From: Ignisphaera sp.
GTDB lineage: Archaea; Thermoproteota; Thermoprotei_A; Sulfolobales; Ignisphaeraceae
Assembly: GCA_028275825.1 (NCBI GenBank)
Contig: JAPWTX010000002.1
Coordinates: forward strand, 23,206 to 87,205
Direction: 5' to 3'
DNA length: 64,000 nucleotides
Under the pieces are notes generated by a model. That model was not told the DNA's origin. It saw only the letters and a list, made by a program, of their open reading frames with translations, and did no database searches. A program made the translations under genes and the position numbers. How positions within the stretch are numbered: the stretch's first letter is position 1; the number at the start of each line of letters is the position of its first letter. This document shows positions 1 to 64,000 of the stretch, piece after piece.

Positions 1-80
1 TCTCGCCAGCTTTCAAAATATGGTGTAAGTGGTTTGTGGAATGGAGTTTTATGGCAACTGATATGAGGTTGCATAGAATT

Positions 81-1577
81 CTAAACAGTTGGTGAGGGTG
101 AAGTACTATAAGATAGTGTGGCAGAGATTTTTCTCCAAAGCTCCATTGCATATCCAGGTTGTATGAATCCTCTTACCAATCTAAAAGTTCTGGTGCCATC
201 CTTTAACCTCTCTGGGACAAGAAGTACTGTTTTCTTGCTGTATCGATTAGTGAACCTGTATATGAAGTCGTGGAGGAAGGTAATGTAGGCCACGTTTATA
301 CCTGAGTCAACAATGGCTGAAACGATGTTTTCAGCAACAATTGATGCCTCTACAGGATTTGTTGATGAGAAGCTTTCGTCCATCAAGATGTAGTCACCCC
401 TCTTTAGAGAGTCAACTATGCTTCTAAACCTCCTGATTTCATCTTCAAACTTGCCGTAAGACATTCTCCTCTCCTCCTCTCTGAGGAAGTGCGTGTATAT
501 AGCTCCTGGAGTAGGTATTATGAAAGACTCGGCAGGGACGAAGAGCCCAGCTCTTGTAAGTAAGAGGGCTTGTCCAATTGCTTTAAGGAAAGTTGTTTTA
601 CCACCCCTATTAGCACCTGTGATCAGAATTGCAAAAGAGCCATCAACATCACTATCTAGAGTATTTGGCGTGGGTTTACTCAGAGTTGAGATTGCTAGGG
701 AGAGGCAATACAAATTCTCGAAGGAGAGCTTCCTGGGATTGACCTCGGGATATGTTTTTGGAAGTCCAATTTTCTCAAAGAAGTCATTCATATTTATAAC
801 TCCAATGTAAAATGAAAGCTGCTTTGCAAGATCTTCAAAGAAGTTCCTCAGCCTGTTGTACGCATTTAGCATAGTTGTAGCAATTTGGGAAAGGACCCAC
901 CTCTTAATATCTGCAAGGACTTGGAGACCAGCTTCATCTCTTGGATCTATGCTAAAGGTATACTCCTTCCCAATACTAAGTATCTTAGAAATTAACGAGT
1001 TTCTCTCCTTTGGAACCAGGAGAACAGGGTTCTTCAAGCAATTGTAGTTCCCTATATTCACAGAGAAATCAATGCCTTCACCATAGGCTAAGATCTTAGC
1101 AATATTCCTAGCAGAAGATATAAACTCACTATCAATGTTCTCAGTAAGTGAGGACATGAGCTCGCTGAAAGCCTTTGACGAGAATTTTGCAGATGTGAGA
1201 ATTGTTAGAAGCTTTTCTACTGCATCAACAAGTATCTCAATACCCTTCGAAGTTTCGTAAACAACTAGTGTAGGGTCATCTAGTCTTGGGATGAATACTT
1301 CTCTCCGTGCTTTCTCAATGGCTTCTCTTGCTAATAAATACATCTTCTGAACAGCCTCCCTATTAACAAGAGCATCTTTGACAGCTTCTTGCCTATACCT
1401 CATGATATCCTCAGAACTATCCCTCAGCAACAAGACTTCTAGCCATGTTTCAGCAACAAGCCTATCTTTATTCGAGGCAATGCCAATGATTTTATCTAGC
1501 TCGAGATCTGCTCTCACATCCTCAGCTGTGGTTATCTTGGGTGAGTTTCCAATCTTCAAGAGATCGAAATGAATCAT
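81..1577 (-). CDS. MutS-like ATPase (MutS domain V; short, no mismatch-recognition domain), downstream partner of tandem pair
   Basis: Walker A ITGANRGGKTT, Walker B ILMDESFSST, MutS-type FEDEIRRF and TFLHDF motifs; 4-bp overlap with upstream paralogue. Confidence 0.85.
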   Translation of the reverse strand: MIHFDLLKIGNSPKITTAEDVRADLELDKIIGIASNKDRLVAETWLEVLLLRDSSEDIMRYRQEAVKDALVNREAVQKMYLLAREAIEKARREVFIPRLDDPTLVVYETSKGIEILVDAVEKLLTILTSAKFSSKAFSELMSSLTENIDSEFISSARNIAKILAYGEGIDFSVNIGNYNCLKNPVLLVPKERNSLISKILSIGKEYTFSIDPRDEAGLQVLADIKRWVLSQIATTMLNAYNRLRNFFEDLAKQLSFYIGVINMNDFFEKIGLPKTYPEVNPRKLSFENLYCLSLAISTLSKPTPNTLDSDVDGSFAILITGANRGGKTTFLKAIGQALLLTRAGLFVPAESFIIPTPGAIYTHFLREEERRMSYGKFEDEIRRFRSIVDSLKRGDYILMDESFSSTNPVEASIVAENIVSAIVDSGINVAYITFLHDFIYRFTNRYSKKTVLLVPERLKDGTRTFRLVRGFIQPGYAMELWRKISATLSYSTSPSPTV

Positions 1578-3070
1578 CTAAGCATCTCCCTCAAATGATT
1601 GTAAAGCAGCCTGTGCTTAGCAGCTATACGAACAGCCATGTATTCCGAGGGTGGGCTTCCTGGAAGTATCTTATATGAGGGTTTCATAGGATCCTCTGGA
1701 GAGGGCATTGCTACAAGGCTTATTGTGAAGTCTATAGAAGCAACTCCAGGTATGAAGGTGACGAAGAGGCAGTATGCTCTCTTCCTATTCAACTCGCTGA
1801 GGAATAACCTGGCTAGCTGAAAGCCTTCTTCCGAAGTTGTAGTAGAGAAGAGTTCATTAGCAATTACTAAGGTGGTGCTATTTGCCTGCTTCAAGATTTT
1901 TAACGCCTTGGTAATGTCTTGTTCAAGTCTGCTCATACTTTCTCTCGGATCTTCTCTAGCGGGAAAAGCTGTCATTATTGAAGTAAAGAAAGGAAGTGAA
2001 GCCTCAGTAGCTGGGACAGGTAACCCTAGTGTGGATAGGTATGCGAGTTGTCCAAATGATATGGCAAATGTTGTCTTCCCACCGCTGTTCATCCCTGTGA
2101 TCACGAAAACCCTTTTCACACCATCAGTGCTAATGTCATTGTGAACAACTCTACCACTTCGTAGCAGCAATAAGTTGTAAAAGTTCTTCACATTTATTGA
2201 GCCATCGCAGGTGAAGTTGGGGATGGTGAAAAGGTACTCTGGTTGCATAACTTTCTTCATGTACCTTACATAGGTGAGATAGAACTTCACCTCTTTAGCA
2301 AATCTCATTACCCCATCATCTACTATTTTTTGGAAGTCCTCCATAAACCTCTTAAGAATCTCATACTCCTTCCTATAAAACTTAAAAGCACCTTCAAGTA
2401 TTGCAGCATGTATGTGAGACATTTCGCTTGTCACACTAATGTGTTTAACCTCCTCAACCTCACCTTCCTTAAACCTTGAGAACAGATTTTTGATTATTGC
2501 AGAGAGGTCCTCCCCTTCATCATACCTCCGCACCTTTATCCTATTCCCAATTATCTTCACTCTTATTTTAATCCCATCCCTAGCTTTTTTCGCTTCATAG
2601 ACACGCTCTTTCATTAAGCGAAAAGACCTGCTTTCCACAATGCTCTGGAGATAGTTAAGGAAATTGAGAAGTCCTTGGGATCTGATTCCCAAAACCTTCA
2701 AGTCATTGTAAAATGACTCAATAGCTTCAATATATGATAACGCTGCATCTAGGTGAAGCCCAAGCTTATGCTGCTCATACGCCTCCTTCTCCAGCTCGAT
2801 GTAATCTATACTCTCCCTAATCTTCTCAACGAAGTTCTCTACAGCATTGTATACCTCATTCCTCATCAAATCTCGAAATACGTTAAGTCTGAAAACAGCT
2901 ATCTCCTCATTATTTAGAGGCTCCAAATACAAACTCCTTAAAAATTCATCCCTCTCCCTACCAAGGATATCCTCCAACAGCTCTGATATCCGTAAATCAT
3001 ACAATACCTGTTCATCAACAGCTCTTCCTCTCTCACCAAGGATACTCTTATACTCCATACCTACACCCAC
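1574..3070 (-). CDS. MutS-like ATPase (MutS domain V), upstream partner of tandem pair
   Basis: Walker A ITGMNSGGKTT, degenerate Walker B VIANELFSTT, LGLPVPA motif typical of MutS C-terminal domains. Confidence 0.85.
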   Translation of the reverse strand: MGVGMEYKSILGERGRAVDEQVLYDLRISELLEDILGRERDEFLRSLYLEPLNNEEIAVFRLNVFRDLMRNEVYNAVENFVEKIRESIDYIELEKEAYEQHKLGLHLDAALSYIEAIESFYNDLKVLGIRSQGLLNFLNYLQSIVESRSFRLMKERVYEAKKARDGIKIRVKIIGNRIKVRRYDEGEDLSAIIKNLFSRFKEGEVEEVKHISVTSEMSHIHAAILEGAFKFYRKEYEILKRFMEDFQKIVDDGVMRFAKEVKFYLTYVRYMKKVMQPEYLFTIPNFTCDGSINVKNFYNLLLLRSGRVVHNDISTDGVKRVFVITGMNSGGKTTFAISFGQLAYLSTLGLPVPATEASLPFFTSIMTAFPAREDPRESMSRLEQDITKALKILKQANSTTLVIANELFSTTTSEEGFQLARLFLSELNRKRAYCLFVTFIPGVASIDFTISLVAMPSPEDPMKPSYKILPGSPPSEYMAVRIAAKHRLLYNHLREMLR

Positions 3071-3309
3071 AAATATTTATGCCTCCTATTCTACACGAAA
3101 TAGCTCAACATTTTTATAAAGAACACTATACAAATTACTACTCTTTAAAACTTTTATGAGGATGCTTCCCTCTCCCTATACAAAAACTGATTGCACAGAC
3201 ACAACCTTTATCCAGGCTTCTAGCTTGTTCATCTAAAGGTCTTAACCACTTTTCTCTTCATCTCGCATTGGAAGGTAGGGTCTTTGGTTATAGTTATTAG
3301 ATTAGGTGT

Positions 3310-3360
3310 AGAGCTTATAAGCTCTGTAATCTAGTATATTTATGCCTATATGGGCATAAA
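3310..3360. promoter_or_regulatory. Two palindromes upstream of the 3364 operon (putative operators; the first spans a TTATAA box)
   Basis: Perfect 16-bp palindrome AGAGCTTATAAGCTCT at 3310-3325; 8-bp inverted repeat TTTATGCC-N6-GGCATAAA at 3339-3360. Confidence 0.5.
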
Positions 3361-3363
3361 AAG

Positions 3364-3963
3364 GTGGTTAAAGTGGATTTAGCTACAGGTGCAAAGGATT
3401 TCAGCTCCAAGGGCTCTGAAACAGCTACTCAGTCAGCTCAAGCTATAGCTAAGGATGGTGGTGAGGCAAAGGCGTCGGCTGTGTGGGAGGAGGCGTTGTT
3501 GCAGGAGTTTATCTACGCCATTGGTCATTTGAATCATATTGAGCAACACTTGGTGGAGGATGATTCGATTATTGGTTTACCCCTCTTCGGGGATCTCATA
3601 GATTTCTTTAGAGAGCAAAGAAAGCTTGTGGGCCAAGTACTATTTGCTGTAGAGAAACTTGAGGCTATGAAATCAGGTAATGAGTTGAGGTCATCTTGGG
3701 AGAGCATATGGTGCGCCTTAAAGCATGTTACAACAGCTCTGATACATGTTGATGAGTGTATAGAGAAGCTTTTGAAGAGGTTTAGAAGCTCAGAGGATCC
3801 CATAATTGCAGAAAATGTCAAGATATTGCTGGGTGTTAGGAGGAACATTCTCGAGGGAGCGCTGAAGATAATTGAGAGAGGAAAGAAAGCGGCAAACATA
3901 TTGACTGAGGCAAGCGTTAGGTGTAGAGAAGACATATGCATTGAAGAGGTTGTACATAAGTGA
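3364..3963 (+). CDS. Hypothetical all-helical protein, possible metal-binding bundle
   Basis: 199-aa ORF with GTG start; HxxHxEQH, RExRK and WCxxKH motifs; overlaps next ORF by 4 bp. Confidence 0.75.
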   Translation: MVKVDLATGAKDFSSKGSETATQSAQAIAKDGGEAKASAVWEEALLQEFIYAIGHLNHIEQHLVEDDSIIGLPLFGDLIDFFREQRKLVGQVLFAVEKLEAMKSGNELRSSWESIWCALKHVTTALIHVDECIEKLLKRFRSSEDPIIAENVKILLGVRRNILEGALKIIERGKKAANILTEASVRCREDICIEEVVHK

Positions 3964-4238
3964 GTACACAAGGCTATGTACTGATAAAGGTCTCTGAAAA
4001 AGCACCAAAAGAAGTTAAAACAAGGATAAGGAAGCTTATGAAGGGAACCACTGTAACTATAAAGGGCAAAGGCTATAGGAGCAGGGGTTTAGTAGAAGAG
4101 GTAAAAGGGGTTGCCCTAGCAGGAGGTGTATATATAATTCCATTGAGCGCCACGGAAAGAGTTGTTGAAAAACTCAATGAGAAAAGCTTGGCAGAATACA
4201 TAGAGATAATAAATCTATGTACATGTCCCTGCAAATAA
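3960..4238 (+). CDS. Small hypothetical protein, possibly ChrB-N/PaaX-central/Cas2-like ferredoxin fold, with C-terminal CxCxC
   Basis: 92 aa, translationally coupled; YVLI...RxRxxKL...LAGGVYIIP pattern; ends LCTCPCK. Confidence 0.6.
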   Translation: MSTQGYVLIKVSEKAPKEVKTRIRKLMKGTTVTIKGKGYRSRGLVEEVKGVALAGGVYIIPLSATERVVEKLNEKSLAEYIEIINLCTCPCK

Positions 4239-4489
4239 GGGTTTAGATTTTATAGAGCTTCGTATAGTCTTATGCTCTCTACCCTTAGCCTCATAACTTA
4301 AGATACTTTTTATTGAAGCCCACATCACTGAACCTCTCCACCCACTCGAGGTAAAGCATTAAACTTGGTTATGCCTAATTGTAGTTATATTGTTCGCCAC
4401 TTCAAATCATAGTTTAAATAGTTTAAATATATTATAACATAAGGTTTAATTAATTTAAACACATTAATTTTTTAACTGGCGAGAGAATT

Positions 4490-6085
4490 ATGAATAGGAA
4501 ATTTCTTTACCTAGTCATACTCATCATAATTGCGGTTTTGGCTAGTTATGTTAGTGAAAGCTTTTTGACGAGAAGAGGTGCTTCCATCACAATTACTGTG
4601 CCTACTACCTCAACAACAGTATATTTGCTTTCAAATCCTATGCAAAATGCTACACTGAGGATAGCTCTATCTACAGATATCTCAACTATAGACATACACT
4701 ATGCTACTGGTGTTGCAGATTTTGAAGTGCTTGGAAATGTCTATGAATCCCTCTTCAGAATAACTTATAATGGTAGTAAACTCGCTTATATCCCGTGGCT
4801 TGTTAAAGAGTTTAAGCAATTGAATGATACTGCATGGCTATTTGTGTTAAGGAATGGAATAATGTTTCAAAATGGAGAGAGACTCACAGCTTATGATGTG
4901 AAAGCCAGCTTGGAGAGATCTATGAGGCTTTCTGGTATAGGTAAGCAGTTGCTAACAGATGCTAAGGGGAGGCCAATAATATCAGATATAGTTATTATTA
5001 ATGATACAGCTTTCATCATTATGTTGAGAGAGCCTTTCACCCCATTGATAGAGCACTTAGCACACTTATCAACAGCCATAATGCCGAGGGATGTAGCATT
5101 GAAGTACTGGAATGGTCCTATAAACTCTACGCAGGATGTTATAGGGACAGGGCCCTTTATGTTGGAGTCGTATGAGAAAGGCTCTAGAGCTGTGCTAAAG
5201 AGGTTTGATGGGTACTGGGGGAGGAAACCAGCTATACAAAACCTTGTGTATCTAATACTTCCAGATGCAAATGCTAGGATCTCAGCCATACTCAGCGGCT
5301 CTGTCGATATAGCTACAGGGGTCTCTCCAGACATGGTGAACACCCTCAGAGCACAAGGTATTGAGGTATATAGAGTCACAGGTGTAAGGCTAGTTCTAGT
5401 TGCGATAAACTGCTTGAGGATTCCAGATGTTAGAGTGAGGCAGGCATTGAACTATGCTATAAACAGAAGTGCTATTGTGAAGGAGCTTATGGATGGCTAT
5501 GCACAAGTGGCTATGGGCATTGCCTCACCTGTTTTCCCTGATGCAGCTGTTTTAGAGCCTTACAACTACAATGTTTCCAAGGCTCGCGAACTAATTGAGG
5601 AAGCGGGGTTTGCTGGTAAGAAGTTGACGCTCTTAGTTTCTACGAGAAGCCCTAAGGATGTGCAGCTAGCTCAAGTAGTTCAGCAATATTTAAAGGCTGT
5701 GGGGGTAGATGTCGAAATAGTGCAGATGGAGCACACAGCGTTTCTGAAAAGGGTGTTTATAGATCACGACTTTGACCTCGCAATATATGGACCATCACCT
5801 TCTTCATTATACTATGCACTAACATACTGGAGAACTAATGCCTCTTTAAACGGTCCACAGTATAGCAATCCCGAGGTAGATGTGCTTTTAGATAGAATTG
5901 CTAGAGAAGTGAATGAGTCTAAGAGGCTGGAGCTCTATAGAGATGTGCAGGAGGTTATATGGAGGGATGCTCCAGCTATGTGGCTTTACTTCGAGGATGT
6001 AGTGGTTGCAGCAAGACCTAGTGTCAAGGGATTGCAGATACTTCCATTTCAGAAGCTTGTGCTAGACAGTATGTATATTGGGTAG
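4490..6085 (+). CDS. ABC transporter substrate-binding protein, family 5 (peptide/nickel, DppA-like)
   Basis: N-terminal anchor; VYESLF, GERLTAYDVKAS, IGTGPF, VRQALNYAINR motifs. Confidence 0.93.
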   Translation: MNRKFLYLVILIIIAVLASYVSESFLTRRGASITITVPTTSTTVYLLSNPMQNATLRIALSTDISTIDIHYATGVADFEVLGNVYESLFRITYNGSKLAYIPWLVKEFKQLNDTAWLFVLRNGIMFQNGERLTAYDVKASLERSMRLSGIGKQLLTDAKGRPIISDIVIINDTAFIIMLREPFTPLIEHLAHLSTAIMPRDVALKYWNGPINSTQDVIGTGPFMLESYEKGSRAVLKRFDGYWGRKPAIQNLVYLILPDANARISAILSGSVDIATGVSPDMVNTLRAQGIEVYRVTGVRLVLVAINCLRIPDVRVRQALNYAINRSAIVKELMDGYAQVAMGIASPVFPDAAVLEPYNYNVSKARELIEEAGFAGKKLTLLVSTRSPKDVQLAQVVQQYLKAVGVDVEIVQMEHTAFLKRVFIDHDFDLAIYGPSPSSLYYALTYWRTNASLNGPQYSNPEVDVLLDRIAREVNESKRLELYRDVQEVIWRDAPAMWLYFEDVVVAARPSVKGLQILPFQKLVLDSMYIG

Positions 6086-6986
6086 GGGTATGTGGTTACA
6101 TATACTTAAAAAGCTTTTCTATGTACTTTTAGTCGTTCTAACCACTACAGCTGTTCTATACTCTGTGGCAAGGCTCTTTCCAGGAGACCCTATAACGGTT
6201 CTCTATGGAGAGACAACCCCATCTCCAGATATTAGGAAGCTTCTTGAAGCCAGGCTTTGGCTTGACAAGCCCATATATGCACAGCTATTACTCTACTGGA
6301 AGAGGCTGTTCACAGGGGATTGGGGAGTCTCAATATTTTCAGGAGAACCTGTACTAACCCTCATACTTCGTAGATACATCAACTCACTTGCTCTAGCACT
6401 AGCAACCACCATAACCACTACAGCTCTTTGCGTGCTCTTGGTCTACCTCTCTACAGTAAAGGGCTATGATAAGATCTTTACACAGCTTGCTACAGTCTCT
6501 ACCTCGATGCCAGCAGTGCTATGGGGCATTGTCCTCATGCTAGTCTTGGCATTGTTGAAGATGCCAATACCCTTTGGCTCCATTGTCATGCCTCTAGCAA
6601 CACTAACTATAGCTGGTGTTGGCATTTTTTACACTATTTTGAAGAACCTTATAGAAAAGGCGTTTTCAGAGCCCTTTATAGAGATGTACAGAGCTGTTGG
6701 CATGTCTAGGGCAAGGCTATTCATTAGAGCTCTACACTACGCCATGCCAGTATATGTCACTGCTGTGCTCTATAGATTGGGGCTCATAGTAGCTGGGGCG
6801 ATAGCTACAGAAACCCTATTCAGCTATCCTGGCATGGGCAAGCTACTTGTGGATGCATTTTCATCTAGAGACTACCCTGTCTTGTTGGGGTGGTCAGCAA
6901 TGATTTCATCAACGCTAGCTCTGCTCAACATATTTGGAGACCTTTTGCACATGTATATAGATCCAAGGATTAGGGAAGAGAAGTGA
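6078..6986 (+). CDS. ABC peptide transporter permease (DppB-like)
   Basis: PGDP N-terminus, ETLFSYPGMG and RDYP motifs, ends DPRIR. Confidence 0.92.
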   Translation: MGRGMWLHILKKLFYVLLVVLTTTAVLYSVARLFPGDPITVLYGETTPSPDIRKLLEARLWLDKPIYAQLLLYWKRLFTGDWGVSIFSGEPVLTLILRRYINSLALALATTITTTALCVLLVYLSTVKGYDKIFTQLATVSTSMPAVLWGIVLMLVLALLKMPIPFGSIVMPLATLTIAGVGIFYTILKNLIEKAFSEPFIEMYRAVGMSRARLFIRALHYAMPVYVTAVLYRLGLIVAGAIATETLFSYPGMGKLLVDAFSSRDYPVLLGWSAMISSTLALLNIFGDLLHMYIDPRIREEK

Positions 6987-7792
6987 GGGGCTTAGTTGCA
7001 AAGATCTCGCTGGGAATAATCTTTGCAGAGATTTTTCTAGCGTTACTAGCTAACTTCATAGCTCCCTACCCATATTACAGGGTAGATCTTGAAAACAGGC
7101 TTAGACCACCATCACCTACACACATTCTTGGCACAGATCCGCTAGGTAGAGACGTGTTTTCGAGGCTTGTATACGCACTTAGAATATCCTTTGCTGTAGC
7201 CATACTATCGCTAGCTGTAGCGCTGCTCATAGGCACAGCTCTGGGCATGGTCTCAGCAATTCTAGGTAGTGTGACAGATGCTGTTCTTTCATGGATTTTT
7301 GATGTGGTTTATGCTATGCCAGGTTTTTTCATAGCCATAGCAATTCTTCTCATAATAGGTTCAGGAGTTATGGGGACAGCCGCAGCCATATCCCTTACAC
7401 TAACACCCATATTTTTCAGGCTTAGCAGATCTGCTGCAAGAGGTGTCCTGGTTAAGCAGTATGTAGAGGTGGCTAAAGCTTTGGGAGCATCAACTCTTAG
7501 AATAGCCCTGAACTATGTTGGTAGGGAGCTCATGGCTGTTGTAATTCCTGCAGCTGTTTACATGCTTTCAGATGCTATAGCTCTTGAAGCAACGCTGAGT
7601 GTTGTTGGTCTTGGGGTAAACCCTCCCACACCTAGTCTGGGGAACATGATCTCAGAGTACAAAGACTATGTATTTGTTGCTCCCTGGCTTGTTGCAACAC
7701 CTATAGCAATAATAGCACTAACAATAGCTTCTCTAAACATCTTAGCAAAGGAGTTGGATAAGAAGCTCAATGCATTTCTTGAAGCGGCATAA
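6983..7792 (+). CDS. ABC peptide transporter permease (DppC-like)
   Basis: HILGTDPLGRDVFSRL, AKALGAS and PPTPSLGNMI motifs. Confidence 0.92.
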   Translation: MRGLVAKISLGIIFAEIFLALLANFIAPYPYYRVDLENRLRPPSPTHILGTDPLGRDVFSRLVYALRISFAVAILSLAVALLIGTALGMVSAILGSVTDAVLSWIFDVVYAMPGFFIAIAILLIIGSGVMGTAAAISLTLTPIFFRLSRSAARGVLVKQYVEVAKALGASTLRIALNYVGRELMAVVIPAAVYMLSDAIALEATLSVVGLGVNPPTPSLGNMISEYKDYVFVAPWLVATPIAIIALTIASLNILAKELDKKLNAFLEAA

Positions 7793-7819
7793 GCATACAA
7801 GTCTTAAGCAACGCAGTTT

Positions 7820-8713
7820 TTGAGCGTGTTCAACATAAGTAGAGCTTTTGGTGAGTTGTGGGTGCCTTGGCAACCAACAAAGCTGCACTTTGGCACAGCT
7901 GGAATCCCAAATTCAACGCCTAGGAAAACCACTCCAAATGGTGTTAAGATGGTTGCTGAGCTAGGGCTTGACGCTATGGAGATAGAGTTTGTTAGAGGGG
8001 TGAAAATGAGTGATGAAACAGCTGCTGAAGTGAAGGCGCTGGCTAGCCAGCTTGGGGTGTTGCTAACTGTTCACGCTCCCTACTACATAAACCTAAACTC
8101 TGCTGAGGAGGCTAAGGTTGAGGCAAGTGTGAACAGGATTCTGGAGAGTGCTAGGGTAGGTTTCAAAGCTGGTGCATGGAGTGTTGTTTTTCACAGTGGT
8201 TACTATGGTGAGTCCAGTGCTGAGGAGGCTTATGGGAGGGTTAAGCAGGCTGTGAAGAGCGTTGTCAAGATCCTTAAGGATGAGGGGATAGATATGTGGG
8301 TTAGACCAGAGCTCATGGGTGGGGTAAAGGAGGTGGGATCCTTAGAAGAAGTAACCAAGCTCGCTGAAGAAATAGGAGAAAACGTTCTACCCTGCATAGA
8401 TTTTGCGCATCTACATGCAAGAACTGTGGGCAAATACAACACATACGAAGAATTCAAAGAAGTACTAGAATTCATAGAGAAGAGACTGGGAAAAACAGCC
8501 CTAGAAAACATGCACATCCACATAAGTGGAATAGAATATGGAAACAAGGGAGAGATAAAACATCTAAATCTGAAGGAATCAGACTTCAACTACCAAAACC
8601 TAGCAAAAACACTAAAAGAATTCAAAGTAAGAGGAGTAGTAATAAGCGAATCCCCAAACCTAGAAGAAGACGCAATACTATTTAAACAAACCTATGAAAA
8701 CATAAAAACCTAA
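7820..8713 (+). CDS. nfo: Endonuclease IV (AP endonuclease 2 family, TIM barrel); true start may be a few codons downstream
   Basis: HAPYYINL, VVFHSGY, RPELMG, CIDFAHLHA, HIHISGI, ESP metal-ligand motifs. Confidence 0.9.
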   Translation: MSVFNISRAFGELWVPWQPTKLHFGTAGIPNSTPRKTTPNGVKMVAELGLDAMEIEFVRGVKMSDETAAEVKALASQLGVLLTVHAPYYINLNSAEEAKVEASVNRILESARVGFKAGAWSVVFHSGYYGESSAEEAYGRVKQAVKSVVKILKDEGIDMWVRPELMGGVKEVGSLEEVTKLAEEIGENVLPCIDFAHLHARTVGKYNTYEEFKEVLEFIEKRLGKTALENMHIHISGIEYGNKGEIKHLNLKESDFNYQNLAKTLKEFKVRGVVISESPNLEEDAILFKQTYENIKT

Positions 8714-8735
8714 CACAACAAAACCATTTTTAAAA

Positions 8736-8813
<78 letters not shown>

Positions 8814-8998
8814 CACAATTGAATGCTAATGAAACTCATTTTCAATTTCTTATCGTTAAACTGATTTCATATTGCATGTGATGAATATAGGACATGCAAT
8901 GGTGAAAGTCATTGAATCTATTAATTAACGAAGTATATCACTCACGGTTCTTCAGAATGTGAGAGGAATAGGCAAGTGCAGCCCTCAAGATGTTTAGG

Positions 8999-9183
8999 CT
9001 GACCTCCTCCCCGCCCTTGAGGGGCGAGGGCCCCCCTTGGAGCGGCTCACAAGTTCCCCTCATCTATTTGGGGCTACATCTGTCATTTGAGGGGCATTCG
9101 GGGTGGTCAGAGCTCCCCACAACTGGTCTAGAGTTCTCTTCTCGATGCCTAGTACTGCTACTGTATCTCTATTAACTTCGAAA
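8999..9183 (-). mobile_element. tnpB 3' remnant plus right end/omegaRNA region (second copy of the 11184 element end)
   Basis: Close match to 11184-11370; minus strand encodes NFEVNRDTVAVLGIEKR...PQMTDVAPNR*; ends with hairpin and GAGGAGGTCAG. Confidence 0.88.
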
Positions 9184-9187
9184 TTAC

Positions 9188-9226
9188 AACCAAAAGCCTC
9201 GCCCTTTATGGCGGAGAGGAGGTCAG
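9188..9226 (+). mobile_element. 39-bp fused left-end/right-end IS200/IS605 mini-element
   Basis: TTAC|AACCAAAAG-CCTCGCCCTTTATGGCGGAG-AGGAGGTCAG: left-end start and right-end terminus around one hairpin. Confidence 0.65.
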
Positions 9227-9326
9227 TACCCTTCTAGAAACTGATTAACACTTTAGGAATTCGAATCTAGAGCAACAACTACTTGCTAAGGTCTCACAGT
9301 CGGGAGAGTTAACAACTTGTGTAGAT

Positions 9327-9657
9327 AGGGTTTCCCCGAGGCAATTACTTGTAATTAGTTGTGAATCTTGCCTCGGGGTTCCCTGCATTGGGTCGGGTTT
9401 TCATCCCCTCATCTGCAGGGCTATCAGGGCTTCACATAACCCAAGAGCCCCTCATCTGCTTCAGCCCCTTGCCCACACCTTGGGGGCAGCCAGGGGGTTG
9501 CCAAATCCTCATCAATGCTGGTTCACAGGGGTTTTGAAAGCACTAGGTGTTTAACATTGTTATAAGTTTTAGAGGTTTGTGAAAATGTTGCACGGCTAAG
9601 CCAATGCATTTACAGCTATTCACAGGTATATACAGCTGATGCAGATCCAGCCACGGC
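9327..9657 (-). mobile_element. Non-coding repeat family F3, copy a (structured RNA cassette, GCC...GGAAACCC ends)
   Basis: Reverse-complement match to 50983-51325 over about 330 bp; 10-bp-period TA(G/T)CTGT(A/G)AA array at left end. Confidence 0.85.
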
Positions 9658-9750
9658 TTTCTGACTCCAGAGGGTCAAACTCTTGCAAATGATTTTTAGT
9701 GTTAAAGGCTATTTACTGTTTTAGAGCGTTACACATTCTTGGGGCTCTCT

Positions 9751-9906
9751 ATGAGTAAACGCATTACTGTGAGTGAGAGTGTTTTAAGGGCTATTGTTGA
9801 GGGTAGGGTTAGGGTACTGGATAAAAGGATAAAGCTTGGTAAGTACAGAATTGTTAAGAGGTATATTGTTGCAGGTGTTGTTAGTGGCTGTTCGGGTAAA
9901 AGTTAG
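9751..9906 (+). CDS. Possible small basic protein (51 aa; below ORF-track cutoff)
   Basis: ATG at 9751, MSKRITVSESVLRAIVEGRVRVLDKRIKLGKYRIVKRY...; overlaps the next ORF. Confidence 0.3.
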   Translation: MSKRITVSESVLRAIVEGRVRVLDKRIKLGKYRIVKRYIVAGVVSGCSGKS

Positions 9907-10297
9907 AGTCTCACATGGGAGTAGGTCAAAGGTTGTAACAGTTCTTGTTAATGGTGGTGCTGAGAGTGAGGAACCTGTAATTGTTTTAAGACCTGAGGAT
10001 GCGTTAGAGCTTGGCACATCTTTAGAGAATTTTGATGTGATTGAAGTTGAGTTAGCAACTGGTATTAGTAGGAGCCTTATCTCTAGAGATAAGGTAAAGG
10101 TTGAGTTACTAGATGAAAGAGGGAATACCCTGTCCTACACTTACGCATACCTAGTTGTTGATGAAGGTCTTACAGAGCCTTTAATAACGGATGCAACAAT
10201 TGATGAACTTGGGATACAAGTGGTTAGCTTTAGGAGGGGTCTGTGGAGGCATAGGAATGACCCTCCAGATATGTTTAGGTCTAGTGCTTTGAGGTAG
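9836..10297 (+). CDS. Clan AA aspartic-protease-like fold protein with Asn in place of catalytic Asp; true start probably near 9880
   Basis: VTVLVNGGAE (cf. DTG motif), LRPEDALELG, LITDATIDELGI pattern of retropepsin-like archaeal proteins. Confidence 0.65.
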   Translation: MVSTELLRGILLQVLLVAVRVKVRVSHGSRSKVVTVLVNGGAESEEPVIVLRPEDALELGTSLENFDVIEVELATGISRSLISRDKVKVELLDERGNTLSYTYAYLVVDEGLTEPLITDATIDELGIQVVSFRRGLWRHRNDPPDMFRSSALR

Positions 10298-10387
10298 GGA
10301 TTTGCTATCCATAGTAGTTTGGAAATTCGGAGAAAAATAAAACAAATACTAAACCTGTAGCAAGAAAAGACCTTTTAATTGTTTATG

Positions 10388-10830
10388 CTAGATCCCCTCC
10401 AAAACCTTCTCCACTTCTTTTTTCACAGTGCTTGAGAATTTTATGTTAAGGTTCTTGTGACACACGATCGCTACTATAGTTGATGGCGACACTCCTCGAC
10501 GCAACATATAAATTATGAATGCATATCTTAGCGAATGAGCTTTTATCCCTAATGTGCAGGTACTTATCGTCATTAGCCCTGATAACATCCTTGTCTTTAT
10601 CAATTAACGCTGTGCAGATAGTGAGATCCTCTTCAACAATCTCCTTAGGAATTACCATTAATCGATAATCATCCTTCTTGCGCTTCTCAACTTCTACATA
10701 TATCTTGATTTTTGGTTTCTTCAGAAACTCCTTGAATGCCTTGATCGCCTCACCTACGGGATTCGTTTCGAAGAACAGTTTACTTATAGCAAGATCTGAT
10801 GGAGATTTTATAGGTAGGTAGAAAGTATCC
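10388..10830 (-). pseudogene. Frameshifted tyrosine recombinase/integrase
   Basis: Three frames on the minus strand: LRNESR / GEAIKAFKEF...RLMVIPKE / HSLRYAF...GVSPSTIVAIVCHK; the terminal catalytic Tyr segment is not intact. Confidence 0.8.
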
Positions 10831-11243
10831 TCAATATTTATGCTACTCTCGATCGGTATATTAATTTTACAGCGTCTTCAATGATAACACCATCGTTTTG
10901 GCGTAGATAGTCACTTATGCTACCCTAGATCTCTAAACATGTATATCTGAACTAAACACTAATAACAATTTTGTGCCTATGCCTTATCTCTTCATTATAG
11001 CTGTTATAACGAATAAACTTAAAATAGTTTCACAAAATATACATACATAATCATGAATATAGGTGTTGTAAATGAGCATCCCAAGATCAAGTAGATATCA
11101 ATTGTTACCACATTGCGCTACACACGCTAAAGATTTGATCATTGTAGCTACATGTGATGGTGCTTCAAGTACTGGGCAAATAGCTGACCTCCTCCCCGCC
11201 CTAAAGGGCGAGGGTTCCTGCGAGGGCGGTTCACAGGTTCCCC

Positions 11244-12404
11244 TCATCTATTCGGGGCTACATCTGTCATTTGAGGGGCATTCAGGGGGGTCAGAGCTCC
11301 CCACATCTTGATTAAAGCCCTCTTCTCAATGTTTAGTACTGCTACAGTATCTCTATTGGCTTCGAAACCGCATCTAGAGCACCTCAATCTTCTATAGCCG
11401 TTCTCGATAAGCTTAGAGCTACACATTGGGCATGTTGATGATGTGTTCTTTGGGTCTACAACAATTAGTGGCACCCCATTTTTCTCGCACTGCCAGTCAA
11501 TCCAATGCTCCAACATTCTATAGCTTAGTATTAACAGAGAGACTCTGTGTTCCTTTGGAAGCTTCCTAAGACTCTCTACCAAATTTGTCAAGTCCTCTCT
11601 AGCAACTGCATATTGATACTGCTTTGCTAGAGACACAATTGTATGGGATACCTTCTTAACACAGTCTTCAACAATGTTCCTAGCCTTTCTGTGGAAATAT
11701 CTCCTCCTCTCTACAATGCCTCTCCTCCTAAGCCAAGCGTTGTATTTGGGGGAGGAGTACCTCTTTTGGAGGTTCTCAGCTAATTGTTTATAATGCAGAG
11801 CTCTTCTAACAGCTGTTTCAAACCTATATTCAATTTTACCATTACCGATAACAATCTGCCTCTCGTTAATATCAACAGCTAGAATGCCTCTAGGTATATA
11901 CTTAGCTGGCTTGAGTACACGCTTAGATATCCCTAGAATGAACTTGCCATCCTTAAATAACAGTATTGCATCTCCATTTGGATAATTGTCATATCTCATG
12001 TCCCAGCCAATAATCCTGAGCCTAAAGCCTCCAAGAATCTCAACATAGCTATCTCTAACCCTGTAGCTGTATCTATGTGTTAGCCAAATCCTAGGTGTTC
12101 TAGCCCTAGGCACCCTACCCCTATTAGGATTCCCAAGCCAAGACTTGGCAATTGCAATAGCCTCTCTATAACAATCCTGAGCAACTTTAGAAGGAAGACC
12201 ATACCTCTCCTTAAGAACGCTGTATAATAGCTTATGGGCTTTGCCAAGGCTTAACGCTTTATTCTCGATAACCACCTTAATAGCGTGGTTAAGTGCCTCT
12301 CTATACCTCTTCATCAAGCTTACTAGCTCTTTAAACAAGCTGGGCTCAGGGCTAACCCTCATCTTAATGGTCAGGGTTAGCAAACCCTCACAGCCCAGAG
12401 CCAT
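11244..12404 (-). CDS. tnpB: TnpB RNA-guided nuclease with apparently intact RuvC triad
   Basis: RuvC-I LAVDIN, RuvC-II AREDL, zinc finger CPMC...CSRC, RuvC-III NRDTVAVLN, C-terminal PQMTDVAPNR overlapping the right-end RNA. Confidence 0.95.
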   Translation of the reverse strand: MALGCEGLLTLTIKMRVSPEPSLFKELVSLMKRYREALNHAIKVVIENKALSLGKAHKLLYSVLKERYGLPSKVAQDCYREAIAIAKSWLGNPNRGRVPRARTPRIWLTHRYSYRVRDSYVEILGGFRLRIIGWDMRYDNYPNGDAILLFKDGKFILGISKRVLKPAKYIPRGILAVDINERQIVIGNGKIEYRFETAVRRALHYKQLAENLQKRYSSPKYNAWLRRRGIVERRRYFHRKARNIVEDCVKKVSHTIVSLAKQYQYAVAREDLTNLVESLRKLPKEHRVSLLILSYRMLEHWIDWQCEKNGVPLIVVDPKNTSSTCPMCSSKLIENGYRRLRCSRCGFEANRDTVAVLNIEKRALIKMWGALTPLNAPQMTDVAPNR

Positions 12405-12406
12405 AC

Positions 12407-12529
12407 CTACTCAACCCTGTTCCTAGCTATGTTGACCTTTCTGAAGCAATTTGGGCATGTGGCATAGTACTGCTTTCTCCCCTTGTAGTCCCAGACATAC
12501 CCACACTTGGGGCATTTAAGCTTTACCAA
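12407..12529 (-). CDS. 40-aa zinc-ribbon protein inside the tnpB element (not in ORF track)
   Basis: TTG start after GGTGGT; MVKLKCPKCGYVWDYKGRKQYYATCPNCFRKVNIARNRVE*; stop 2 nt before tnpB ATG. Confidence 0.8.
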   Translation of the reverse strand: MVKLKCPKCGYVWDYKGRKQYYATCPNCFRKVNIARNRVE

Positions 12530-12578
12530 CCGACCACCAACCAACTAGTAGAGAAAAACACCTTATGAGCTTTTCTAT

Positions 12579-12618
<40 letters not shown>

Positions 12619-12908
12619 CTTAAAATTAATGTTTAGTGTGAGGGTTAATGACCAAAAATAATATTAAACACTGACTTCCTACCTGTACTAAAAGGTGTGA
12701 GTCTCCTTAGACTTAGGGTGATTCAGCAATTTTCCACATTATATCAATAGGGATGTTATAAATATTGTTTAATTCGATATTATATGATTTTAAGCTTGTG
12801 AATATGTTTTATTGTTGTCACATTTATTCTATTCTAATCTAGTAGCGTTTTATACTTATCCTGTTGTTCTATGTTTAGAGGATATTTAGTTCGTTATCGT
12901 TATAAATG

Positions 12909-12950
12909 TTTATAACTTGGGGTACTCCAAGTATAGTTGGGGTAGCCCAA
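12909..12950 (+). promoter_or_regulatory. TATA box followed by tandem 14-bp imperfect palindromes
   Basis: TTTATAA at 12909-12915; TTGGGGTACTCCAA at 12917-12930 and TTGGGGTAGCCCAA at 12937-12950. Confidence 0.55.
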
Positions 12951-12953
12951 GCT

Positions 12954-14057
12954 ATGCTGTTCAGTATTAAGCCTAAAGAGAGAAGGGATGAATTATATGA
13001 TTTTGAGAAAGAGTTAGAAGAACTTATGAAAGGTGTTGAGAGAAGTCCTATAACTATTGTAATTGGTATGAGGAGAACTGGTAAAACCTCTCTTCTTAAA
13101 GTTGCTTTAAATGAGCTTGGAAATCCTTATATATATCTAGATACAAGATTTTCTGTTAATCCAACTTACAGAGATTTTATATATATTGTGAAAGAATCTT
13201 TAGAAGATTTTGTGAGAAGGTATAAATCTTTTCGTGAGAAGATAGTTGAGGTTTTAAGTAGTGTTAAAGGTGTATCGATATCTATACCGTTATCTTCTAT
13301 CGACATCTCTTGGAGGGGTGATAATAAGCTAGAGTTTCCAGAGCTTTTCACAGCATTGAATAGTATTGGATCTGAACTTAAGAAGAGTGTTGTTGTAGCT
13401 TTTGATGAAGCTCAAGAGCTTCGGAAAATAACATGGATCGATTTTGTAAGACTTTTTGCATATATCTACGATAATCTAGACTATGTTAAAATAGTGTTAA
13501 CAGGATCTGAAGTTGGTCTTCTCTACAAATTTCTAAGACTAGATAGCGGAGATTCTCCACTCTACGGAAGATACATCCATATCGTATCGACAAGAAGATT
13601 AACACTCGAAGAATCTGTAGATTTTCTTGAGAAAGGTTTTAAAGAAATAGGGATCTCTATAAACAAACAAATTATTGAAGAAGCAGCAAAAACATTTGGA
13701 GGGGTCATAGGTTGGCTTACACTCTTTGGATATAATTGCTACACAAACCCAGATCCATGTTCACAACAGATAGATAAAGTTCTAAAGATAGCTATCAACA
13801 TAGCTAAAAACGAAGTAGAGAACTTCTTGAGAAGTAGAAGAAGTGAAAGATACAAAGCATTGCTAAAAACATTGACTATTGAAAGAAGTTGGAGTGAAAT
13901 AAAGAAAAAACTCGAGGATATCGAAGGTAGAACAATAAACGATAAAACACTTAACGAACTACTAAACACCCTAATTGATCTCTCAATAGTTGAGAAAAAA
14001 GATAATAAATACATAATAGCAGATCCCATTACTAGAAAAGCTATTGAAGAACTTTAA
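12954..14057 (+). CDS. Archaeal ATPase (AAA/COG1672-like) with C-terminal winged helix; start moved from 12906 to ATG 12954
   Basis: MLFSIKPK start, GMRRTGKTS Walker A, AFDEAQEL Walker B, LTGSEVG and PLYGR motifs. Confidence 0.88.
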   Translation: MLFSIKPKERRDELYDFEKELEELMKGVERSPITIVIGMRRTGKTSLLKVALNELGNPYIYLDTRFSVNPTYRDFIYIVKESLEDFVRRYKSFREKIVEVLSSVKGVSISIPLSSIDISWRGDNKLEFPELFTALNSIGSELKKSVVVAFDEAQELRKITWIDFVRLFAYIYDNLDYVKIVLTGSEVGLLYKFLRLDSGDSPLYGRYIHIVSTRRLTLEESVDFLEKGFKEIGISINKQIIEEAAKTFGGVIGWLTLFGYNCYTNPDPCSQQIDKVLKIAINIAKNEVENFLRSRRSERYKALLKTLTIERSWSEIKKKLEDIEGRTINDKTLNELLNTLIDLSIVEKKDNKYIIADPITRKAIEEL

Positions 14058-14197
14058 CCTTCACTAAAGAGAATATTTGAATAATCAGCGATGCAAATTA
14101 TTAACCACTCTAGCCCTAGTAATTCTAATTTAATCTGCCCTAATAATAATAGGATTAAAAGAGATGCAATATCAATCACAGATATTGATGTTGGTAG

Positions 14198-14436
14198 AGC
14201 GTTTCCCTTTGTCCTTAGATGGTCATTCTCTTCATTTCAGGGTTTTAGGACCTCATCTAGGGACTTCCACCTCACCTACAAGCGACTGTTAAGCCCAATG
14301 CCATGGAGCTCTCATCTGAATCTCTGGGTCACCACAGCGTGGGTCATCCGAGAGCTTATAGTGAATGTAGAGTTATTCAAATCCTGCTCTATAGTGCTAA
14401 GCATTCACAGCTATTCACAGATATCTAAACCTATCG
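14198..14436 (-). mobile_element. Non-coding repeat family F4, copy a
   Basis: Reverse-complement similarity to 17087-17343 over the first ~140 bp and at the GGGAAACGCT end; same left-end array as F3. Confidence 0.75.
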
Positions 14437-14733
14437 AAAATTGTAATAGTTTATTTCCCTAGATATTTTTAGTGATCTCCAATTTAAATATTGACCATAA
14501 AGTATTTCCATTATCTTTCATACGCGTAGAATACTAAAAACTATGCAGATATTATCATAAAGTTTTGAGAAGCATTAAATACAAAAACTTTTAGCTCTAA
14601 AGAGAAAAACTATTCCAGAATCTCTATTGAGGTAATTTCACAAATAAACATATAATACTAATCAATTTTCACTAATTCAAAGAGTGATATATAGTGATAA
14701 CTTTGTGTAAAGCAAAGTTAAGCTGATTTCTTT

Positions 14734-15366
14734 TCAGATCTCTCCTTCTGCAATCTTAAAGCTATTCCTTGCGTACCAGTATATCTTCCATATCTCAGGT
14801 ATTTCATGGCAATACTCTTTACATGCTTTTTCTGCTAGTTGTCTAAGTTCTTCAGCTTCTTCATACATTAACTCCTCTTTCTCTATAAGGTACTTCATCC
14901 TCTCTAAATCTTGTTTTGTAAATGGGTTAACTTTATAAGAATGCCTAAACTCCAGGGAATCATATATCCTCCTTATCTCAGCTCTTATAAGTTCTGTAGC
15001 TTCCTTTCTGACAATGGATTCATAACTTAAAACCTCAATTAAGAACTCAGTTGAATGTTTAATACTATGAACAAGATCTGTAAATAATGACAAAAACTTC
15101 CTATCCATACCATCAATTTTCTCACTTAGTTTTTTAACATCTACTTCTAAAGTAGTAACTCTATTTTCTAGCGAACTAACTCTCTCCTCCAACAAACCTA
15201 CTCTTTTATCTACTAACCCTAGTTTTTCATCAATTAAACGAAACCTCCCATCTACTTCTGCAAACCTCTTACCAAGCCAATGAACTATACCAACAACTAC
15301 CCCCAAACCTCCAATACCACCTATAGCTGCTAAGATATTCAAAAGTAAAGCTACATCTACCAACAT
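14734..15366 (-). CDS. Membrane-anchored coiled-coil protein (paREP-like accessory family)
   Basis: N-terminal hydrophobic helix, heptad repeats, C-terminal NPFTKQD...EEAEEL domain. Confidence 0.75.
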   Translation of the reverse strand: MLVDVALLLNILAAIGGIGGLGVVVGIVHWLGKRFAEVDGRFRLIDEKLGLVDKRVGLLEERVSSLENRVTTLEVDVKKLSEKIDGMDRKFLSLFTDLVHSIKHSTEFLIEVLSYESIVRKEATELIRAEIRRIYDSLEFRHSYKVNPFTKQDLERMKYLIEKEELMYEEAEELRQLAEKACKEYCHEIPEIWKIYWYARNSFKIAEGEI

Positions 15367-15579
15367 TTACACTACACGATTATTGAATATGAAACTACTT
15401 ATATTTTTACCTCCTTGCATACTCGTAAAATTCTATACATGATATACAATGGGTATCTCAATATACTTAAACTTTGGGAATTAAAAATAGAATTGTTGTA
15501 GGAGTGGGCAATTTGTCTCAGCTTTTCTAGGTATTTAGGATGGTGCTTGTCTGTCTCGCTCAACAAGTCTTCGTATCTA

Positions 15580-15834
15580 GCCTTTCGCAGCTGTTTCTAG
15601 TTTCATAAAGGTTTGTAAGGTTTGACACTACTAAACATTTTCATGAGATTCCCTGTGAGGGGTGAAGAGCCTGCAAGGGCTCTCCCCAAGGGCAGCAACC
15701 CAAGGTGTGGGGTCCCCGGGGGTGGTTCTGAACGCCCCCAAGGCATATGCAGATCCAAGGAGCGGTGCGGGGGAATAGAGATGATGCGATGAAAAACATC
15801 AAACCACATGAACTTATATGAGAGCTGAACCCCC
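15580..15834 (+). mobile_element. Non-coding repeat family F5, copy a (GCCTTTCG...GAACCCC ends)
   Basis: Reverse-complement match to 37729-37978; left end shared with F6. Confidence 0.85.
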
Positions 15835-15837
15835 TAT

Positions 15838-16980
15838 CTATAGCCTTTTCCTCAGTAGTGCGATAGTGAGTAATGTGATGAGTATTGATACAGCTATTGT
15901 TAAGATTAGTGCTAGTGTACGAATTGTTGATATGTCTTGGCTCAGTGTATCGATGTGTTGAAGTGCCTTTGTATATGCATTGCTGAGCTCTGTATACTTC
16001 TGCTCTAAATCTCTATAATTTTGTTGAAGGTCTGTAAAGCTTGTTGTCAAATTCCTCTGATTGCCTGCAACATCTCTATACATTTTCTCAAGGTTTAACA
16101 CACTCTCATTGATTGTGCTGAGGCTTAGCACAATATCTTTCTGATGAGAAGCAATGCTATTTAATGTGCTTGTTAGTGTCATGTTAATCACTTCATAGCC
16201 TCTTCTTAAAGCGTTGTAGAGTAGAGATAGTTCTTCAAGTCTCTTCTCCACATCACTAAGGCTCTTACTCGTTGTGGTATATGAGGTGTTTAGGTTGAAG
16301 AGAAACTGCTCTAATCTATTTAATCTCTCCACAGCGTTAGTATACATCGTAGTGAGATTTCTATAGTCTCTATAGAGCTGTTCACCCTCTCTAGCAATAG
16401 TTATGTAGGTTGTTGTTAAGTTATTGAAGTTGTCAAGCAGTTTTCTGTAACTATCTCTAAGGGCGTTGAGCTCCTCCTCTAAACTCTTGTACTTCTCTAA
16501 GAGGCTCCTATAGGTCAAGACCCTGACAACCGTCACATTAAATGCTATGTGAGTGTACTGAGCTATGTAACTACCTGTTGAAGGGTTGTAGTAGTTGTAG
16601 AGAGCAGCTATAGTAATTCTTAAGAATCCTTCAGCTCTAGGAGTAACTGAGAATACGTAAGAAAGACTCCTATTAACTCCAAGCACAGTATTGTTTATGA
16701 GTATGCCAGAAACATTAACGCCACACCCATAGACAGCCGCAACAATGTAATTGACATGAATATCTTCAAGAGCTGCAATAGTTAAGAAAATGTTTGTAGA
16801 TGTATTCACAAGAGTCTCATTCGGTGCATCAACCCTGAAGTAGAGATATGGACCCAATAAACCATGCATAGTAGGTAGGCGCTCTGCTAAAGCAGTGTAT
16901 AATGAAAAGATAGTGCTAGCTATAGATACAATAATCAGCATCAACGCCATTGCTACAAGAGGTTTGCAAACCATGGCCAT
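15838..16980 (-). CDS. Secreted, C-terminally anchored coiled-coil protein (S-layer stalk-like architecture)
   Basis: Signal/TM helix, beta-rich domain, long heptad region with many N-x-S/T sequons, C-terminal TM plus RKRL. Confidence 0.8.
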   Translation of the reverse strand: MAMVCKPLVAMALMLIIVSIASTIFSLYTALAERLPTMHGLLGPYLYFRVDAPNETLVNTSTNIFLTIAALEDIHVNYIVAAVYGCGVNVSGILINNTVLGVNRSLSYVFSVTPRAEGFLRITIAALYNYYNPSTGSYIAQYTHIAFNVTVVRVLTYRSLLEKYKSLEEELNALRDSYRKLLDNFNNLTTTYITIAREGEQLYRDYRNLTTMYTNAVERLNRLEQFLFNLNTSYTTTSKSLSDVEKRLEELSLLYNALRRGYEVINMTLTSTLNSIASHQKDIVLSLSTINESVLNLEKMYRDVAGNQRNLTTSFTDLQQNYRDLEQKYTELSNAYTKALQHIDTLSQDISTIRTLALILTIAVSILITLLTIALLRKRL

Positions 16981-17086
16981 GCACTAGAAAAGCTTGACCT
17001 AAAAATGCTTATAACCATTTTTACACGCAACACACTGCGCTTTGATATAGCCCTAAACATTGTCATGAGGCTGTTACAGAGCTGAA

Positions 17087-17343
17087 GATAAGTTTAAATA
17101 TCTGTAAACAGCTGTAAATACTTGGCTCTTAGAGTAATGCTTAAATAACTCTCCACTTTATAATTTCTCGGATGACCCGCACTGCGGTGACATGGAGAAT
17201 CAGATGGGAGCCCAGTGGCGTTGGGCTCGACAGGCACCCATGGAGTGTGGGTGATGCTAGTGAACCCACACAGAGGTGCAACCCCGCTAACGGGATTACA
17301 AATATTTACAAATACCGCCAAGTACCGTTAGCGGGGAAACGCT
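17087..17343 (+). mobile_element. Non-coding repeat family F4, copy b
   Basis: GATAAGTTTAAATATCTGTAAACAGCTGTAAAT left end, TTATAA, GGATGACC-stem-GGTGAC motif, GGGGAAACGCT end. Confidence 0.75.
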
Positions 17344-17429
17344 GCTTAAGACCTCCTCACAAAGCTCCTTGACCTCTTTCACATAGTCATATATAAATGG
17401 GTTTACGAAGACGCTCTAGATATGCTCAC

Positions 17430-17692
17430 AAATGGAAGCCTCGCCTTTTAAGGCGGGGAGGTGCTTTATTGCCACCATAAAATATCTGAACAAAAATTTA
17501 TAAACTTTTTTGCCCCAACACTTGTTTTTGGTGTTGGGCGCGGGCGAGCTTAGCAGGCTATGAGCCTGCACCTCCCCGAAGCTGGCGGCGGGGCCTGAAA
17601 AAATGATGCCACACCCGTGAGGGGCTCCTGATAGGTGAGGGAGAGCCCTAGTGGGTGCAGAACCCTCGCCCTTTAGGGCGGGGAGCCGTCAG
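17430..17692 (+). mobile_element. 263-bp IS200/IS605 MITE (family F2a): left end, TATA, omegaRNA-like region, right end
   Basis: TCAC|AAATGGAAG-hairpin; TTTATAAA; interior matches 50825-50983; GAAC-hairpin-GAGCCGTCAG. Confidence 0.88.
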
Positions 17693-17977
17693 CTTCTACT
17701 CAGCATCGATACTGGCAATAGTTGTTATACTCCACGACGCATTGCTATTATCAGCTCTAAAAGCATGTCTACACCATAACATAGCTAGAAAAGCAATTAC
17801 AAATGTATTATAAGGAATTGCAAATCTTCTACAGATAAAATGTGTCTCTGTAATAAGAGATAGCGTAATAAAACCAAAAGGTGTTGCAATGAGAGTTATA
17901 GGGAAGTTATGTGCCTATGGAGTTAAGTAACTATTATTAGAAATATTGTGGCTTAGGATAAATTAAAAAGTTTTAGG

Positions 17978-18415
17978 TTATTGAGTTTGTGTTGATGTTG
18001 GTGGTTGTTGAGTAGCTAGTGAGGTTGATGGTTTCCAAACTAAACCTAGTATAGCTCCTACCAACCCCAGTATGGCTCCTATAAAGAGCCCTGCACCCAT
18101 TATAAGACCTATAACTGATACAACTAGCACTATTATTGACCAAGTCTTCACATTCCCAGGCACCCCACTATTCATCTGAATGCTACCAACTATCATCAAT
18201 ACACCAAAGATTAAGTGAACCACACCCACAACTATAACCAAACCCCCTAGCCAACCAAACCCCACTATCCCCAAGACAGCCCCACCGAATGCTCCTATAG
18301 CAATAATTACTAAAGCAAATAATACAACCAAGACCCCTCCAATCAATGATAAAACAAATGCCCCAGTAGGTTTCTCCACCACAGTTATCCCTAGGTAGAA
18401 AAGCTTAGAGGTCAT
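17978..18415 (-). CDS. Small Gly-rich multi-pass membrane protein
   Basis: 145 aa, four hydrophobic segments, Thr/Gln-rich tail. Confidence 0.8.
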   Translation of the reverse strand: MTSKLFYLGITVVEKPTGAFVLSLIGGVLVVLFALVIIAIGAFGGAVLGIVGFGWLGGLVIVVGVVHLIFGVLMIVGSIQMNSGVPGNVKTWSIIVLVVSVIGLIMGAGLFIGAILGLVGAILGLVWKPSTSLATQQPPTSTQTQ

Positions 18416-18489
18416 ATATAAACCTTACTTCTCTATATTTAGGTTTTATGTAGCTTTATATGTAGTTGTTTTGTTGGAGAAGAGCATTG

Positions 18490-18740
18490 ATGAAACCTAA
18501 GGAGGTTTGTAAGAGACTCGGTATTAGCTATGAGGGAGTGTGTTAGGAGGGGTTGGATTAAGCTTGCTGTTCTTGAGAGTGGTAGGTGGAAATCTAGTGA
18601 GGAGGAAATTGAGATTAGCTAGCATAATCAAGCTGAGGAAAGTAGTGCTCTACGCTCGTGCTTCATCGAGCAGTCAGAGAGGTGAGCTGGAAAGTCAGGT
18701 AAAGGATGCGATTATAAAAAGAAGCTGTTTTTGGATCTAG
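18490..18740 (+). pseudogene. tnpA: IS607-family TnpA (HTH plus serine recombinase) remnant, frameshifted
   Basis: MKPKEVCKRLGISY / ECVRRGWIK...LESGRWK / KVVLYARASSSSQRGELESQVK in shifting frames; TAGGTTT/TAGCT/TAGTT repeats at 18440-18472. Confidence 0.85.
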
Positions 18741-18772
18741 GTTATTGAAAGGGCTTTCTGTACAGCGGCAGA

Positions 18773-19087
18773 GGGGTTCGGGTTTCATAGGGTTTGACAT
18801 TGTTTGGTGTCAAGCCCTCTACCCTTGGCTTCACAGCCCTCAGAACCCCTTTCATCGGGGTTCATATCACAGGGCTCCGCCCGCTCGGGGTGACCCCTGC
18901 CCACAGCTCCCCCTCCACCATTTTCTCCGGGTCACTGCTGTAGGGTAACCCCCGCATCCTGGCTCCTCCTCAAACCCACCTCTCTTGGGTCTTCGCGATA
19001 CACCCGCATCTCGAGGCATCTCCCCAATAGGGGAAGTATCAACAAACCTTATAAACCTATATGAAACTAGAAACAGCTACGAAGGGC
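18773..19087 (-). mobile_element. Non-coding repeat family F6, copy a
   Basis: Direct match to 50490-50793 over about 300 bp; left end GCCCTTCGTAGCTGTTTCTAG shared with F5. Confidence 0.88.
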
Positions 19088-20278
19088 GTTTACTATTCCG
19101 TAGCCGTAGAGCGGGTCGTAGCTCTGTGGACCAAGGTCTATAGCTGTTGATGCTATTACCCCCTTCACCTCGCTTGGTGTAAGCTTTCTCAAGTGAGCCG
19201 CTAGCCTCAGAGCTTGTATCAGGGCTGCCGTAGCCGATACGTGTGGGCATGCCATGCTAGTCCCACTCATGTATGCATATTTACCTCCTGGATACGTCGA
19301 TAGTATGTTTACACCGGGTGCGACAACAGTTGGGTTTTTATTGCTCCAGCTAGGCACGTTTCCACTGCTATCAATTGCTCCAACTGCTATTACCTCTGGG
19401 TAGCAGGCTGGGCACGAAGGTGATGAGGCACCCTCGTTACCTGCTGCAGCAACCAGTGTAACACTATAGTTATAGGCATACTCAACAGCGTTGTGTAGCG
19501 TCTGGGAGTCTGGTCCGCCAAGGGACATCGAGATGACGTCAGCATCGTCATCTGTCCCCGGCTTACCGTCAGGACCCTTTGTAGCTTCTATAATACCCTT
19601 CGCAACATCGCTTACATAGCCATTTCCACCAGCGCTAAGAACCTTAACTGTGTAGAGAACAGCCTTCGGAGCTACCCCAGCAACACCAAATCCATTGAGC
19701 CTAGCAGCTATTATTCCAGCAACATGCGTTCCATGACCGTTCCTATCATCGCACTTGCTGAGGTCTGTACCCCTATAGAATGTCTTGCCATTGTTTAACG
19801 AGACTATGCAGTAGGATACAGCTCCCTGAAGGTCAGGGTGCTTATAGTCAATACCTGTATCAAGGACAGCAACCCTGATGGTTACCTGATACCCGTAGGC
19901 GGCATCACCATAACTAACATTATATGTTGTCCAAACATCTGGAGCATAAATCATCTCTACGTTCCACTGAACCTCTTGCAACGCCTTAACCTCCTCATCA
20001 TCCTCAACATATGCAACGAATGGGAGGTTCTTCAACTTATCAACAACTTGTTTAGGCACCTCAACAACGACAGCCCTTATCTCAGGAATCTCAGAGACGA
20101 GGCTGCAGCTCACACACTGCATTCTAAGCTTCTCAATGTCTCTGTAGTCCTTCAAGCCTATGATTATCCTGACCATCTCTATAGGCGTGCTCTGAACAAT
20201 TGTTGCTGATGCAACTAGCGATGCAACAACTAGCACTACCACTACAACAGTTAGAGCCTTTAGAGCAGCATCCATCAA
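19067..20278 (-). CDS. Subtilisin-like serine protease (S8) with propeptide; last 6 codons and stop supplied by F6a
   Basis: VLDTGID (Asp), HGTHVAG (His), SGTSMACPH (Ser); signal peptide and I9-type prodomain. Confidence 0.95.
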   Translation of the reverse strand: MMDAALKALTVVVVVLVVASLVASATIVQSTPIEMVRIIIGLKDYRDIEKLRMQCVSCSLVSEIPEIRAVVVEVPKQVVDKLKNLPFVAYVEDDEEVKALQEVQWNVEMIYAPDVWTTYNVSYGDAAYGYQVTIRVAVLDTGIDYKHPDLQGAVSYCIVSLNNGKTFYRGTDLSKCDDRNGHGTHVAGIIAARLNGFGVAGVAPKAVLYTVKVLSAGGNGYVSDVAKGIIEATKGPDGKPGTDDDADVISMSLGGPDSQTLHNAVEYAYNYSVTLVAAAGNEGASSPSCPACYPEVIAVGAIDSSGNVPSWSNKNPTVVAPGVNILSTYPGGKYAYMSGTSMACPHVSATAALIQALRLAAHLRKLTPSEVKGVIASTAIDLGPQSYDPLYGYGIVNALRSCF

Positions 20279-20777
20279 ACCTCACCCACTCCCAAGCAGC
20301 CTTATGCTTAGAAGGTTTAAAGCCTTTCTTGAGCGATAAAGCCATGGTAAGAGCATGTGAATAGTTTAACAAGTATAGTTCTACAGAATATGTCTGTGTA
20401 GGTGCTCGTAGGTGGGAGTATAAACTGGGAAGGAGTCAACAAATCACATAGGGGAGGATATCTAGAGCCTTACAGCTCTGAAGCTAGGAGCAAGGATCAT
20501 GAAGCCTTTGAGAGGGTCACTTATTTTGAGGTTCTAAGGCTCTTTGAGTTCAGAAGCTACGAGGCTAGGTAAATTGTTAAGCTTCTGACGCTGGCAACAT
20601 TATCTCGGCTCTTTATCTGAAGTGGGAATAGGTATAGGTTTGCTAATGTGTTGATATCCATAGGCACAGTCAGCAGTATACATTGCTGATGAAAAATGTT
20701 AAGTATGTGTATCCCTGCTGTCTCCTGTATAAAGATATAAATTCTTTGAAATTTTATATCTAAGCCTGTGTATCGCT

Positions 20778-21725
20778 ATGCCTAGTAAGTTTCTACGCGA
20801 TCCGATGTTAGTTGCATCTATCGCTATTATCGTTTCCTCTATCCTATACCTAGTCTTCAGCTTCTTGCCTCGTCCAGCAGTTTCTGTAGGTATCAATGTT
20901 CTAGAAGAGTATGTTAAGGCTGTTACACACCTCAACAAATCTTCTACAGCTATTGCAAAAAGGCTTGCAGGTTTTGTTGCCGATCCTGGTGTAAGCATTG
21001 GGGAGACCTATGTTAACAGGGATAGGATAAGGATTTATCTAGCGAATATAACGTCTATCTATGGATCGCAGGAAACTTTCTTCGCTAAGGTAGCCTCTAA
21101 TTACCTCCTAATTGCAGATGCATCTATAGATACTCTACAAGCTCTGCAAATTGCTAACAGAAGTGTAGATACGCTTAAAGAGGCTTTGAGCTTGCTAGCA
21201 ATGTGTAGAGTTGATGATGCTTTGAATAGGTTTAGCGTTGTTGAAGAAGATGTTACTAAAGCTATAGAAAATCTTTCACAAGCTCTAGACAACTTGCAGA
21301 AGATTAACACAAGCCTAATCGCGGAAAACCATGTACCAGCTGTTAACATGTCTAGGAGAAGAATTGAATCATCGTTAAACTCTCTGCTCAACGCCTACAT
21401 ACTTATGAAGATAGCTGAGATGTATAGAGATGAGATGGAAACTCTATGCACAAACACAACAACACTACCTATACAAACACTTCAACAACTAGAAAACGAA
21501 ATTAAAAACGTAAAATCTATAGGACCTCTCTCACCAGATATCAGCAATACCCAAAACACATTAATAACTCTTATAAATAAAGCTATACAACAACAGCAAG
21601 GACAAGGAGGAGGTAGAGAATCTTGTCCATGCAGTAGCCAGCATGGTGGACAGGGACAGGTGGGGCAGCATAGTGAGGGTCAGGGTGGTGGCGCTGGCTA
21701 CGCTCCTCCAGAATCAGATGATTAG
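20778..21725 (+). CDS. Membrane-anchored helical protein with Q/G-rich acidic tail (vWA operon)
   Basis: N-terminal TM, helical repeats, QQQQGQGGG...PPESDD tail. Confidence 0.8.
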   Translation: MPSKFLRDPMLVASIAIIVSSILYLVFSFLPRPAVSVGINVLEEYVKAVTHLNKSSTAIAKRLAGFVADPGVSIGETYVNRDRIRIYLANITSIYGSQETFFAKVASNYLLIADASIDTLQALQIANRSVDTLKEALSLLAMCRVDDALNRFSVVEEDVTKAIENLSQALDNLQKINTSLIAENHVPAVNMSRRRIESSLNSLLNAYILMKIAEMYRDEMETLCTNTTTLPIQTLQQLENEIKNVKSIGPLSPDISNTQNTLITLINKAIQQQQGQGGGRESCPCSSQHGGQGQVGQHSEGQGGGAGYAPPESDD

Positions 21726-22662
21726 CATAGGTTTTGACAACCCCTATATGCTCCTCTTAATCCCTGTGACCCTGCCAATACTGGCAGTTCTCTTTTTGAA
21801 GAGCAGTAAAAGATTTAAAACCCTCTCGCTAAGACTTGGCTCGATAAGCAGGTCTAGATTCATAGTTATCACAGCTATTGTAAAAATCTTGATACCTATA
21901 CTCATAGCTTTAACGGCTTCGCAACCATACATAGTTAGCTATACTACAGTGAATGTAACTATAGATAATGTTCTCGATGTTAATACTACAAGTGCTAGGA
22001 TAGCTATACTACTCGATATCTCTCGTAGTATGGGATACAGCGAATTATCGTCAACAAGGTTCTCTACAGCTCTAGGTATAGTTGAGAATATCGTGGGTCT
22101 AGCTATAGAGAGAAAGGATATCGTCGATATACACATCTTTAGTGATACAGTGAAACCTCTATGCCTAGGTATAAACAATGAGAGCTACGCTAGAGAATGT
22201 ATAGAGAGGCTTAGAGGTGTTGATCTAGAGAGGTTTTCAGCAATTGGAGATGCACTAATGTTTGGATACTCAGTAGCGAAAGCATCTGCAATACCGATTG
22301 CAGTTGTTGTTGTAACTGATGGTGCTATAAACTATGGTTCTCCAGTAGAAGATGCTGTAGATACAGTTGCGAACAGCGGTATCGCAGTAGTTATCATTAT
22401 TATTGGTAATGATCCAAGGTCTCTAGATCTCGAGAAGTTGTGCAGGGACAGAGGGTTACCTGTGTTTAGGGTTGGTTATTTAGGAGATGAAGAAGCTGTT
22501 AAATATGTTAGTGTGAGACTCTATGCAAAAACTAAGTTGGAGGCTCTTAAAGTATCTGGAAATCTAAACATTGTTATCCCAGTAAAAGACTACACAATAC
22601 AACTATACCTGTTAATAACGATGGTATCTCTAATAGTAGTATCTATGGTTGAGGGTATATGA
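21718..22662 (+). CDS. vWA domain membrane protein (BatA-like); probable start ATG 21718
   Basis: FDNPY N-terminus with two TMs, MIDAS DISRS...VVTDG, C-terminal TM. Confidence 0.88.
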   Translation: MISIGFDNPYMLLLIPVTLPILAVLFLKSSKRFKTLSLRLGSISRSRFIVITAIVKILIPILIALTASQPYIVSYTTVNVTIDNVLDVNTTSARIAILLDISRSMGYSELSSTRFSTALGIVENIVGLAIERKDIVDIHIFSDTVKPLCLGINNESYARECIERLRGVDLERFSAIGDALMFGYSVAKASAIPIAVVVVTDGAINYGSPVEDAVDTVANSGIAVVIIIIGNDPRSLDLEKLCRDRGLPVFRVGYLGDEEAVKYVSVRLYAKTKLEALKVSGNLNIVIPVKDYTIQLYLLITMVSLIVVSMVEGI

Positions 22663-23636
22663 TGACATTTAGAAATACCCTAGCATTCATAATCACTTTC
22701 CCGATTCTAGCAGCAGTTGTTATTTTTCTCCATATCTACTACCCAATGCTCTACTCTAAGTGGTATAGATTTAGACATAGCTTAGCGTCTGTTGCTCTAA
22801 AGAAGATTCAGGGGAGTGGTAGCAGGGGTAGGAGGTTGCTGAGTCTAGTCCTAAAGCTAGCTATAGTGTTTCTGATAGCCTTAGCATTTGCACAGCCCTA
22901 CATAGTTTCGGAGCAGGTGGTATACGTAGAGTCTAAACAACTTTCAGAGCTGAGGTTTGAAACAAAACCAGCTATGGTTGTAATCCTCGATACATCTGGT
23001 AGCATGGCTGGGGAGAAGATAGAGACAGCTAAAAAAGTTATCAAAGACTTTATCGAGAACCTAAACGTATCTATAGATATAGGGTTCATAGATTTCGACC
23101 ACAGTGTTAAACAAGCTATTGCACCTACAGATGACTGGGGAAAAGTTGTAGAAGCTGTTGAGAAAGCTCAAGCCCTTGGAGGGACGATGTATAGCTACCC
23201 ACTTAAAGTAGCTCTCAACTGGTTAACACCTTATAGAGAGATGAACATCTCTGTAGCAATAGTGTTCATTTCTGATGGTTTGCCAGCAGATATTAAGGAG
23301 TATAGAGAGCTCCTCAAGGAGTTCAAGGATAGAGGGATACCAATATACACTGTATTTATAGGCTTTGAGAATGAGGGTATAGAGGAGATGAAGATGATAG
23401 CTAATAAGACAGGGGGCAAAAGTTTTGTAGCTCAAACAGCTCGCGAACTACCTGTAGCTCTTGGCGAAGCTCTTAGAGGAGCTGCTCAAACTATTCAAAA
23501 AGTCGAGGTAGAGGCAAAGATAATGAAAAGAGTAGAGGTCTACACACCACTTATAGGATACATGCTCATAGCAACACTAATGCTATACATTATACACAGA
23601 TTTATCGTCTATAGATTCTCTGGCGTAACCTTCTAG
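22659..23636 (+). CDS. vWA domain membrane protein (BatA/B-like)
   Basis: MIDAS DTSGS...GGT...ISDG; N- and C-terminal TMs. Confidence 0.92.
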   Translation: MMTFRNTLAFIITFPILAAVVIFLHIYYPMLYSKWYRFRHSLASVALKKIQGSGSRGRRLLSLVLKLAIVFLIALAFAQPYIVSEQVVYVESKQLSELRFETKPAMVVILDTSGSMAGEKIETAKKVIKDFIENLNVSIDIGFIDFDHSVKQAIAPTDDWGKVVEAVEKAQALGGTMYSYPLKVALNWLTPYREMNISVAIVFISDGLPADIKEYRELLKEFKDRGIPIYTVFIGFENEGIEEMKMIANKTGGKSFVAQTARELPVALGEALRGAAQTIQKVEVEAKIMKRVEVYTPLIGYMLIATLMLYIIHRFIVYRFSGVTF

Positions 23637-24597
23637 CAAACCTTGCAATAAAAGTGTATTCATAGGGTCTAAACCTATAGTGAATAACTGTAAACCCAGT
23701 AAATATTGTTAGGAAAGCCAGGGCTCTTAAAATATGCTCTAACCTAGGTTTAAGCATCAAGAGGTAGCTGTACCTCAATATGATATTCATTATGGGGTTG
23801 CGTAGGTATAGATCAACTGTTTTAAGTGTACTATAATCATTAAAACGGCTAGCATTAATTGCCTTCTCAACTACTTCGCCAATCGAAGTCAAATTCCCCG
23901 AGATAATAGGTGTAATCTTCAGATCTTTATCAAAACATAGCTCAACTACATGGGTATTTCCCTGCTGGGGTATTGACGTAGCATTGCATATGAATAGAGG
24001 CTCTATGAAGATGAAATTCCTTGTGGTTCCGTTAGGGAAACTTATTTTAACAACCATTCTACTCCATGGAAGCTCAATAACATTACACTTGTTGTAGATA
24101 TGAAGAGATTTTTGCTCAGCGTATCCAACTATCCTTGTGAACCCCTCATCGGTTACTATGGGGTGGTATTTCGAAAGATTCGATCTATCCAGCTCTTCCT
24201 TAATTATTCTCTGAAGTTCTAATGCTGCAACTGTGTTAACCTCGAGGATACGAATAGCAACACTACTATTTGTCAAATTCCCTACAGCAGAACCATATAT
24301 ATTGAAAGTAAGTCTTCTATCTCTAATCTCCTGATAGTATAGATCGCTTAACGATTGATAAGGTTGCTGTAATCCCCCAGGCATAGAACTGAAGCTAACA
24401 TCGTAGATATAGAGGAAGCACACCTTATTGTTCACTAAAGCTATTGCTAATGGGCCAGGGTTCTGCATTGAAATACTCTGCCCTCGATCACCTGACGATA
24501 TTACTATAGGTTTCATAGCTCCGTATACAAGGACCCCGAGTAATATTAGCACTGATATGGTTAGTGTTATGAGTAGTGCTCGAAACATTTTCACCAC
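23602..24597 (-). CDS. Hypothetical membrane-anchored extracellular protein
   Basis: 331 aa, N- and C-terminal TMs, sequons; last gene of the MoxR-ABC operon. Confidence 0.75.
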   Translation of the reverse strand: MVKMFRALLITLTISVLILLGVLVYGAMKPIVISSGDRGQSISMQNPGPLAIALVNNKVCFLYIYDVSFSSMPGGLQQPYQSLSDLYYQEIRDRRLTFNIYGSAVGNLTNSSVAIRILEVNTVAALELQRIIKEELDRSNLSKYHPIVTDEGFTRIVGYAEQKSLHIYNKCNVIELPWSRMVVKISFPNGTTRNFIFIEPLFICNATSIPQQGNTHVVELCFDKDLKITPIISGNLTSIGEVVEKAINASRFNDYSTLKTVDLYLRNPIMNIILRYSYLLMLKPRLEHILRALAFLTIFTGFTVIHYRFRPYEYTFIARFARRLRQRIYRR

Positions 24598-24603
24598 CTA
24601 GAG

Positions 24604-25386
24604 CTAGAGGTCTTTCTTCTTAAACAATACAAAAGTGAGCGTTATAATTGCTATTGATAGTGCTAGTGATGCTAATGTGTTTAGTGTTGGGTTTGCTAAT
24701 TTAGATAAATTACCTTGAAGAGGGTAGGAAATGTTTTGGTAGTTTACATAGAGAAGGTTGTAGGTATAAGGAGTCATCAAGCCTAGTACTATAGTGAATA
24801 CGTAGAAAATCTGCGTATAAACAGGGTGTGAGGTGTTCATATAGCCTGAGAACGCTATTGATAGTGAGAGTGGTAGGAGTATTGGTAGCGCTGCACCTAT
24901 TGTTGTTGCTATTCCTTCTCTTCCTCTGCTAGCGAAGAACAGTGTTATCGATGCTATGAATAGTAGGTCTGGTACTAGATGGATAAGGGGTTTAAGTAGT
25001 TCACCAGATATTACCAGATTAGGTGCTGCGATAGTGAATGTTACTATGTATGAGGAGACTAGGATTAGTGTTGGTGTAAACCACGACGCTAACAACATGC
25101 TTAACACATACTCTGACCTTGTTAATGTGTGCGCTAGGTATAGTTGGATCTCTCCTGATGTAATCTCTCTAGCAATTCTAGAGATTTGAAGCGCTATCAA
25201 GATTTTAAATATTATTGAAACTATTGTTAACTGCCCAGATATCCATACATCGATGGGTGTTCCATAGCCTGGGAAAAGAAGCATCAACGATGTTATGATG
25301 CTCATAACAATGATGGTTATCGTATACGCTAGTAGCCTTCTATTCACTGCATAAGTTGTATGCTCAAACACTTTCCTGAGATCCAC
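24604..25386 (-). CDS. ABC-2 type permease
   Basis: Six hydrophobic segments; follows an ABC ATPase. Confidence 0.8.
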   Translation of the reverse strand: MDLRKVFEHTTYAVNRRLLAYTITIIVMSIITSLMLLFPGYGTPIDVWISGQLTIVSIIFKILIALQISRIAREITSGEIQLYLAHTLTRSEYVLSMLLASWFTPTLILVSSYIVTFTIAAPNLVISGELLKPLIHLVPDLLFIASITLFFASRGREGIATTIGAALPILLPLSLSIAFSGYMNTSHPVYTQIFYVFTIVLGLMTPYTYNLLYVNYQNISYPLQGNLSKLANPTLNTLASLALSIAIITLTFVLFKKKDL

Positions 25387-26284
25387 TCTTCACCACCTTC
25401 TCGTATAGATCACCAAGGCTAGCTGTTTTGAATGTGTAGCTCTTTATCAAGCCACTCAACTCTGTCAACAAATTTTCAAAAGATTTGTAGTGCTCTGGAT
25501 CTATAGAGACCTCTAAACTGTTGCTAACTTTCTTAACGTAGTGAACATAGGATTTATCTATAAGTATCCTGGCAGCAGCTTCAACATCTACAGTCTTGAT
25601 TATGAATATGGCTTCTATCTCATACTTTCTCCACAAATCGTTTAAATAGCCATACTCAAGCGCAATACCACTATTTATAATCACTGCATAGTTTGCTATT
25701 TCCTGAAGCTCTGGGATTATGTGAGAAGATATTATCATTGATACCTTGAGCTCCTTGTGTAGAGTCTTCAAAAGCTCTATGATCTCCCTCCTCGCTGAGG
25801 GATCTAGGTTTGCTGTTGGTTCGTCGAGGATCAATAGCTCTGGGTCTCCTAGGAGGCTCTGCGCAATTCCAACCCTCTGTATGTAGCCTCTAGACAGGGT
25901 GCCTATCTTTCTATCGGCAAGGTTTTCAAGACCAACAAGCCTTATAACTCTATTAACATCTATTTTGCTAAGTCTCTTAAGCTTTGCTAAGTGGTTCAAG
26001 AAATTCTCTACAGCTATATCCATTGGATATACAGGTCTCTCTGGTAGATACCCAATCCTACTCCTAACACCCTCACTCCTCCATGGCTCCTCACCCCACA
26101 CAAACACTACACCCTTAGTTGGCTTTAGGAACCCCATTACAAGCTTCATAGAGGTTGTCTTCCCAGCACCGTTAGGCCCTAGAAAAGCTGTTACAGTTTT
26201 TTCAGGAATTGTAAATGAGATGTTCTTCAGAGCCTCTACTTTCCCAAACTTTTTGCTAACCTCTCTAAACTCTACCATTGTCAC
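25364..26284 (-). CDS. ABC transporter ATP-binding protein
   Basis: GPNGAGKTT, LSRGY signature, LDEPTANLD, SSH. Confidence 0.95.
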   Translation of the reverse strand: MTMVEFREVSKKFGKVEALKNISFTIPEKTVTAFLGPNGAGKTTSMKLVMGFLKPTKGVVFVWGEEPWRSEGVRSRIGYLPERPVYPMDIAVENFLNHLAKLKRLSKIDVNRVIRLVGLENLADRKIGTLSRGYIQRVGIAQSLLGDPELLILDEPTANLDPSARREIIELLKTLHKELKVSMIISSHIIPELQEIANYAVIINSGIALEYGYLNDLWRKYEIEAIFIIKTVDVEAAARILIDKSYVHYVKKVSNSLEVSIDPEHYKSFENLLTELSGLIKSYTFKTASLGDLYEKVVKSGSQESV

Positions 26285-27369
26285 TACCTACCACCCCTAG
26301 CAACCTTCTTAGCCATCTCAAGACCTTCAGATATAACTGCTATCCTAACTTTAAAACCTCCACCGAGCTCCATAACTGTCTCTAGGTTTGGTAGAACTCT
26401 GTGGTTAAGAACATAGAAAACAGCAGTATCTATATCCTCAATAGCTACAGCTTCAGATCCCCTTATAGCTGCTAAAGCTTTTGCTAGCCTCATAAGGGCT
26501 ATTGAAGCTCTTGGGCTTGAACCAAGCTCAAAGTATCTAGATATAGATTCGAAGATCTCTGGTCTTGTAGCTCTGATCAGAGAGACTATGTAGTTAATTA
26601 CATAGCTATCAACTTTAACGTTTTTAGCTATGTATTCCTGAGTTACTACAACCCAGACTGGGTCAACAACTTTCTCTATATCTTCAATAGGTTCTGTAAA
26701 TCTAGTCATGTGTAGCTCTAGTATTCTCCTTTCCTCTTCCAAGCTCTTTGGATATCCCATGATAATCCTAACCATGAACCTATCTAGCTGTGCTTCTGGA
26801 AGAGGATATGTACCTTCCTGTTCAATAGGATTCTGAGTAGCAAGAACGAAGAAGAACTTCCCCTTATCCCTAACCTCCAGAGGATATGTAGTTCCACCTA
26901 TAGTAACCTCTCTCTCCTGCATAGCTTGGAGAAGAGCTGACTGAGTTCTTGGAACAGCTCTGTTAATCTCATCAGCAAGAACTATATACGCGAAGACAGG
27001 TCCAAACCTAACCTCAAACTCTCTCGAAGTCATGTTGAACACTAGGGAGCCCACGATATCGGATGGCATTAGGTCTGGAGTGAGCTGTATTCTCGAGAAA
27101 CCTTTGTATGGAACACCGTTGATCTCAACAACACTTTTCTCAGATAAACCAAGTGTTCTAGCAAGAGCTTTTACAAGAGTTGTCTTAGCTATCCCAGGAA
27201 CACCCTCTAGCAGAATGTGCCCATTTGCCAATAGAGATGCTAAGATTATTCTCTTCTCAACTTCGTAACCAACAACAGCTCTATCAAGTTGCTTATGTAT
27301 CTCCTGAACAACACCCCTGATAGAGTCTATATCGATTCTTGGAGTAGTCAAAGAGGCACCTCTACGCAT
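26284..27369 (-). CDS. moxR: MoxR-family AAA+ ATPase
   Basis: EGVPGIAKT, RIQLTPDLMPSD, DEINRA, ATQNPIEQEGTYPLPEAQLDRF. Confidence 0.96.
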   Translation of the reverse strand: MRRGASLTTPRIDIDSIRGVVQEIHKQLDRAVVGYEVEKRIILASLLANGHILLEGVPGIAKTTLVKALARTLGLSEKSVVEINGVPYKGFSRIQLTPDLMPSDIVGSLVFNMTSREFEVRFGPVFAYIVLADEINRAVPRTQSALLQAMQEREVTIGGTTYPLEVRDKGKFFFVLATQNPIEQEGTYPLPEAQLDRFMVRIIMGYPKSLEEERRILELHMTRFTEPIEDIEKVVDPVWVVVTQEYIAKNVKVDSYVINYIVSLIRATRPEIFESISRYFELGSSPRASIALMRLAKALAAIRGSEAVAIEDIDTAVFYVLNHRVLPNLETVMELGGGFKVRIAVISEGLEMAKKVARGGR

Positions 27370-27424
27370 AGGTTCTCCAGAACATCAAGGTATTAAACCT
27401 TTATCCTGTAATATCTATATAGAG

Positions 27425-28294
27425 GTGGCGTGGATAGATATGCAGAGAAGGTTTTTCAGTTTAGACGAGATTAGGGATGCCATGGTCATAGATTCGGAGG
27501 GTTTTATCTACGGCTATGTGAAGGATCTACAAGTTCTTGAAGAAGATGTTGGATTAGCTGTATACATATCCTCTAGAGTTAATGAACCTGTAGTAGATGT
27601 TGAGAAACTGCAGTCTATACTCTCTAGTAGAGCTAGTCTTAGAGGTGATGAACCTCTAGAGCTACTTGTATCTCTCGCTAGAAGAGATGGTCTCGATATA
27701 CCGTATAAAGTTGCTGAGAAAGAAGTTAAATGGTTAAAAGGCTTCGTACCTGTTTCAGAGATCCAGCTAATAGATATCAAGAGAACCTCTGTGGACAACA
27801 TCGATTCCCTCATTAAAGTAATTCTCCTCAAAACACCGAGAGAAGCTATATTTAGAGGATTGCCAGCCCGGGGTCCAAAACCTGTTTACAGAGTGGATCA
27901 GGTGCTTAATAAGATTATTGTGAGCATGTCTAGAGGTGTTCTAGGGATTGCTAAAGAAGTTGTTATTGGTGCTGGTGAGATTGGTTTCAGGGTTTACAGA
28001 GTTAGAAGTTTTAAGAAGGTTGTCAACTGGATTGCATTTACAGCCCAGGTGAAGAGGCTCGGTTTTAAAGAGGCTTATGAGAGACTTGTAGAGTTTAGAG
28101 ATCCTTACAGATTCAGTAAGCTAGATGTATCTATTGCTAAAGATGTTGAGGAGGTTTTGAAAGATCTGAAGGAGAAGGATAAAGTAGTAGTTCTTCTACA
28201 GGAGTTCGTAGGGGTTGAACCTGGGGCTATAGAGTTTGAAGATATTTCCTCTAGTGATGTTGTGAAGGTTGGGGATGTTGTCATATCTAAGTAG
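27425..28294 (+). CDS. Protein with two PRC-barrel-like units, each interrupted by a helical insert
   Basis: VIDSEGFIYGYVKDL and IVSMSRGVLGIAKEV starts; VPVSEIQLID and DISSSDVVKVGDVV ends. Confidence 0.65.
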   Translation: MAWIDMQRRFFSLDEIRDAMVIDSEGFIYGYVKDLQVLEEDVGLAVYISSRVNEPVVDVEKLQSILSSRASLRGDEPLELLVSLARRDGLDIPYKVAEKEVKWLKGFVPVSEIQLIDIKRTSVDNIDSLIKVILLKTPREAIFRGLPARGPKPVYRVDQVLNKIIVSMSRGVLGIAKEVVIGAGEIGFRVYRVRSFKKVVNWIAFTAQVKRLGFKEAYERLVEFRDPYRFSKLDVSIAKDVEEVLKDLKEKDKVVVLLQEFVGVEPGAIEFEDISSSDVVKVGDVVISK

Positions 28295-29177
28295 AGATCT
28301 GTGTAATATCGCTAGAGCAGCTACTAGATTTGGACAGAGCGCAGCTACGTCTATGGAGTTAGGGGTGAGTAGATCGAGATTCCTAGGTATAGGTCTTGAG
28401 TACGCTGATTTCAGGGAGTATCAAGAGGGAGACGATATTAGGTATGTAGACTGGAGAATGACAGCGAGATCTCTAGACTCTTCAGCAAATGACTACAGGC
28501 TTTACGTAAAGGTTTTCCACGTAGAGCAGATGAAGAACGTTATCCTTGTAGTAGATTTAACAAACTCTATGCTTATAGAAGACAAGATTGCATCTATGTT
28601 CTACACAGCTTCGCTAATCCTAGAGCTTTCACATAGACTGTTAGACAAGGTAGCACTAGTTATAGTTAGTAGAGGGGTAGAGGTTATCCAAGGTCTTAGA
28701 GGAAGAGATGCTGTGAAGATCCTGGAGAACACTATATGCGAAGAGAGGAACGTTGGCGGGGATACAAGGCTTAGCAGTACACTAAAGATAGTTAAACCTA
28801 TTGCAAGGAAAAGAGCATCGCTAATCGTTTTGACAGACTATGCCCACGATATTGAGGATTTCGAGGTTCTATCGAAGATTAGAAAAGTTATGTTTATACC
28901 TATAGCTATATACATAAACGTTTATAGATGGGAGGTAGAGAAACCTGTTGATAGAGCAACAGCAGGTCTAATCGATGTAGAGAATCTAGTGAGCATAGTG
29001 AACAGCTTAGAGGAAGTATACAAAGCGATAAAAACCCATGTAAACCACGTTAAAGCGGTTCTATCGAGTGCTAGAGCAAACTATCTAGAAATTCAAGGAT
29101 TCAGCGATGCAAAGATTAAGACAGCTAGAATAGCTGAGGTATTCCTTAAAACAAGGTATACATACATAGTTATCTAG
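28269..29177 (+). CDS. DUF58 family protein (MoxR partner)
   Basis: EYADFREYQEGDDIRYVDWRMTAR motif. Confidence 0.92.
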   Translation: MGMLSYLSRDLCNIARAATRFGQSAATSMELGVSRSRFLGIGLEYADFREYQEGDDIRYVDWRMTARSLDSSANDYRLYVKVFHVEQMKNVILVVDLTNSMLIEDKIASMFYTASLILELSHRLLDKVALVIVSRGVEVIQGLRGRDAVKILENTICEERNVGGDTRLSSTLKIVKPIARKRASLIVLTDYAHDIEDFEVLSKIRKVMFIPIAIYINVYRWEVEKPVDRATAGLIDVENLVSIVNSLEEVYKAIKTHVNHVKAVLSSARANYLEIQGFSDAKIKTARIAEVFLKTRYTYIVI

Positions 29178-29230
29178 AGAACTATAACCTGTAGATATTT
29201 AAACATTCTACCATGTTCAAGTCTATGTAT

Positions 29231-29275
29231 AGAGCCCAGTATTTACAGCTATTCACAGATATCTAAACTTATCGA
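29231..29275 (-). repeat. Solo left-end remnant of the F3/F4 family
   Basis: ATTTACAGCTATTCACAGATATCTAAACTTATCGA, nearly identical to 14405-14436. Confidence 0.7.
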
Positions 29276-29397
29276 CAAATATGCAACACCTGTGACTTTC
29301 ATTGGCTTTACTTATGTAGAGCACAATAGGCAGATTTCATCCAACAACCATTATTCCTAAAAGACCCTAAAACTTTTTACCTCTAGATAAAAGTGGT

Positions 29398-30264
29398 TTG
29401 ATCAATTGCGTTGAAATGGGTGGTTATATCTTGAATTTTGTCGATGTTTTAAGAGAGTTGAATGGAGGTGTTAGAGAGAAGTTTTTGGGTTTGTTTAACT
29501 GGTTTAAGTCTGTGGAGAGACCTGTTTTAGTAGCTTTTTCTGGCGGTGTTGATAGTTCTGTTGTGCTTGCTGTTGCTTCGCTAGCTTTAGGTAGAGACAG
29601 TGTTATTGCTGTTACTGCTACGTCTCCTATACACCATGAAGAGGATTTGTTGTGGGCTAAGAGGATTGCTGAGATTCTTGCTGTAAGGCATGTAATTATT
29701 GAGAGTCGCGAGCTGGAGGATACCAATTTCATTTCTAACCCTCCAAACAGGTGCTATTTCTGTAAGAAGGATCTTGCTGAAGAGCTTAGCAAAGTAGCGA
29801 GAGAGTTTGGTACAAAAACTATTGTTGATGGTACCAACGCATCGGATTTGAATAGCTATAGACCAGGTCTACTAGCCTTTGCAGAGGCAGGTGTTAGAAG
29901 CCCTTTAGCAGATGCTGGGATTACAAAAGACGAGGTGAGGGAAATTGCTAAAGCACTAAAATTGCCGAACTGGGACAGACCCCCAATGTCCTGCCTCGCC
30001 ACTAGAATACCGCATGGAGAGCGTATAACTATTGAGAAACTGGAAAGAATTGCAGAAGCAGAAAAGGTAGTAAAAATACTGACTGGGGCAAGACTGGTTA
30101 GGGTCAGGGACCATGGATACATCGCTAGGATAGAGGTGGGCAAAGATGAGAGAAAAAGATTCTTCAACGAAAACATTATGGATAAGCTAGCAGAGGAATT
30201 ACAGAAATTGGGATACAAATATGTGACGCTAGATCTCTACGGCTACAGAAGTGAGCCCAGATGA
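29398..30264 (+). CDS. larE: LarE-family ATP-dependent sulfur transferase (PP-loop)
   Basis: AFSGGVDSS, NRCYFCK, DGTNASD, RPG, SCLATRIP, VRVRDHG motifs. Confidence 0.9.
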   Translation: MINCVEMGGYILNFVDVLRELNGGVREKFLGLFNWFKSVERPVLVAFSGGVDSSVVLAVASLALGRDSVIAVTATSPIHHEEDLLWAKRIAEILAVRHVIIESRELEDTNFISNPPNRCYFCKKDLAEELSKVAREFGTKTIVDGTNASDLNSYRPGLLAFAEAGVRSPLADAGITKDEVREIAKALKLPNWDRPPMSCLATRIPHGERITIEKLERIAEAEKVVKILTGARLVRVRDHGYIARIEVGKDERKRFFNENIMDKLAEELQKLGYKYVTLDLYGYRSEPR

Positions 30265-30688
30265 ACTAGTGTCAAAGAAAGTTATAGGAATTAAATGATT
30301 TAATTAAGTAAGAATACAATGATAAATACTGCAAAGATTTGCACCATTTTCAAATTACTAATGCAAGGAAAAAAGACATTGAATTGTCTACCATCTCTAA
30401 GAAGGTATATCAGAAGAAGACTTTGTATAAAAAGGGATATAGATTCATTTCACACTCTATTTAATTATTACTAGATTAAGAAGATTCTTTAACATGCACA
30501 CTATTTAAACAAGCCTTATAATCGCATTATATGCCTGTCTTGAAACATTGTACAAGGAAGAATCATTGCCTTTTTAAAGAATCTTTCCTTACCCTATATC
30601 TATTTCATCTTCTTTATTTATGTTTCTTTACATCCTAATTTTCGGCCATTTCTCGGTAGATGGTGATTCATAGTCTCTCATATCCATT

Positions 30689-30850
30689 GGTTTCAGCTCC
30701 CCGCTATCTACTTCTCAACGGTCTCTCCGGGTCCACTCACCGCAGAGGCTTCAGTCTCTGTTGCCAGGGGTTTTAAAGCCCTGTGGGTCTTGGGAACTCA
30801 GAGGCACTGATTATGTGTAGTGGTCTTGAGGGTTTTTAAGCATTAGTGGG
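30689..30850 (-). mobile_element. GC-rich non-coding element F7, related to F5/F6
   Basis: Minus-strand end GAGCTGAAACC resembles F5 GAGCTGAACCCC; GACCCGGAG shared with F6; single copy in the window. Confidence 0.45.
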
Positions 30851-31446
30851 CATAGATTCTATACAATGAATAAAGACTGAGACAGCCCTCTTCACGTTTA
30901 AGCACAGTTGTCTTTCCCTTGCTTCCAACGCTAAGCTCTATTCTGCCCTATACTCACAGCAAAGGTATTCTCAATCCTTATGATATCAACAGATTTGACT
31001 AGATCTAACTGTTCCCTTCACAAGCTTAATACAACCTCTCCCAGCTTATCCATTACAGAGGCTTCGGCAGCAACAGTCTTACCATACTTTATTGAAGCCT
31101 TTCTTGACTTACATGTCGTAGTATCATGTGTAACTCTTGCTAATTTAAGTGTTGCCATGCTTAGAATTATAGAGTCTCTTACTCCAAAGCTTCGAACAGA
31201 CCCTGAGACCATGAGGAAGAGCAAGGCAGATGCTAGAGTTGCCGTAGTTCATGGCAGAGCTATAACAGCTTTCACAAGTTTTTCTAGTCTACATCTCATT
31301 ATTACAGAGCGTTCATCATTTGCCAAGTATTTAAAAATGTTTACAGCTGTTCACAAATCACTACAAACTTGTAGCAGTCTTTTCAACAGCTTTGTTGTAC
31401 AAGAACCTACTGTAGATAAAATTCTGCTAGACTAAACTTTATAACA

Positions 31447-32301
31447 TTGGTAAGCCATGTAGAGATAAGTGAGGTTAGGTGTATGGTGTTTGGCAGGGCT
31501 TTTCCTTGGGTAGCTTCAATCATAATAACGCTTCTTCTCATAGGCTATGTAGTGGCTGTGCATTTGCTAAGGGTTTCAGAAGTGGTAATGCCTTCACCTC
31601 TTACTGTGAGAGTTGTTAATAAAACTGTGTACCTTCCTTTGCCAGGAAGGATTACTAATATCAGTGTTGAAGAGGCTTTGCTCTGGAGAAGAAGCATTAG
31701 GGAGTATACTGATAGACCTCTCACAGTAGTGCAATTGTCAATGCTTTTATGGGCTGCCTACGGAGTCAATGATGTTAGATGGGGGTTTAAGACAACGCCC
31801 AGCGCTGGTGCCACATATCCCCTAGAGATTTATGTTGTTATTGGTGAAAGAGGTGTAGCATTAAATGAGACCCACTATCTTGAGGCAGGGGTCTACAAAT
31901 ACGATCCATATACACATAGCCTTAAACCAGTTAAGCTAGGTGATGTTAGGAAAGAGCTTCAGGAAGCTGCTCTAGGTCAAGAGTGGGTCGGTAAAGCACC
32001 TGTAAGCATAGTTATAGCTGCTGTTTTTGAGAGAACTACAAGAATCTATGGTGAGAGGGGTAGGCTTAGATATGTGCCTATGGAGGTGGGTCACGCAGGG
32101 CAAAACATATACCTAATGGCCACAGCACTTGAGCTAGGAACAGTTGTTGTAGGAGCGTTTTATGATGACCAAGTTTCTAGCGTTATAAGCCTTCAGCCAA
32201 ATGAGGTACCGCTATACATAGTACCAGTTGGAGTTCCAAAAACACCATACAGAATATCTTTTAGTGATATAGCAAGGTTTATAGAGAGTAAGAGGGGCTA
32301 G
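31447..32301 (+). CDS. SagB/ThcOx-family nitroreductase-like oxidoreductase with N-terminal TM
   Basis: RRSIREY, TTPSAGATYPLE, EVGHAGQNIYL, VVGAFYDD. Confidence 0.92.
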   Translation: MVSHVEISEVRCMVFGRAFPWVASIIITLLLIGYVVAVHLLRVSEVVMPSPLTVRVVNKTVYLPLPGRITNISVEEALLWRRSIREYTDRPLTVVQLSMLLWAAYGVNDVRWGFKTTPSAGATYPLEIYVVIGERGVALNETHYLEAGVYKYDPYTHSLKPVKLGDVRKELQEAALGQEWVGKAPVSIVIAAVFERTTRIYGERGRLRYVPMEVGHAGQNIYLMATALELGTVVVGAFYDDQVSSVISLQPNEVPLYIVPVGVPKTPYRISFSDIARFIESKRG

Positions 32302-32304
32302 TCC

Positions 32305-32637
32305 ATGCAATTGACTAAAGCATATATAGCACTTGTCATGGCTGAGGCAACAGCCACCCCCCTACTCCTACTCATAGCACTATACATTTTAACAGGTTAC
32401 CAAACACTTTACCCTGATAAGCTAAGACTATTTCCAAATCCAACAGCAATACACACAGATAAAGTACTTAGAATAGCCACAACAATTTTAGCAACACTAC
32501 ACAGCTCAGCAGGCATAGTGCTACTTTGCGAACGCAGAATTAGAAATAGATTAACTAGAGAAGTGATAGAGATCATTGTACTGCTACTCTTCTTAGCAAT
32601 ATGCGCAGCACTGCTCATAACAGACATAACAGGGTAG
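32305..32637 (+). CDS. Small three-helix membrane protein with two His residues
   Basis: Hydrophobic helices, AIHTD and TLHSSAG; starts 3 nt after the oxidoreductase stop. Confidence 0.7.
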   Translation: MQLTKAYIALVMAEATATPLLLLIALYILTGYQTLYPDKLRLFPNPTAIHTDKVLRIATTILATLHSSAGIVLLCERRIRNRLTREVIEIIVLLLFLAICAALLITDITG

Positions 32638-32981
32638 AGGAAGCTGCTAGATATGCAAGCCTTAATGTACTGTTTTACAATTTGTTTTAATTCTTCTATT
32701 ACTATTACATAAACTTTTTCCACGCAGTGCCATTTTAATGAAAGAGTTGACTCAAATTATTCATTCTAACTCATGGTCCATAGAAAGTTTCTCTATAAGC
32801 TCATAACTCAAATCCTTGTACACCCCTTCTCTGCTCAACTCTTCAGAGCTAAACAACTGAAAGTCCTGCTCTTTAGGGTGGGGAGGAGACTATGTCTTGA
32901 ATCAAAACAAAGGCATTCAATGGTGCACCTATACAGAGTTTTGAGAATGCACCATCAAGCATCTTTAAAAGTAAGGGGGTC

Positions 32982-33665
32982 TTAAGGTGTCTGGAGTAGA
33001 AGTAGTGTTGCTGTTGCTGAAAACGCTATCAGTATATTATCGTCAATAAACCCAAATTCTAGTCTTTCAATAACTGTAGCTATGCTTCCTGCAACTACCC
33101 CTGGTATCCCAGCTAGCAGATAGCCTATTGGTATAACAATGAATGCCATTGCTATGTTTCCTAACCAGTGTTTTGTTCTCCTACCAAACATTGCATTCCT
33201 AACTACACCAGTTACAGCATCTCCAAATGATATGAAAAGAGCGGGGATGATAGCTTTCCAAGGGTTTCCTAAAGCAAGCCATAGAATGAGTATTGTTGTT
33301 CCCCATGCAATGCAGAAGTTAACCTCATAGGCATTATCCTTTACTTGAAACCATTCAAGTTCTTTATTGCTTATGTGGGGATAGAGTGTTATAAAACCCA
33401 GTGTTAAAGCAAATGCAAATGGTGTAAAGGGCTCTTTGAATAGGACTGGTAATATGAGTGCCACAACTCCTCCAGTTGTAATGTGTATTATCTTCCTATT
33501 GTAATATATAGCAACATTTCTTGGAATGCCCTTCTCAATCATAACCCTATATAAGTGCTTTGTTACAACAGAAACTATTATGAGTACATATATGAAGAGG
33601 GGTATTGCTATTAAAACATCGCGCAAAGCGATATTCAAATTCATAGGAATGCTACTGCTATTCAC
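32982..33665 (-). CDS. Dolichol/phytol kinase-like membrane protein (CTP transferase family)
   Basis: NRKIIH, FGDAVTG, IDDN motifs. Confidence 0.8.
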   Translation of the reverse strand: MNSSSIPMNLNIALRDVLIAIPLFIYVLIIVSVVTKHLYRVMIEKGIPRNVAIYYNRKIIHITTGGVVALILPVLFKEPFTPFAFALTLGFITLYPHISNKELEWFQVKDNAYEVNFCIAWGTTILILWLALGNPWKAIIPALFISFGDAVTGVVRNAMFGRRTKHWLGNIAMAFIVIPIGYLLAGIPGVVAGSIATVIERLEFGFIDDNILIAFSATATLLLLQTP

Positions 33666-33679
33666 AGCTATATAAAACT

Positions 33680-34042
33680 TTATGATTGTTCTTCACTCTG
33701 TATTGAAACCTCTCTACACACATCTTCAAATCTCTCAACGCTTAGCACGAGCTGATAGCCTGATTCACCCCCCTCAGAAACAACACCTCCAAGCACCTGG
33801 GATACCGTGTCTAAACTTGTGCACTGCACAGCATAGCTATATGCATCTATAAACCTTGGAAAACTCTCTGTACTCTCATAATAATTGTAAAGCCCATAGA
33901 AATCGATCCTCACCCTCCTTTGCCCAGTAAGCCTAACCATGGCGAGCATACGTTTACAGGAAGCCTGCAGGTAATTTAGTAAGGCATTTTTTATGGATTG
34001 CAAAGCCTCTTCAACTAAATAAGCTTCACATTTAACTGTCAT
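33680..34042 (-). CDS. Hypothetical protein
   Basis: 120-aa ORF, same strand and 14 bp from the kinase gene. Confidence 0.6.
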   Translation of the reverse strand: MTVKCEAYLVEEALQSIKNALLNYLQASCKRMLAMVRLTGQRRVRIDFYGLYNYYESTESFPRFIDAYSYAVQCTSLDTVSQVLGGVVSEGGESGYQLVLSVERFEDVCREVSIQSEEQS

Positions 34043-34166
34043 AAGGTTTCAGTAGCCTCACAAAATAAATGCTTTTATGAAACCCATCTCCCAAACCTTA
34101 TTACACTCTAATCCTGTATAGGAGTTGCTCTCCCTTAATTTAGAAGATCATGAAGATTAAAATTGT

Positions 34167-34679
34167 GTGCAAGCTACAGTACTGTGTTGTAGCGTGTATT
34201 TTATGAGCGTAATTGATATAGCTTTGCACAACGCTATAAAATTCTTGGTGATGTTCACTATTCTCCCACCAGCAATAATGATACTACCTCTACTAGTAAT
34301 AGGCACGCTATTTGTTGAAAATTTCTATGAGTACTCTTTAAAGCTACTAGCCGTGGCATTACCACCCATAACACTATTCACAAGTGTTAAGGTATGGTTA
34401 TGGTGGTCTACATACATTGTACCATTGAAGAAGATTTCAAGAGCCATCAACATTCTTAAGAGCTCTGGATACCTCATAGATGACAACAGATTCAACGTTG
34501 TAAGTGGTGATACTACTATCATCGAAGCTGAGAACTGTTCAGAAATTCCTAAAAATGCTATGTACACTGTTGCAGCTATTTCAAGAGGGAAATGGATGGA
34601 GTTAGTAGGTATTATGGATGAACAGAGAAGAGTCTATAGCCTATTAAATGTCTCCATAGATGTGTGCAGAGGTTATTAA
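34167..34679 (+). CDS. Hypothetical membrane protein
   Basis: Two TM helices plus a soluble C-terminal domain; start uncertain. Confidence 0.6.
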   Translation: MQATVLCCSVYFMSVIDIALHNAIKFLVMFTILPPAIMILPLLVIGTLFVENFYEYSLKLLAVALPPITLFTSVKVWLWWSTYIVPLKKISRAINILKSSGYLIDDNRFNVVSGDTTIIEAENCSEIPKNAMYTVAAISRGKWMELVGIMDEQRRVYSLLNVSIDVCRGY

Positions 34680-34735
34680 AGAAATGAAAACCTAGTTAAA
34701 AACAAAAATAGAATACAGGGATTGTTCTCAGCCCA

Positions 34736-36328
34736 CTAGGGCCAAACCCTCTTTCCACTGACATAAGTCTCTAAAACCCTTATGCTTCTCAACTCCCTTG
34801 GATCTACTGAAAGAGGGTCTCTGTCAACAACAATAAAGTCTGCTAACTTACCAACCTCAAGTGATCCTAAATTCATCTCTTCATGCATTATATATGCTGA
34901 GCCATAGGTATGTATATGTAGTGCCTCCAAGATTGAGATGCTCTCGTTTTCCGTATCTCTTGCATGAGGGACGCCATCATGTATCCCCCTTGTTACAGCA
35001 GAGTATAAGGAAGACCAGGGGTTTGAAGATTCCACTGGGCTATCAGAACCAAAACCAATAGCAACACCGCTTTCTGCTATCGTTTTTATTGGATAGAGCC
35101 ATCTTATTCTATCGCCTCCAAGTCTTTGTTTAGCCCACCAATCTGAGATTATGAATTGTGGGTGAGCTGATATAGCAACTCCTAGCTTAGCCATTTCTTT
35201 AACTTGATCCTCTCTAACAACAGATGCATGTTCAATTCTGTGCCTAGCTTTGTCTACACCTCCAATCTCTTTATATGCATCAAGTATCATGTCTATAGCT
35301 CTATCGCCAATACCGTGAATAGACATTTGAAGCCCAGCACTATGCACCTTTTTCACAAGTGTTTTCAAATCCCTGAAATCTACATCGGGTCTGCCACTAG
35401 TCAATGGGTCATCTGCATATGGTTTTGACAGCCATGCTGTTCTGGCTCCTAGAGAGCCATCTGCATGTACCCTTATCCCCATTATTTTCAGAAAATCATC
35501 TCCAAACCCAGCTTTAAGCCCTGCATTCTCCAAAGCATCTATAGCATCCCATGAAGCAGCTCCATCTATATACACCCTTACTCTTATTGGAAGCCTCTTT
35601 TCAGCCCACAACTCGGTTAAAGCTTTTAATGCATTGATGCTGCATCCCACGAAACCTACTGTAGTCACACCTTGTGAAGCCATATGTCTTGTTGCATCCA
35701 TGATATACTTCTTGTAATCTTCTACCGATAGAGACTCTGCAATTTTTCTCCTTACATATTCCAAAATCTCCTCTCTAACAACACCCGTTGCAACTCCCCT
35801 GACATCTCTTAACACATTTGGCGAATCCAAGTTCCCTACACCAGTTATCTCAATGGCTCTGGAATTCAGAACAGCTACATGCATACATACTCTAACAAGC
35901 ATCACAGGTCTCTTGCTCACAACTTCATCGAGATCCCACCTCGTAGGAAATCTCTTCTCCTTGAACAGCTCCTGATCCCAGCCAAACCCCATGATCCACA
36001 GAGTTTCAGCTCTTTTACTATACTCTAAGAGCCTTTGTTTAAGCTCCTCAATACTTCCTACACCATGAAAATCAAGCATGTTTAAATCCATGCCAAGCTG
36101 ATCTAGATGGGCATGGGAATCTACAAAACCTGGCAACACAGTTTTTCCACGAAGATCAACAACCTCGCCACCTAGAGAGTCTACAACTCTTCTAGCCCCT
36201 GCAGAATCACCTATATAAATTACCTTACCACTAAAACTTTCAACGACGAAAGCCTCTACAATCTTCAAAGGCTTGAAAGATGCATAGATGTTGCCATTAA
36301 CAAAAGCTAGAGTCATAAAACACACCAT
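34736..36328 (-). CDS. Amidohydrolase 3 family (YtcJ-like) metal-dependent hydrolase
   Basis: PGFVDSHAH, ADGSLGARTA, IHGIGDRA, RIEHAS, FGSDSP motifs. Confidence 0.93.
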   Translation of the reverse strand: MVCFMTLAFVNGNIYASFKPLKIVEAFVVESFSGKVIYIGDSAGARRVVDSLGGEVVDLRGKTVLPGFVDSHAHLDQLGMDLNMLDFHGVGSIEELKQRLLEYSKRAETLWIMGFGWDQELFKEKRFPTRWDLDEVVSKRPVMLVRVCMHVAVLNSRAIEITGVGNLDSPNVLRDVRGVATGVVREEILEYVRRKIAESLSVEDYKKYIMDATRHMASQGVTTVGFVGCSINALKALTELWAEKRLPIRVRVYIDGAASWDAIDALENAGLKAGFGDDFLKIMGIRVHADGSLGARTAWLSKPYADDPLTSGRPDVDFRDLKTLVKKVHSAGLQMSIHGIGDRAIDMILDAYKEIGGVDKARHRIEHASVVREDQVKEMAKLGVAISAHPQFIISDWWAKQRLGGDRIRWLYPIKTIAESGVAIGFGSDSPVESSNPWSSLYSAVTRGIHDGVPHARDTENESISILEALHIHTYGSAYIMHEEMNLGSLEVGKLADFIVVDRDPLSVDPRELRSIRVLETYVSGKRVWP

Positions 36329-36500
36329 AAAAATTGTGATTGTCTGAATTAAAATGTTGTTCTGAAACTGCAGACTCTAGCTGACCTCCTTCATGCTTTA
36401 GAGACGTGGATTCCTAGGCTATTTACAAGTAACATTAATGTGTTACTAAACTGAGGAACTACAGGCTATAGGCTCTACATAGCTGTAAAATATTAGCTAA

Positions 36501-36791
36501 TTGCTGTATCTTCTTAACGGAAACGCTATGTCTATAGAGATTGAGAGCAGAAACCCAGGAATACTAGTGCATGTACTAAGGAAAGAACTCAATGAGATGC
36601 TAGCTCAGAATCCATATCTCAAGAAGAGCATAAAGATGTTGATAACATCTCATGACAAACTCTTGATACTCATGGACGAAACTCTTGATAGTGAGAAAGC
36701 TATTAATGGTATTCTAAGACTTGTAGAAAAACTGTTAAAGGATTATACTGTCAGGAAGTTGCCGAGAAATGTGGAGATGAACACAATTTGA
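36501..36791 (+). CDS. Hypothetical protein
   Basis: 96-aa ORF in an intergenic gap with plausible composition. Confidence 0.55.
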   Translation: MLYLLNGNAMSIEIESRNPGILVHVLRKELNEMLAQNPYLKKSIKMLITSHDKLLILMDETLDSEKAINGILRLVEKLLKDYTVRKLPRNVEMNTI

Positions 36792-36867
36792 TTAAAGTCT
36801 TGATAGAGTAGAAATATTTTGAGCAATTTAATCCCTTTTCAATGAACAAGCAAATGCATCTCCCAAC

Positions 36868-37593
36868 CTAAGGTATAGAACCCTTAGCCGTAAATAGTAT
36901 GTAGAGAGCTATCGCCATCATAATGATTGATGCTGCAATCTTTATAAACCTTTGCTTAGACAGCGCATATTTGTATAAGGTGCTTATCTTTGTCAATCCA
37001 ATTACTGCAACAGCTATTATAATCAGTGGTAAAACAAAGAATGCTGTGTAGAGACATGCTAGAGGCAACCAAGCTGCGAATCCCACATCCTTTGTTATAA
37101 TGTTGAACGTTACGTATAGCCCTGCACTACACGGCATTAGCGTGAATGAGGCTATGAAGCCTAGTAGCACAATTCCAACAACACCATATCTATTCGGATC
37201 AATGGCATCAAGCCTCAGCTTCTTTGCCAATCTACAAACAGCTCTATCCTCTCTACAAACAGCTATATCAAACCCCTCATCACTAGCTAAAAGCGTGTAT
37301 ATAAGCATTGCAACACCATAGCAAAGGAGAATAGCTGATAAAACCCAGCGTGGAGGATTAGTGAGATTGAAAAGCAGCTTCAGAATTGCTCCAAAAATGA
37401 GATACCCAATGTAAACACTAGAAATAAATGCTGTAGCAACTCTAGAAACCCTCTTCAAACCCCCAATAGAGGCTGAAAGTAGGAGAGATGTGTATAATGC
37501 AAATATACAAGGATCTATAGAATCTGCGAGGGCCGCAAAAACAATAAAGCTAACTATCTGCCACAAATCATAAACCAACAAAATTATGTACAC
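36868..37593 (-). CDS. CcdA/DsbD-like transmembrane thiol-disulfide protein
   Basis: DSIDPC and LMPCS membrane Cys motifs, about six TMs. Confidence 0.8.
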   Translation of the reverse strand: MYIILLVYDLWQIVSFIVFAALADSIDPCIFALYTSLLLSASIGGLKRVSRVATAFISSVYIGYLIFGAILKLLFNLTNPPRWVLSAILLCYGVAMLIYTLLASDEGFDIAVCREDRAVCRLAKKLRLDAIDPNRYGVVGIVLLGFIASFTLMPCSAGLYVTFNIITKDVGFAAWLPLACLYTAFFVLPLIIIAVAVIGLTKISTLYKYALSKQRFIKIAASIIMMAIALYILFTAKGSIP

Positions 37594-37728
37594 CTTATGC
37601 TTTCACAAAACTAACCTCTTAATTAATTTTAATCAGCTTTCTCTACATGTTTCTTCTAAAGAAGTTCATACCATACTGCACATATCATCAATGTGTAAAG
37701 AAAGTCAGCAAATATGGTGATAAGCGAA

Positions 37729-37978
37729 GGGGTTCAGCTCTTATATAGATTCATATTGCTTTATGGTCATAGCCTCATCTCCATTCCCCTGCACTGTTTC
37801 TAGGGTTTGCATATGCCTTGGGGGCGTTCAGAACCACCCCGGGAACCCCACATCTTGGGTTGCTGCCCTTGGGGAGAGCCCTCTACGGCTCTTCGCCCCT
37901 CACAGGGAATCTCATCAAGATGTTTAATAGTGTCAAACCTTATAAACCTGTATGAAACTAGAAACAGCTACGAAAGGC
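37729..37978 (-). mobile_element. Non-coding repeat family F5, copy b
   Basis: Reverse-complement match to 15580-15834. Confidence 0.85.
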
Positions 37979-38447
37979 AATTTGGCTAAGCTTTCAGAAA
38001 AGAAGATAATTATATCATTATGCAACCACCTTCATCGATAACTCTCGAGATGCAGAGTTTAGACTTTTATTAGGTATTTGCCATGGTCAAGCTCTGTATA
38101 CTGAGATTAAATTCAGAGGTGGAGTAGCTATTCTATAACTATTGGCAAAGTACTGGAGGAGGTAAGGCCGTTATATGGTAAAAGAGTTCATGTAATGATT
38201 ATAGCAGATAAATAATGCCAAATCATACAAATCAGTATGAAACTCAAAAACAGTGTGTCGAGATTTCGTTTAGTATTTAATAACTGTTTATTGTGTCTAG
38301 GGTTTAGGTAATGTTCGTCTTTTGCGATTTCGGTTTACCAAGACTTTCTTTGTTGGTTTATATAGCGAAATATTTATAAACTATGTTGGTAACACTTAGT
38401 ATAGGATAAAAGCATTATGGAGATATTTACCATATGGTGTGTAAAAC

Positions 38448-38831
38448 GTGGTTAAGTGTATTGAGGTAGAGACGCTGTCGCGAATGTATAGTAGAGCTGG
38501 TGCTGCAGATAAGAAGCTTAGAATAGCTTTAGTTGGGTTACATCCACCTACGCTTTTAGTACTTGGTAAAGGTTATTATGTGTGCAGAGATATTGAATTC
38601 CTTAAAAAACTTATAGACAGTGTTCTTGATGGCAACTGTTTCAATGTTGTATACATAGTTAGGAAGATTGACGAGGGGTGGCTCAGGAATTATCTACCTG
38701 ATGTTAGGTATGGAGATGATGTTTCTGGGGATGGTGTTGCTACTGTGTTGAGAGTTGAAGCAGGTAGGTTTAGAAAAACTTGTTTAGAGAAGGAGATTTT
38801 AGTACGTGCCTTAGAGGCTTACGCAAATTAA
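38448..38831 (+). CDS. Hypothetical protein
   Basis: 127-aa ORF with GTG start after TTTATAAA; convergent overlap with proC. Confidence 0.65.
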   Translation: MVKCIEVETLSRMYSRAGAADKKLRIALVGLHPPTLLVLGKGYYVCRDIEFLKKLIDSVLDGNCFNVVYIVRKIDEGWLRNYLPDVRYGDDVSGDGVATVLRVEAGRFRKTCLEKEILVRALEAYAN

Positions 38832-39601
38832 TTGTTTAGCATGTGTTCATACTCTTCATAAGCGTCTCTAAGCACCTCTATGAGTTTCTGCTTAGCTCCA
38901 TAGGTATAGAACTTTTCAATAATTCTTATTGTGACTCCTCCAGGTGTTATCACGCTATCCCTTATACTACTTACCTCCTTAAGCGCCGTCAATGCTCCCA
39001 CACCTTGAAAAACAGTGGCAATTGCTTTTCTAGCTACATGATAAGGTACGCCTGCTTTTAGAGCTGAGAGCAGGAATGCGTCGTAGAGTTCAGCTACTAT
39101 GGCTGGCGTTGAAGCTGAGAAGAATGTGAGCATGTCCAAAACCTTTTCATTTACCCACATAACCTCTCCCAAAACTCTAAAAACCTTTTCGACAACATCA
39201 TTCTTTCTTTCCGCAGGTGTTAGAGCTGTAAAGCCTTTGTTTATCTCTACAGCTATATTTGGCATAGCCCTGTAGACCATGGACTTAGGCACAATGCTTT
39301 CGAGAACCTTTAGCTTTATGAGTGCTGCTATGGATACCACTACCTTTCCGCTCACTTCATCAGCAAAGCTTTTCAAAGCCTTCTCCACATCACCAGGTTT
39401 AACAGCAACTATAACTACATCAGCTTGTCTTGCAGCCGAAGAGGCGCTTTCACTCGTTTTGAAACCGAGTTTTGAAGCCTCTTCCAAGACCTCAGGAAGC
39501 ATATCGTAAACAATTATAGACTCTTTATCTATGTTCGCTCTTGAAAGACCCAATGCAATTGCTTTTCCCATTCTTCCAAAACCTATCACAGCGATCTCCA
39601 T
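38828..39601 (-). CDS. proC: Pyrroline-5-carboxylate reductase
   Basis: IGFGRMG, VAVKP, RAMPN, VITPGGVT motifs. Confidence 0.92.
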   Translation of the reverse strand: MEIAVIGFGRMGKAIALGLSRANIDKESIIVYDMLPEVLEEASKLGFKTSESASSAARQADVVIVAVKPGDVEKALKSFADEVSGKVVVSIAALIKLKVLESIVPKSMVYRAMPNIAVEINKGFTALTPAERKNDVVEKVFRVLGEVMWVNEKVLDMLTFFSASTPAIVAELYDAFLLSALKAGVPYHVARKAIATVFQGVGALTALKEVSSIRDSVITPGGVTIRIIEKFYTYGAKQKLIEVLRDAYEEYEHMLNN

Positions 39602-39677
39602 AATGCTGCCCCAAGTAAAGTACTTTCACATTTTTATAGCCTAGCTCAGCAATTTAATAGCTTTTGGTGGAGATTCA

Positions 39678-40901
39678 TTGCCTCAAACACCAGTTAGTGG
39701 GATTAGGGAAATAATTGATGTACTTAGAGGAGAGACAGGCTTTATATACACAGCAAGGGCTAGAGAGCTCGCTAAAAAGGGGTTTAAAGTAGTAAACTTT
39801 GGTGTTGGGCAGCCAGATTTACCTACACCGAGGCACATAGTTGAAGAGGCTAAGAAGGCTCTTGACGCAGGGCTCACTGGCTATACAGAAGTTGCTGGTA
39901 TTCCAGAGCTTAGGCAGGCAGTAGCAGAGTACTTGAATGAGCGTTATGGGTCTGATGTAAGGTCAGAGGAGGTTATAGTCACCCCCGGTGCTAAGGCAGC
40001 CCTTTTCCTAGCTTTTGCTGCCTATATAAGACCTGGTGATGAGGTTATAATCCCTGACCCCTCGTACTATATGTATCCCGAGGTAACGAAGTTTCTTGGC
40101 GGAAAACCTGTGTATGTACCGCTTAAGTGGCGTGGTGATGAAGAGGGTTTTGAGCTAGATGCAAGGGCTTTAGAAAATGCTGTATCTGAGAAGACTAGAG
40201 CTATAGTGGTGAATAATCCCCACAACCCAACGGGAGCTGTTTTCTCTTATAGAGAAATTGAGAAGGTGTTTGAAGTGGCAAAGGAGAGAAATCTTGTTGT
40301 GATTGTTGATGAGATTTACGATAACTTTGTTTATGAAGGGGGATTCAAATCATTCATGAGCATTTCTGAGTGGAGAGATTACATAGTTTATGCAAACGGT
40401 TTTTCAAAAACATTTTCAATGACTGGTTGGAGACTGGGATACTTAGTGGTTAGAAGAGAAGTGGCATCCAAATTAACAAAGCTAGCTGTAAATATATGGA
40501 CTTGCGCCCCATCATTCGCTCAAAAAGCAGGCGTAGTAGCGTTGAAGGGCTCTTGGGAGCCAGTCAAAGAGATGATAGAGCTTTATAAGAGGAGAAGAGA
40601 TACCATGTTTAAAGAGCTTAGGAAGATTAAAGGTATTGAAGTGTGGAAGAGTAGAGGGGCATTCTATCTCTATCCAAATATAAAGAACCTCTTAGAGAAG
40701 CTCAACATGAACGTAGAGACTCTAGCAGAAAAACTACTTAATGAAAAACATGTAGTCATATTACCAGGGACGGTTTTCTCAGAAAGTGAAATGGGAAAAA
40801 ACTACATTAGACTTAGCTTTGCACTAGATGAAAAGCTGATAGTAGAAGGCATAAATAGAATGAAGGAATTTGTTGAGGAAAAGCTTCATAATTGTAAGTA
40901 A
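39678..40901 (+). CDS. PLP-dependent class I/II aminotransferase (aspartate aminotransferase-like)
   Basis: GVGQPD, NNPHNPTG, DEIYD, SKTFSMTGWRLG. Confidence 0.95.
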   Translation: MPQTPVSGIREIIDVLRGETGFIYTARARELAKKGFKVVNFGVGQPDLPTPRHIVEEAKKALDAGLTGYTEVAGIPELRQAVAEYLNERYGSDVRSEEVIVTPGAKAALFLAFAAYIRPGDEVIIPDPSYYMYPEVTKFLGGKPVYVPLKWRGDEEGFELDARALENAVSEKTRAIVVNNPHNPTGAVFSYREIEKVFEVAKERNLVVIVDEIYDNFVYEGGFKSFMSISEWRDYIVYANGFSKTFSMTGWRLGYLVVRREVASKLTKLAVNIWTCAPSFAQKAGVVALKGSWEPVKEMIELYKRRRDTMFKELRKIKGIEVWKSRGAFYLYPNIKNLLEKLNMNVETLAEKLLNEKHVVILPGTVFSESEMGKNYIRLSFALDEKLIVEGINRMKEFVEEKLHNCK

Positions 40902-41212
40902 AACACTGCAGTCATGGTGTATCATAATTGATTGCAAGCTCTGTGAATAACTACAAAGCAATCTTAATTATCTAGCTCCATGGTCACTATTTTGTTTTCA
41001 AATAGCTTTATTACAAATCAATGCTATTGAGGTTCTAAGCTTTGAGAATGTATATTTAATCAATGTTCTTGTAAAGGGCAGAGGGATGGTAATTATTGAG
41101 GAAAATTGTAGTAATTGTTGTGAGACAGTCCTATTCCCTTAATCTGAATGGTAATGCTTTTAGTTATAAGTTTTTAATCTAAGGTAATGTAAAATCTTAT
41201 GGTGTTTCATAC

Positions 41213-42445
41213 TTGAGAAAGATTGCTATGGAGAAGCCTATTGTTGAAATAGATGGGGATGAAATGGCCAGGGTTATGTGGCACTTAGTTAGAGAGGAGC
41301 TTATAGAGCCATATGTTGAGCTTAAGGTAGAGTATTATGATCTTCATATAAAGGTTAGGGATGAGACTGAGGATAGAATTACATTAGATGCGGTAGAAGC
41401 CCTCAAGAGGGTTGGTGTAGGTGTTAAGTGTGCTACTATTACTCCAAATGTTGAGCGTGTTAAGGAGTATAACTTGAAGAGGGAATGGAGATCACCAAAT
41501 GCTACAATTAGGGAGCTGCTTGATGGAACAATATTTAGGGCGCCAATAATTGTATCGAATATCCAGCCTGCAGTGAGGTTCTGGAAAAAGCCCATTGTTA
41601 TTGCAAGGCATGCTGTTGGAGACATATACTCTGGTGCAGGAGTTAGGGTTGAGGGACCTGGGGAGGTTCACATAATTTTTAAAGGTGTTGATGGGAGGAG
41701 TATTGATGTGAAGGTGGGCACCCTTGGTGGGGCAGGGATTATACAAGCATACCATGTTGCAGAAAAATCTATATATTCATTTGCAAGGTCAGTATTTCGC
41801 TATGCTCTAATGTCTAACTTGAATGTATGGTTTGCTGCAAAAGACACTATATCTAAGGTTTATGACGCGAGATTTAAGGAGATTTTTCAGGAAGTTTATG
41901 AGAGAGAGTTTAAAGAGGAATTTTCTGGGAGAGGGCTGACATACGAGTACTACCTGATAGATGATGCATACTCGCGGGCAATTAGGTCAGAAGGGGGTTT
42001 TGTATGGGCTGCCAAAAACTATGATGGGGATGTTCTCTCAGACTTGATGGCATCAGCTTTTTCAGGAAGCTTAGCAATGATGACTTCAGAGCTTTTGTCG
42101 CCAGATGGTGTATACATGGCAGAAGCTGCCCATGGAACTGTGCAAAGGCATTATTACAGGTATTTGAGGGGTGAAAAGACTTCAACAAATCCAACTGCGA
42201 TAATCTTGGCATGGAGCAAGGGGCTTAGGAGGAGGGGTGAGCTGGATAAAAATGAGGATCTCATATTATATGCTAAAAACCTTGAAGAAGCAGTTAAAAA
42301 GACTATAGAAGTGGATAGGGTAGTAACACAAGATATAGCAAAGATTAGCGAACCCCCCATAAACGCTGTTGTAACAACAGAAGAGTTCATAGAGACTGTG
42401 AAGAAAAATCTAGAGCATATGCTTTCACATCGAATACTCGTATAA
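41213..42445 (+). CDS. icd: NADP-dependent isocitrate dehydrogenase, subfamily II-like
   Basis: DGDEMAR, VKCATITP, WRSPNATIR, KNYDGDV, EAAHGTVQRH, TSTNP motifs. Confidence 0.95.
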   Translation: MRKIAMEKPIVEIDGDEMARVMWHLVREELIEPYVELKVEYYDLHIKVRDETEDRITLDAVEALKRVGVGVKCATITPNVERVKEYNLKREWRSPNATIRELLDGTIFRAPIIVSNIQPAVRFWKKPIVIARHAVGDIYSGAGVRVEGPGEVHIIFKGVDGRSIDVKVGTLGGAGIIQAYHVAEKSIYSFARSVFRYALMSNLNVWFAAKDTISKVYDARFKEIFQEVYEREFKEEFSGRGLTYEYYLIDDAYSRAIRSEGGFVWAAKNYDGDVLSDLMASAFSGSLAMMTSELLSPDGVYMAEAAHGTVQRHYYRYLRGEKTSTNPTAIILAWSKGLRRRGELDKNEDLILYAKNLEEAVKKTIEVDRVVTQDIAKISEPPINAVVTTEEFIETVKKNLEHMLSHRILV

Positions 42446-42578
42446 AACAAAGAATAGAGATAGCAGATAACAATACCAGCAATCAACCTTTTAAGGACAC
42501 CCAGTATTTCAATCTCTCATTGAAAAAGGTCATATGCGTTTTATTAATAAAGCTTTTATTTCAAAGCTAATTTGAAAC

Positions 42579-43532
42579 ATGGTTTCGAGATGCCTAATGA
42601 GAAAGGCTATTGAAATCGTTAATTTGGTTAAGAGATTTGGAGATACTATTGCGGTGGATAATCTTTCCCTAGATATATATGAAGGGGAGATATTTGGTTT
42701 TCTAGGACCTAATGGTAGTGGCAAAACTACGACACTTCTTACGATAGCTACAGTATATAAGCCTACTTCAGGGGATGTAAGGGTTTATGGATATAGTGTT
42801 GTAAATTATGGTGATAAGGTTAGGAAGCTTATTGGAATTGCGTTTCAAGATCCTAAGGCGCTTGGCATAGATAAACCTTATGACTTGCTGCTCTGGCATG
42901 CAAGAGTAGTGGGGTATTCATTTAATGATGCAAAAAAGGTTGTTAAGGGGGTTATGGAATCTTTAGGGCTTTGGGAGTATAGAAATAAGTATTTTTATCA
43001 GCTTAGTGGAGGAACTAGGAAGAAAGTGGAGATAGCTAAAATACTTATACAGAGACCAAAGGTAGCAATATTTGATGAGCCAACAGCACAAGTGGATGTT
43101 ACTTCAAAGCACGCTATGTGGGACGCCATTAGGGAGCTCAGGAATAGTGGCTCAACAATAATACTTGCAACAAATGATATGTTTGAGGCTGAAAGGATGT
43201 GTGAGAGAATTGCAATAATATATAGAGGTAGACTTAGGGCTTTGGGGGCTGTGAAAGAGTTAAAGGATCTGGTTCCATATGGAGATATAGTTGAGGTTTC
43301 CATAGCTAAGCAGGAAGATGCCGAAAGAGCTGTGAAGATACTGAGTGGCTTTGGAAAGGTAGGCGCTAATGGGCTTCAGTTTATGGTATATTTGAACAGA
43401 GGGGAGGAAAAAGCTATTGAAATAATTGATGCACTGGAGAAGGTGGGGATTAGAGTAACAAGAATTATGGTAAAAGAACCTACACTTGATGACGTATTCT
43501 TCTACATCACTAAAGCAAAACTCAAAGAGTAG
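42579..43532 (+). CDS. ABC exporter ATP-binding protein (DrrA-like)
   Basis: GPNGSGKTT, LSGG, FDEPT, EPTLDDVF. Confidence 0.95.
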   Translation: MVSRCLMRKAIEIVNLVKRFGDTIAVDNLSLDIYEGEIFGFLGPNGSGKTTTLLTIATVYKPTSGDVRVYGYSVVNYGDKVRKLIGIAFQDPKALGIDKPYDLLLWHARVVGYSFNDAKKVVKGVMESLGLWEYRNKYFYQLSGGTRKKVEIAKILIQRPKVAIFDEPTAQVDVTSKHAMWDAIRELRNSGSTIILATNDMFEAERMCERIAIIYRGRLRALGAVKELKDLVPYGDIVEVSIAKQEDAERAVKILSGFGKVGANGLQFMVYLNRGEEKAIEIIDALEKVGIRVTRIMVKEPTLDDVFFYITKAKLKE

Positions 43533-44367
43533 AAGTAGAAATAGTGTGGGGAAAATGGTTTTCACATCACGTAGCCTAAATCAAATGTTACTGTTGATAC
43601 AATGGGATCTAACAAAAATTGTTAGAAGAGTAATATTTGTCGTAATGAGAGCAACATGGTTTGCTGTACAAGTCACCTTATTTGGAATAGCGCTATCCTA
43701 CATGATTAGCACGAGAAACGTTGGGTTAGATCCACAGCAATACTATAAGTTCTATCTACTTGGCATTTATACATCAATACTCTTTTCAATAACAGCCTCA
43801 AGAGCTTATGACATTGCTGAGGAATTTGAGGAGGGAATAATAGAGTACCAGCTATCTTTACCAATAAATAGAAAGGTTTTAGCTATTGGAAGAGCAATTG
43901 GTGGGGGAATAGCGTCAACAATCTTCACATTGCCCATGTTTTTCACAGTAGTGGTGCTGGCAAACGAATTCTCGCTCACATCAATACTTCTGTCGCTTTC
44001 AGCATCACTCCTATTTTCAGTAGGTATAGCGGGAATGGTAATATCCATAACTCTTAGTATAAAATCTGGCGATGCTACTGACATATTGATGGGAGCTCTT
44101 GATGCAATACTTGTTAGGCTTTCTACAATTTTCTACCCATCTATAGTGTTGAGAAACATAGCGCCATACTATTACGCAGCTTTAGTAAACCCAGTTTCTC
44201 ACTTGGCAGATTTGTTGAGAATTTTCTACTCATTCGAAGATTTTAAATTCTTTGTTATAACAAACCCTTTAGCTATGGCTTGCTATATCATAGGTCTTGC
44301 TGTAGGTGTCTCAGTAATGACAATGCATATAATTGAATCAAAGCTTGAGGGAGGTGGATGGAGATGA
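43486..44367 (+). CDS. ABC-2 permease (true start probably near 43556)
   Basis: Multi-TM; NPVSH motif. Confidence 0.85.
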   Translation: MMTYSSTSLKQNSKSRSRNSVGKMVFTSRSLNQMLLLIQWDLTKIVRRVIFVVMRATWFAVQVTLFGIALSYMISTRNVGLDPQQYYKFYLLGIYTSILFSITASRAYDIAEEFEEGIIEYQLSLPINRKVLAIGRAIGGGIASTIFTLPMFFTVVVLANEFSLTSILLSLSASLLFSVGIAGMVISITLSIKSGDATDILMGALDAILVRLSTIFYPSIVLRNIAPYYYAALVNPVSHLADLLRIFYSFEDFKFFVITNPLAMACYIIGLAVGVSVMTMHIIESKLEGGGWR

Positions 44368-45131
44368 ATAGCATTAAAAGCGTGTTCCTAGTTGCTGAAA
44401 GGGATCTCTATAGATTTTGGCAATCAAAGCAGTGGTTAGCAGGGCAAATAGCCATGAACCTTGCAGATGTATTTATCTTTGCACTTATATTTGGAGGAAT
44501 TGTAAGAAAGGATCTTGTACCAGATTACTTCAAATATGTGACACCAGGTATAGCGTCTCTAGCAACATTTGTAGCTGCATTCTCCATAGGTAGAGAAGTT
44601 GGTATGGAGGTTAGGAGAGATATTGTAGACTATTTACTAGTACTGCCTATGAGTAGACTGGCTTTGGTTATTGGAAGACTGCTTGGAGGGATGTTGAGAG
44701 GACTCTTATATCAACTCACATTCTTAGTACTAGCATCCATCATACTTTCTTCACCAAAGCTAGAACAGTTACCAATTTTGTTTATGACATCAATACTACT
44801 AACATCATCTATGTCAAGCCTTGCGATAGCGGTTTCATCTATAAGCAGGGATTTCAATATTCAGGCAACGTTCAGAGCTATTACATACTACCTCCTATTC
44901 TTTTTCTCCAATGTGTACTACCCAAGGCAGGTATTGATGCTAAGGTTTCCACAGCCAATACCACAAATAGTGAGTGTTTCACCTATCTCCCTAGCAGCAG
45001 ACATCTACAGATGGTGCTTTAACTACTACACATACATAGACTATACAGATCTTGCAATGCTAGCGCTATGGAGTTCAGCACTAATAGTACTGGGATTAGC
45101 AACATATCTAAGAAACCTGACAAAACGTTGA
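44358..45131 (+). CDS. ABC-2 permease
   Basis: Multi-TM; SNVYYP and SPIS motifs. Confidence 0.88.
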   Translation: MEMNSIKSVFLVAERDLYRFWQSKQWLAGQIAMNLADVFIFALIFGGIVRKDLVPDYFKYVTPGIASLATFVAAFSIGREVGMEVRRDIVDYLLVLPMSRLALVIGRLLGGMLRGLLYQLTFLVLASIILSSPKLEQLPILFMTSILLTSSMSSLAIAVSSISRDFNIQATFRAITYYLLFFFSNVYYPRQVLMLRFPQPIPQIVSVSPISLAADIYRWCFNYYTYIDYTDLAMLALWSSALIVLGLATYLRNLTKR

Positions 45132-45323
45132 GTAGCATCAAGAGATACTTAGATAGAATAAAAATTTGTGGGATTTGTAATCATCTTATGTTTTTGTATC
45201 AATAAAAACAGGATAGATATAGAGATTTCAATATTTACAGCAATTGCTATAATTGTGGTTATCCACTATTTGAAGAACTTTTCTACACACACTCAAAAAG
45301 GTCAAAACGGATTGTGGAAATTA

Positions 45324-46634
45324 TTAGAGCCATACCACAAATATTGTTATAGAGGATCTCCCACTACCAACTTTTTCTGCACGTAGCCTAGCAAAAGTGA
45401 ACATCCTTCTCCTGTTATCTAGTTCTATGGATTGTACGGAGCCCGGATCTGATATACCAGAGCTATAGAGTTGCCACCTAACCCTATGTTTCAATTCTAT
45501 TAATGCAGGCTGTCTTGTTACATAGAGACCCCACCTCACTTGCGTTTCACCGTCATTTACTATGTCCATGGCTACAGACTCCCTATCAAGAATTTCAAGA
45601 GGCGGATCTAGCCACATACCATTTCCGGGATCTATGCCCAGCGCTAGTATCCATGTAAGTGGTTTTCTAGGAAATTCTAAAACCTCTATCACAGCTGAGC
45701 CAGCGTAACCTCTCCAATCAACAGCTCCTATAGTTCCCCACAGTGTTGGAAACACATGAGTAGTTTCAAAAAGGCCATATGTTGATGGTCTGTAGTGGAG
45801 TGTTGGTATGTGGGAATATGTTGAGGCTATTCCCCATCTAGGCCTACAATTATAGTCTATGGCTATAACACCACCACCAGCCTCTAAACCAACTACAGTG
45901 AGATTTCCACCAGCTTCAGCAAGCCCCAATCTAAATGCACTATGTGGTTTGTAGAGCCATATTGAATTGGCCTCACCATAACCCTTTGGGCATCTCCACA
46001 CAACTCTGCCATTCTCATCAATTTCATACACACTTCCAATATCAGAGTTCTGTGCAATTATATAATCACCTCCAAAAGAATTGCTATGAATACCGCTAGC
46101 CGTAGCACCAAAGATTTTAGAAATTTTTGCAGCATTACCTATAGGTAAACTCCACTTAATTGCCCCATCGAAGCTCACTTTACGTACAAATCCCCCACTA
46201 CCACCAGAACCATAATCAGATATGATAAAACCCTCTTCAACAGGAACAATATCTTGAGGCCACTCGGCATCTTCTAAACTAAGACTCCATTTCACCCTCT
46301 TTTCATCCCTATCTATTAAAACCCATCTACTCTCCCTATCAGTACATAGAATATCACCAGCTTTACCGCCTATGGCAGGTATGTTATCTAACAGCAAATG
46401 AGCTGTATGGGGATTTGGAATTGTTTTGCCTGGTACAGTTAACTCTTCTTCCACAACGCCCTTAATAACATCATATATTACTACACTAAACCTATTATGG
46501 GGATCTGCCATAACAAGCTTCTCTCTTCCATCCCTCGGATCCACCACATGCTCAGCATAATGAATGGCATAGCCATGTCTATAGAAAAGGACTCTAAATT
46601 TGAAGCCTCCAAAACCGTGAACCACATGCTCCAT
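45324..46634 (-). CDS. Hypothetical protein, probable beta-propeller plus C-terminal beta domain
   Basis: Recurrent (V/I)xW blade ends (KVKWS, AIKWS, VVWR, PRWG); no signal peptide. Confidence 0.7.
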   Translation of the reverse strand: MEHVVHGFGGFKFRVLFYRHGYAIHYAEHVVDPRDGREKLVMADPHNRFSVVIYDVIKGVVEEELTVPGKTIPNPHTAHLLLDNIPAIGGKAGDILCTDRESRWVLIDRDEKRVKWSLSLEDAEWPQDIVPVEEGFIISDYGSGGSGGFVRKVSFDGAIKWSLPIGNAAKISKIFGATASGIHSNSFGGDYIIAQNSDIGSVYEIDENGRVVWRCPKGYGEANSIWLYKPHSAFRLGLAEAGGNLTVVGLEAGGGVIAIDYNCRPRWGIASTYSHIPTLHYRPSTYGLFETTHVFPTLWGTIGAVDWRGYAGSAVIEVLEFPRKPLTWILALGIDPGNGMWLDPPLEILDRESVAMDIVNDGETQVRWGLYVTRQPALIELKHRVRWQLYSSGISDPGSVQSIELDNRRRMFTFARLRAEKVGSGRSSITIFVVWL

Positions 46635-46729
46635 AATATCACAACTTTAGTATTTAGGTAGCATAAGATCTTAAATTAGCGAAAAGTTATAAATCTCGCT
46701 AGAGGCATTTACTAGTTTGGTGCATCTCT

Positions 46730-47044
46730 TTGGGTGTAGTAGAGGCTGTGTTAGCCAATCCCCAAAGCTATGCTATAATGGTGCTACAGTTTCTACTTGG
46801 TTTGGCGCTGGGTTACATATCTGTAAAGGCATTGAAATATATATTAGCATTCATAGCCATACTTGCTCTAGGAACATTTCTATCCATATGGTCCCTTGGG
46901 ACAACACCACAAGATGTTTTGAAAAACGTTGGAATAGCTATAGATGCTGCTAAAGGACTTGCAATAGTGCTAGGCCTAATGACAGTAGGACCAGTATCTA
47001 TAGGATTTATAGTAGGAGCTATAATAGCTTTACTCAAGAAGTAA
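46730..47044 (+). CDS. Small membrane protein (FUN14-like pattern)
   Basis: FLLGLALGYISVKALK motif; three hydrophobic segments. Confidence 0.65.
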   Translation: MGVVEAVLANPQSYAIMVLQFLLGLALGYISVKALKYILAFIAILALGTFLSIWSLGTTPQDVLKNVGIAIDAAKGLAIVLGLMTVGPVSIGFIVGAIIALLKK

Positions 47045-47317
47045 ACCTTTTTCCATTGCTAACCCTCTGCAGAACATAATGAGGTATTATACTTCCTGTT
47101 AGCAGCTATTCATATCAAGTCAAGTCATTATATCCACTACTCCTCAGATAACATATGCAAATCCAAATAGATGCAGAAAACCTATTAACAATGTTAGAAG
47201 AGTCTTCGCTCCTCAAGGGTGGGAGGAGAGAGTAACAAAAACATTATCAGAATAAAGTATTAAAGGTAATTGTGAAACACACTATTTAAGCTAGAAACCT
47301 ATGCGTAGAGCCATTAT

Positions 47318-48649
47318 CTATGCAACTATATAGATTAATGAGTACAGGAGCCATGCTAGTAAAACAGATGTTGCATTGTATATGATACTTACTTTCATGA
47401 AGTCCAAGAACCCAATTTTATAACCATTCTTCTCTAGCATTCTAACAGCCGTTACGTTTGCTGATGCACCTATATATGTGAAGTTCCCACCTAGTGTTAT
47501 GCCTATCAATGCTGCCCACATAAGGATGACAGGATCATGAGATGTTATAGATGACATTGTTTTGACTATTGGTATCATTGTTAGAGTTATTGGCACATTG
47601 TCTATTACAGAAGATAAGGCGACGCACAACCACATTATAACTGATGTTAAGCCGAATATATTGTAGCTGAATTCTTTCACAAGGTATTCTGCAAGTATTT
47701 TTGCAATGCCATGTTTTTCAAAAGCGCCAGATAGTATAAATAATGATGCTAAGAAGATTAGAAGCCTCCATTCAAATCCATGTCTAAATGCCTCCTTAAC
47801 GCTACCCCTATCTCTATGGATAAGCCTGGCAATTGTTATTCCGGAAACAGCTATGAATGCTGAGAAACTTAGTGGTATACTTAAAATATTTCTAAGGCTT
47901 AAAAGAATGATCTTTATAGATAGAAAGAATGCAGCTTCCCACACAAACATCTCATCCAATGACCCTTGAGAATCATATCCAAGCACAGCACGGTCTACAC
48001 CTCTAGAGCTCATGATTCTCGCATTTCTTTTAACTGACAGGTATGCTGATAAAGCTATAGCGACAATCATTGATGCAAGAGTGAAGAAAAACATTGATGG
48101 CTCACCCTTATAAAATATGAAATCAGTAAATGAAAGATTGAAAGCACCAGCTGTAATTAATGCTGGTGGATCTCCAATCATTGTTGCAGACCCAGCGATA
48201 TTAGCTGAAAGCGCCATGAGAATCATTGGTGTTCTAGGATCTATCTCAATGGATCTAGAAATAGTGAAGACAACAGGGTAAAATAATAGCACTACCGACA
48301 CATTCTCCATAAAAATGCTCACTAAGCCTGCTAGTAACGATAGCAGGAACACTGTTGTGTAAGGAGAGCCTTTAGAATGCTTCAATATGTACCTAGCTGC
48401 AAGTGTTGCAAGACCACTTCTCTCTAGATATACCGTGAATATGCCTACGCCTAGTATAAGTCCCAGAACATCCCAATTAACATATTTTATTGCCTCAGAA
48501 GGCGATACAACACCTGTAACCACTAAAACAACTGCTATAGCTAACCCAATCCAATGCCTCTCTATCTTATTCCAGATAAGAAGAGCTATTAAAATGGTGA
48601 GAGATGCTAACACTATAAATGCATCTAGAGTAATCATATTGCACAGCAT
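47318..48649 (-). CDS. ArsB/NhaD/SLC13-type ion or anion permease
   Basis: ENVSVV, SANIAGSATMIGDPP, DNVP, GGNFTYIGASAN motifs. Confidence 0.92.
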   Translation of the reverse strand: MLCNMITLDAFIVLASLTILIALLIWNKIERHWIGLAIAVVLVVTGVVSPSEAIKYVNWDVLGLILGVGIFTVYLERSGLATLAARYILKHSKGSPYTTVFLLSLLAGLVSIFMENVSVVLLFYPVVFTISRSIEIDPRTPMILMALSANIAGSATMIGDPPALITAGAFNLSFTDFIFYKGEPSMFFFTLASMIVAIALSAYLSVKRNARIMSSRGVDRAVLGYDSQGSLDEMFVWEAAFFLSIKIILLSLRNILSIPLSFSAFIAVSGITIARLIHRDRGSVKEAFRHGFEWRLLIFLASLFILSGAFEKHGIAKILAEYLVKEFSYNIFGLTSVIMWLCVALSSVIDNVPITLTMIPIVKTMSSITSHDPVILMWAALIGITLGGNFTYIGASANVTAVRMLEKNGYKIGFLDFMKVSIIYNATSVLLAWLLYSLIYIVA

Positions 48650-48891
48650 TGCAGTCTCTGCAATAAAAGCTTAACTTTGGGCACAAAATTCATAGATTTT
48701 AAAGTTCTTGAATCATATTTATATCAATATGTTTAGAAATGTTACCATTACTCATGAATATATATAGCGTTTTTGATGATAAAAACCCTTCCACAGCACT
48801 TATTGAATAATTCCTCGTCTATTAACACAGTGTTGCTTAGGATATTCATGAATTTGCAGTTAAAGATCATGCTCTTTGGCTAGAAAGCGGC

Positions 48892-50316
48892 TCACATTTG
48901 CTTAATGCATTTAAGCAGCTCTTCCTCATAAATTCTCCTAGGCTCTGCACCTACAATCTTACCATTTACAATTATAGGAACGTGCCTGTATACTGTATGA
49001 ACTACTTTGCTATGCTCATCCAAGTTAATGAGGTGGATCATACTATACCTAGCTAGTTGCTTTTTTGAAAAGAGACCCGAAACAAATTCTACTATCGAAG
49101 CCCCTTTTCGCCTTGCATAAAGCGCCAAGTCTCTAAGTCCTCTATCAATATATCTCGATGGATGATATAGGTAAAGCATTTCAGTACCGTGAAGCAGTAG
49201 AATGTCAGGGTCTCTGTCTATAACCTGTCTAAGGATTCCCATAACCTCGTAACAAGAGTATATAGAGGGATTGACACCCTGCTCAAATTTTATAAGTTCT
49301 TCAACGCTCTTAATGTCTTGACCAAGGCTCTGGGCAATGTGATGTACAAGCCTTTTCATTTCTGAACTAGGCATTCTAAAGCTTAGTAAGGCAAGATAAG
49401 CATTGCTTTTGAGTGCGAGATCCAAAAGCACTTTGAATGTCGTATAGAATACTGGAGCATCCTTCCCTACAACACCTATATATGTGCCACGTGGCATAGG
49501 ACCCCACAGAAGTTCTGAACATGGGGATTCCATGGCAGGCTTTTCAGTAAGTACAGGTATTTCTTCGAGTGGCGGGGATAAAATAATTCTTACCCCCTCA
49601 TCCTCAGCTATGGTGAACGGTATTTCAACTATTGGGATTCTCCTACCTCTAAACTTCCTCACCTCCATGAACCTTGTTATCAAACCTCTTTCAACTCTTG
49701 TCTTAAATACAAATACAGCATCAGCTATGAACTCTAAACCCCTTAGATCCACAGTCTCCTTACCGTAGGGCAGATCAGCAACTAAAATTAAAAGTCCTTG
49801 GGAGCTACGGACAAGATTATAGAGAGTGGCATGAAGATAGGATCTCGCCTCATCAGTTGTTAAGGCATTGAGCAAGGGAGTTACAGAGTCAACTACAGCA
49901 ACTCTAAAACCTTCTGAAACAATCTTTGCACTAAGAACACTTGTAACAGACTCTACAAGATCTTTTCCAGCAAATGTCGGCATGTGAATGAATTCAAATA
50001 TCCCTTTCCTCTCAAGAGTGTCTAGATCTATTCCAAACCTACCCATATACCTAAGAAACTTGTCTCTATCTTCAGCTAGACTCACATAGACACACTTTAC
50101 CCCACCACTCCTACAGTTTCTATAGAGAATCTTAGCAGCAAAGGTTGTCTTGCCAGCACCAGGATGCCCTAAGATGAGAACCATAGAACCCTCATCAAAA
50201 CCCTTTAAAAGCATCTCTAAATTATCCTCACCAATACCAAACACTTTCCAATCACCACCATATATAATGTTGTGTATTAAGTACAACAAATCTGCAAAAA
50301 CTTTTTCTTCTCTCAC
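48892..50316 (-). CDS. KaiC/RAD55-like RecA-superfamily ATPase; second domain degenerate
   Basis: GHPGAGKT, VVDS, EVRKFRG in the N domain; no Walker A in the C domain. Confidence 0.88.
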   Translation of the reverse strand: MREEKVFADLLYLIHNIIYGGDWKVFGIGEDNLEMLLKGFDEGSMVLILGHPGAGKTTFAAKILYRNCRSGGVKCVYVSLAEDRDKFLRYMGRFGIDLDTLERKGIFEFIHMPTFAGKDLVESVTSVLSAKIVSEGFRVAVVDSVTPLLNALTTDEARSYLHATLYNLVRSSQGLLILVADLPYGKETVDLRGLEFIADAVFVFKTRVERGLITRFMEVRKFRGRRIPIVEIPFTIAEDEGVRIILSPPLEEIPVLTEKPAMESPCSELLWGPMPRGTYIGVVGKDAPVFYTTFKVLLDLALKSNAYLALLSFRMPSSEMKRLVHHIAQSLGQDIKSVEELIKFEQGVNPSIYSCYEVMGILRQVIDRDPDILLLHGTEMLYLYHPSRYIDRGLRDLALYARRKGASIVEFVSGLFSKKQLARYSMIHLINLDEHSKVVHTVYRHVPIIVNGKIVGAEPRRIYEEELLKCIKQM

Positions 50317-50431
50317 ATAAAAGTTTTCATCAACAATAAGATATCTCCTATAGTATATGAATTGCTATACCGCTTACTATACGAATTAAAGGTTAAACCC
50401 TCGAATGAGAAAACAGATTTCACCTCTTTGT

Positions 50432-50983
50432 TTGAGGCTTCGCCCTTCAGGATGAAGAGGTTTTTATCAAGAATATCAGCGAGTAGGAAGGGGTTCTGGT
50501 TTCATCGGGCTTGATGTTGTTTGGTATCAAGCCCTCTCCCCTTGGCTTCACAGCCCTCAGAACCCCTCTTCATCAGGATCCATATCACTGGGCTCCACAA
50601 CTCGGGGCGACCCCTACCCACAGCCCCCTTTTCTCCGGGTCACTGCTGTGGGGTAACCCCTGCATCCTGGCTCCTCCTCAAACCCACCTCTCTTGGATCT
50701 TCGCGATATACCCGCATCTCGAGGCATCTCCCCAATAGTGGAGGGATCAACAACCCTTATAACTATATGAAAACCAAAACAGCCGCAAAAGGCTTATGGA
50801 CTTTTGCCTACAGGTAAAAATATTGATGTTGGGTGTAGACGAGTTTAGCAGGCTATGAGCCTGCACCTCCCCGGGGCTAGCGGCAGGGTCTGAAACAGTG
50901 ATGCCGCATCTGTGTGGGCTTCTGATAGATGAGGGAGATCCCATGTGTGCAGAACCTCGCCATTTATAGCGAGGAGCCGTCAG
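50432..50983 (+). mobile_element. Decayed F2 MITE (copy b) interrupted by F6b
   Basis: Degenerate left hairpin near 50432-50460; 50825-50983 matches 17530-17692 and ends GAGCCGTCAG. Confidence 0.7.
50490..50793 (-). mobile_element. Non-coding repeat family F6, copy b
   Basis: Direct match to 18773-19087. Confidence 0.88.
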
Positions 50984-51325
50984 CCGTGGCTGGGTCTGCA
51001 TCAGCTGTACATATCTGTGAATAGCTGTAAATGCATTGGCCTAGCCCTGCAACATTTTCACAAACCTCTAAAGCTTATAACAGTGTTAAACACCTAGTGC
51101 TTTCAAAACCCCTGTGAACCCGCATTGATGAGGGTTCGGCAAACTCAAAGTGCTGCCCCCAAGGTGTGGGCAAGGGGCTGAAGCAGATGAGGGGCTCTTG
51201 GGTTATGTGAAGCCCTGATAGCCCGGGCAGTGATGCTATGAAGAGCCGAACAGAGCCCGGGAACCCCCGGGCAAGATTCACAACTAACTACAGCTAATTA
51301 CAAGTAATTGCCTCGGGGAAACCCT
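50983..51325 (+). mobile_element. Non-coding repeat family F3, copy b
   Basis: Reverse-complement match to 9327-9657, with one extra 10-bp unit near the right end. Confidence 0.85.
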
Positions 51326-51477
51326 TCCAGGGATGCACTAAAGTTCATAAGCTCAGCGTTTGCACCGTTCATCATAAGTTCAGACCCGGATATCACTCAT
51401 CACAGTATTTAAGTTAGGCAAACCATAGCTGTGTCTCTGTAGATAGGTTCCTGTTAGAAGCTAAAATATGGTTTTCA

Positions 51478-52002
51478 GTGAGTGGTATGAGTATAAGGTA
51501 TGTTCCAATTCCTCCTACTCTTTTCAGAAATCTTTCGGGGTTGCAACAAAACGTATCAGCTGTTACTAATATTTCTATAGAATTGCAAAGGGCTGCAAAC
51601 TATATTTCACCATCCATGGACTATCATCAGATATCAAGCGAATTGATTGAGGTGCTCCTCATAACATTAACACTTCTACTCATTGCAATCATAGTGCTTC
51701 TATATTTTAAAAGTGGTTATGGAGTGCATGGAACTACCTCTATAGTGTTGGGAAGAAGGGAGTTTCATGAGAATTTTCCTCGCGTTAACTATGTTTACAG
51801 GGGTGTGAAGAGTGTTTTGAGAAAATACTTTACTATGTTGAGAAAAAGATTTGGGTGCTCCACATGCACACCTAGAGAAATTTCACTTAAACTTGGTTTA
51901 TTTAGAAAATTTGCAGAGGTTTACGAAGATGTTGTTTATGGGGATAAGCAGAGATTGGATGTAGATGAAGCTTTGCAGGAGGTGAGAAAAGCTGAAGAAT
52001 AA
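51478..52002 (+). CDS. DUF4129-like membrane-anchored protein
   Basis: One TM; C-terminal TPREI...FAEVYEDVVYG motif. Confidence 0.75.
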   Translation: MSGMSIRYVPIPPTLFRNLSGLQQNVSAVTNISIELQRAANYISPSMDYHQISSELIEVLLITLTLLLIAIIVLLYFKSGYGVHGTTSIVLGRREFHENFPRVNYVYRGVKSVLRKYFTMLRKRFGCSTCTPREISLKLGLFRKFAEVYEDVVYGDKQRLDVDEALQEVRKAEE

Positions 52003-52003
52003 G

Positions 52004-52969
52004 TTGTTGATAATTTCACTTCTCCTCCTCATCATATTGATATTCTCACAGACAAGAGCGCCAATAGCATATGTTGTAGAACGAGATCCCCCATCGGTAT
52101 TCAACTATGGTTCAGGAGGAATAACAATATTTTATTATAGTGAACTTGGTAAGAGAAGAGTAAGCATAGTATATAGCTTGCAAGAGCTAAGAAACTTTGA
52201 TCCACAAGACTATATACTCATGCTACTGGGTCCAGATAGCATTGTTAAAGATGTTGATTACTTGATTGAGTGGATTGATAGAGGGGGTGTAGCATTGATT
52301 GGTGATGAATTGAATTTCAGTACCGACATACTTAAGAGGCTAGGAATAGAATATGGTAACGATTTTCATGGGGTGTTTCTTGCAAGGTGTTTTCTGGGTA
52401 ATAAAACTATTGACATAATCATAGATGTTGCAAAAGAGCTTATGGCAGTAAATAGTAAAGCAAAACCTCTATGCTTCTGCATGTCAAAGCCTATAGCATA
52501 TAATGTGAGCTTGGGTAGAGGTTACGCTATTGTTGTGGGGGATTCTAGCATAGTTATAAACGAAATTTTATCGCAACCCACCTTTGCTAAAAACAATACG
52601 GAACTTGCAGAACTTGTAATTGGTAATAGGGGTTTGCTGATATATGAAGGGTCAAGAATATACACACCTGTCTATGCTCAAGCAATTGCACAGTTTATCG
52701 ATGAACTCCTAAATGGCCTGACCCAGATTCTTCGGTGGATAATTATTGAAAGGGGTGCTATAAGTTCTCTCGAATTTGCTTTGGGGGTGGTGGTTGTCTT
52801 AATGGTGTACATGCTTATAAAGTTCGGTATTCAGGAAAATCCAAAAAGATATTTAGAACAACAACGTATCACTAAAAATGTTGCTGAAGATGTTCGGAGA
52901 AGGATTTTAATAGGTGTAAGCACATGGGGGAAGTTAAAAAATGGGGTGGAGAAGGAGAAACAAATATAA
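52004..52969 (+). CDS. DUF4350-like extracellular protein
   Basis: PSVFNYGSGG, WIDRGGVALIGDE, VVGDSSIVINE motifs; flanking TMs. Confidence 0.8.
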   Translation: MLIISLLLLIILIFSQTRAPIAYVVERDPPSVFNYGSGGITIFYYSELGKRRVSIVYSLQELRNFDPQDYILMLLGPDSIVKDVDYLIEWIDRGGVALIGDELNFSTDILKRLGIEYGNDFHGVFLARCFLGNKTIDIIIDVAKELMAVNSKAKPLCFCMSKPIAYNVSLGRGYAIVVGDSSIVINEILSQPTFAKNNTELAELVIGNRGLLIYEGSRIYTPVYAQAIAQFIDELLNGLTQILRWIIIERGAISSLEFALGVVVVLMVYMLIKFGIQENPKRYLEQQRITKNVAEDVRRRILIGVSTWGKLKNGVEKEKQI

Positions 52970-53898
52970 AGTTCTATAGCACAATAATTGAGAAAGTTAT
53001 TGAGAATGTTCAGAGAAAGGTAATTGGTAAGAGGAAGGAGCTTGAGTTAATACTTGCAACACTGTTTTCAGAAGGTCATGTGCTTCTCGAGGGGGTGCCA
53101 GGAGTAGCTAAGACACTTATAGCAAAGAGCATTGCAATATCGCTTGGTTTAGACTTCAAAAGAATTCAGGCAACTCCAGATATGCTTCCATCAGATATAA
53201 TAGGGTTTATGATATTCGATGCAAAGGAATCTAGGTTTATCTTTAAGAAGGGGCCTATATTTACAAACATACTTTTTGTTGATGAGATCAACAGAGCCCC
53301 TCCAAAAACGCAAGCAGCTCTCTTAGAGGCTATGCAAGAGAGACAAGTCACTATAGAGGGAATTTCTAACCCATTGCCAAAACCATTCCTTGTAATAGCT
53401 ACCATGAATCCTATTGAAATTGAGGGCACTTTTCCACTCTCTGAAGCCCAAGTAGATAGATTCTTAGCTAAGGTTGAAATAGGGTATCCAACGCTGAGCG
53501 AAACTGTCGATATCATAAGCAGCTATGAAAAGATCTCTACATTAGATGATATGAAACCTGTTTTAACAAGAGAAGATGTGTTAAGCATGATAATGCTCAC
53601 AAAGAGTGTGTATGTAGAGCAAAATATTTTGAAGTACATAGCAGCTATAGTTGAGGCTACGAGAAGCCATCGTTATGTGAGGTTCGGCGCCTCTCCAAGG
53701 GGGGCTATAGCGCTCTACCTCCTTTCAAAGGCTATAGCACTCATTAGAGGAAGGGACTATGTAACACCAGATGATGTAAAATATGTGACATATGCAGCGC
53801 TTTCTCATAGAATCATTATGAAAGGAGAGGCAAAGGTTTCAAACATAACACCATATGATGTAATTAACGACATTTTAGAGAAGGTTGAACCTCCTTGA
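52924..53898 (+). CDS. moxR: MoxR-family AAA+ ATPase (second paralogue)
   Basis: EGVPGVAKT, TPDMLPSD, DEINRAPPKTQ, NPIEIEGTFPLSEAQVDRF. Confidence 0.96.
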   Translation: MGEVKKWGGEGETNIKFYSTIIEKVIENVQRKVIGKRKELELILATLFSEGHVLLEGVPGVAKTLIAKSIAISLGLDFKRIQATPDMLPSDIIGFMIFDAKESRFIFKKGPIFTNILFVDEINRAPPKTQAALLEAMQERQVTIEGISNPLPKPFLVIATMNPIEIEGTFPLSEAQVDRFLAKVEIGYPTLSETVDIISSYEKISTLDDMKPVLTREDVLSMIMLTKSVYVEQNILKYIAAIVEATRSHRYVRFGASPRGAIALYLLSKAIALIRGRDYVTPDDVKYVTYAALSHRIIMKGEAKVSNITPYDVINDILEKVEPP

Positions 53899-55139
53899 AG
53901 ATAACACTCCACGGAATAATAAGCTTTGCCCTATCAATAATTGCAATTATCTATGGATTCGCCATGGAAAATCTACTTCTCTATTCACTTGGTTTAGCCC
54001 TTCTACTGATTTTTTACAAGGAGTACAAGTCCTTTGGTAGAGTAAGAAAAGCCGTTGAAAAAATCTCTATTGAGAGGAAGATTGAGAGGAATGTGGTAAG
54101 CGAATTAGAGGATATAGGAGTCTCTATAACCATTGATAATAGGGGATTGGATGCTGTGCCCAGGGCTCTTGTAATGGATATACTGCCAAAATATGTAAAG
54201 GCAAGAGTTAAACCCCTGACCATAATCTCCATACCTAATCAAACCTCTGTGACCATAGATTACAAAGCTATTGTAGAAGCTCCTGGTGTGCATCAATTTG
54301 ATAGAGTAATTATAGTTGCAAGTGACTTTCTTGGGTACTTCACTGAAGAGCTTTATTATACTGCTAGAGGATATATTGTAGCACTCCCCCTAGTATCAAG
54401 AACAAGTATTGGTGTTAAGACACTGCAAAAGATTATAGGTATGAACACAATGGGAAAAGCTGTTGGTGGGCTATACGATATTGCTGAGATAAGGGAGTAT
54501 CAGCCTGGAGATAGTATTAAGAAGATTGTGTGGAGTGCTTATGCAAAAACAGGAAGACTCATGGTTAGAGATGATTATGGAGAGTCTAGAGCAAGAGTGC
54601 TGCTACTTATAGATATCAGACCCTGGGCTTGGGCCATAGGCTCTATACCAAACACATTAGCACATGTACAGTTGAGATTTGCAGCATCATTATTAACCAC
54701 TATGCTTAGAAGTGGCTTAGTCGTAGATGTAGCTATATGTAGCGAACTCATGCCAAAGGTTGTGCCTTATCAAGGGAAAGGACATGAAACTGCCCTATAT
54801 AGGATATTCTCTGTTTTGGATGCTGGCAGTGGCTGTCAATCTACAGCAAGTATTTTCACCAATGTGATTAACTATATTGGAAGAAGTGTGTTAAGCTACG
54901 ACTTAGTCGTGCTTATTACAAACCCTCTCATACTAGCTCTCGAAAACCCAGATGATGTTGCTACACTTGGAGAAGTATTTGAGAAATTGCTAATAGCAAT
55001 GCCTATGTTTAGATATGAAGAGTATTTGAGCAAGGAAAGTATTTCAAAACTCTTGAACAGTGTTGAAGAGGTGTTGGGAGGATCATTGATAGGCATAGAG
55101 TTTTCTGAAGAAGGCTTTGAGGTGAACAAGAGTGTTTAA
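53895..55139 (+). CDS. DUF58 family membrane protein
   Basis: Two N-terminal TMs; EIREYQPGDSIKKIVWSAYAKTG motif. Confidence 0.9.
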   Translation: MKITLHGIISFALSIIAIIYGFAMENLLLYSLGLALLLIFYKEYKSFGRVRKAVEKISIERKIERNVVSELEDIGVSITIDNRGLDAVPRALVMDILPKYVKARVKPLTIISIPNQTSVTIDYKAIVEAPGVHQFDRVIIVASDFLGYFTEELYYTARGYIVALPLVSRTSIGVKTLQKIIGMNTMGKAVGGLYDIAEIREYQPGDSIKKIVWSAYAKTGRLMVRDDYGESRARVLLLIDIRPWAWAIGSIPNTLAHVQLRFAASLLTTMLRSGLVVDVAICSELMPKVVPYQGKGHETALYRIFSVLDAGSGCQSTASIFTNVINYIGRSVLSYDLVVLITNPLILALENPDDVATLGEVFEKLLIAMPMFRYEEYLSKESISKLLNSVEEVLGGSLIGIEFSEEGFEVNKSV

Positions 55140-55782
55140 TCTTATTACTATTGCTTTCGCTATAGTAATCTCAATATCCATAATCTTTGACTACATAACT
55201 AGAAGTGAAACTGTACCCATAGCGTCTTTAGCTGTGGCCATAATCTCCATTGTTCTGCAAAACGTTATAGGCCTAGCAATGGCGTTGCTGGCTATACCCT
55301 TATCTAGAGTTCTAGACATAATAAAGATGATGAAGACAGGTAGGAGTATAGCATATCATTTACTATTTGATTTAGCGCCAATTGTGCTAGCTTTGCTAAC
55401 ACCTCTAGTCATTGTGGTAGTAAGCTCTAGAGTGCTCTTCATCGGGATGAGTAAATGGGTTTCAGAACTATTATTTACAACGATATTTCTTCTCTTACTA
55501 TCATCTATTATAGAACCTTCGCTTGCTATAGAGACTCTCAGCAAATGGATGTTTATAAAACCTGAAGCATTAGCAAAAATTATGCTTGTCATGGGCCACA
55601 TCATAGGATTGATATCCATTTTACTTACAATAAATATTCTTAGTCTATATGGAATATTAGCATTCTTAATATGGATATTAGCGTTATTTATAAGAAAAAG
55701 AGTCACAGCATCTCTGAAAATATCTATAGAGTTGACTCCTTACATAATAGTGCTGGTTGCAGTCTTTCTCAAGGATTTATAA
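55132..55782 (+). CDS. Multi-pass membrane protein
   Basis: Highly hydrophobic 216 aa; coupled to DUF58 gene. Confidence 0.75.
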   Translation: MFNLITIAFAIVISISIIFDYITRSETVPIASLAVAIISIVLQNVIGLAMALLAIPLSRVLDIIKMMKTGRSIAYHLLFDLAPIVLALLTPLVIVVVSSRVLFIGMSKWVSELLFTTIFLLLLSSIIEPSLAIETLSKWMFIKPEALAKIMLVMGHIIGLISILLTINILSLYGILAFLIWILALFIRKRVTASLKISIELTPYIIVLVAVFLKDL

Positions 55783-55840
55783 CGTTATTTGAAATCTGAG
55801 ATTTGCATAAAAATAAAAACCTTAACTATAAAGCCTGTTA

Positions 55841-56047
55841 ATGTACATGGTGTGCACGAATTTGAAAAGCTTCAGCACAATATATGTAATTGTTTTACTA
55901 GTATCAGGACTAGCTTTTCTTTTCACAGCCCTTTACGCTCTCTATGCAGACAGATATATTCAGGCATTAGCCTCGCTAGCCATAGGCCTTATACTGGTGA
56001 GTAGCTCTATATCTCTATTTAGAGAGTTAAAAGAACAGAAACCGTAA
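55841..56047 (+). CDS. Small two-TM protein
   Basis: Two hydrophobic helices and a charged tail; start uncertain. Confidence 0.55.
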   Translation: MYMVCTNLKSFSTIYVIVLLVSGLAFLFTALYALYADRYIQALASLAIGLILVSSSISLFRELKEQKP

Positions 56048-56259
56048 AAACATAAAACAGCAGCCAAAAGCTATTAATAACAGTTCATGGCATTACTAGG
56101 ATATTAAAGCCCTGCAGGTAAAATCCTTGATGTAACTATGAATAAATGTGAAGTGATTTGAATGAGTATCAAACAGAAATATGGTTAATATGTTCAATTC
56201 TGTAGATTTTTAGCTATAGGTGGTTGGTATATAATTAATGAAATTCTCTATTGTGTGTC

Positions 56260-57153
56260 TTATATTTGGGATTGTTTGTAGCTATATTTAGAGGTTATGG
56301 AGAGGTACAGAGCTAATATGATTAGTATAAATCCAGTTATTTGAGCAAAATCTATCTTCTCATTGATTAAAAACATGGCGAAGATGGGGGCGGAGGTTGG
56401 CTCTATTAAGCATATGGTTGAAGCTGTAGATGCAACTACGTATCTTTGTCCGTATAGCTGAAGGGCATAAGCAATAACTGATGCTACAAGCGATAAGTAG
56501 AGTAGGTGGGGCAAAACTAAGGTTATTTTGCTTATGGAGAAAGATTCAAGGAAAAACATGTCTGGTATTGATAATGTGAGTGAGGGTAGAAGCATGAAGA
56601 ATGTTGTGTCAAGAGGGTTTGTATTAGAGTATTTATCAACTAGAAGCACTTGCAAAGCCCATAGAAAAGAGCCTATTAGAATGAGGGTTTCTCCAAATCC
56701 AAATCCTCTTGCTTTCGTCATTATGTAGAGTCCTGTTAAAGCCATTAAAACCGATGCAACAAGCCTATAATCATACTTCTTACCTTTTAATGCTTCGTAA
56801 ACATGTAGATATATGAAGTAGAGATTTGTTATAAATGCTGAATTAGAGGCAGTAGTGTAAAAAGTGCCAAGTCCTTGGAGCCAAAGAGCAAGGGTATATG
56901 TAGAGCCTATTAGTATTCCTCCAATAGCTGAGTGCCTAGATAATAATCCTCTTCGGATCCTGTAAACAATGTATGGCAACATGGACAAAACAGCTAAAAG
57001 GTTCCTAACCCACACATATCTAAAGCTATTTACATAGTTCATAACAACTTTTATAATGGGAAAAGTAGATCCCCAGATCACAGAAGCTATAATGAGTGCA
57101 ATTACCCCCCACATCTTTCGTCCATAATGAGCTCTCAAGATTCTGCACCGCAA
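56260..57153 (-). CDS. DMT/EamA family transporter
   Basis: IWGSTFP, TTASNSAFI, LIEP motifs; about ten TMs. Confidence 0.92.
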   Translation of the reverse strand: MRCRILRAHYGRKMWGVIALIIASVIWGSTFPIIKVVMNYVNSFRYVWVRNLLAVLSMLPYIVYRIRRGLLSRHSAIGGILIGSTYTLALWLQGLGTFYTTASNSAFITNLYFIYLHVYEALKGKKYDYRLVASVLMALTGLYIMTKARGFGFGETLILIGSFLWALQVLLVDKYSNTNPLDTTFFMLLPSLTLSIPDMFFLESFSISKITLVLPHLLYLSLVASVIAYALQLYGQRYVVASTASTICLIEPTSAPIFAMFLINEKIDFAQITGFILIILALYLSITSKYSYKQSQI

Positions 57154-57235
57154 TAAATTATTTTAACTTTAGTGATTAGATGTATACAGATTTAAGCTAT
57201 TGGGATGAAGAAGCGCATCCTTTTATGATTGATGA

Positions 57236-58534
57236 TTGGTACGAATCCCGCTGACTCATAAGCATTTTTATCTCGTTATTTCAAACAGTTTTGATTGGTG
57301 TTTTGGGATGGGAATACCTAGAAGTGATTTGGAGTGGGGTCTAGAAGCGCTTTCAAACATGATCTCTATACCCACAGTTAATCCGCCCGGCGAAAACTTT
57401 GATAAATTCTCAAGATATGTAGCTAGCGTGTTAAAGGATATTGGTATGGAAGTAGAGGTTGTAGAGGTGCCAAGAAGTATTGTTGAGGCTGTGTGTAGGG
57501 AATGTGCACAGCATCCAAGATACATAATCTTAGGTAGAGCCGGCTCAGGCAAACCTGTTGTACAGTTTAATGGACACTATGATGTTGTACCCCCTGGTAG
57601 TGGTTGGTCCTCAGACCCATTTTTACCCAGGGTTTCAGGGGATAGATTATATGGAAGGGGATCTGTTGATATGAAGGGAGGCATAGCAGCGTCAATGATT
57701 GCTGTAAAGTCATTTCTATCCAAATACAGAGAGTTTGGGGGAACAGTGGAAATAGCACTCGTACCAGATGAAGAGATAGGTGGGGAGAGTGGTACTGGCT
57801 ACCTCGTAAAGCACATATCAAAACCTGATTACGCAATAATTGCAGAGCCCAGTGGTTTAAAGTCGATGTGGATTGGGCATAAGGGAGCTGTTTGGGGATT
57901 TGTAGAGGTGTTTGGAAAGCAAGCACATGGCTCAACACCTTGGAGAGGTGTAAATGCTTTTGAGTACATGGCGAAAATAGCATTAGAATTTGTTAATGAG
58001 TATAGAAGGGTGCTGAGCAACAGAAAGAGTAGTTATGACTATGGAGATGTAGAGGGGGTTAGACCAACAATAAATGTTGGGGGTGAGGTTAGAGGCTCTA
58101 CAAAGACTAATATAGTTCCAGGTTACTACGCCTTCTCATTTGATAGAAGGGTTATACCAGAGGAGAAGATTGATGATGTTGAGAAGGAGATTGAAATGCT
58201 TGTAAACAAAGTTTCCTTAAATTACCCTGAGGTCAAGGTGAGGCTATCCATAACAAGCAGATCGCCACCAGCACTCACAAGCCCAGACTCAACAGTAGTG
58301 AAGATTCTTAGCAAAGCTGTAAGAGAGGTTTTGGGCTTTGAACCAAGGCTCGTAGTGTGTTTAGGGGGGCTTGATCTCCACTACTATAGGGAACAAGGTG
58401 TAGAGGCAATAGCTTACGGCCCTGGACCCGATGAAAATGCTCATATAGTTAACGAGTATGTTTTGATGAGTGAAGTAGAGGCTGTAGCCAAGGTCTATCT
58501 AGCAATGCTAAAAGCTATGCTTTTACCCAGCTAA
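57236..58534 (+). CDS. M20 family metallohydrolase (DapE/ArgE-like); true start probably 57308
   Basis: NGHYDVVP, GRGSVDMKGG, DEEIGG, AEP, HGSTP, AHIVNEY. Confidence 0.93.
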   Translation: MVRIPLTHKHFYLVISNSFDWCFGMGIPRSDLEWGLEALSNMISIPTVNPPGENFDKFSRYVASVLKDIGMEVEVVEVPRSIVEAVCRECAQHPRYIILGRAGSGKPVVQFNGHYDVVPPGSGWSSDPFLPRVSGDRLYGRGSVDMKGGIAASMIAVKSFLSKYREFGGTVEIALVPDEEIGGESGTGYLVKHISKPDYAIIAEPSGLKSMWIGHKGAVWGFVEVFGKQAHGSTPWRGVNAFEYMAKIALEFVNEYRRVLSNRKSSYDYGDVEGVRPTINVGGEVRGSTKTNIVPGYYAFSFDRRVIPEEKIDDVEKEIEMLVNKVSLNYPEVKVRLSITSRSPPALTSPDSTVVKILSKAVREVLGFEPRLVVCLGGLDLHYYREQGVEAIAYGPGPDENAHIVNEYVLMSEVEAVAKVYLAMLKAMLLPS

Positions 58535-59537
58535 AAACCTCTTTTCCCAGCGCCTCTCTAGAAGCTTTCCTAACAGCTTCTCTAGAGGAGAGTTTTGGTT
58601 TCCATCCTATAACGCTTTTAATTTTGGATATGTCAAGAAGCATAAGCTTTACATCACCAGGCCATCCACGCCCATCAGGCATAGTCATTACATACCTGTA
58701 TTGCACATTCTTTAAACCCATTTCCTCTACAACAATATCAGCAATTTCTTTCACAGTCACCCAATCCTCATTACCAATGTTAAACACGTGAAAGTTCCTC
58801 ACCTTTTCAACATAGCGTAGAGTAGCTATGGTAGCTTCTACAGCGTCTGAAACATGTAAGTAGCTCTTTCTCTGCATTCCGTCACCAAGAATTTCAAGTA
58901 CTTGCGGGCTAAGTTTGAGCTTATTTATAAAATCAATTATAACTCCATGACCAGATCTATATCCAATTATATTTGCATATCTACCAACAGCTGTATTAAA
59001 TCCGTAGAGCTTTGAATAAGTATAGTAGAGGAGTTCACAAGCTGCCTTAGAAGCTCCATAAACTGATATAGGCTTTAAGGGGTGGTCTTCGGGAGTAGGT
59101 ATCTTTTCTGCATCACCATAAACTGTAGAGGAGCTGGCAAAGAAATGTAGCTTCACATCACCTTTCCTCGAAGCCTCCAATACATTAAACGTTGCAACAA
59201 CATTTTCATCAAAATGGATTCTTGGTTCTACAGAAGAAATTCTAACCTCAGGGTTTGCTGCAAAATGTAATACCACGTCTGCATCCTTAAATAGCTCAAC
59301 CCATGATAAATCAAAATGCTTTAAATCAGCCTTAACCAGCCTGAAGTAGCTTTTACCAATATGATGCTCGATATTTTTAATAGAACCGCTACTAAAATTA
59401 TCTATAACCACGACTTCACTAGCTAGGGATAGTGCAACAATGTGGTCAACAACATGACTTCCAATAAACCCTGCACCACCAGTAACAATAACTTTTCTCC
59501 AACGTTTCTGTATATCACTAACCATGTACTTCACCAA
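58515..59537 (-). CDS. NAD-dependent epimerase/dehydratase (UDP-glucose 4-epimerase-like)
   Basis: VTGGAGFIGSH, SSSTVYG, YGASK, RYAN, WPGD. Confidence 0.95.
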   Translation of the reverse strand: MVKYMVSDIQKRWRKVIVTGGAGFIGSHVVDHIVALSLASEVVVIDNFSSGSIKNIEHHIGKSYFRLVKADLKHFDLSWVELFKDADVVLHFAANPEVRISSVEPRIHFDENVVATFNVLEASRKGDVKLHFFASSSTVYGDAEKIPTPEDHPLKPISVYGASKAACELLYYTYSKLYGFNTAVGRYANIIGYRSGHGVIIDFINKLKLSPQVLEILGDGMQRKSYLHVSDAVEATIATLRYVEKVRNFHVFNIGNEDWVTVKEIADIVVEEMGLKNVQYRYVMTMPDGRGWPGDVKLMLLDISKIKSVIGWKPKLSSREAVRKASREALGKEVFSWVKA

Positions 59538-59686
59538 GCCTCTGCTTAATGAAATCCTTACTTATAAATGTTGCTGTTAACACATCCCAATGAGTGGATA
59601 CAGAATATGTATATCTCGTCATGATTCAGAACAAATCTTGCTTAAAGAGCAAGAAATGATCCAAAAATGTTGTGTAAAAATTTTTG

Positions 59687-60604
59687 TTATTTAGTTGTAG
59701 AAAGCATTGCTTTACCTATTTCATAAGCAGCTCTAAAATCAAATATTCCCTTCCGCTCTTGTAATGCCTTCTTAATTAACTCAGCCTCTATTTTATTTTT
59801 AAGCGTACCTATAGCTAGTGCACCAACGCCATATACTCCAGGCACAACCTCCTTTCCATCCAACTTCGGATCAAGCCCCTCTATGCCATAGGGTGGAACC
59901 GCATTACAGTCTGCAACTACCTTCACTCTTTTTCCATATGTTTTTAAGGTGTTTAATGGGAGGAGCTGCACTCCTGGAGCACCTGTTGCAAGCACTATAT
60001 CTGCATCCTCTATAGCCTTACCTACTTCCTCTGAGGCTCTGGCCTGAAAAGGCTTTACAACATCTGTCTTCAGCTCATCATTTATTTTAGAGGCTATTTT
60101 CTGAGCCTTGGCAAAATCTCTTGATGTTACAACAACTTTCGCTGCTTTCTCAGCAGCATAAAGCCACGTAGCTGCAATCCCTACAGGACCTGTGCCAGCT
60201 AGTACTGTAACATTTTTGCCCTCAATAACACCTAAACCCAGTTTCTGCGTCACCTCTAATGTTTTTACTACAGCTGCGCTAGCAGTTGTGTAAGAGCCCC
60301 TTGGATCAACTATTACTGCAAGTTCAAATGGAGGAAACATGCATTTCTTTATTTTTTCAACAACAGCGTTTACAACCTCTAAATTACTTCCGTTAACAAA
60401 AATCTTAGTAAATTTTACTCCCTTTGGACCTCTGGGAAAGAGAGCATCGTAAACTATTTTCTCAACATCTTCAGGAGTTACATTCTCATATTTGAGTACC
60501 ATGACATCAGGTACAAGGTCTATTGTCATAAGGATATCAAATGGGCTAGCATGTTTATCAGTGTCAATGAATATGAATACAGGTTTAAATCTCTGTTCAG
60601 ACAC
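59687..60604 (-). CDS. mtd: Methylene-H4MPT/H4F dehydrogenase, MtdA/MtdB family
   Basis: DTDKHASPFD, VTPEDV, PRGPKG, DPRGSYTTASAAV, LAGTGPVG, DCNAVPPYGIEG, GALAIG match the MtdA/B layout. Confidence 0.9.
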   Translation of the reverse strand: MSEQRFKPVFIFIDTDKHASPFDILMTIDLVPDVMVLKYENVTPEDVEKIVYDALFPRGPKGVKFTKIFVNGSNLEVVNAVVEKIKKCMFPPFELAVIVDPRGSYTTASAAVVKTLEVTQKLGLGVIEGKNVTVLAGTGPVGIAATWLYAAEKAAKVVVTSRDFAKAQKIASKINDELKTDVVKPFQARASEEVGKAIEDADIVLATGAPGVQLLPLNTLKTYGKRVKVVADCNAVPPYGIEGLDPKLDGKEVVPGVYGVGALAIGTLKNKIEAELIKKALQERKGIFDFRAAYEIGKAMLSTTK

Positions 60605-60614
60605 TACTCCCGCC

Positions 60615-61388
60615 CTACTTTTTCCTGATCCTCTGCAATGCTTTTAAGAGTTCTAAATCTCCTTGATAATCTCCAGCACATGTTGCTATAATTCCATCAA
60701 CAAGATTCTCAAGCTTTTCAGCAAATTCAACAGCTTTATCAATTGTTGTTGTAGGGCTCCAACCAATCTTCTTCAGTATCTCCTTATTGCGGGGTGTCTC
60801 AATAAGGAAGTATGTGTATAGCGGCTTACCCACCTTTTTTATCTCCTTAGACACCTCTTCAAGTACTGGCAATGTTTCTGGTGTAAGCCTTGCAAAGAAT
60901 GCAAAGTCCCATCCGCTCTTCACCCTTTCAATCATATCTTGCGCAGTAAACCCTGCTTTTGTTTTTTCACCATACCTCTCCCTTACGGGCCTTGGTGATA
61001 AGAGACATCCAAGTTTCAAAGCCTTTATCTTAACCTTCTCTCTCAGGAAATCCCTAGCACTCTCTGTTTTGCCCCAGTATTTCGGTCCCAAGGGCTCTCC
61101 ATATACTGGCTCATCACCCATAGTCATAACTATGCCATCCAGACCCACAGCATCAGCTGCTAGCGCTAAAGCCCCTACTTCTACAGGGCCCTTGTAATTC
61201 AATATAAATATCGGTATTACTATCTTATCAGGATACCTCGTCTTCAGGACACAGCCAACTGCAGTACCACTTGGTGCAGGAACTCCAGCTGCACTATCAG
61301 TTATATTCCAGCCATCAACAAGGTCCTTGGTTTCCTCAGCCATTTTCAAGAACTTTCTTGTAGGAACAAACTCATGCAAAACTTTCAT
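60615..61388 (-). CDS. MetF/MTHFR-like FAD oxidoreductase (short)
   Basis: NITDSAAG...IPIF...ALAADAVGLDGIVMTMGD resembles the MTHFR barrel; 10 bp upstream of mtd. Confidence 0.7.
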   Translation of the reverse strand: MKVLHEFVPTRKFLKMAEETKDLVDGWNITDSAAGVPAPSGTAVGCVLKTRYPDKIVIPIFILNYKGPVEVGALALAADAVGLDGIVMTMGDEPVYGEPLGPKYWGKTESARDFLREKVKIKALKLGCLLSPRPVRERYGEKTKAGFTAQDMIERVKSGWDFAFFARLTPETLPVLEEVSKEIKKVGKPLYTYFLIETPRNKEILKKIGWSPTTTIDKAVEFAEKLENLVDGIIATCAGDYQGDLELLKALQRIRKK

Positions 61389-61449
61389 GATGTTCGCCAG
61401 GAGTAGCTAGTGTTAGAGTAAAATTTAAAAACTTATAGTAATATTATAA

Positions 61450-62100
61450 CTATGTCTTTACAATAAGACCTTTTTCAATTAGTATACGCTCCACGTCAGC
61501 AACAACTAGTGTAGCATCGCGTGCGGCATCAATTTCTATGAGAACCCCCTTTCCCCTATAATACTCTATTACAGGAGCAAAAGTTTGCTTATATATCTTA
61601 TACCTCTCCCTAACAACCTCAGGCTCATCATCCTTTCTCCTAATCAAAGGCGTGCCACACACATCACATATTCCAGGGGTTTTTGGAGGTTTCCATGAAA
61701 TGTTATATATGGCACCACACTTAGGGCACACTAGTCTTCCGGATACCCTCTCTACAATTACCTCAACAGGAGCCTCAAAGAGAAATGCTACATCTATCTT
61801 AACTATTTTATCCAATTCCTCTGCTTGTCTCAATGTTCTTGGAAAGCCATCTAGTATAAACCCCTTGCTACACATAGGGCTCTGCAAAACTTTCTTCACA
61901 ACCTCAATAACAACCTCATCTGGTACCAGAAGTCCTTTCTCAACGTACTGCTTAACTTTTAACCCAAGTTCTGTGCCCTTAGCTATCTCCTCACGAAATA
62001 TATCGCCTGTTGAAATATGTGGAATTCCATATCTCTGGTTCAGCATTTTAGCATACGTACCCTTTCCGATACCCGGAGGTCCTATGAAAACTAGCTTCAT
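61450..62100 (-). CDS. adk: Adenylate kinase, bacterial type with Zn-LID
   Basis: GPPGIGKGT, HISTGDIFR, LDGFPRT, CPKC...CDVC, RKDD. Confidence 0.96.
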   Translation of the reverse strand: MKLVFIGPPGIGKGTYAKMLNQRYGIPHISTGDIFREEIAKGTELGLKVKQYVEKGLLVPDEVVIEVVKKVLQSPMCSKGFILDGFPRTLRQAEELDKIVKIDVAFLFEAPVEVIVERVSGRLVCPKCGAIYNISWKPPKTPGICDVCGTPLIRRKDDEPEVVRERYKIYKQTFAPVIEYYRGKGVLIEIDAARDATLVVADVERILIEKGLIVKT

Positions 62101-62492
62101 AGCTATTTACCACAATAAATGTTTTTAGGCAGGCATTAAAAGTGTTATGAAGAATAATTGCTATGTATAGATAAGTTAATACTACCTTCACTAATGATAA
62201 TTATTCACAGCGAATACATCAACATTATTTTGCCTATTGAGTAAAATACTATTTCAACTATATTGTATTACTATCAATTGTTACTCAAGGTAAACTCAGA
62301 GCTAGGCAATTTATGCTTGCTTTTATTGCTAATCTTCATATTTTTATCCAGCTAGTGTTAGGTATGAAAAAGTTTGTAAAGCATTTAATAATGTTATTTC
62401 TAACTTAAAACTAGGAATATAGCTTACAATACACTTATTTATACCGTTAAGGATTTTAATTATCTAGCTCATGTCTTTGTATAGGAGATGTT

Positions 62493-64000
62493 ATGCAGAT
62501 AAAGGAAGACAATATGAAGTATTTGTTTAAGCCAAGAAGTGTTGCAGTCATAGGAGCATCTAGAGAGCCTGGGAAAGTGGGTCACGCCATACTGAAGAAT
62601 ATTGTTGAGGGTGGTTATAAGGGTAAGGTGTATCCAATAAATCCAAATGCTGATAAGATACTGGGGCTTAGTGTATATAAAACTGTTTCAGATGTTCCTG
62701 AAGACATAGACCTTGCTATAGTGGTTGTTCCAGCGCAAGCTGTTTTGGATGTCATGGAGGAGTGTGGAAAGAAGGGTGTTAAGTATGCTGTTGTAATAAG
62801 TGCTGGATTTAAGGAGGTTGGTGGCGAGGGTATTGAAAGAGAGAAGAAGCTTATTGAAATTGCGAAAAAGTATGGAATTAGAGTTGTGGGTCCAAACTGT
62901 TTGGGTATAATGGATTTGCATACACCGTTAAATGCTACCTTTGCCTTAATGCCGAGAACTAGAGGGGGTATAGCATTTGTTTCACAAAGTGGAGCACTTC
63001 TTTCAGCAATTCTGGACTGGGCTCCTAAGGTAGGGATAGGGTTTTCAAAAATTGTTAGCTTAGGTAACAAAGCAGATCTCAATGAAGTAGATTTCTTGGC
63101 GCATCTGGGAGAAGACCCTGAGACAAAAGTGATATTGTTATATCTAGAATCCATAGTTGATGGAAGAAGATTTGTGGAGATAGGCTCTACTGTAACGAGA
63201 AAGAAGCCTGTAATACTGCTTAAAGGTGGTGTTACAGAGGCTGGGGCTAAGGCAGCTCTGAGTCACACAGGTGCTATGGCTGGAGGGGTTACGGCACTCA
63301 AAGCAGCATTAAGAAAGGCTGGGATTATTCAGGTGACAACACTTTCAGAGTTGTTTGACATGGCCATAGCATTTAATTCGCAGCCTATACCCATGGGAAA
63401 TAGAATTGGTGTAGTAACTAATGCTGGTGGTGGAGGGGTTATAGCATCAGATCTGCTTGTATCAAAAGGGCTTAGGCTTGCAGAGCTATCGAAGCACACA
63501 ATAGATTACCTTAGGAGTGCTCTACCTCCTGTAGCAAGCATATATAATCCTGTTGATGTTATAGGTGATGCAAAAGCTGATAGGTATAGAACAGCTATTG
63601 AAGCACTGCTCAGAGATCAAAACGTTGATGGACTTTTAGTCATATTAACACCACAAGCTGTGACAGAACCTGAAGAAACAGCTAAGGTCATAATACAGCT
63701 GAGCAGGGAGTATTCATCAAAACCTCTTCTAGCTATATTTATAGGGGGAGAGAAGGTGGAGAAAGCCACAAAAATGTTGATAGAAAACAACATACCAGTA
63801 TATGAAATGCCTGAAAGAGCTGTTGTTGCTATGCTTGGACTTGCCAGCTACAGAGAGTTTAGAGAATATGTAACAAAAGTTGCGGAGCACATGGAGATTT
63901 TTGATGTGGATAAAGAAAGAGTTTTGGAGATTATTGAGGAAGCTAGAAAGCAAGGTAGAAAGGTATTGTTAGAACATGAGGCTAAGGAAGTTGTGAAGAG
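62493..64000 (+). CDS. ADP-forming acetate/acyl-CoA ligase, alpha-beta fusion, truncated by window end (not in ORF track)
   Basis: GGAG RBS; MQIKEDNMKYLFKPRSVAVIGAS, GPNCLG, SQSGA, SHTGAMAG, NPVD; continues into LLEHEAKE (ATP-grasp start). Confidence 0.93.
   Translation, partial: MQIKEDNMKYLFKPRSVAVIGASREPGKVGHAILKNIVEGGYKGKVYPINPNADKILGLSVYKTVSDVPEDIDLAIVVVPAQAVLDVMEECGKKGVKYAVVISAGFKEVGGEGIEREKKLIEIAKKYGIRVVGPNCLGIMDLHTPLNATFALMPRTRGGIAFVSQSGALLSAILDWAPKVGIGFSKIVSLGNKADLNEVDFLAHLGEDPETKVILLYLESIVDGRRFVEIGSTVTRKKPVILLKGGVTEAGAKAALSHTGAMAGGVTALKAALRKAGIIQVTTLSELFDMAIAFNSQPIPMGNRIGVVTNAGGGGVIASDLLVSKGLRLAELSKHTIDYLRSALPPVASIYNPVDVIGDAKADRYRTAIEALLRDQNVDGLLVILTPQAVTEPEETAKVIIQLSREYSSKPLLAIFIGGEKVEKATKMLIENNIPVYEMPERAVVAMLGLASYREFREYVTKVAEHMEIFDVDKERVLEIIEEARKQGRKVLLEHEAKEVVK

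Follow-up and report, generated by a model that had tools for sequence, protein, structure and literature searches.

The stretch of Ignisphaera DNA analysed here, 64,000 nucleotides in length and referred to as the window, contains four families of short repeats, F3 to F6, and raises the question of what kind of element combines shared ends with different structured interiors. A first-pass annotation had proposed an architecture of protein-free cassettes with different RNA cargos. F3-F6 belong to a kind of element that has already been described and do not constitute a new system of RNA cassettes with multiple cargos. They are very probably non-autonomous miniature derivatives of IS607-family insertion sequences of a hot-spring crenarchaeon, generated by internal deletion and retaining the promoter and the omegaRNA part. 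The full-length members of this family carry genes for two proteins, the serine recombinase TnpA and TnpB, an RNA-guided nuclease.

Repeat families and element ends

Repeat finding and blastn within the window recovered all four annotated families with two copies each. Identities between copies were 76-88 %: 87.5 % over 345 nt for F3 (9327-9658 versus 50982-51325), 76 % over 150 nt for F4 (14286-14435 versus 17087-17233) and 86 % for both F5 (15580-15833 versus 37729-37978) and F6 (18772-19087 versus 50489-50793). Intact ORFs were absent, in agreement with the description as protein-free, and the interiors had a GC content of 47-55 % versus 40 % for the window. The following elements were delimited:

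9328-9656, minus strand: F3a, IS607-type miniature element, 327 nt plus one GG/CC core copy
50984-51324, plus strand: F3b, second F3 copy, 87.5 % identical to F3a
14199-14451, minus strand: F4a, diverged F4-type miniature element, outer left end degenerate
17070-17342, plus strand: F4b, F4-type miniature element, defined by blastn to loci L052 and L030, translation and ends
15581-15832, plus strand: F5a, miniature element, defined by alignment to the full-length element L014:1808-3305
37731-37977, minus strand: F5b, second F5 copy, 86 % identical to F5a
18773-19086, minus strand: F6a, miniature element, 312 nt plus core
50488-50792, minus strand: F6b, second F6 copy, 301 nt plus a 4-nt AAGG ambiguity
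29228-29288, minus strand: solitary F4-type left-end fragment, with neither interior nor right end

End alignments confirmed the pairwise sharing of ends. Copies of F5 and F6 begin with (G)CCYTTCGYAGCTGTTTCTAGTTTCATA and terminate in GAACCCC, F3 and F4 contain ATATCTGTGAATAGCTGTAAAT and terminate in GGGGAAAC(C/G)C. With hyphens marking the element boundary, F3a extends from CC-GTGGCTGG...CTGTGAATAGCTGTAAAT to GGGGAAAC-CC and is homologous to full-length F3-type elements; its interior includes a TATA element near 9566, the initial tnpB codons and an omegaRNA region. The right end of F4a is AGGGAAAC-GC; its orthologous locus, L049, is 98 % identical, and judged by its degenerate left end this copy may be immobile. 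F4b begins with GC-TGTTACAG..., has a TATA element at 17157 and ends in GGGGAAAC-GC. F5a is bounded by CC-TTTCGCAGCTGTTTCTAGTTTCATA and GAGAGCTGAAC-CC, with a TATA-like site at 15612. F6a has the left end and TATA element (19055) as in F5, the terminus CCCGAAC-CC and a GC-rich, highly structured interior of 268 nt (fold z = -2.9). A TATA-like hexamer had been reported before each GC-rich interior; TATA-like heptamers precede the GC-rich part in F3a, F3b, F4b, F5b and F6a, and are degenerate in F5a, F6b and F4a. In X9, a DNA run from a closely related organism without some of the window's insertions, depth relative to the flanks was about 3-fold for F4b, 7-fold for F6, 12-fold for F3 and 22-fold for F5, thus the families far exceed two copies.

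Mobility and junctions

The proposed mobility was borne out by exact empty sites in related strains. Contigs joined position 9327 to 9655 for F3a (X9 and X5) and 18772 to 19085 for F6a (X5 and the RNA run X16), both with a 2-nt GG overlap, and 50487 to 50789 for F6b (X9). Target duplications were absent, and a 2-nt core (GG/CC) was common to both junctions. This core is CC (GG on the opposite strand) in F3, F5 and F6, and GC in F4; the left flank read ...AG-CC in all 14 F3-type left ends. F3-F6 insert and excise precisely at the 2-nt core. A core at both junctions together with the absence of a target duplication is the signature of the IS607 serine recombinase, the published mechanism involving identical core dinucleotides and no target duplication (bioRxiv 10.1101/2023.11.20.567912).

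Full-length relatives

Relatives were found in hot-spring MAGs and metagenomes. The ends of F3-F6 equal the ends of tnpA_S/tnpB elements. F3-type ends enclose a 1.55-kb tnpB-only element, with a tnpB of 401-427 aa at each of the loci L023, L033, L034, L038, L060 and L069 (414 aa in L023, L033 and L069). F4-type ends enclose a 2.0-kb element with a serine-recombinase tnpA and tnpB; at L052 and L030 the TnpA has 207 aa (Resolvase+HTH) and the TnpB homologue 431 aa. For this homologue the Pfam search gave no match, the zinc-finger cysteines are absent and possibly also the RuvC-II glutamate, therefore nuclease-based homing may not apply to the F4 lineage. F5-type ends enclose a 1.5-kb tnpB element, seen at L014:1808-3305 as F5 left end, 417-aa tnpB (Pfam TNB, E = 2.6e-17) and F5 right end, and at L013 an F5/F6 left end lies immediately upstream of an IS607 tnpA. 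A full-length parent of F6 was not found among the relative loci examined; a protein search with the tnpB-tail-like peptide of F6 returned solely ORFs of 44-74 aa, which were other miniature copies.

The interiors of F3, F4b and F5 are collinear with both extremities, start and 3' end, of the tnpB in same-ended full-length elements. F5a joins ~60 nt from the start of tnpB to ~140 nt from its end, the latter being the omegaRNA region. F4b holds the terminal ~140 nt of a tnpB-like gene, with a translation reading GSPVALGSTGTHGVW..., and matches the tnpA_S-tnpB elements L052/L030 with 87 % identity at the left and 77 % at the right end (blastn). In full-length relatives the final 140-190 nt form the 3' coding end of tnpB and specify the omegaRNA scaffold, which extends as far as the right-end boundary. 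The annotation had considered that the interiors might occur at the 3' end of no full-length tnpB; this does not hold for F3, F4b and F5, whose GC-rich 3' portions share homology with such ends. In the X9 organism, a close relative and not the genome of the window itself, the whole F3-type tnpB was covered at a depth of 300-900 versus ~28-31 for single-copy sequence, and the L052 tnpA-tnpB element was covered at a depth of 28-68 by contigs mostly carrying 0-1 mismatches, corresponding to about 10-25 full-length F3-type tnpB and 1-2 autonomous tnpA-tnpB copies.

RNA structure and transcripts

In the F3-type right-end RNA 96.7 % of the cells were paired. Covariation across copies was significant, with 0.217 versus 0.097 in shuffles (0 of 500 reached 0.217) and 0.02-0.09 in slid controls, and one helix had compensatory changes in five of seven pairs. 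The structure of the F3 right-end RNA is maintained through compensatory changes. These may predate the miniature elements and stem from different full-length ancestors, thus the covariation does not prove selection on protein-free copies. The alignment of F5-type RNAs revealed conserved stems and no compensatory changes. Among the annotated stems, GAACCCC/GGGGTTC versus GGATCCT/AGGGTTC of F6 is present in the consensus fold (-88 kcal/mol), and an F6 variant at L084 has its terminal hairpin replaced with complementarity kept. The F4 hairpin CCGCA-c-TGCGG cannot form as written because its loop is 1 nt, and GAGCC...GGCTC of F5 lies within the coding remnant of the TnpB N-terminus. The motif AGATGAGGG does recur in F3, three times; one copy encodes Q-M-R-G of TnpB in full-length relatives. 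No Rfam family matched F3-F6, even at E <= 1. Transcript evidence is weak and came from the single RNA run X16 as undirected Logan contigs, in which DNA carry-over would favour multicopy repeats; coverage of the families was patchy and zero for F5. One of the contigs crossing into a flank (51289-51397) is explained by the adjacent C/D box sRNA gene that it overlaps.

Such patchy coverage, like the lack of compensatory changes in F5, would also be expected of inert relics, that is IS607 deletion derivatives moved by TnpA_S now or until recently, whose omegaRNA remnants are unused by TnpB. The frameshifts that translation revealed in the coding remnants, the decayed left end of F4a and the solitary left end point in the same direction. 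We regard this reading as possible but rather doubtful, and are similarly hesitant about its corollary that structure persists merely because the copies are young, although copies differ by just 3-24 %. Against it, four independent families keep the promoter and an entire scaffold reaching exactly to the right end, helices survive multiple double substitutions in F3 and F6 variants, and stand-alone omegaRNAs function in trans according to PMC10691335.

Origin of the different interiors

A modular system in which common mobile ends carry exchangeable and mutually unrelated structured RNAs, each redirecting a TnpB encoded at another locus, would agree with a degree of mosaicism: the left parts of F3a and F3b are 94 % identical and their central stem-loops differ (CCCGGGC/GCCCGGG in F3b), the L084 variant of F6 has a different 5' interior, and F6 is without a known protein-coding parent. 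However, the collinearity of F3, F4b and F5 with tnpB is that of deletion products. The ends are shared because they are recognised by the serine-recombinase TnpA of the IS607 family, and the interiors are the tnpB remnants of each lineage (first codons and last 140-190 nt). Full-length relatives that have these ends largely refute exchangeable cargos, which are thus very unlikely. The differing interiors of the miniature IS607 derivatives would represent different tnpB/omegaRNA lineages that diverged faster than the recombinase-recognition ends.

Neighbouring IS607 and IS605 sequences

Five further features of the window derive from transposons:

18490-18740, plus strand: degraded IS607 tnpA, by three-frame translation, adjoining F6a
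11184-12615, minus strand: intact IS605/IS1341-type tnpB element, a separate system, boundaries from contig joints
17430-17692, plus strand: D4a, protein-free IS605-type element (PATE) of 263 nt, separate IS605 system
50823-50983, plus strand: D4b, 5'-truncated D4 copy, 82 % identical to D4a, right end abutting the left end of F3b
8998-9226, both strands: IS605-type remnants by tRNA-Arg, truncated tnpB 3' end with omegaRNA (8998-9183, minus) and right-end hairpin fragment (9191-9226, plus)

The degraded tnpA encodes a MerR-type HTH followed by ...VVLYARASSSSQRGELESQV of the serine recombinase, interrupted by frameshifts and stops, and has a 73 % nucleotide match to the L013 tnpA behind the F5/F6-type left end. 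The intact tnpB (ORF 11244-12404, 386 aa, Pfam Cas12f1-like_TNB) has a right-end omegaRNA of the HgcC type ending in ...CGCCCTTTAGGGCGGGGAGGAGGTCAG; Rfam HgcC reached 48 bits at 11171-11304 versus a gathering score of 50. The RNA taken in the annotation as the genuine tnpB right-end RNA belongs to this transposon class (IS605/HgcC type), a different one from F3-F6. D4a has hairpin ends, an HgcC-like omegaRNA (weak HgcC match at 17572-17705), an empty site joining 17429 to 17693 (X9) and RNA contigs at 17473-17693 (X16); the exact right end of D4b is the insertion point of F3b. It is scarcely credible that F3-F6 are themselves PATEs of the IS200/IS605 type, which a Y1 (HUH) TnpA would mobilise as single-stranded DNA: parents with tnpB alone are frequently assigned to IS1341/IS605 and D4a is such an element, but sub-terminal palindromic hairpins like those of the window's IS605-type element and PATE are absent from F3-F6, their ends match serine-recombinase-encoding elements, their junctions have the 2-nt core in common, and an Rfam HgcC search of F3-F6 gave no match.

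Relation to known systems

As in the IS607 family (e.g., C. botulinum IS607, bioRxiv 10.1101/2023.11.20.567912), same-ended relatives have genes for TnpB and for a Resolvase+HTH TnpA, the elements insert and excise precisely, with the core dinucleotide (GG/CC) at both junctions and without a duplicated target, and the tnpB 3' end is overlapped by an omegaRNA scaffold that reaches only as far as the right end. Unlike IS607, the window copies have lost both genes. In contrast to the C. botulinum element they are archaeal, with TATA promoters and clear sub-terminal inverted repeats, the core of the F4 lineage is GC, and the preferred target appears to be AG-CC, not TGGG.

HgcC (Rfam RF00062) and the archaeal sotRNAs at the 3' end of IS1341-type tnpB are likewise GC-rich structured RNAs of AT-rich hyperthermophile genomes, derived from tnpB 3' ends and also present in intergenic protein-free repeats (PMC4615843). 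In the window only the IS605-type tnpB and the D4 elements matched HgcC, not F3-F6.

The use in trans of stand-alone, mobilised omegaRNAs has been published before (PMC10691335; PMC10055086). F3-F6 resemble these stand-alone or PATE-borne omegaRNAs (Altae-Tran et al. 2021, per PMC10691335; Meers et al. 2023, PMC10055086) in being protein-free and mobilised, in keeping transposon ends and omegaRNA alongside effector-encoding copies in the genome, and in the proposed supply of TnpB in trans. The cases described in these two sources are of bacterial IS200/IS605 origin (Y1 transposase, hairpin ends), whereas F3-F6 are IS607-derived and archaeal, with a retained promoter fused to the scaffold.

Another IS607-family element is ISC1733. 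On it depends SMN1 of Sulfolobus islandicus, a 320-bp non-autonomous element (Berkner and Lipps 2007, cited in PMC3718332) which, as outlined there, is also crenarchaeal, protein-free, roughly 300 bp long and moved in trans by a transposase supplied from a full-length IS. A sequence relationship to SMN1 is absent, and the outline in PMC3718332 describes no omegaRNA in it.

The miniature elements appear to retain the left end with sub-terminal recombinase-binding repeats, an archaeal TATA promoter (of tnpA or tnpB) with the first few tnpB codons, and the last 140-190 nt as omegaRNA scaffold region up to the right end. The serine recombinase would move them in trans. The retained promoter would transcribe the scaffold into the flanking DNA and so provide a locus-specific guide. 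Judged from sequence, trans use of the F3-F6 RNAs by TnpB is plausible: TnpB from full-length copies would load the miniature RNA and cut the vacated site (AG-CC plus flank), and homologous repair would then restore the miniature element, which would therefore exploit both TnpA and TnpB.

Protein-free repeat families and their ends

The window has a GC content of ~40 % and an archaeal character, with archaeal ATPase and MCM-type domains, TATA-type promoters and a C/D box sRNA. Related sequence was found only in hot-spring metagenomes. Repeat search and blastn within the window agreed on the four families reported at these positions in the first-pass annotation, each with a copy a and a copy b.

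Repeat families of the window (copy a versus copy b, identity)
F3: 9327-9658 versus 50982-51325, 87.5 %
F4: 14286-14435 versus 17087-17233, 76 %
F5: 15580-15833 versus 37729-37978, 86 %
F6: 18772-19087 versus 50489-50793, 86 %

The common ends were likewise recovered: the left ends of F5 and F6 match over ~45 nt at 91-96 % and both families terminate with GAACCCC, while F3 and F4 both carry CTGTGAATAGCTGTAAAT repeats and the terminus GGGGAAAC. Sub-terminal inverted repeats are present in both end classes (F3/F4 and F5/F6), e.g., ATCTGTGAATAGCTGTAAAT at the left end versus CATCTGTGAATAGCTGTAATT (reverse complement) at the right end, or CTAGTTTCATATAGG versus CCTATATGAGAGCTG. No intact ORF was present in F3 to F6. 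The only intact tnpB in the window, at 11244-12404 on the minus strand, belongs to another element type. Exact-protein look-ups with the product of this tnpB and of one further ORF gave no match; a third look-up retrieved an identical protein in NCBI GCA_028276525.1. F6 was common across hot-spring metagenomes.

Insertion and excision at a dinucleotide core

Contigs of public sequencing runs were aligned to the window for depth and junctions. In run X9, DNA of a closely related organism, the depth over the families was 3-22x that of the flanking single-copy sequence, thus the families are multicopy. The proposed mobility was borne out by exact empty sites in some strains. Contigs of X9 and of a second run, X5, pass from 9327 to 9655 at F3a (327 nt skipped, with a GG 2-nt ambiguity). 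F6a is absent between 18772 and 19085 (312 nt skipped, GG ambiguity) in two runs, X5 and the RNA run X16, and F6b between 50487 and 50789 (301 nt skipped) in X9, with a 4-nt AAGG ambiguity that includes the core. Such sites imply that no target duplication is formed and that an identical dinucleotide stands at the left and right junctions, the same junction behaviour as in IS607 serine-recombinase transposition (bioRxiv 10.1101/2023.11.20.567912). The left junction of F3-type elements reads ...AG|CC|GT(A/G)GC... in 14/14 cases and the right junction ...GGGGAAAC|CC|. F5 and F6 have ...G|CC|YTTCG... on the left and ...GAAC|CC| on the right, F4 has ...AG|GC|TGTT... and ...GGGGAAAC|GC|. Insertion and excision are precise and duplication-free, at a 2-nt core. 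Affiliation to the classical MITEs was rejected: sub-terminal inverted repeats are present, but a target-site duplication is absent. F3 to F6 behave like MITEs, but they are not DDE-type MITEs.

A further strain-specific indel lies at 14770-14963, where 192 nt of the window within a coiled-coil ORF (14734-15366, minus strand, annotated without function) are replaced by 20 other letters in X9.

Descent from tnpA_S/tnpB elements

Relatives were gathered into a set of 79 loci by scanning a genome collection for the F5/F6 left end and metagenomes for the F3/F4 left end. An 18-mer of the F5/F6 left end retrieved mostly chance matches from the genome collection, only L006, L013 and L014 being relevant; a scan of viral contigs for the F3/F4 end was empty. 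Locus L014, from a Desulfurococcaceae MAG, holds a 1.5-kb element (1808-3305) with the F5 left end, the terminus TATGAGAGCTGAACCCC and a TnpB of 417 aa (Pfam TNB, 2.6e-17). Compared to this element, F5 consists of the left end, the first ~60 nt of tnpB and the last ~140 nt. In L013, from a Methanomethylicota MAG, an IS607 tnpA follows immediately downstream of an F5/F6-type left end, and a degraded tnpA at 18490-18740 of the window matches this gene. Six loci (L023, L033, L034, L038, L060 and L069) carry F3-type elements of 1.55 kb, in which a 300-nt leader with a TATA precedes the ORF of a 401-427-aa TnpB, and this ORF extends through the sub-terminal repeat nearly to the right end. Two 2.0-kb elements, L052 and L030, have F4-type ends that enclose a 207-aa TnpA and a 431-aa TnpB homologue; the 207-aa ORFs match PF00239 Resolvase (6.5e-24) and HTH_17. 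A serine-recombinase TnpA (TnpA_S) thus lies between F4-type ends and beside the F5/F6-type left end. F3 is linked to TnpA_S only indirectly, by the end motifs it has in common with the F4-type.

The right parts of F3, F4b and F5 align with the 3'-terminal 140-160 nt of full-length tnpB elements, as the comparison to tnpB 3' ends in the first-pass annotation had anticipated, and this homology up to the right end is that of an omegaRNA, the TnpB guide RNA. In translation, F4b still encodes the last ~42 codons of the 431-aa TnpB homologue. These relatives change the reading of the different interiors, which had been taken for exchangeable cargo: in F3, F4 and F5 they are what is left of distinct tnpB lineages, and the common ends are those recognised by the recombinase. 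By tblastn, no remnant of the TnpB of the window was detected in the families, as they stem from other tnpB lineages. The elements descend from tnpA_S/tnpB elements. F6 shows a degenerate TnpB-tail-like reading (MRG...SSDP...) with no parent located; tblastx against all fetched loci, a protein-database search and three context look-ups for a protein-coding parent returned miniature copies only.

The F4-type TnpB homologue (L052:1403-2698, and L030) has 25 % identity to the F3-type TnpB and no Pfam match. Its zinc-finger cysteines are absent, and CxxC pairs are likewise absent from the F3-type TnpB. The F4-type homologue has VGNINEK where others have FEDLEK, thus the RuvC-II glutamate may be lost.

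Partner genes were present in the close relative sequenced in X9. The F3-type tnpB element L060 was covered end to end at a depth of 300-900, versus ~28-31 for single-copy sequence, which corresponds to ~10-25 full-length copies; loose ends at 2407-2410 of L060 correspond to the deletion junction of miniature copies. Most contigs matching the tnpA_S-tnpB element L052 had 0-1 mismatches, and their depth of 28-68 indicates 1-2 autonomous copies, the 5-17x higher depth at the element ends being due to miniature copies. Autonomous and tnpB-only copies co-reside with the miniatures in this organism. Protein-free copies approximately equal or outnumber their tnpB-bearing relatives.

The neighbouring IS605-type system

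The intact tnpB of the window is part of a second mobile system, which includes the D4 copies, protein-free IS605-type elements separate from F3 to F6.

IS605-type features of the window
11184-12615, minus strand: intact tnpB element of the IS605/IS1341 type; right-end RNA matches Rfam HgcC with 48 bits (gathering score 50)
17430-17692: D4a, protein-free, 263 nt, hairpins at its ends; an empty site of its own in X9, RNA contigs in X16
50823-50983: D4b, truncated D4 copy
8998-9226: IS605-type remnants beside tRNA-Arg

The 'genuine tnpB right-end RNA' with which the first-pass annotation had connected the families belongs to this tnpB and D4 system and not to F3 to F6. Protein-free IS605-type elements (PATEs) of the IS200/IS605 group were rejected as a class for the families, as F3 to F6 have no sub-terminal palindromic hairpins, whereas their neighbour D4 does. 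No Y1 tnpA occurred between F3-F6-type ends; the full-length relatives encode tnpA_S and/or tnpB. Rfam HgcC (RF00062) was dismissed, F3 to F6 giving no match at E <= 1; HgcC matches in the window were confined to 11171-11304, 8986-9120, 17572-17705 and 50400-50477. The second system is the classical PATE/HgcC arrangement already known from archaea (PMC4615843).

In the region 8736-9226, two IS605-type remnants in opposite orientations come after a tRNA-Arg(CCT), within 200-500 nt of it; one of them, the truncated 3' end of a tnpB, still encodes ...CNFEVNRDTVAVLGIEKR...APNR. At an insertion hot spot (50400-51325), a partial HgcC-like remnant (50400-50477), F6b, the truncated D4b and F3b adjoin one another. 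F3b is positioned exactly at the right-end/guide junction of D4b (..GTCAG|CC..), so that the F3 left end has taken the place of the original flank behind the D4b scaffold. A re-arming of D4b against all F3 copies was rejected, AG being the sole consistent motif before F3 left ends; F3b probably met an AG|CC target there by chance.

Retained RNA structure

A common fold was obtained for the terminal ~150 nt of 18 F3-type elements (12 miniature and 6 full-length). It has 27 pairs, with 96.7 % of cells paired, and a covariation score of 0.217, compared to 0.097 in shuffles (0/500 reached 0.217) and 0.02-0.09 with the partners slid. Within one 7-bp helix, 5/7 positions show compensatory changes: it reads, e.g., CCCGGGC/GCCCGGG in F3b and CCCTGCA/TGCAGGG in F3a, CCCCGCA/TGCGGGG and CTCTGTA/TACAGAG in full-length copies. 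The scaffold terminates with a long-range stem (CCCCGAGGCAA...TTGCCTCGGGG) and AAACCC at the boundary, beyond which all flanks are divergent. As a single sequence, the F3b RNA did not fold significantly (z = -1.6). The consensus fold of F6 reached -88 kcal/mol, with z = -2.9 for F6a alone, four compensatory pairs and one replaced terminal hairpin. The stems of F5 are conserved with no compensatory changes. The covariation claimed for the families is thus seen in the F3-type and F6, and not in F5. An omegaRNA-type structure is conserved and ends at the right boundary. No Rfam family matched F3 to F6.

An F6-like copy in a relative locus (L084:2405-2686) has the left end and the 190-nt 3' module of F6, together with a shorter, unrelated 5' interior; its terminal hairpin is fully substituted with complementarity retained. 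F3 (e.g., 51186-51225 of the window) and the right-end RNAs of tnpB and D4 share a recurrent GAUGA...(stem-loop)...CUGAUAG that resembles box C/D kink-turn motifs. From the motif, a binding of L7Ae by archaeal omegaRNAs appears possible. The bases of the motif code for Q-M-R-G...P-D-S in full-length copies.

Transcription

X16, the sole RNA run, is a small metatranscriptome with undirected contigs, in which carry-over of multicopy DNA is possible. With this limit, contigs were located on D4a and across the right ends of F3b, an F6-type and an F4-type copy into the flanks; none were located on F5. A small RNA gene lies ~25 nt from the right end of F3b:

51351-51407, minus strand: canonical C/D box sRNA gene (GUGAUGA...CUGA...UGAUGA...CUGA); sR14 30.6 bits, E = 8e-7, under Rfam gathering thresholds

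The contig that crosses the F3b boundary (51289-51397) is explained by its overlap with this gene. In view of this overlap, the possible DNA carry-over and the lack of F5 RNA, transcription from the retained TATA, located at 51074 in F3b, 17157 in F4b, 37946 in F5b and 19055 in F6a, is no more than plausible.

Possible maintenance of non-coding copies

TnpA_S would move the miniature elements in trans, with a circular dsDNA intermediate as the putative route. The retained promoter, fused to the scaffold, would yield an RNA of scaffold plus flank, and TnpB from full-length copies, loaded with this RNA, would cleave the AG-CC site after the element has left, which would bring the element back. 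Cleavage and restoration follow the TnpB homing model (PMC10055086). The protein-free copies would then be double parasites, held by TnpB-guided homing via their own promoter-driven omegaRNA-guide transcripts, and F6 either a hitchhiker-only omegaRNA lineage that uses a heterologous TnpB and an F5-type TnpA_S, or an RNA with another role; we regard this as an unlikely reading.

With F3 to F6, no new kind of system comes to light. Mobilised stand-alone omegaRNAs acting in trans are known (PMC10691335, citing Altae-Tran 2021), and so are omegaRNA-encoding PATEs (PMC10055086) and archaeal intergenic RNAs from tnpB 3' ends (PMC4615843). SMN1, a crenarchaeal non-autonomous element of ~320 bp, likewise requires a full-length IS (PMC3718332). 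The novelty is modest and lies in archaeal IS607-derived families with promoter-scaffold fusions, in the defined cores, the AG|CC target preference and scaffolds absent from Rfam, and in F6, an orphan family for which no parent is known.

The families present a clean natural case of IS607-derived miniature elements in a hyperthermophilic archaeon, with the recombination core defined by exact empty sites. Several archaeal omegaRNA scaffolds are added that are absent from Rfam and aid the annotation of 'GC-rich orphan RNAs' in thermophile genomes. The elements keep exactly the parts for exploiting the parental recombinase and the RNA-guided nuclease, and make it practicable to test whether non-coding hitchhikers are kept by TnpB homing.

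Follow-up and report, generated by a model that had tools for sequence, protein, structure and literature searches.

A TATA-bearing IS200/IS605 MITE and its inverted-tnpB parents: a candidate stand-alone omegaRNA for a very divergent archaeal TnpB

Why should a transposon derivative of a few hundred base pairs, in which no ORF of at least 60 aa can be found (17430-17692), carry a TATA box of its own in front of a GC-rich module that reads outward through its right end? The element lies in a stretch of 64,000 nucleotides (the window, C42:23206-87205) of an archaeal genome of 1.81 Mb, 86 contigs and ~40% GC (G000), with close relatives in the public record that are Desulfurococcaceae MAGs from hot springs. 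From our point of view, the module is probably a promoter-driven omegaRNA that stands alone in the MITE and is used in trans, with TCAC as TAM, by a TnpB encoded elsewhere in the genome, a reading in which we infer the RNA-protein pairing, the TAM and the cleavage. In the following, F2 denotes the family of the MITE and its ~1.48-kb parents and F1 the canonical tnpB sister family; the features of the window to which the argument refers are these:

11184-12611, minus strand: F1 element, with TTAC/AAAG left end, zinc-ribbon ORF, tnpB (12404-11244), HgcC-type omegaRNA overlapping the tnpB 3' end, and GAAC...TCAG right end
17426-17429, plus strand: TCAC, insertion target and predicted TAM; homologues of the empty site are gapless across the junction between TCAC and C
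17430-17473, plus strand: left end, consisting of the spacer AAATG (17430-17434), the DNA guide GAAG (17435-17438), a hairpin (17439-17458) and 15 nt common to the full-length parents
17474-17496, plus strand: deletion junction, at which ~1.2 kb of the parents (tnpB and small ORF) is absent from the MITE, by comparison with C82:10138-11617
17497-17504, plus strand: TATA box TTTATAAA with an A-run and a T-run on either side, palindromic in the parents and at fixed spacing to GTTGGG
17530-17692, plus strand: predicted HgcC-like omegaRNA scaffold of ~163 nt, 65% GC in a 40% GC genome (HgcC score, covariation and R1 score)
17660-17692, plus strand: right end, with the DNA guide GAAC (17660-17663), a hairpin (17664-17683) and the cleavage tetranucleotide TCAG (17689-17692)
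17693-17712, plus strand: predicted guide segment in the 3' flank, CTTCTACTCAGCATCGATAC, positioned by analogy with TnpB omegaRNAs
39003-39129, minus strand: uninterrupted, empty proC-like paralogue of the insertion site, ~21 kb from the MITE, reading GCTCAC and then ATTCT..., by alignment to the joined flanks
50823-50983, plus strand: second F2 RNA module and right end, without left end and with degenerate TATA (152 bits with our model R1)

The element, its insertion site and its parents

The MITE spans 17430-17692 (263 bp), directly 3' of TCAC, and each feature listed for it in the initial annotation, namely TCAC, AAATG/GAAG, the hairpins, TTTATAAA, GAAC, TCAG and the flank, is found where it had been placed. 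The two hairpins (17439-17458, CCTCGCC-TTTTAA-GGCGGGG, and 17664-17683) are subterminal and imperfect, point in one direction and are almost the same as in the tnpB element, and the MITE is without terminal inverted repeats. Hairpins, guide/target pairs and insertion without duplication confirm what had been proposed, namely that it is a non-autonomous IS200/IS605 element (MITE/PATE).

The insertion site is a decayed pseudogene fragment of a proC-like (pyrroline-5-carboxylate reductase) paralogue, preserved at 17396-17429 and 17693-17840. When the flanks of the MITE were joined in silico, they aligned without a gap across the junction both to the proC-like gene of a congener (79% identity) and to the paralogue within the genome; the insertion is hence exact, between TCAC and C, and without target duplication. 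Insertion 3' of a tetranucleotide without duplication is the signature of the IS200/IS605 family. The base 3' of TCAG is C in 13 of 13 F2-type copies and variable after F1 right ends, and the empty homologues of the MITE site have A there (a synonymous third position); the invariant C may reflect a preference for targets in which TCAC is followed by C. Another repeat family (window 17300-17343) ends beside the MITE and is covered by contigs of the metatranscriptome X23 at a depth of 6-7.

Among the other copies in the genome, the nearest (C37) measures 262 bp and is located at a different TCAC site, those on C11 and C51 measure ~237 bp and the one on C9 ends at the contig end; several right-end halves are also present, including the one at 50823-50983. 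The C11, C51 and C9 copies form a subfamily in which the F2 5' part (AAATGGAAG and hairpin) is followed by an F1-type left-end promoter segment, ATGGGTAGAAAAGCTTATAA, that is fused at the TATA box to the F2 RNA module, which suggests recombination or deletion between TATA boxes.

Two longer elements, C82:10138-11617 and C42:91676 to the contig end, share with the MITE its first 44 nt and its last ~212 nt, the second being cut by the contig end such that only the first 38 module positions are present. For positions 1-44 of the MITE, identity is 100% to C82:10138-10181 and 98% to C42:91676-91719. Between the shared ends, both parents carry ORFs of 48 and 364 aa on the opposite strand, the larger of which extends at its 3' end through the hairpin of the left end. 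As judged from these alignments, the MITE is a derivative of the ~1.48-kb F2 parent element by an internal deletion of ~1.2 kb. We also considered whether the longer form arose when a foreign tnpB element inserted into a MITE, and rejected this, since the ORF passes through the left-end hairpin and a second pair of ends is absent.

Paired changes in DNA guides and targets

The F1 and F2 left ends had been noted to combine different DNA guides with different targets, and this covariation holds throughout the genome. In a genome-wide hairpin scan, 18 left ends with AAAG were found, of which 18 have TTAC upstream (5 nt upstream in most), and TCAC precedes all seven left ends with GAAG (six sites from the scan and a seventh at C42:91676, which escapes the scan pattern due to a hairpin mismatch). 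The F2 copies were checked for exceptions, as the initial annotation had suggested, and are all preceded by TCAC. TCAC is likewise located 5' of copies in two other assemblies (L055 and L056; Bin S23 and RSNS19), and two MITEs from another GTDB family, whose flanks are otherwise unrelated, have sequence in common from TCAC onward, consistent with the same target.

TCAC adjoins the element in four of the seven GAAG ends and lies five bases further out in the remaining three. The five extra bases in front of the AAATG start read CACAC in C11:5426-5667 and in C51:28620-28860 and CTAAC in C82:10133-10147. As the C11 and C51 copies have TCAC plus CACAC in common despite otherwise unrelated flanks, the extra bases belong to the subfamily and TCAC is still the target. 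It is possible that they represent flanking sequence that was captured after an off-target insertion and a subsequent cleavage at the upstream TCAC.

In IS608, position 2 of the target pairs with position 1 of the guide, and position 4 of the target with position 4 of the guide. The Helicobacter pylori element reportedly combines TTAC with AAAG at its left end and TCAA with GAAT at its right end, and is said to have been retargeted experimentally by a change of the guide. The same rule accounts for TTAC/AAAG, TCAC/GAAG and TCAG/GAAC in the present genome and for TCAT/GAAA in a relative. This last pair replaces GAAC/TCAG at a right end of G183 (L094, 3161-3196; guide GAAA, terminus TCAT) and represents a second natural compensatory change under the same rule. 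In contrast to IS608, the two sister families occur naturally side by side in one archaeal genome and have near-identical hairpins, and their target and guide are separated by a spacer of variable length (5 or 10 nt). As such, specificity appears to be modular, given that a single base of the DNA guide and a single base of the target distinguish F1 from F2, and each sister family comes with a different TnpB and, presumably, a different TAM (TTAC versus TCAC). In the MITE, the GAAG guide of the left end would direct insertion and cleavage 3' of TCAC.

Across the two families, the left and right hairpins are 91-100% alike: the F2 left-end hairpin is 91% complementary to the left end of the minus-strand F1 element at 12582-12616, and a 26-nt stretch of the F2 right end is 100% complementary to the F1 right end at 11192-11217. 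One TnpA could hence move both families to different sites. The F1 element itself has TTAC at 12615-12612, AAAG at 12606-12603, a terminus of the form GAAC-hairpin-GGAGGAGGTCAG and a TnpB of 386 aa. Its zinc-ribbon ORF (40 aa, CPKC...CPNC; 12407-12529, minus strand) lies just upstream of tnpB, in the position that tnpA would take in an autonomous element. An element of this autonomous type (tnpA-tnpB) is present in the congener G001 (C85), where it combines TTAC/AAAG and GAAC...TCAG with the same hairpins.

Single-hairpin mini-elements of ~39 nt also occur (window 9190-9226; in the same genome C22:7278, C25:34103, C36:657, C36:11138 and C71:43058). They have the order TTAC, AACTG-AAAG, one hairpin and AGGAGGTCAG, that is, the 5' half of a left end fused to the 3' half of a right end, and are probably recombination products of the near-identical left and right hairpins.

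Movement of the MITE would require a Y1 transposase in trans, and a profile search for TnpA (PF01797) in its own genome gave no match, hence the element may be immobile at present. This leads to the first of three alternatives to a guide RNA of F2 TnpB, namely that the MITE is a decaying relic without function, whose promoter and RNA persist only because the copy is young. The genome without TnpA, the location of the MITE in a proC-paralogue pseudogene fragment and the truncated or degenerate state of several other copies (window 50823-50983, C25, C38, C28 and C57) would all fit such a relic, which we nevertheless regard as unlikely, because copies that are 4-25% different keep the TATA box and, through compensatory changes, the helices, because the genome retains two intact F2 tnpB genes, and because the C37 copy, 96% identical at another TCAC site, indicates fairly recent mobility.

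The module as a probable structured RNA distantly related to HgcC

If the MITE is not a relic, the question arises what its conserved interior encodes. The initial annotation had read it as an omegaRNA, and the interior indeed proves to be a conserved, structured, RNA-like module related to the RNA of the canonical tnpB 3' end and right end, for which Rfam holds the model HgcC (RF00062). The MITE module aligns over the full model with 20.6 bits (E 0.0065) and the F1 tnpB 3' end plus right end (11171-11304, minus strand) reaches 48 bits (E 3.7e-10), which, with a gathering threshold of 50 bits, places the former well below and the latter just below the cut-off. The HgcC consensus terminates in the same hairpin and GGAGGAGGUCAG as the right ends here, whereas the F2 module differs from HgcC in its 5' half and in its terminus, GAGCCGUCAG.

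HgcC is an orphan family of high-GC ncRNAs of hyperthermophilic archaea. It has been treated as an archaeal ncRNA gene family and linked to the right-end tetraloop of IS1341-type elements (Gomes-Filho et al., 2015, PMC4615843). By its match to the F1 element, HgcC looks like the omegaRNA of the F1 TnpB group, which would suggest a candidate function for a family that was described in 2002 and is still annotated as being of unknown function.

An alignment of 13 module sequences (A1; from the same genome, G001, two genomes of another GTDB family and Vulcanisaeta) gave a consensus of 43 pairs in 8 helices, with compensatory changes in 18 of the 43. All five measures exceed those of 500 out of 500 shuffles (0/500 match). 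The proportion of paired cells is 92.8% on the top strand, compared with 43-48% in slid controls and 81.7% on the bottom strand. Our model R1 scores the MITE module with 197.7 bits. As to how the scaffold is closed, double changes were found within A1 neither for a TGATG/CGTCA helix nor for a pseudoknot between the loop CUGGCGG and the 3' CCGUCAG; F1 has CUGACC/GGUCAG as an analogue of the closing pairing, and it is solely this between-family comparison that would favour a long-range pairing closing the scaffold. A C/D-box sRNA was also considered for the ATGATG/CTGA motifs and was rejected, as the region has no C/D-box match in Rfam.

The TATA box that had been assigned to the element is conserved as well. 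In 13 of the 15 copies and relatives, it precedes the conserved GTTGGG by 30-35 nt, and this fixed spacing would place the transcription start near 17530. In one small metatranscriptome set from a mixed culture, contigs with ~4x depth that are 95-99% like the MITE cover 17473-17693; these unstranded contigs start upstream of the TATA box and run 100 nt past the right end into another flank, and they leave uncovered the tnpB body and the left end, the part with the highest abundance in DNA runs. They give a weak indication of, and are compatible with, expression of the module, and DNA carry-over or read-through could also explain them. A search for RNA-seq runs for the Vulcanisaeta copy returned none.

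By position and strand, the module lies at the right end and reads outward, such that the 3' flank would form the guide. Transcription driven by the TATA box from ~17530 would thus read through the right end into the flank and yield an omegaRNA with the guide CTTCTACTCAGCATCG... Recognition of TCAC plus guide, which corresponds to the empty site, and its cleavage by the TnpB-RNA complex would then favour retention or homing of the MITE. Elsewhere in the genome, a site consisting of TCAC and the guide with up to 3 mismatches in 16 was searched for and not found; the nearest candidate target is the proC paralogue, with 4 mismatches in 16, two of them at positions 1 and 6.

An inverted tnpB and a probable guide RNA in trans

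The initial annotation had predicted a second TnpB lineage whose gene would end in the sequence of 17530-17692. A tnpB with such a 3' end was searched for in the genome and not found, as the matches are either MITEs or inverted-tnpB parents; what does exist is a second, very divergent TnpB lineage that is physically linked to the module (C82:10138-11617 and C42:91676). The order of an F2 parent is left end, tnpB and small ORF (both pointing leftward), palindromic TATA box (GAGCAAAAAG-CTTATAAA-CTTTTTGCTC), module (pointing rightward) and right end. In all parents, tnpB hence runs against the direction of the module and terminates at the left end, and no tnpB 3' end overlaps the F2 module. We also considered, and rejected, that the tnpB 3' end and left end of F2 conceal a further omegaRNA: synonymous-codon identity in this part amounts to 0.70-0.72 versus 0.48-0.69 elsewhere, which is no clear excess, and on the tnpB strand of this part there was no match to Rfam or R1.

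The inverted order recurs in G001, G269, G024 and Vulcanisaeta sp. JCM 14467, with TnpB amino acid identities of 90%, 60%, 33-38% and 51%, respectively. Overall, module and F2 TnpB clade are found together in six elements, which come from five genomes and represent at least three GTDB families. Further out in the clade, five members show a match to the 3' half of R1 just downstream of tnpB, on its strand; each of these matches is weak (E 3e-4 to 3.3), and they are consistent in place and strand, which argues that the RNA type goes with the protein clade even though the gene order differs. The tree, which is rooted on a long outgroup branch, settles no ancestral gene order in the clade.

The protein encoded by the F2 parents (364 aa) scores 33.7 bits with the Cas12f1-like TNB zinc finger of PF07282 (cut-off 26.3). 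With the other TnpB genes of the genome, which holds at least 17 TnpB-like genes, it has only the zinc-finger region in common. More than 100 clustered relatives are found in hot-spring metagenomes, Vulcanisaeta and Thermofilum. An AF2 model (pLDDT 84) gave AsCas12f, ISFba1 TnpB and ISDra2 TnpB as the best PDB matches in Foldseek (E 8e-12 to 8e-11), and on the basis of this model the protein is a very divergent TnpB with a Cas12f/TnpB fold. Among 31 clade members, D167 and D268 are invariant and D343 is nearly so, which results in a D-D-D triad. Since the middle RuvC residue is D and not the canonical E, and since the C-terminus is short, nuclease activity of F2 TnpB is not assured. The clade would offer a candidate nuclease that is compact (~364 aa), stems from hot-spring archaea that are presumably thermophilic, and comes with a predicted TAM and a defined RNA.

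Similar to ISDra2 (PDB 8exa, 8h1j), F2 combines a protein of TnpB/Cas12f fold with a right-end RNA that reads outward, for which the flank would be the guide and the TAM would be expected to equal the target of the transposase. In contrast to ISDra2, the F2 gene is inverted and its 3' end is free of overlap with the RNA, and the protein has D-D-D instead of D-E-D, a short C-terminus and a weak score of 23.7 bits with the NCBIfam model guided_TnpB (cut-off 100).

PATEs that encode omegaRNAs, need TnpB in trans and have clade-specific TAM and guide motifs have been reported for the ISGst family of Geobacillus stearothermophilus (Meers et al., 2023, PMC10055086), and a PATE-derived RNA, VNG_R0052, is known from Halobacterium (Gomes-Filho et al., 2015, PMC4615843). 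The present MITE resembles these in that it is protein-free, has a left and a right end as well as a target (predicted TAM) and DNA guide of its clade's own, would be moved in trans and would provide an RNA for a TnpB encoded elsewhere. With omegaRNA-encoding PATEs and the link between HgcC and right ends both on record, the MITE itself is of an already described type. It differs from the known PATEs in that the F2 RNA has its own TATA promoter in MITE and parent, and in that the parental tnpB lies on the other strand, such that the RNA never overlapped the gene. A non-exhaustive literature search for an inverted tnpB, a non-overlapping or detached omegaRNA and a shared symmetric promoter gave no hits, hence the inverted-tnpB parent with a separate RNA and a shared symmetric promoter is apparently undescribed for such transposons.

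It is the co-location of module and tnpB from which the pairing of the RNA with F2 TnpB is inferred. One could hence imagine, as a second alternative, that the RNA is made and does not guide F2 TnpB, and that it instead (i) serves another TnpB, (ii) regulates the divergent tnpB operon, or (iii) binds L7Ae via its kink-turn-like ATGATG/CTGA motifs. Such a role is suggested by the 17 or more TnpB-like genes, by the motifs and right-end hairpin that the module shares with the F1 omegaRNA and by the non-canonical triad of F2 TnpB; however, the other TnpBs share no more than the zinc finger with F2, F1 has its own overlapping RNA and a TTAC target, and the linkage of the module to the F2 clade extends over several genomes and families, with a related module downstream of the more distant clade tnpBs. 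The shared palindromic promoter would agree with coupled regulation, and the missing C/D-box family match in the region speaks against this alternative. Taken together, we hold it to be quite unlikely that the RNA is made for a role other than guiding F2 TnpB.

The third and weakest alternative, according to which the conserved 160-nt structure acts as DNA only, as a single-strand fold of the right end for excision and integration by TnpA, is in keeping with the folded single-stranded ends on which IS200/IS605 transposition relies, with G-T wobbles that form in DNA too, with a structure on the same (top) strand that TnpA uses and with weak support for transcription, but is very unlikely, given that IS608 transposase needs only the subterminal hairpin and its guide, that mini-elements of 39 nt with a single hairpin occur in the same genome, that the TATA box, whose spacing is fixed in 13 of 15 copies, would have no role, and that the homologous canonical region matches HgcC, an archaeal ncRNA family.

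Returning to the probable guide RNA of F2 TnpB, the cognate nuclease would be supplied to the MITE in trans from two loci (C82 and C42:91.7k), at which tnpB and the small ORF would be transcribed divergently from the same palindromic TATA box. A wider reading, which we put forward tentatively and to which we give somewhat less than even credence, is that in the F2 clade the gene of the guide RNA became free-standing, with its own symmetric TATA box and divergent from an operon of small ORF and tnpB, and that it spreads alone in the form of MITEs that act as extra guides for a nuclease in trans, with part of HgcC being guide RNAs of TnpB. If true, the F2 arrangement would be a natural intermediate between transposon-bound omegaRNAs and the separate guide RNAs of Cas12. 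A guide RNA that is uncoupled from the nuclease gene would explain how RNA-only MITEs arise and stay useful to the element, and the uncoupled architecture of the parents bears on the origin of separate guide genes in Cas12-type systems.

The small ORF upstream of F2 tnpB (~48-58 aa; C82:11229-11375, minus strand; MAVFRARLSSHGGGRLIIYIPK...) is conserved, with homologues in L057, L061 and L063. That of the G024 copy shows a weak match to MazE/AbrB (E 2.6e-4), and the AbrB/MazE-like product may be a regulator that acts at the palindromic TATA box.

Follow-up and report, generated by a model that had tools for sequence, protein, structure and literature searches.

The known methylene-pterin reductases fall into three kinds, namely Mer, the FAD- or FMN-containing MTHFRs and mycobacterial Mfr, and Mer alone among them has been shown to be active on H4MPT (PMC11094777). 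MTHFRs themselves occur with FAD, with FMN plus MetV, and in flavin-free form (PMC13001107, PMC11094777). MetVF-type MTHFRs have been proposed as substitutes for Mer in ANME-1, Syntrophoarchaeum, Bathyarchaeota and Verstraetearchaeota (PMC9012536). In hot-spring Bathyarchaeia, the Wood-Ljungdahl pathway was found to be complete but for mer, and an 'alternative and unknown' enzyme was invoked (PMC8407382), while bypass routes were proposed for Archaeoglobi because mer and metF both seemed absent (PMC7380581).

The genes described here lie near one end of a 64,000-nucleotide stretch of DNA from Ignisphaera, an archaeon of hot springs (the window; Table 1). The preliminary description reported a MetF-like gene and an MtdA/B-type gene 10 bp apart on one strand, and the ORF listing, with exactly two minus-strand ORFs, bears this out. 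Read across the junction, the TAG stop of the 257-aa gene is followed by the spacer GGCGGGAGTA and the GTG start of the MtdA homologue, and both the spacer length and the N-terminus of the downstream gene are kept in five relatives (loci L009-L013). We regard both ORFs as real genes, since 654 homologues of the 257-aa protein were found, many of them with E < 1e-100, and the 305-aa protein matches the M. extorquens MtdA structures 6tlk, 6tge and 1lu9 at E 3e-44 over residues 9-300 (phmmer). The gap between adk and the MetF-like gene, judged by its TATA-like boxes, is a putative promoter of the pair, and the hairpin beyond the MtdA homologue is a possible, if weak, end of the transcription unit, as such sites are just as many as chance predicts. 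The spacing with its ribosome-binding-site-like motif, the TATA-like boxes and the 3' hairpin fit together as a bicistronic unit.

Table 1. Features of the gene pair and its surroundings (window coordinates).
Feature	Position	Strand	Basis or remark
MetF-like gene, 257 aa, ATG start	60615-61388	-	ORF; upstream member of the pair
MtdA homologue gene, 305 aa, GTG start	59687-60604	-	ORF; downstream member of the pair
Intercistronic spacer GGCGGGAGTA, 10 nt	60605-60614	-	Sequence read; GGGAG Shine-Dalgarno-like motif inside
Region between adk and MetF-like gene, 61 bp (putative promoter)	61389-61449	-	A/T-rich TATA-like boxes
Example TATA-like box TTTTTAAATTTT	61420-61431		Within the gap between adk and MetF-like gene
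Hairpin followed by T-rich tract (possible end of transcription unit)	59636-59654	-	Terminator scan; 33-51 nt past the stop of the MtdA homologue
ADP-forming acetyl-CoA synthetase gene, 706 aa, 5' part	62493-64000	+	ORF; runs past the window end

Apart from mtdA, the neighbour of the MetF-like gene within the window is adk. The nearby ADP-forming acetyl-CoA synthetase gene ties the region to acetyl-CoA/acetate metabolism; its full-length form (L089:5699-7819) encodes CoA_binding, Succ_CoA_lig and ATP-grasp_5 domains, and the same neighbour recurs in genome G235. Short contigs from a metatranscriptomic library (X1), at least 99% identical to parts of both genes, have a depth of 2-4; one of 223 nt covers 60411-60631 and crosses the spacer, but extends fewer than 31 nt beyond it and was not counted as bridging. 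With DNA carry-over possible and uncovered stretches uninformative, these contigs are a hint of expression only.

The MtdA/B-type label first given to the 305-aa protein proves correct. In addition to its full-length similarity to solved MtdA structures, the protein carries the Pfam Mpt_N domain (PF09176; 6e-21, 74.8 bits, cut-off 27) and a C-terminal Rossmann domain whose GTGPVG motif aligns with that of MtdA. The sole hint on the cofactor is the 'TSR' following beta-2, which aligns with the 'CGR' of MtdA and suggests NADP. Whereas the MtdA and MtdB proteins of methylotrophic bacteria belong to a formaldehyde-oxidation module, their homologue here is archaeal and is found in a CODH/ACS-bearing anaerobe.

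The 257-aa protein matches no Pfam or NCBIfam model, and the Pfam MTHFR model is silent on it even at E <= 1, so the original term 'MetF-like' fails by Pfam and is correct only in the sense of remote homology. To see this homology took a broader family profile, as PDB searches with the protein alone and with a narrow 20-sequence alignment (A1) returned chance matches only, among them GDP-mannose dehydratase, steroid isomerase and P450. With a 49-member family profile (hmmsearch), Thermus MTHFR (1v93) is recovered from the PDB at E 2.4e-6; every significant match is an MTHFR, as are 16 of the 21 matches listed at E <= 1. Profile-profile comparison (hhalign) aligns the family with 13 canonical MTHFR sequences at Prob 98.9 and E 2.3e-16 over 238 columns, and with E. 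coli MetF alone at Prob 72.7. Distant family members reach the Pfam MTHFR model, one above its cut-off of 24 bits (P0180, 29.3 bits) and one below it (P0172, 21 bits). The AF2 model of the 257-aa protein (pLDDT 81) is a (beta/alpha)8 TIM barrel whose best Foldseek TM-scores are to MTHFRs (0.68 to Thermus MTHFR) and, together with the profile-profile match, upholds the expectation that the protein would model as an MTHFR barrel. A wider PDB structure search did not separate MTHFRs from luciferase-like or F420 enzymes by fold, and fold alone was therefore not used to decide between an MTHFR-like and a Mer-like protein.

In the family alignment of 49 sequences, conservation is at least 90% at two residues, E6 and D92, which align with E. 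coli E28 on beta-1 and D120 after beta-4, respectively (hhalign). These are the catalytic positions A and D common to the three known methylene-pterin reductases (PMC11094777), and Mer likewise has an N-terminal catalytic Glu on beta-1, jMer E6 (PMC11094777). Alignment confidence is low across the C-terminal half, where A166 lies opposite E. coli Q183 (position C) and no aromatic residue is evident opposite F223 (position B), two residues that take part in binding pterin, pABA and NADH. The residue opposite E. coli H88 is Ile in the clade of the 257-aa protein and His in the broader family consensus, which makes flavin binding by this clade uncertain.

These sequence comparisons place the 257-aa protein in the MTHFR superfamily, as a short, MetV-less and deeply divergent member. 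It shares with FAD-dependent MetF/MTHFR (PF02219; E. coli, Thermus 1v93) the (beta/alpha)8 barrel, the Glu and Asp described above and the proposed type of reaction, methylene- to methyl-pterin. Its clade differs from MetF/MTHFR in being about 40 residues shorter (241-257 versus about 300 aa), in apparently having no equivalents of Q183 and H88 in the alignment, in its proposed substrate, H4MPT instead of H4F, and in the tree, where the Wood-Ljungdahl-associated clade is monophyletic (SH-aLRT 100) and sits on a long stem within a short MTHFR-like family, apart from canonical MetF. The MetVF-type MTHFRs (PMC9012536) also represent an MTHFR-family enzyme taking the Mer step in the H4MPT pathway; those proteins, however, are canonical, Pfam-detectable, about 300 aa long and always found beside MetV, whereas the 257-aa protein falls in another clade and its genome has no match to MetV (PF12225) at E <= 0.1. 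With Mer (TIGR03555, luciferase-like), the 257-aa protein has in common the proposed reaction and pathway position, a TIM barrel and a similar genomic position near cdh, but no sequence relationship was detected: it does not reach the TIGR03555 cut-off for luciferase-like membership, and no candidate was found in the genome. Mycobacterial Mfr (8bgr, 7wmz), which is flavin-independent and is likewise a small, divergent MTHFR-like barrel, could serve as a model for hydride passing straight from NAD(P)H to the pterin.

The genome that carries the pair is 98.45% complete, in 86 contigs. It holds fwdA, ftr, mch, RFAP synthase (mptG), the full CODH/ACS genes cdhABCDE, RACo and cooC. In the same genome we found no mer or any other luciferase-like gene, no F420-Mtd, CofH, CofD, CofE-like or FrhB-like gene, no FolD or Fhs, and no canonical MetF (no Pfam MTHFR match genome-wide at E <= 1). 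No other candidate for the methylene-to-methyl step is visible in it.

Across 251 Thermoproteota genomes, which are related and thus not independent samples, true Mer is present in 33 and an intact MetF-like orthologue in 29, and no genome has both intact; one genome with Mer (G206) retains a MetF-like fragment of 83 residues that contains an in-frame TGA. Among the 62 Mch-positive genomes, Mer is found in 32, the MetF-like protein in 17, canonical MetF only in seven and none of these in six. Swaps between Mer and the MetF-like protein are seen inside three genera (g48, g59 and g69) and one family (f32). In g59, in-situ displacement of Mer was considered for G077 compared with G190 and G234; the distance to cdh is 5-8 kb for either gene, but their positions differ and displacement in place is not claimed. 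At least 278 species-level genomes carry a member of the family, including three Archaeoglobales MAGs and five MAGs (JAGTQB, JAGTQG, JAGTQI, JAGTQL and JAGTRA) from the Bathyarchaeia study that itself reported the gap (PMC8407382).

Conservation of the pairing, the lack of which the preliminary description had named as counting against its reading, holds for the closest relatives and not beyond them, so that this check speaks partly against the reading: the MetF-like gene is directly followed by mtdA in the window, in the five L009-L013 loci (of 80) and in G184. Elsewhere, other contexts take the place of this pairing. The MetF-like gene is the last gene of a cdhABCDE-RACo-cooC cluster (G235, L007 and L016) or lies 5-11 kb from cdhC (seven genomes from four families). 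In G045 it is directly followed by F420-Mtd, which is non-homologous to MtdA. An analogous operon with canonical components, fwdA-ftr-mch-fwdC-mtdA-metV-metF, is found in G240, and the mtdA-metV-metF type recurs in G183.

Taken together, we consider it likely that the pair is an operon for the two middle redox steps of an H4MPT-type Wood-Ljungdahl methyl branch, in an Ignisphaera without F420 synthesis. The preliminary description had proposed an F420-independent branch in which the MetF-like protein replaces Mer, and this is supported by the gene content, the barrel and profile homology and the mutual exclusivity with Mer in the 251 genomes. In such a branch, the MtdA homologue would interconvert methenyl-H4MPT and methylene-H4MPT with NAD(P)(H), in place of F420-dependent Mtd, and the 257-aa protein would interconvert methylene-H4MPT and methyl-H4MPT, in place of F420-dependent Mer. 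Acid catalysis may proceed as in MTHFR, Mfr and Mer, with E6 protonating the substrate to give a 5-iminium intermediate and D92 holding the pterin. Methyl-H4MPT would be exchanged with the CdhDE corrinoid of CODH/ACS and would probably also feed MtrH-like and MetE-type methyl transfer. We infer H4MPT, not H4F, to be the substrate of the pair, as we do the direction of flux through it; NAD(P)H as hydride donor of the 257-aa protein would be a default guess, and a bound flavin is possible.

The distribution of the MetF-like gene also admits an anabolic role, in which the 257-aa protein would be a housekeeping methylene-pterin reductase whose methyl groups go into methionine and to methyltransferases of the corrinoid or MtrH type, as with MetF in E. 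coli. No Mch was seen in 12 of the 29 carriers of an intact orthologue. One of these, G211, is a single 1,875,953-bp contig from the same genus that lacks Mch, CdhC and MtdA yet retains the gene (72% identity), indicating that the protein is not confined to the Wood-Ljungdahl pathway; there the gene adjoins one for an MtrH-family methyl-H4MPT methyltransferase, in a genome with a good MetE. Short MTHFR-like relatives are, moreover, common in Thermoproteota lacking the pathway. The chemistry would be identical, however, with flux the only difference, and the placement of the gene at cdh operon ends and near cdhC in many genomes, its strict complementarity to Mer within genera and the lack of another visible candidate in the Ignisphaera genome all weigh against a purely anabolic enzyme, which we hold to be rather unlikely.

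Other loci raise the question of which partners the reductase works with, as it could act on methylene-H4F or another pterin, or draw on a separate electron module (FrhB-like protein plus F420, ferredoxin or Hdr-type). In genus g28, the orthologue is flanked by formate-tetrahydrofolate ligase (FTHFS) and a URO-D-type methyltransferase, which suggests use of H4F there. FrhB-family genes lie directly beside the MetF-like gene in G190, G234 and seven of the 80 loci, CofE-like genes beside it in 37 of the 80, and F420-Mtd also occurs in many carriers, so F420 independence is not a trait of the entire family; the range of cofactor arrangements known among MTHFRs (PMC13001107, PMC11094777) likewise leaves room for such partners. 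The CofE-like and FrhB-like neighbours in Bathyarchaeia led us to consider F420 dependence for all members of the family; this was rejected for the Ignisphaera genome, where neither F420 biosynthesis genes nor an FrhB-like gene was found. Since FolD, Fhs, FrhB-like, CofE-like, CofH, CofD and MetV were not found in this genome while RFAP synthase, Ftr, Mch and Fwd are present, H4MPT with an F420-free donor is the economical reading here, and a different partner chemistry in Ignisphaera appears improbable. Should the protein instead be a non-redox, pterin-binding barrel, serving as a methyl-pterin carrier or as an accessory to the CODH/ACS or MtrH methyltransferases, its adjacency to mtdA would be a product of local rearrangement. 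We regard this as very improbable, given that the catalytic Glu and Asp hardly vary across the family, that the complementarity is specific to Mer and not to any methyltransferase, and that the gene adjoins two unrelated methylene-H4MPT dehydrogenases.

The same type of barrel protein may also account for the 'missing mer' reported in several other archaeal groups. The family is overlooked by the standard Pfam and NCBIfam models; a literature search on MetF-like proteins in archaea in connection with Mer found nothing, and it is not taken up in the Culexarchaeia and Methanoglobus papers. A bolder proposal, which we advance tentatively and with more doubt than conviction, is that the 241-257-aa clade could constitute a fourth class of methylene-tetrahydropterin reductase, derived from MTHFR, specialised for H4MPT, working without F420 or MetV and possibly transferring hydride directly from NAD(P)H to the pterin as mycobacterial Mfr does. 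It could then be what generally stands in for Mer in Wood-Ljungdahl archaea that lack it, namely Ignisphaera, Culexarchaeia, many Bathyarchaeia and some members of Archaeoglobales and Hadarchaeota and, with MtdA, would form a wholly F420-free archaeal methyl branch. As a small, thermostable, single-subunit target, the 257-aa protein is open to direct bench study. If the assignment is true, the H4MPT pathway would be able to run without F420, the missing-Mer gap would close, and predictions of carbon fixation and acetogenesis would shift for abundant archaea of the subsurface and hot springs.

As a single query, the 257-residue MetF-like protein (P0002) had no match in Pfam, in NCBIfam or among PDB sequences, and a narrow family profile found no match either. 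Its homologues (n = 654, 60-91% identical) occur in Ignisphaera and Desulfurococcaceae MAGs, Bathyarchaeia, Culexarchaeum, Archaeoglobales and Hadesarchaea; some are labelled 'MTHFR' by JGI and UniRef, and NCBI lists them as hypothetical. The family is small and compact: when 1.84 billion cluster representatives were searched exhaustively, just 88 clusters came up, nearly all of 225-265 aa. Three distant members match Pfam MTHFR, weakly to significantly. Against the PDB, the significant matches of a 49-sequence family profile were all MTHFRs, among them Thermus 1v93 (E 2.4e-6), and MTHFRs made up 16/21 of those at E ≤ 1. Comparison by hhalign with an alignment of 13 canonical MetFs, that of E. 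coli and 12 from archaea, gave Prob 98.9% and E 2.3e-16 over 238 columns. E6 and D92 of P0002, nearly invariant in the broad family, lie opposite E. coli E28 and D120, which are catalytic positions A and D common to MTHFR, Mfr and Mer (PMC11094777); no counterparts of Q183, F223 or H88 were evident in the MTHFR alignment. A maximum-likelihood tree groups the window-type proteins in one tight, long-stemmed clade (SH-aLRT 100), nested within a broader short MTHFR-like family and well apart from canonical MetF. By homology, P0002 is assigned to the MTHFR superfamily.

The MtdA/B-type label given earlier to the 305-residue partner (P0001) holds, as the protein carries an Mpt_N domain (74.8 bits; Pfam cut-off 27) and its residues 9-300 align with Methylorubrum extorquens MtdA crystal-structure sequences (E 3e-44), the GTGPVG dinucleotide motif included. 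Membership of the MtdA/MtdB family is secure from these matches, and the 'TSR' of P0001 after beta-2, opposite 'CGR' of MtdA, hints at NADP as the coenzyme. Elsewhere, some open frames that contain an Mpt_N (MtdA-type) domain reach 587-614 aa, roughly double the usual length (G045:C10:29806-30048, G204:C73, G125:C144 and G077:C3:30161-30403), which suggests that MtdA is fused with another domain in some Bathyarchaeia-like genomes.

The preliminary description had placed the two genes 10 bp apart on one strand, and open reading frames were found at exactly those positions. The pair looks like a bicistronic unit, given the motif in its spacer, TATA-like A/T-rich boxes in the adenylate kinase/P0002 gap, and a hairpin with a T-tract after the P0001 stop, a type of site no more frequent here than expected by chance. 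The next gene downstream encodes an NAD-dependent sugar epimerase/dehydratase. Near-identical short contigs from one metatranscriptomic library cover parts of both genes, and a single contig spans the spacer but falls short of the bridging criterion, a weak hint of expression.

Features of the gene pair and of related loci (unprefixed positions are those of the window; L, G and C denote extracted loci, genomes and contigs)
Feature	Position	Strand	Remarks
P0002 gene	60615-61388	minus	ORF, 257 aa, ATG start; upstream gene of pair
P0001 gene	59687-60604	minus	ORF, 305 aa, GTG start; downstream gene of pair
Intercistronic spacer GGCGGGAGTA	10 nt, P0002 TAG stop to P0001 GTG start	minus	GGGAG ribosome-binding-like motif
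Adenylate kinase gene	61450-62100		upstream of P0002, 61-bp gap
ADP-forming acetyl-CoA synthetase, DRTGG/AAA_26 (Pta N-terminal-like), DUF3786	62493-64000 and L089:5699-10193		between cooC and adk/MetF-like/mtdA
382-aa ORF, Cas12f1-like TNB (TnpB-type) domain	L089:11654-12802 = G000:C42:91653-92801		beyond the window; overlaps cooC start, C42 end
MetF-like copy, 262 aa, of G071 (genus g28), with its flanking genes	L099:7218-12320		flanks: URO-D-type methyltransferase, xylose-isomerase-like barrel, formate-tetrahydrofolate ligase
Bathyarchaeia MetF-like flanked by FrhB/FdhB-family (F420- and FeS-binding module) and CofE-like (PF01996) genes	L097:10729-13301, L098:3959-8017, L039, L058, L059, L066, L080, L086

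The window's own genome (G000; 1.81 Mb, 86 contigs, 98.45% complete) has the genes for Mch, Ftr and FwdA on contig C13 and also encodes cdhA-B-C-D-E, RACo, CooC and RFAP synthase; the cdhABCDE-RACo cluster stands at the start of C13. Searches of this genome found no Mer or luciferase-like candidate, no F420-dependent Mtd, no MetV, no Pfam MTHFR match even at E ≤ 1, and neither FolD nor Fhs; CofH, CofD, CofE-like and FrhB-like genes were not found, and no F420 biosynthesis genes are seen in this organism. The genome check proposed for the pair thus returned mch, ftr and mptG, and neither mer nor F420 genes. Past the window, the same contig continues with an ADP-forming acetyl-CoA synthetase, DRTGG/AAA_26, DUF3786, a second CooC and, at its end, a TnpB-like gene; the ACD, DRTGG and adk neighbours also occur in G235. 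Since five related loci (L009-L013) show the order cdhD-cdhE-RACo-cooC, a gap of about 5 kb, MetF-like and mtdA, the region is part of a Wood-Ljungdahl island split in this assembly; a mobile element probably split the island or caused the assembly break at the C42 end. At a separate locus, an MtrH-like gene (L119:4753-10766 = G000:C21; 6726-7604) adjoins 4-HFC-P synthase (MfnB, methanofuran biosynthesis), an ATP-grasp ligase and subunits of a membrane-bound energy-converting [NiFe] hydrogenase.

Of 251 evenly sampled Thermoproteota genomes, 33 carry Mer (above the TIGR03555 cut-off), 29 carry a strong MetF-like orthologue (E < 1e-90), and none carries both intact; one Mer genome retains an 83-residue C-terminal MetF-like fragment with an in-frame TGA (G206:C26:10000-10248), apparently a pseudogene remnant. 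The 62 Mch-positive genomes divide into 32 with Mer, 17 with MetF-like, 7 with canonical MetF only and 6 with none. Mer and MetF-like are swapped inside three genera (g48, g59, g69) and inside family f32, so the pattern is not that of a single ancient split, although related genomes are non-independent samples. MtdA-like genes accompany MetF-like in 13 genomes, Mer in 5 and neither in 3, and F420-dependent Mtd occurs alongside MetF-like in 9, so that F420 independence is not bound to the MetF-like family as a whole. In G216 (C3:63538-65070), the back-to-back neighbour of MetF-like is a canonical MetF that is truncated (model positions 79-287) and has one in-frame TAG; this neighbour may be a decaying copy next to its replacement.

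Conservation of the pairing itself stood only in part. MetF-like lies directly beside mtdA in 5/80 loci, the closest relatives (81-91% identity), and in G184; elsewhere its contexts differ. It is the final gene of cooC-cdhABCDE-RACo-cooC in G235 (same genus), L007, L008 and L016, and lies 5-11 kb from cdhC in 7 sampled genomes of 4 families. In Bathyarchaeia it usually adjoins a CofE-like gene (37/80 loci) and sometimes an FrhB-family gene, flanks that could serve as the electron input of the reductase in lineages with F420. The next gene after MetF-like in G045 is that of F420-dependent Mtd, non-homologous to MtdA, and G240 has the operon fwdA-ftr-mch-fwdC-mtdA-metV-metF with canonical MetF (G183 alike). 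From these contexts, a methylene-H4MPT dehydrogenase beside an MTHFR-family gene emerges as a recurring theme with differing parts.

The MetF-like protein is not exclusive to the Wood-Ljungdahl pathway, as Mch was not seen in 12 carriers. The closed G211 genome (1,875,953 bp), of the same GTDB genus as G000, lacks Mch, CdhC and MtdA but has kept MetF-like (72% identity); the gene is convergent with that of an MtrH-family (PF02007) methyl-H4MPT methyltransferase (both in L100:8112-10127), and a strong MetE is present. This looks like anabolic methyl supply without the pathway. In contrast to G211, G000 has no strong MetE; a weak MetE/URO-D-like match (30 bits; G000:C84:31846-35643) lies about 2 kb from its RFAP synthase gene. 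Eight of the 17 sampled g28 genomes, without Mch or CdhC, carry a copy of 49% identity between genes for a URO-D-type methyltransferase and formate-tetrahydrofolate ligase; in this copy the enzyme may be linked to H4F. Many Thermoproteota without the pathway hold weaker short MTHFR-like relatives. Most simply, these cases can be read as one general lineage of methylene-pterin reductases, from which the window-type clade was recruited or co-opted into the Wood-Ljungdahl branch with H4MPT, and which can still serve anabolic methyl supply.

In the proposed mechanism, MtdA would reduce methenyl-H4MPT or oxidize methylene-H4MPT with NAD(P)(H). Within the MetF-like barrel, E6 would protonate methylene-H4MPT to the 5-iminium cation and D92 would hold the pterin, with hydride delivery yielding methyl-H4MPT, whose methyl group would then pass to CdhDE or MtrH-like proteins. 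The hydride could come by way of a bound flavin, straight from NAD(P)H in the manner of Mfr, or from another partner. Textbook potentials are about -320 mV for the methylene/methyl-H4MPT couple and about -390 mV for methenyl/methylene-H4MPT (Thauer 1998, Maden 2000). At the former, NAD(P)H is a thermodynamically adequate donor and the MetF-like step would be reversible; at the latter, oxidation would be the favoured direction for MtdA if it is NADP-linked.

H4MPT-linked genes, as the preliminary description had it, and also a Wood-Ljungdahl pathway were already known in Ignisphaera (PMC5020050; bioRxiv 10.1101/391417). An earlier proposal has MetF standing in for Mer in ANME-1 and elsewhere, but the MetF meant there is canonical and always accompanied by MetV (PMC9012536), whereas P0002 is Pfam-invisible and has no MetV; our literature search found no published description of the MetF-like family. 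What appears new here is a Pfam-invisible, MetV-less MTHFR-superfamily enzyme in Mer's place. Homology, genome content, phyletic complementarity and neighbourhoods all favour the pair as a Mer-replacing branch, and we consider this functional assignment reasonably likely. The finding bears on published pathway gaps in Mer-less archaea: a study of hot-spring Bathyarchaeia reported that mer was missing and that an 'alternative and unknown' enzyme would be needed (PMC8407382), and five MAGs of that study, identified from accessions and its data statement, carry the MetF-like gene (L034, L038, L045, L046, L079). Archaeoglobi MAGs have likewise been reported without mer and metF (PMC7380581), and the gene is present in three Archaeoglobales MAGs (L030, L032, L074; not matched to the bins of that study), so that the MetF-like enzyme may account for the methylene-H4MPT reduction step in such archaea.
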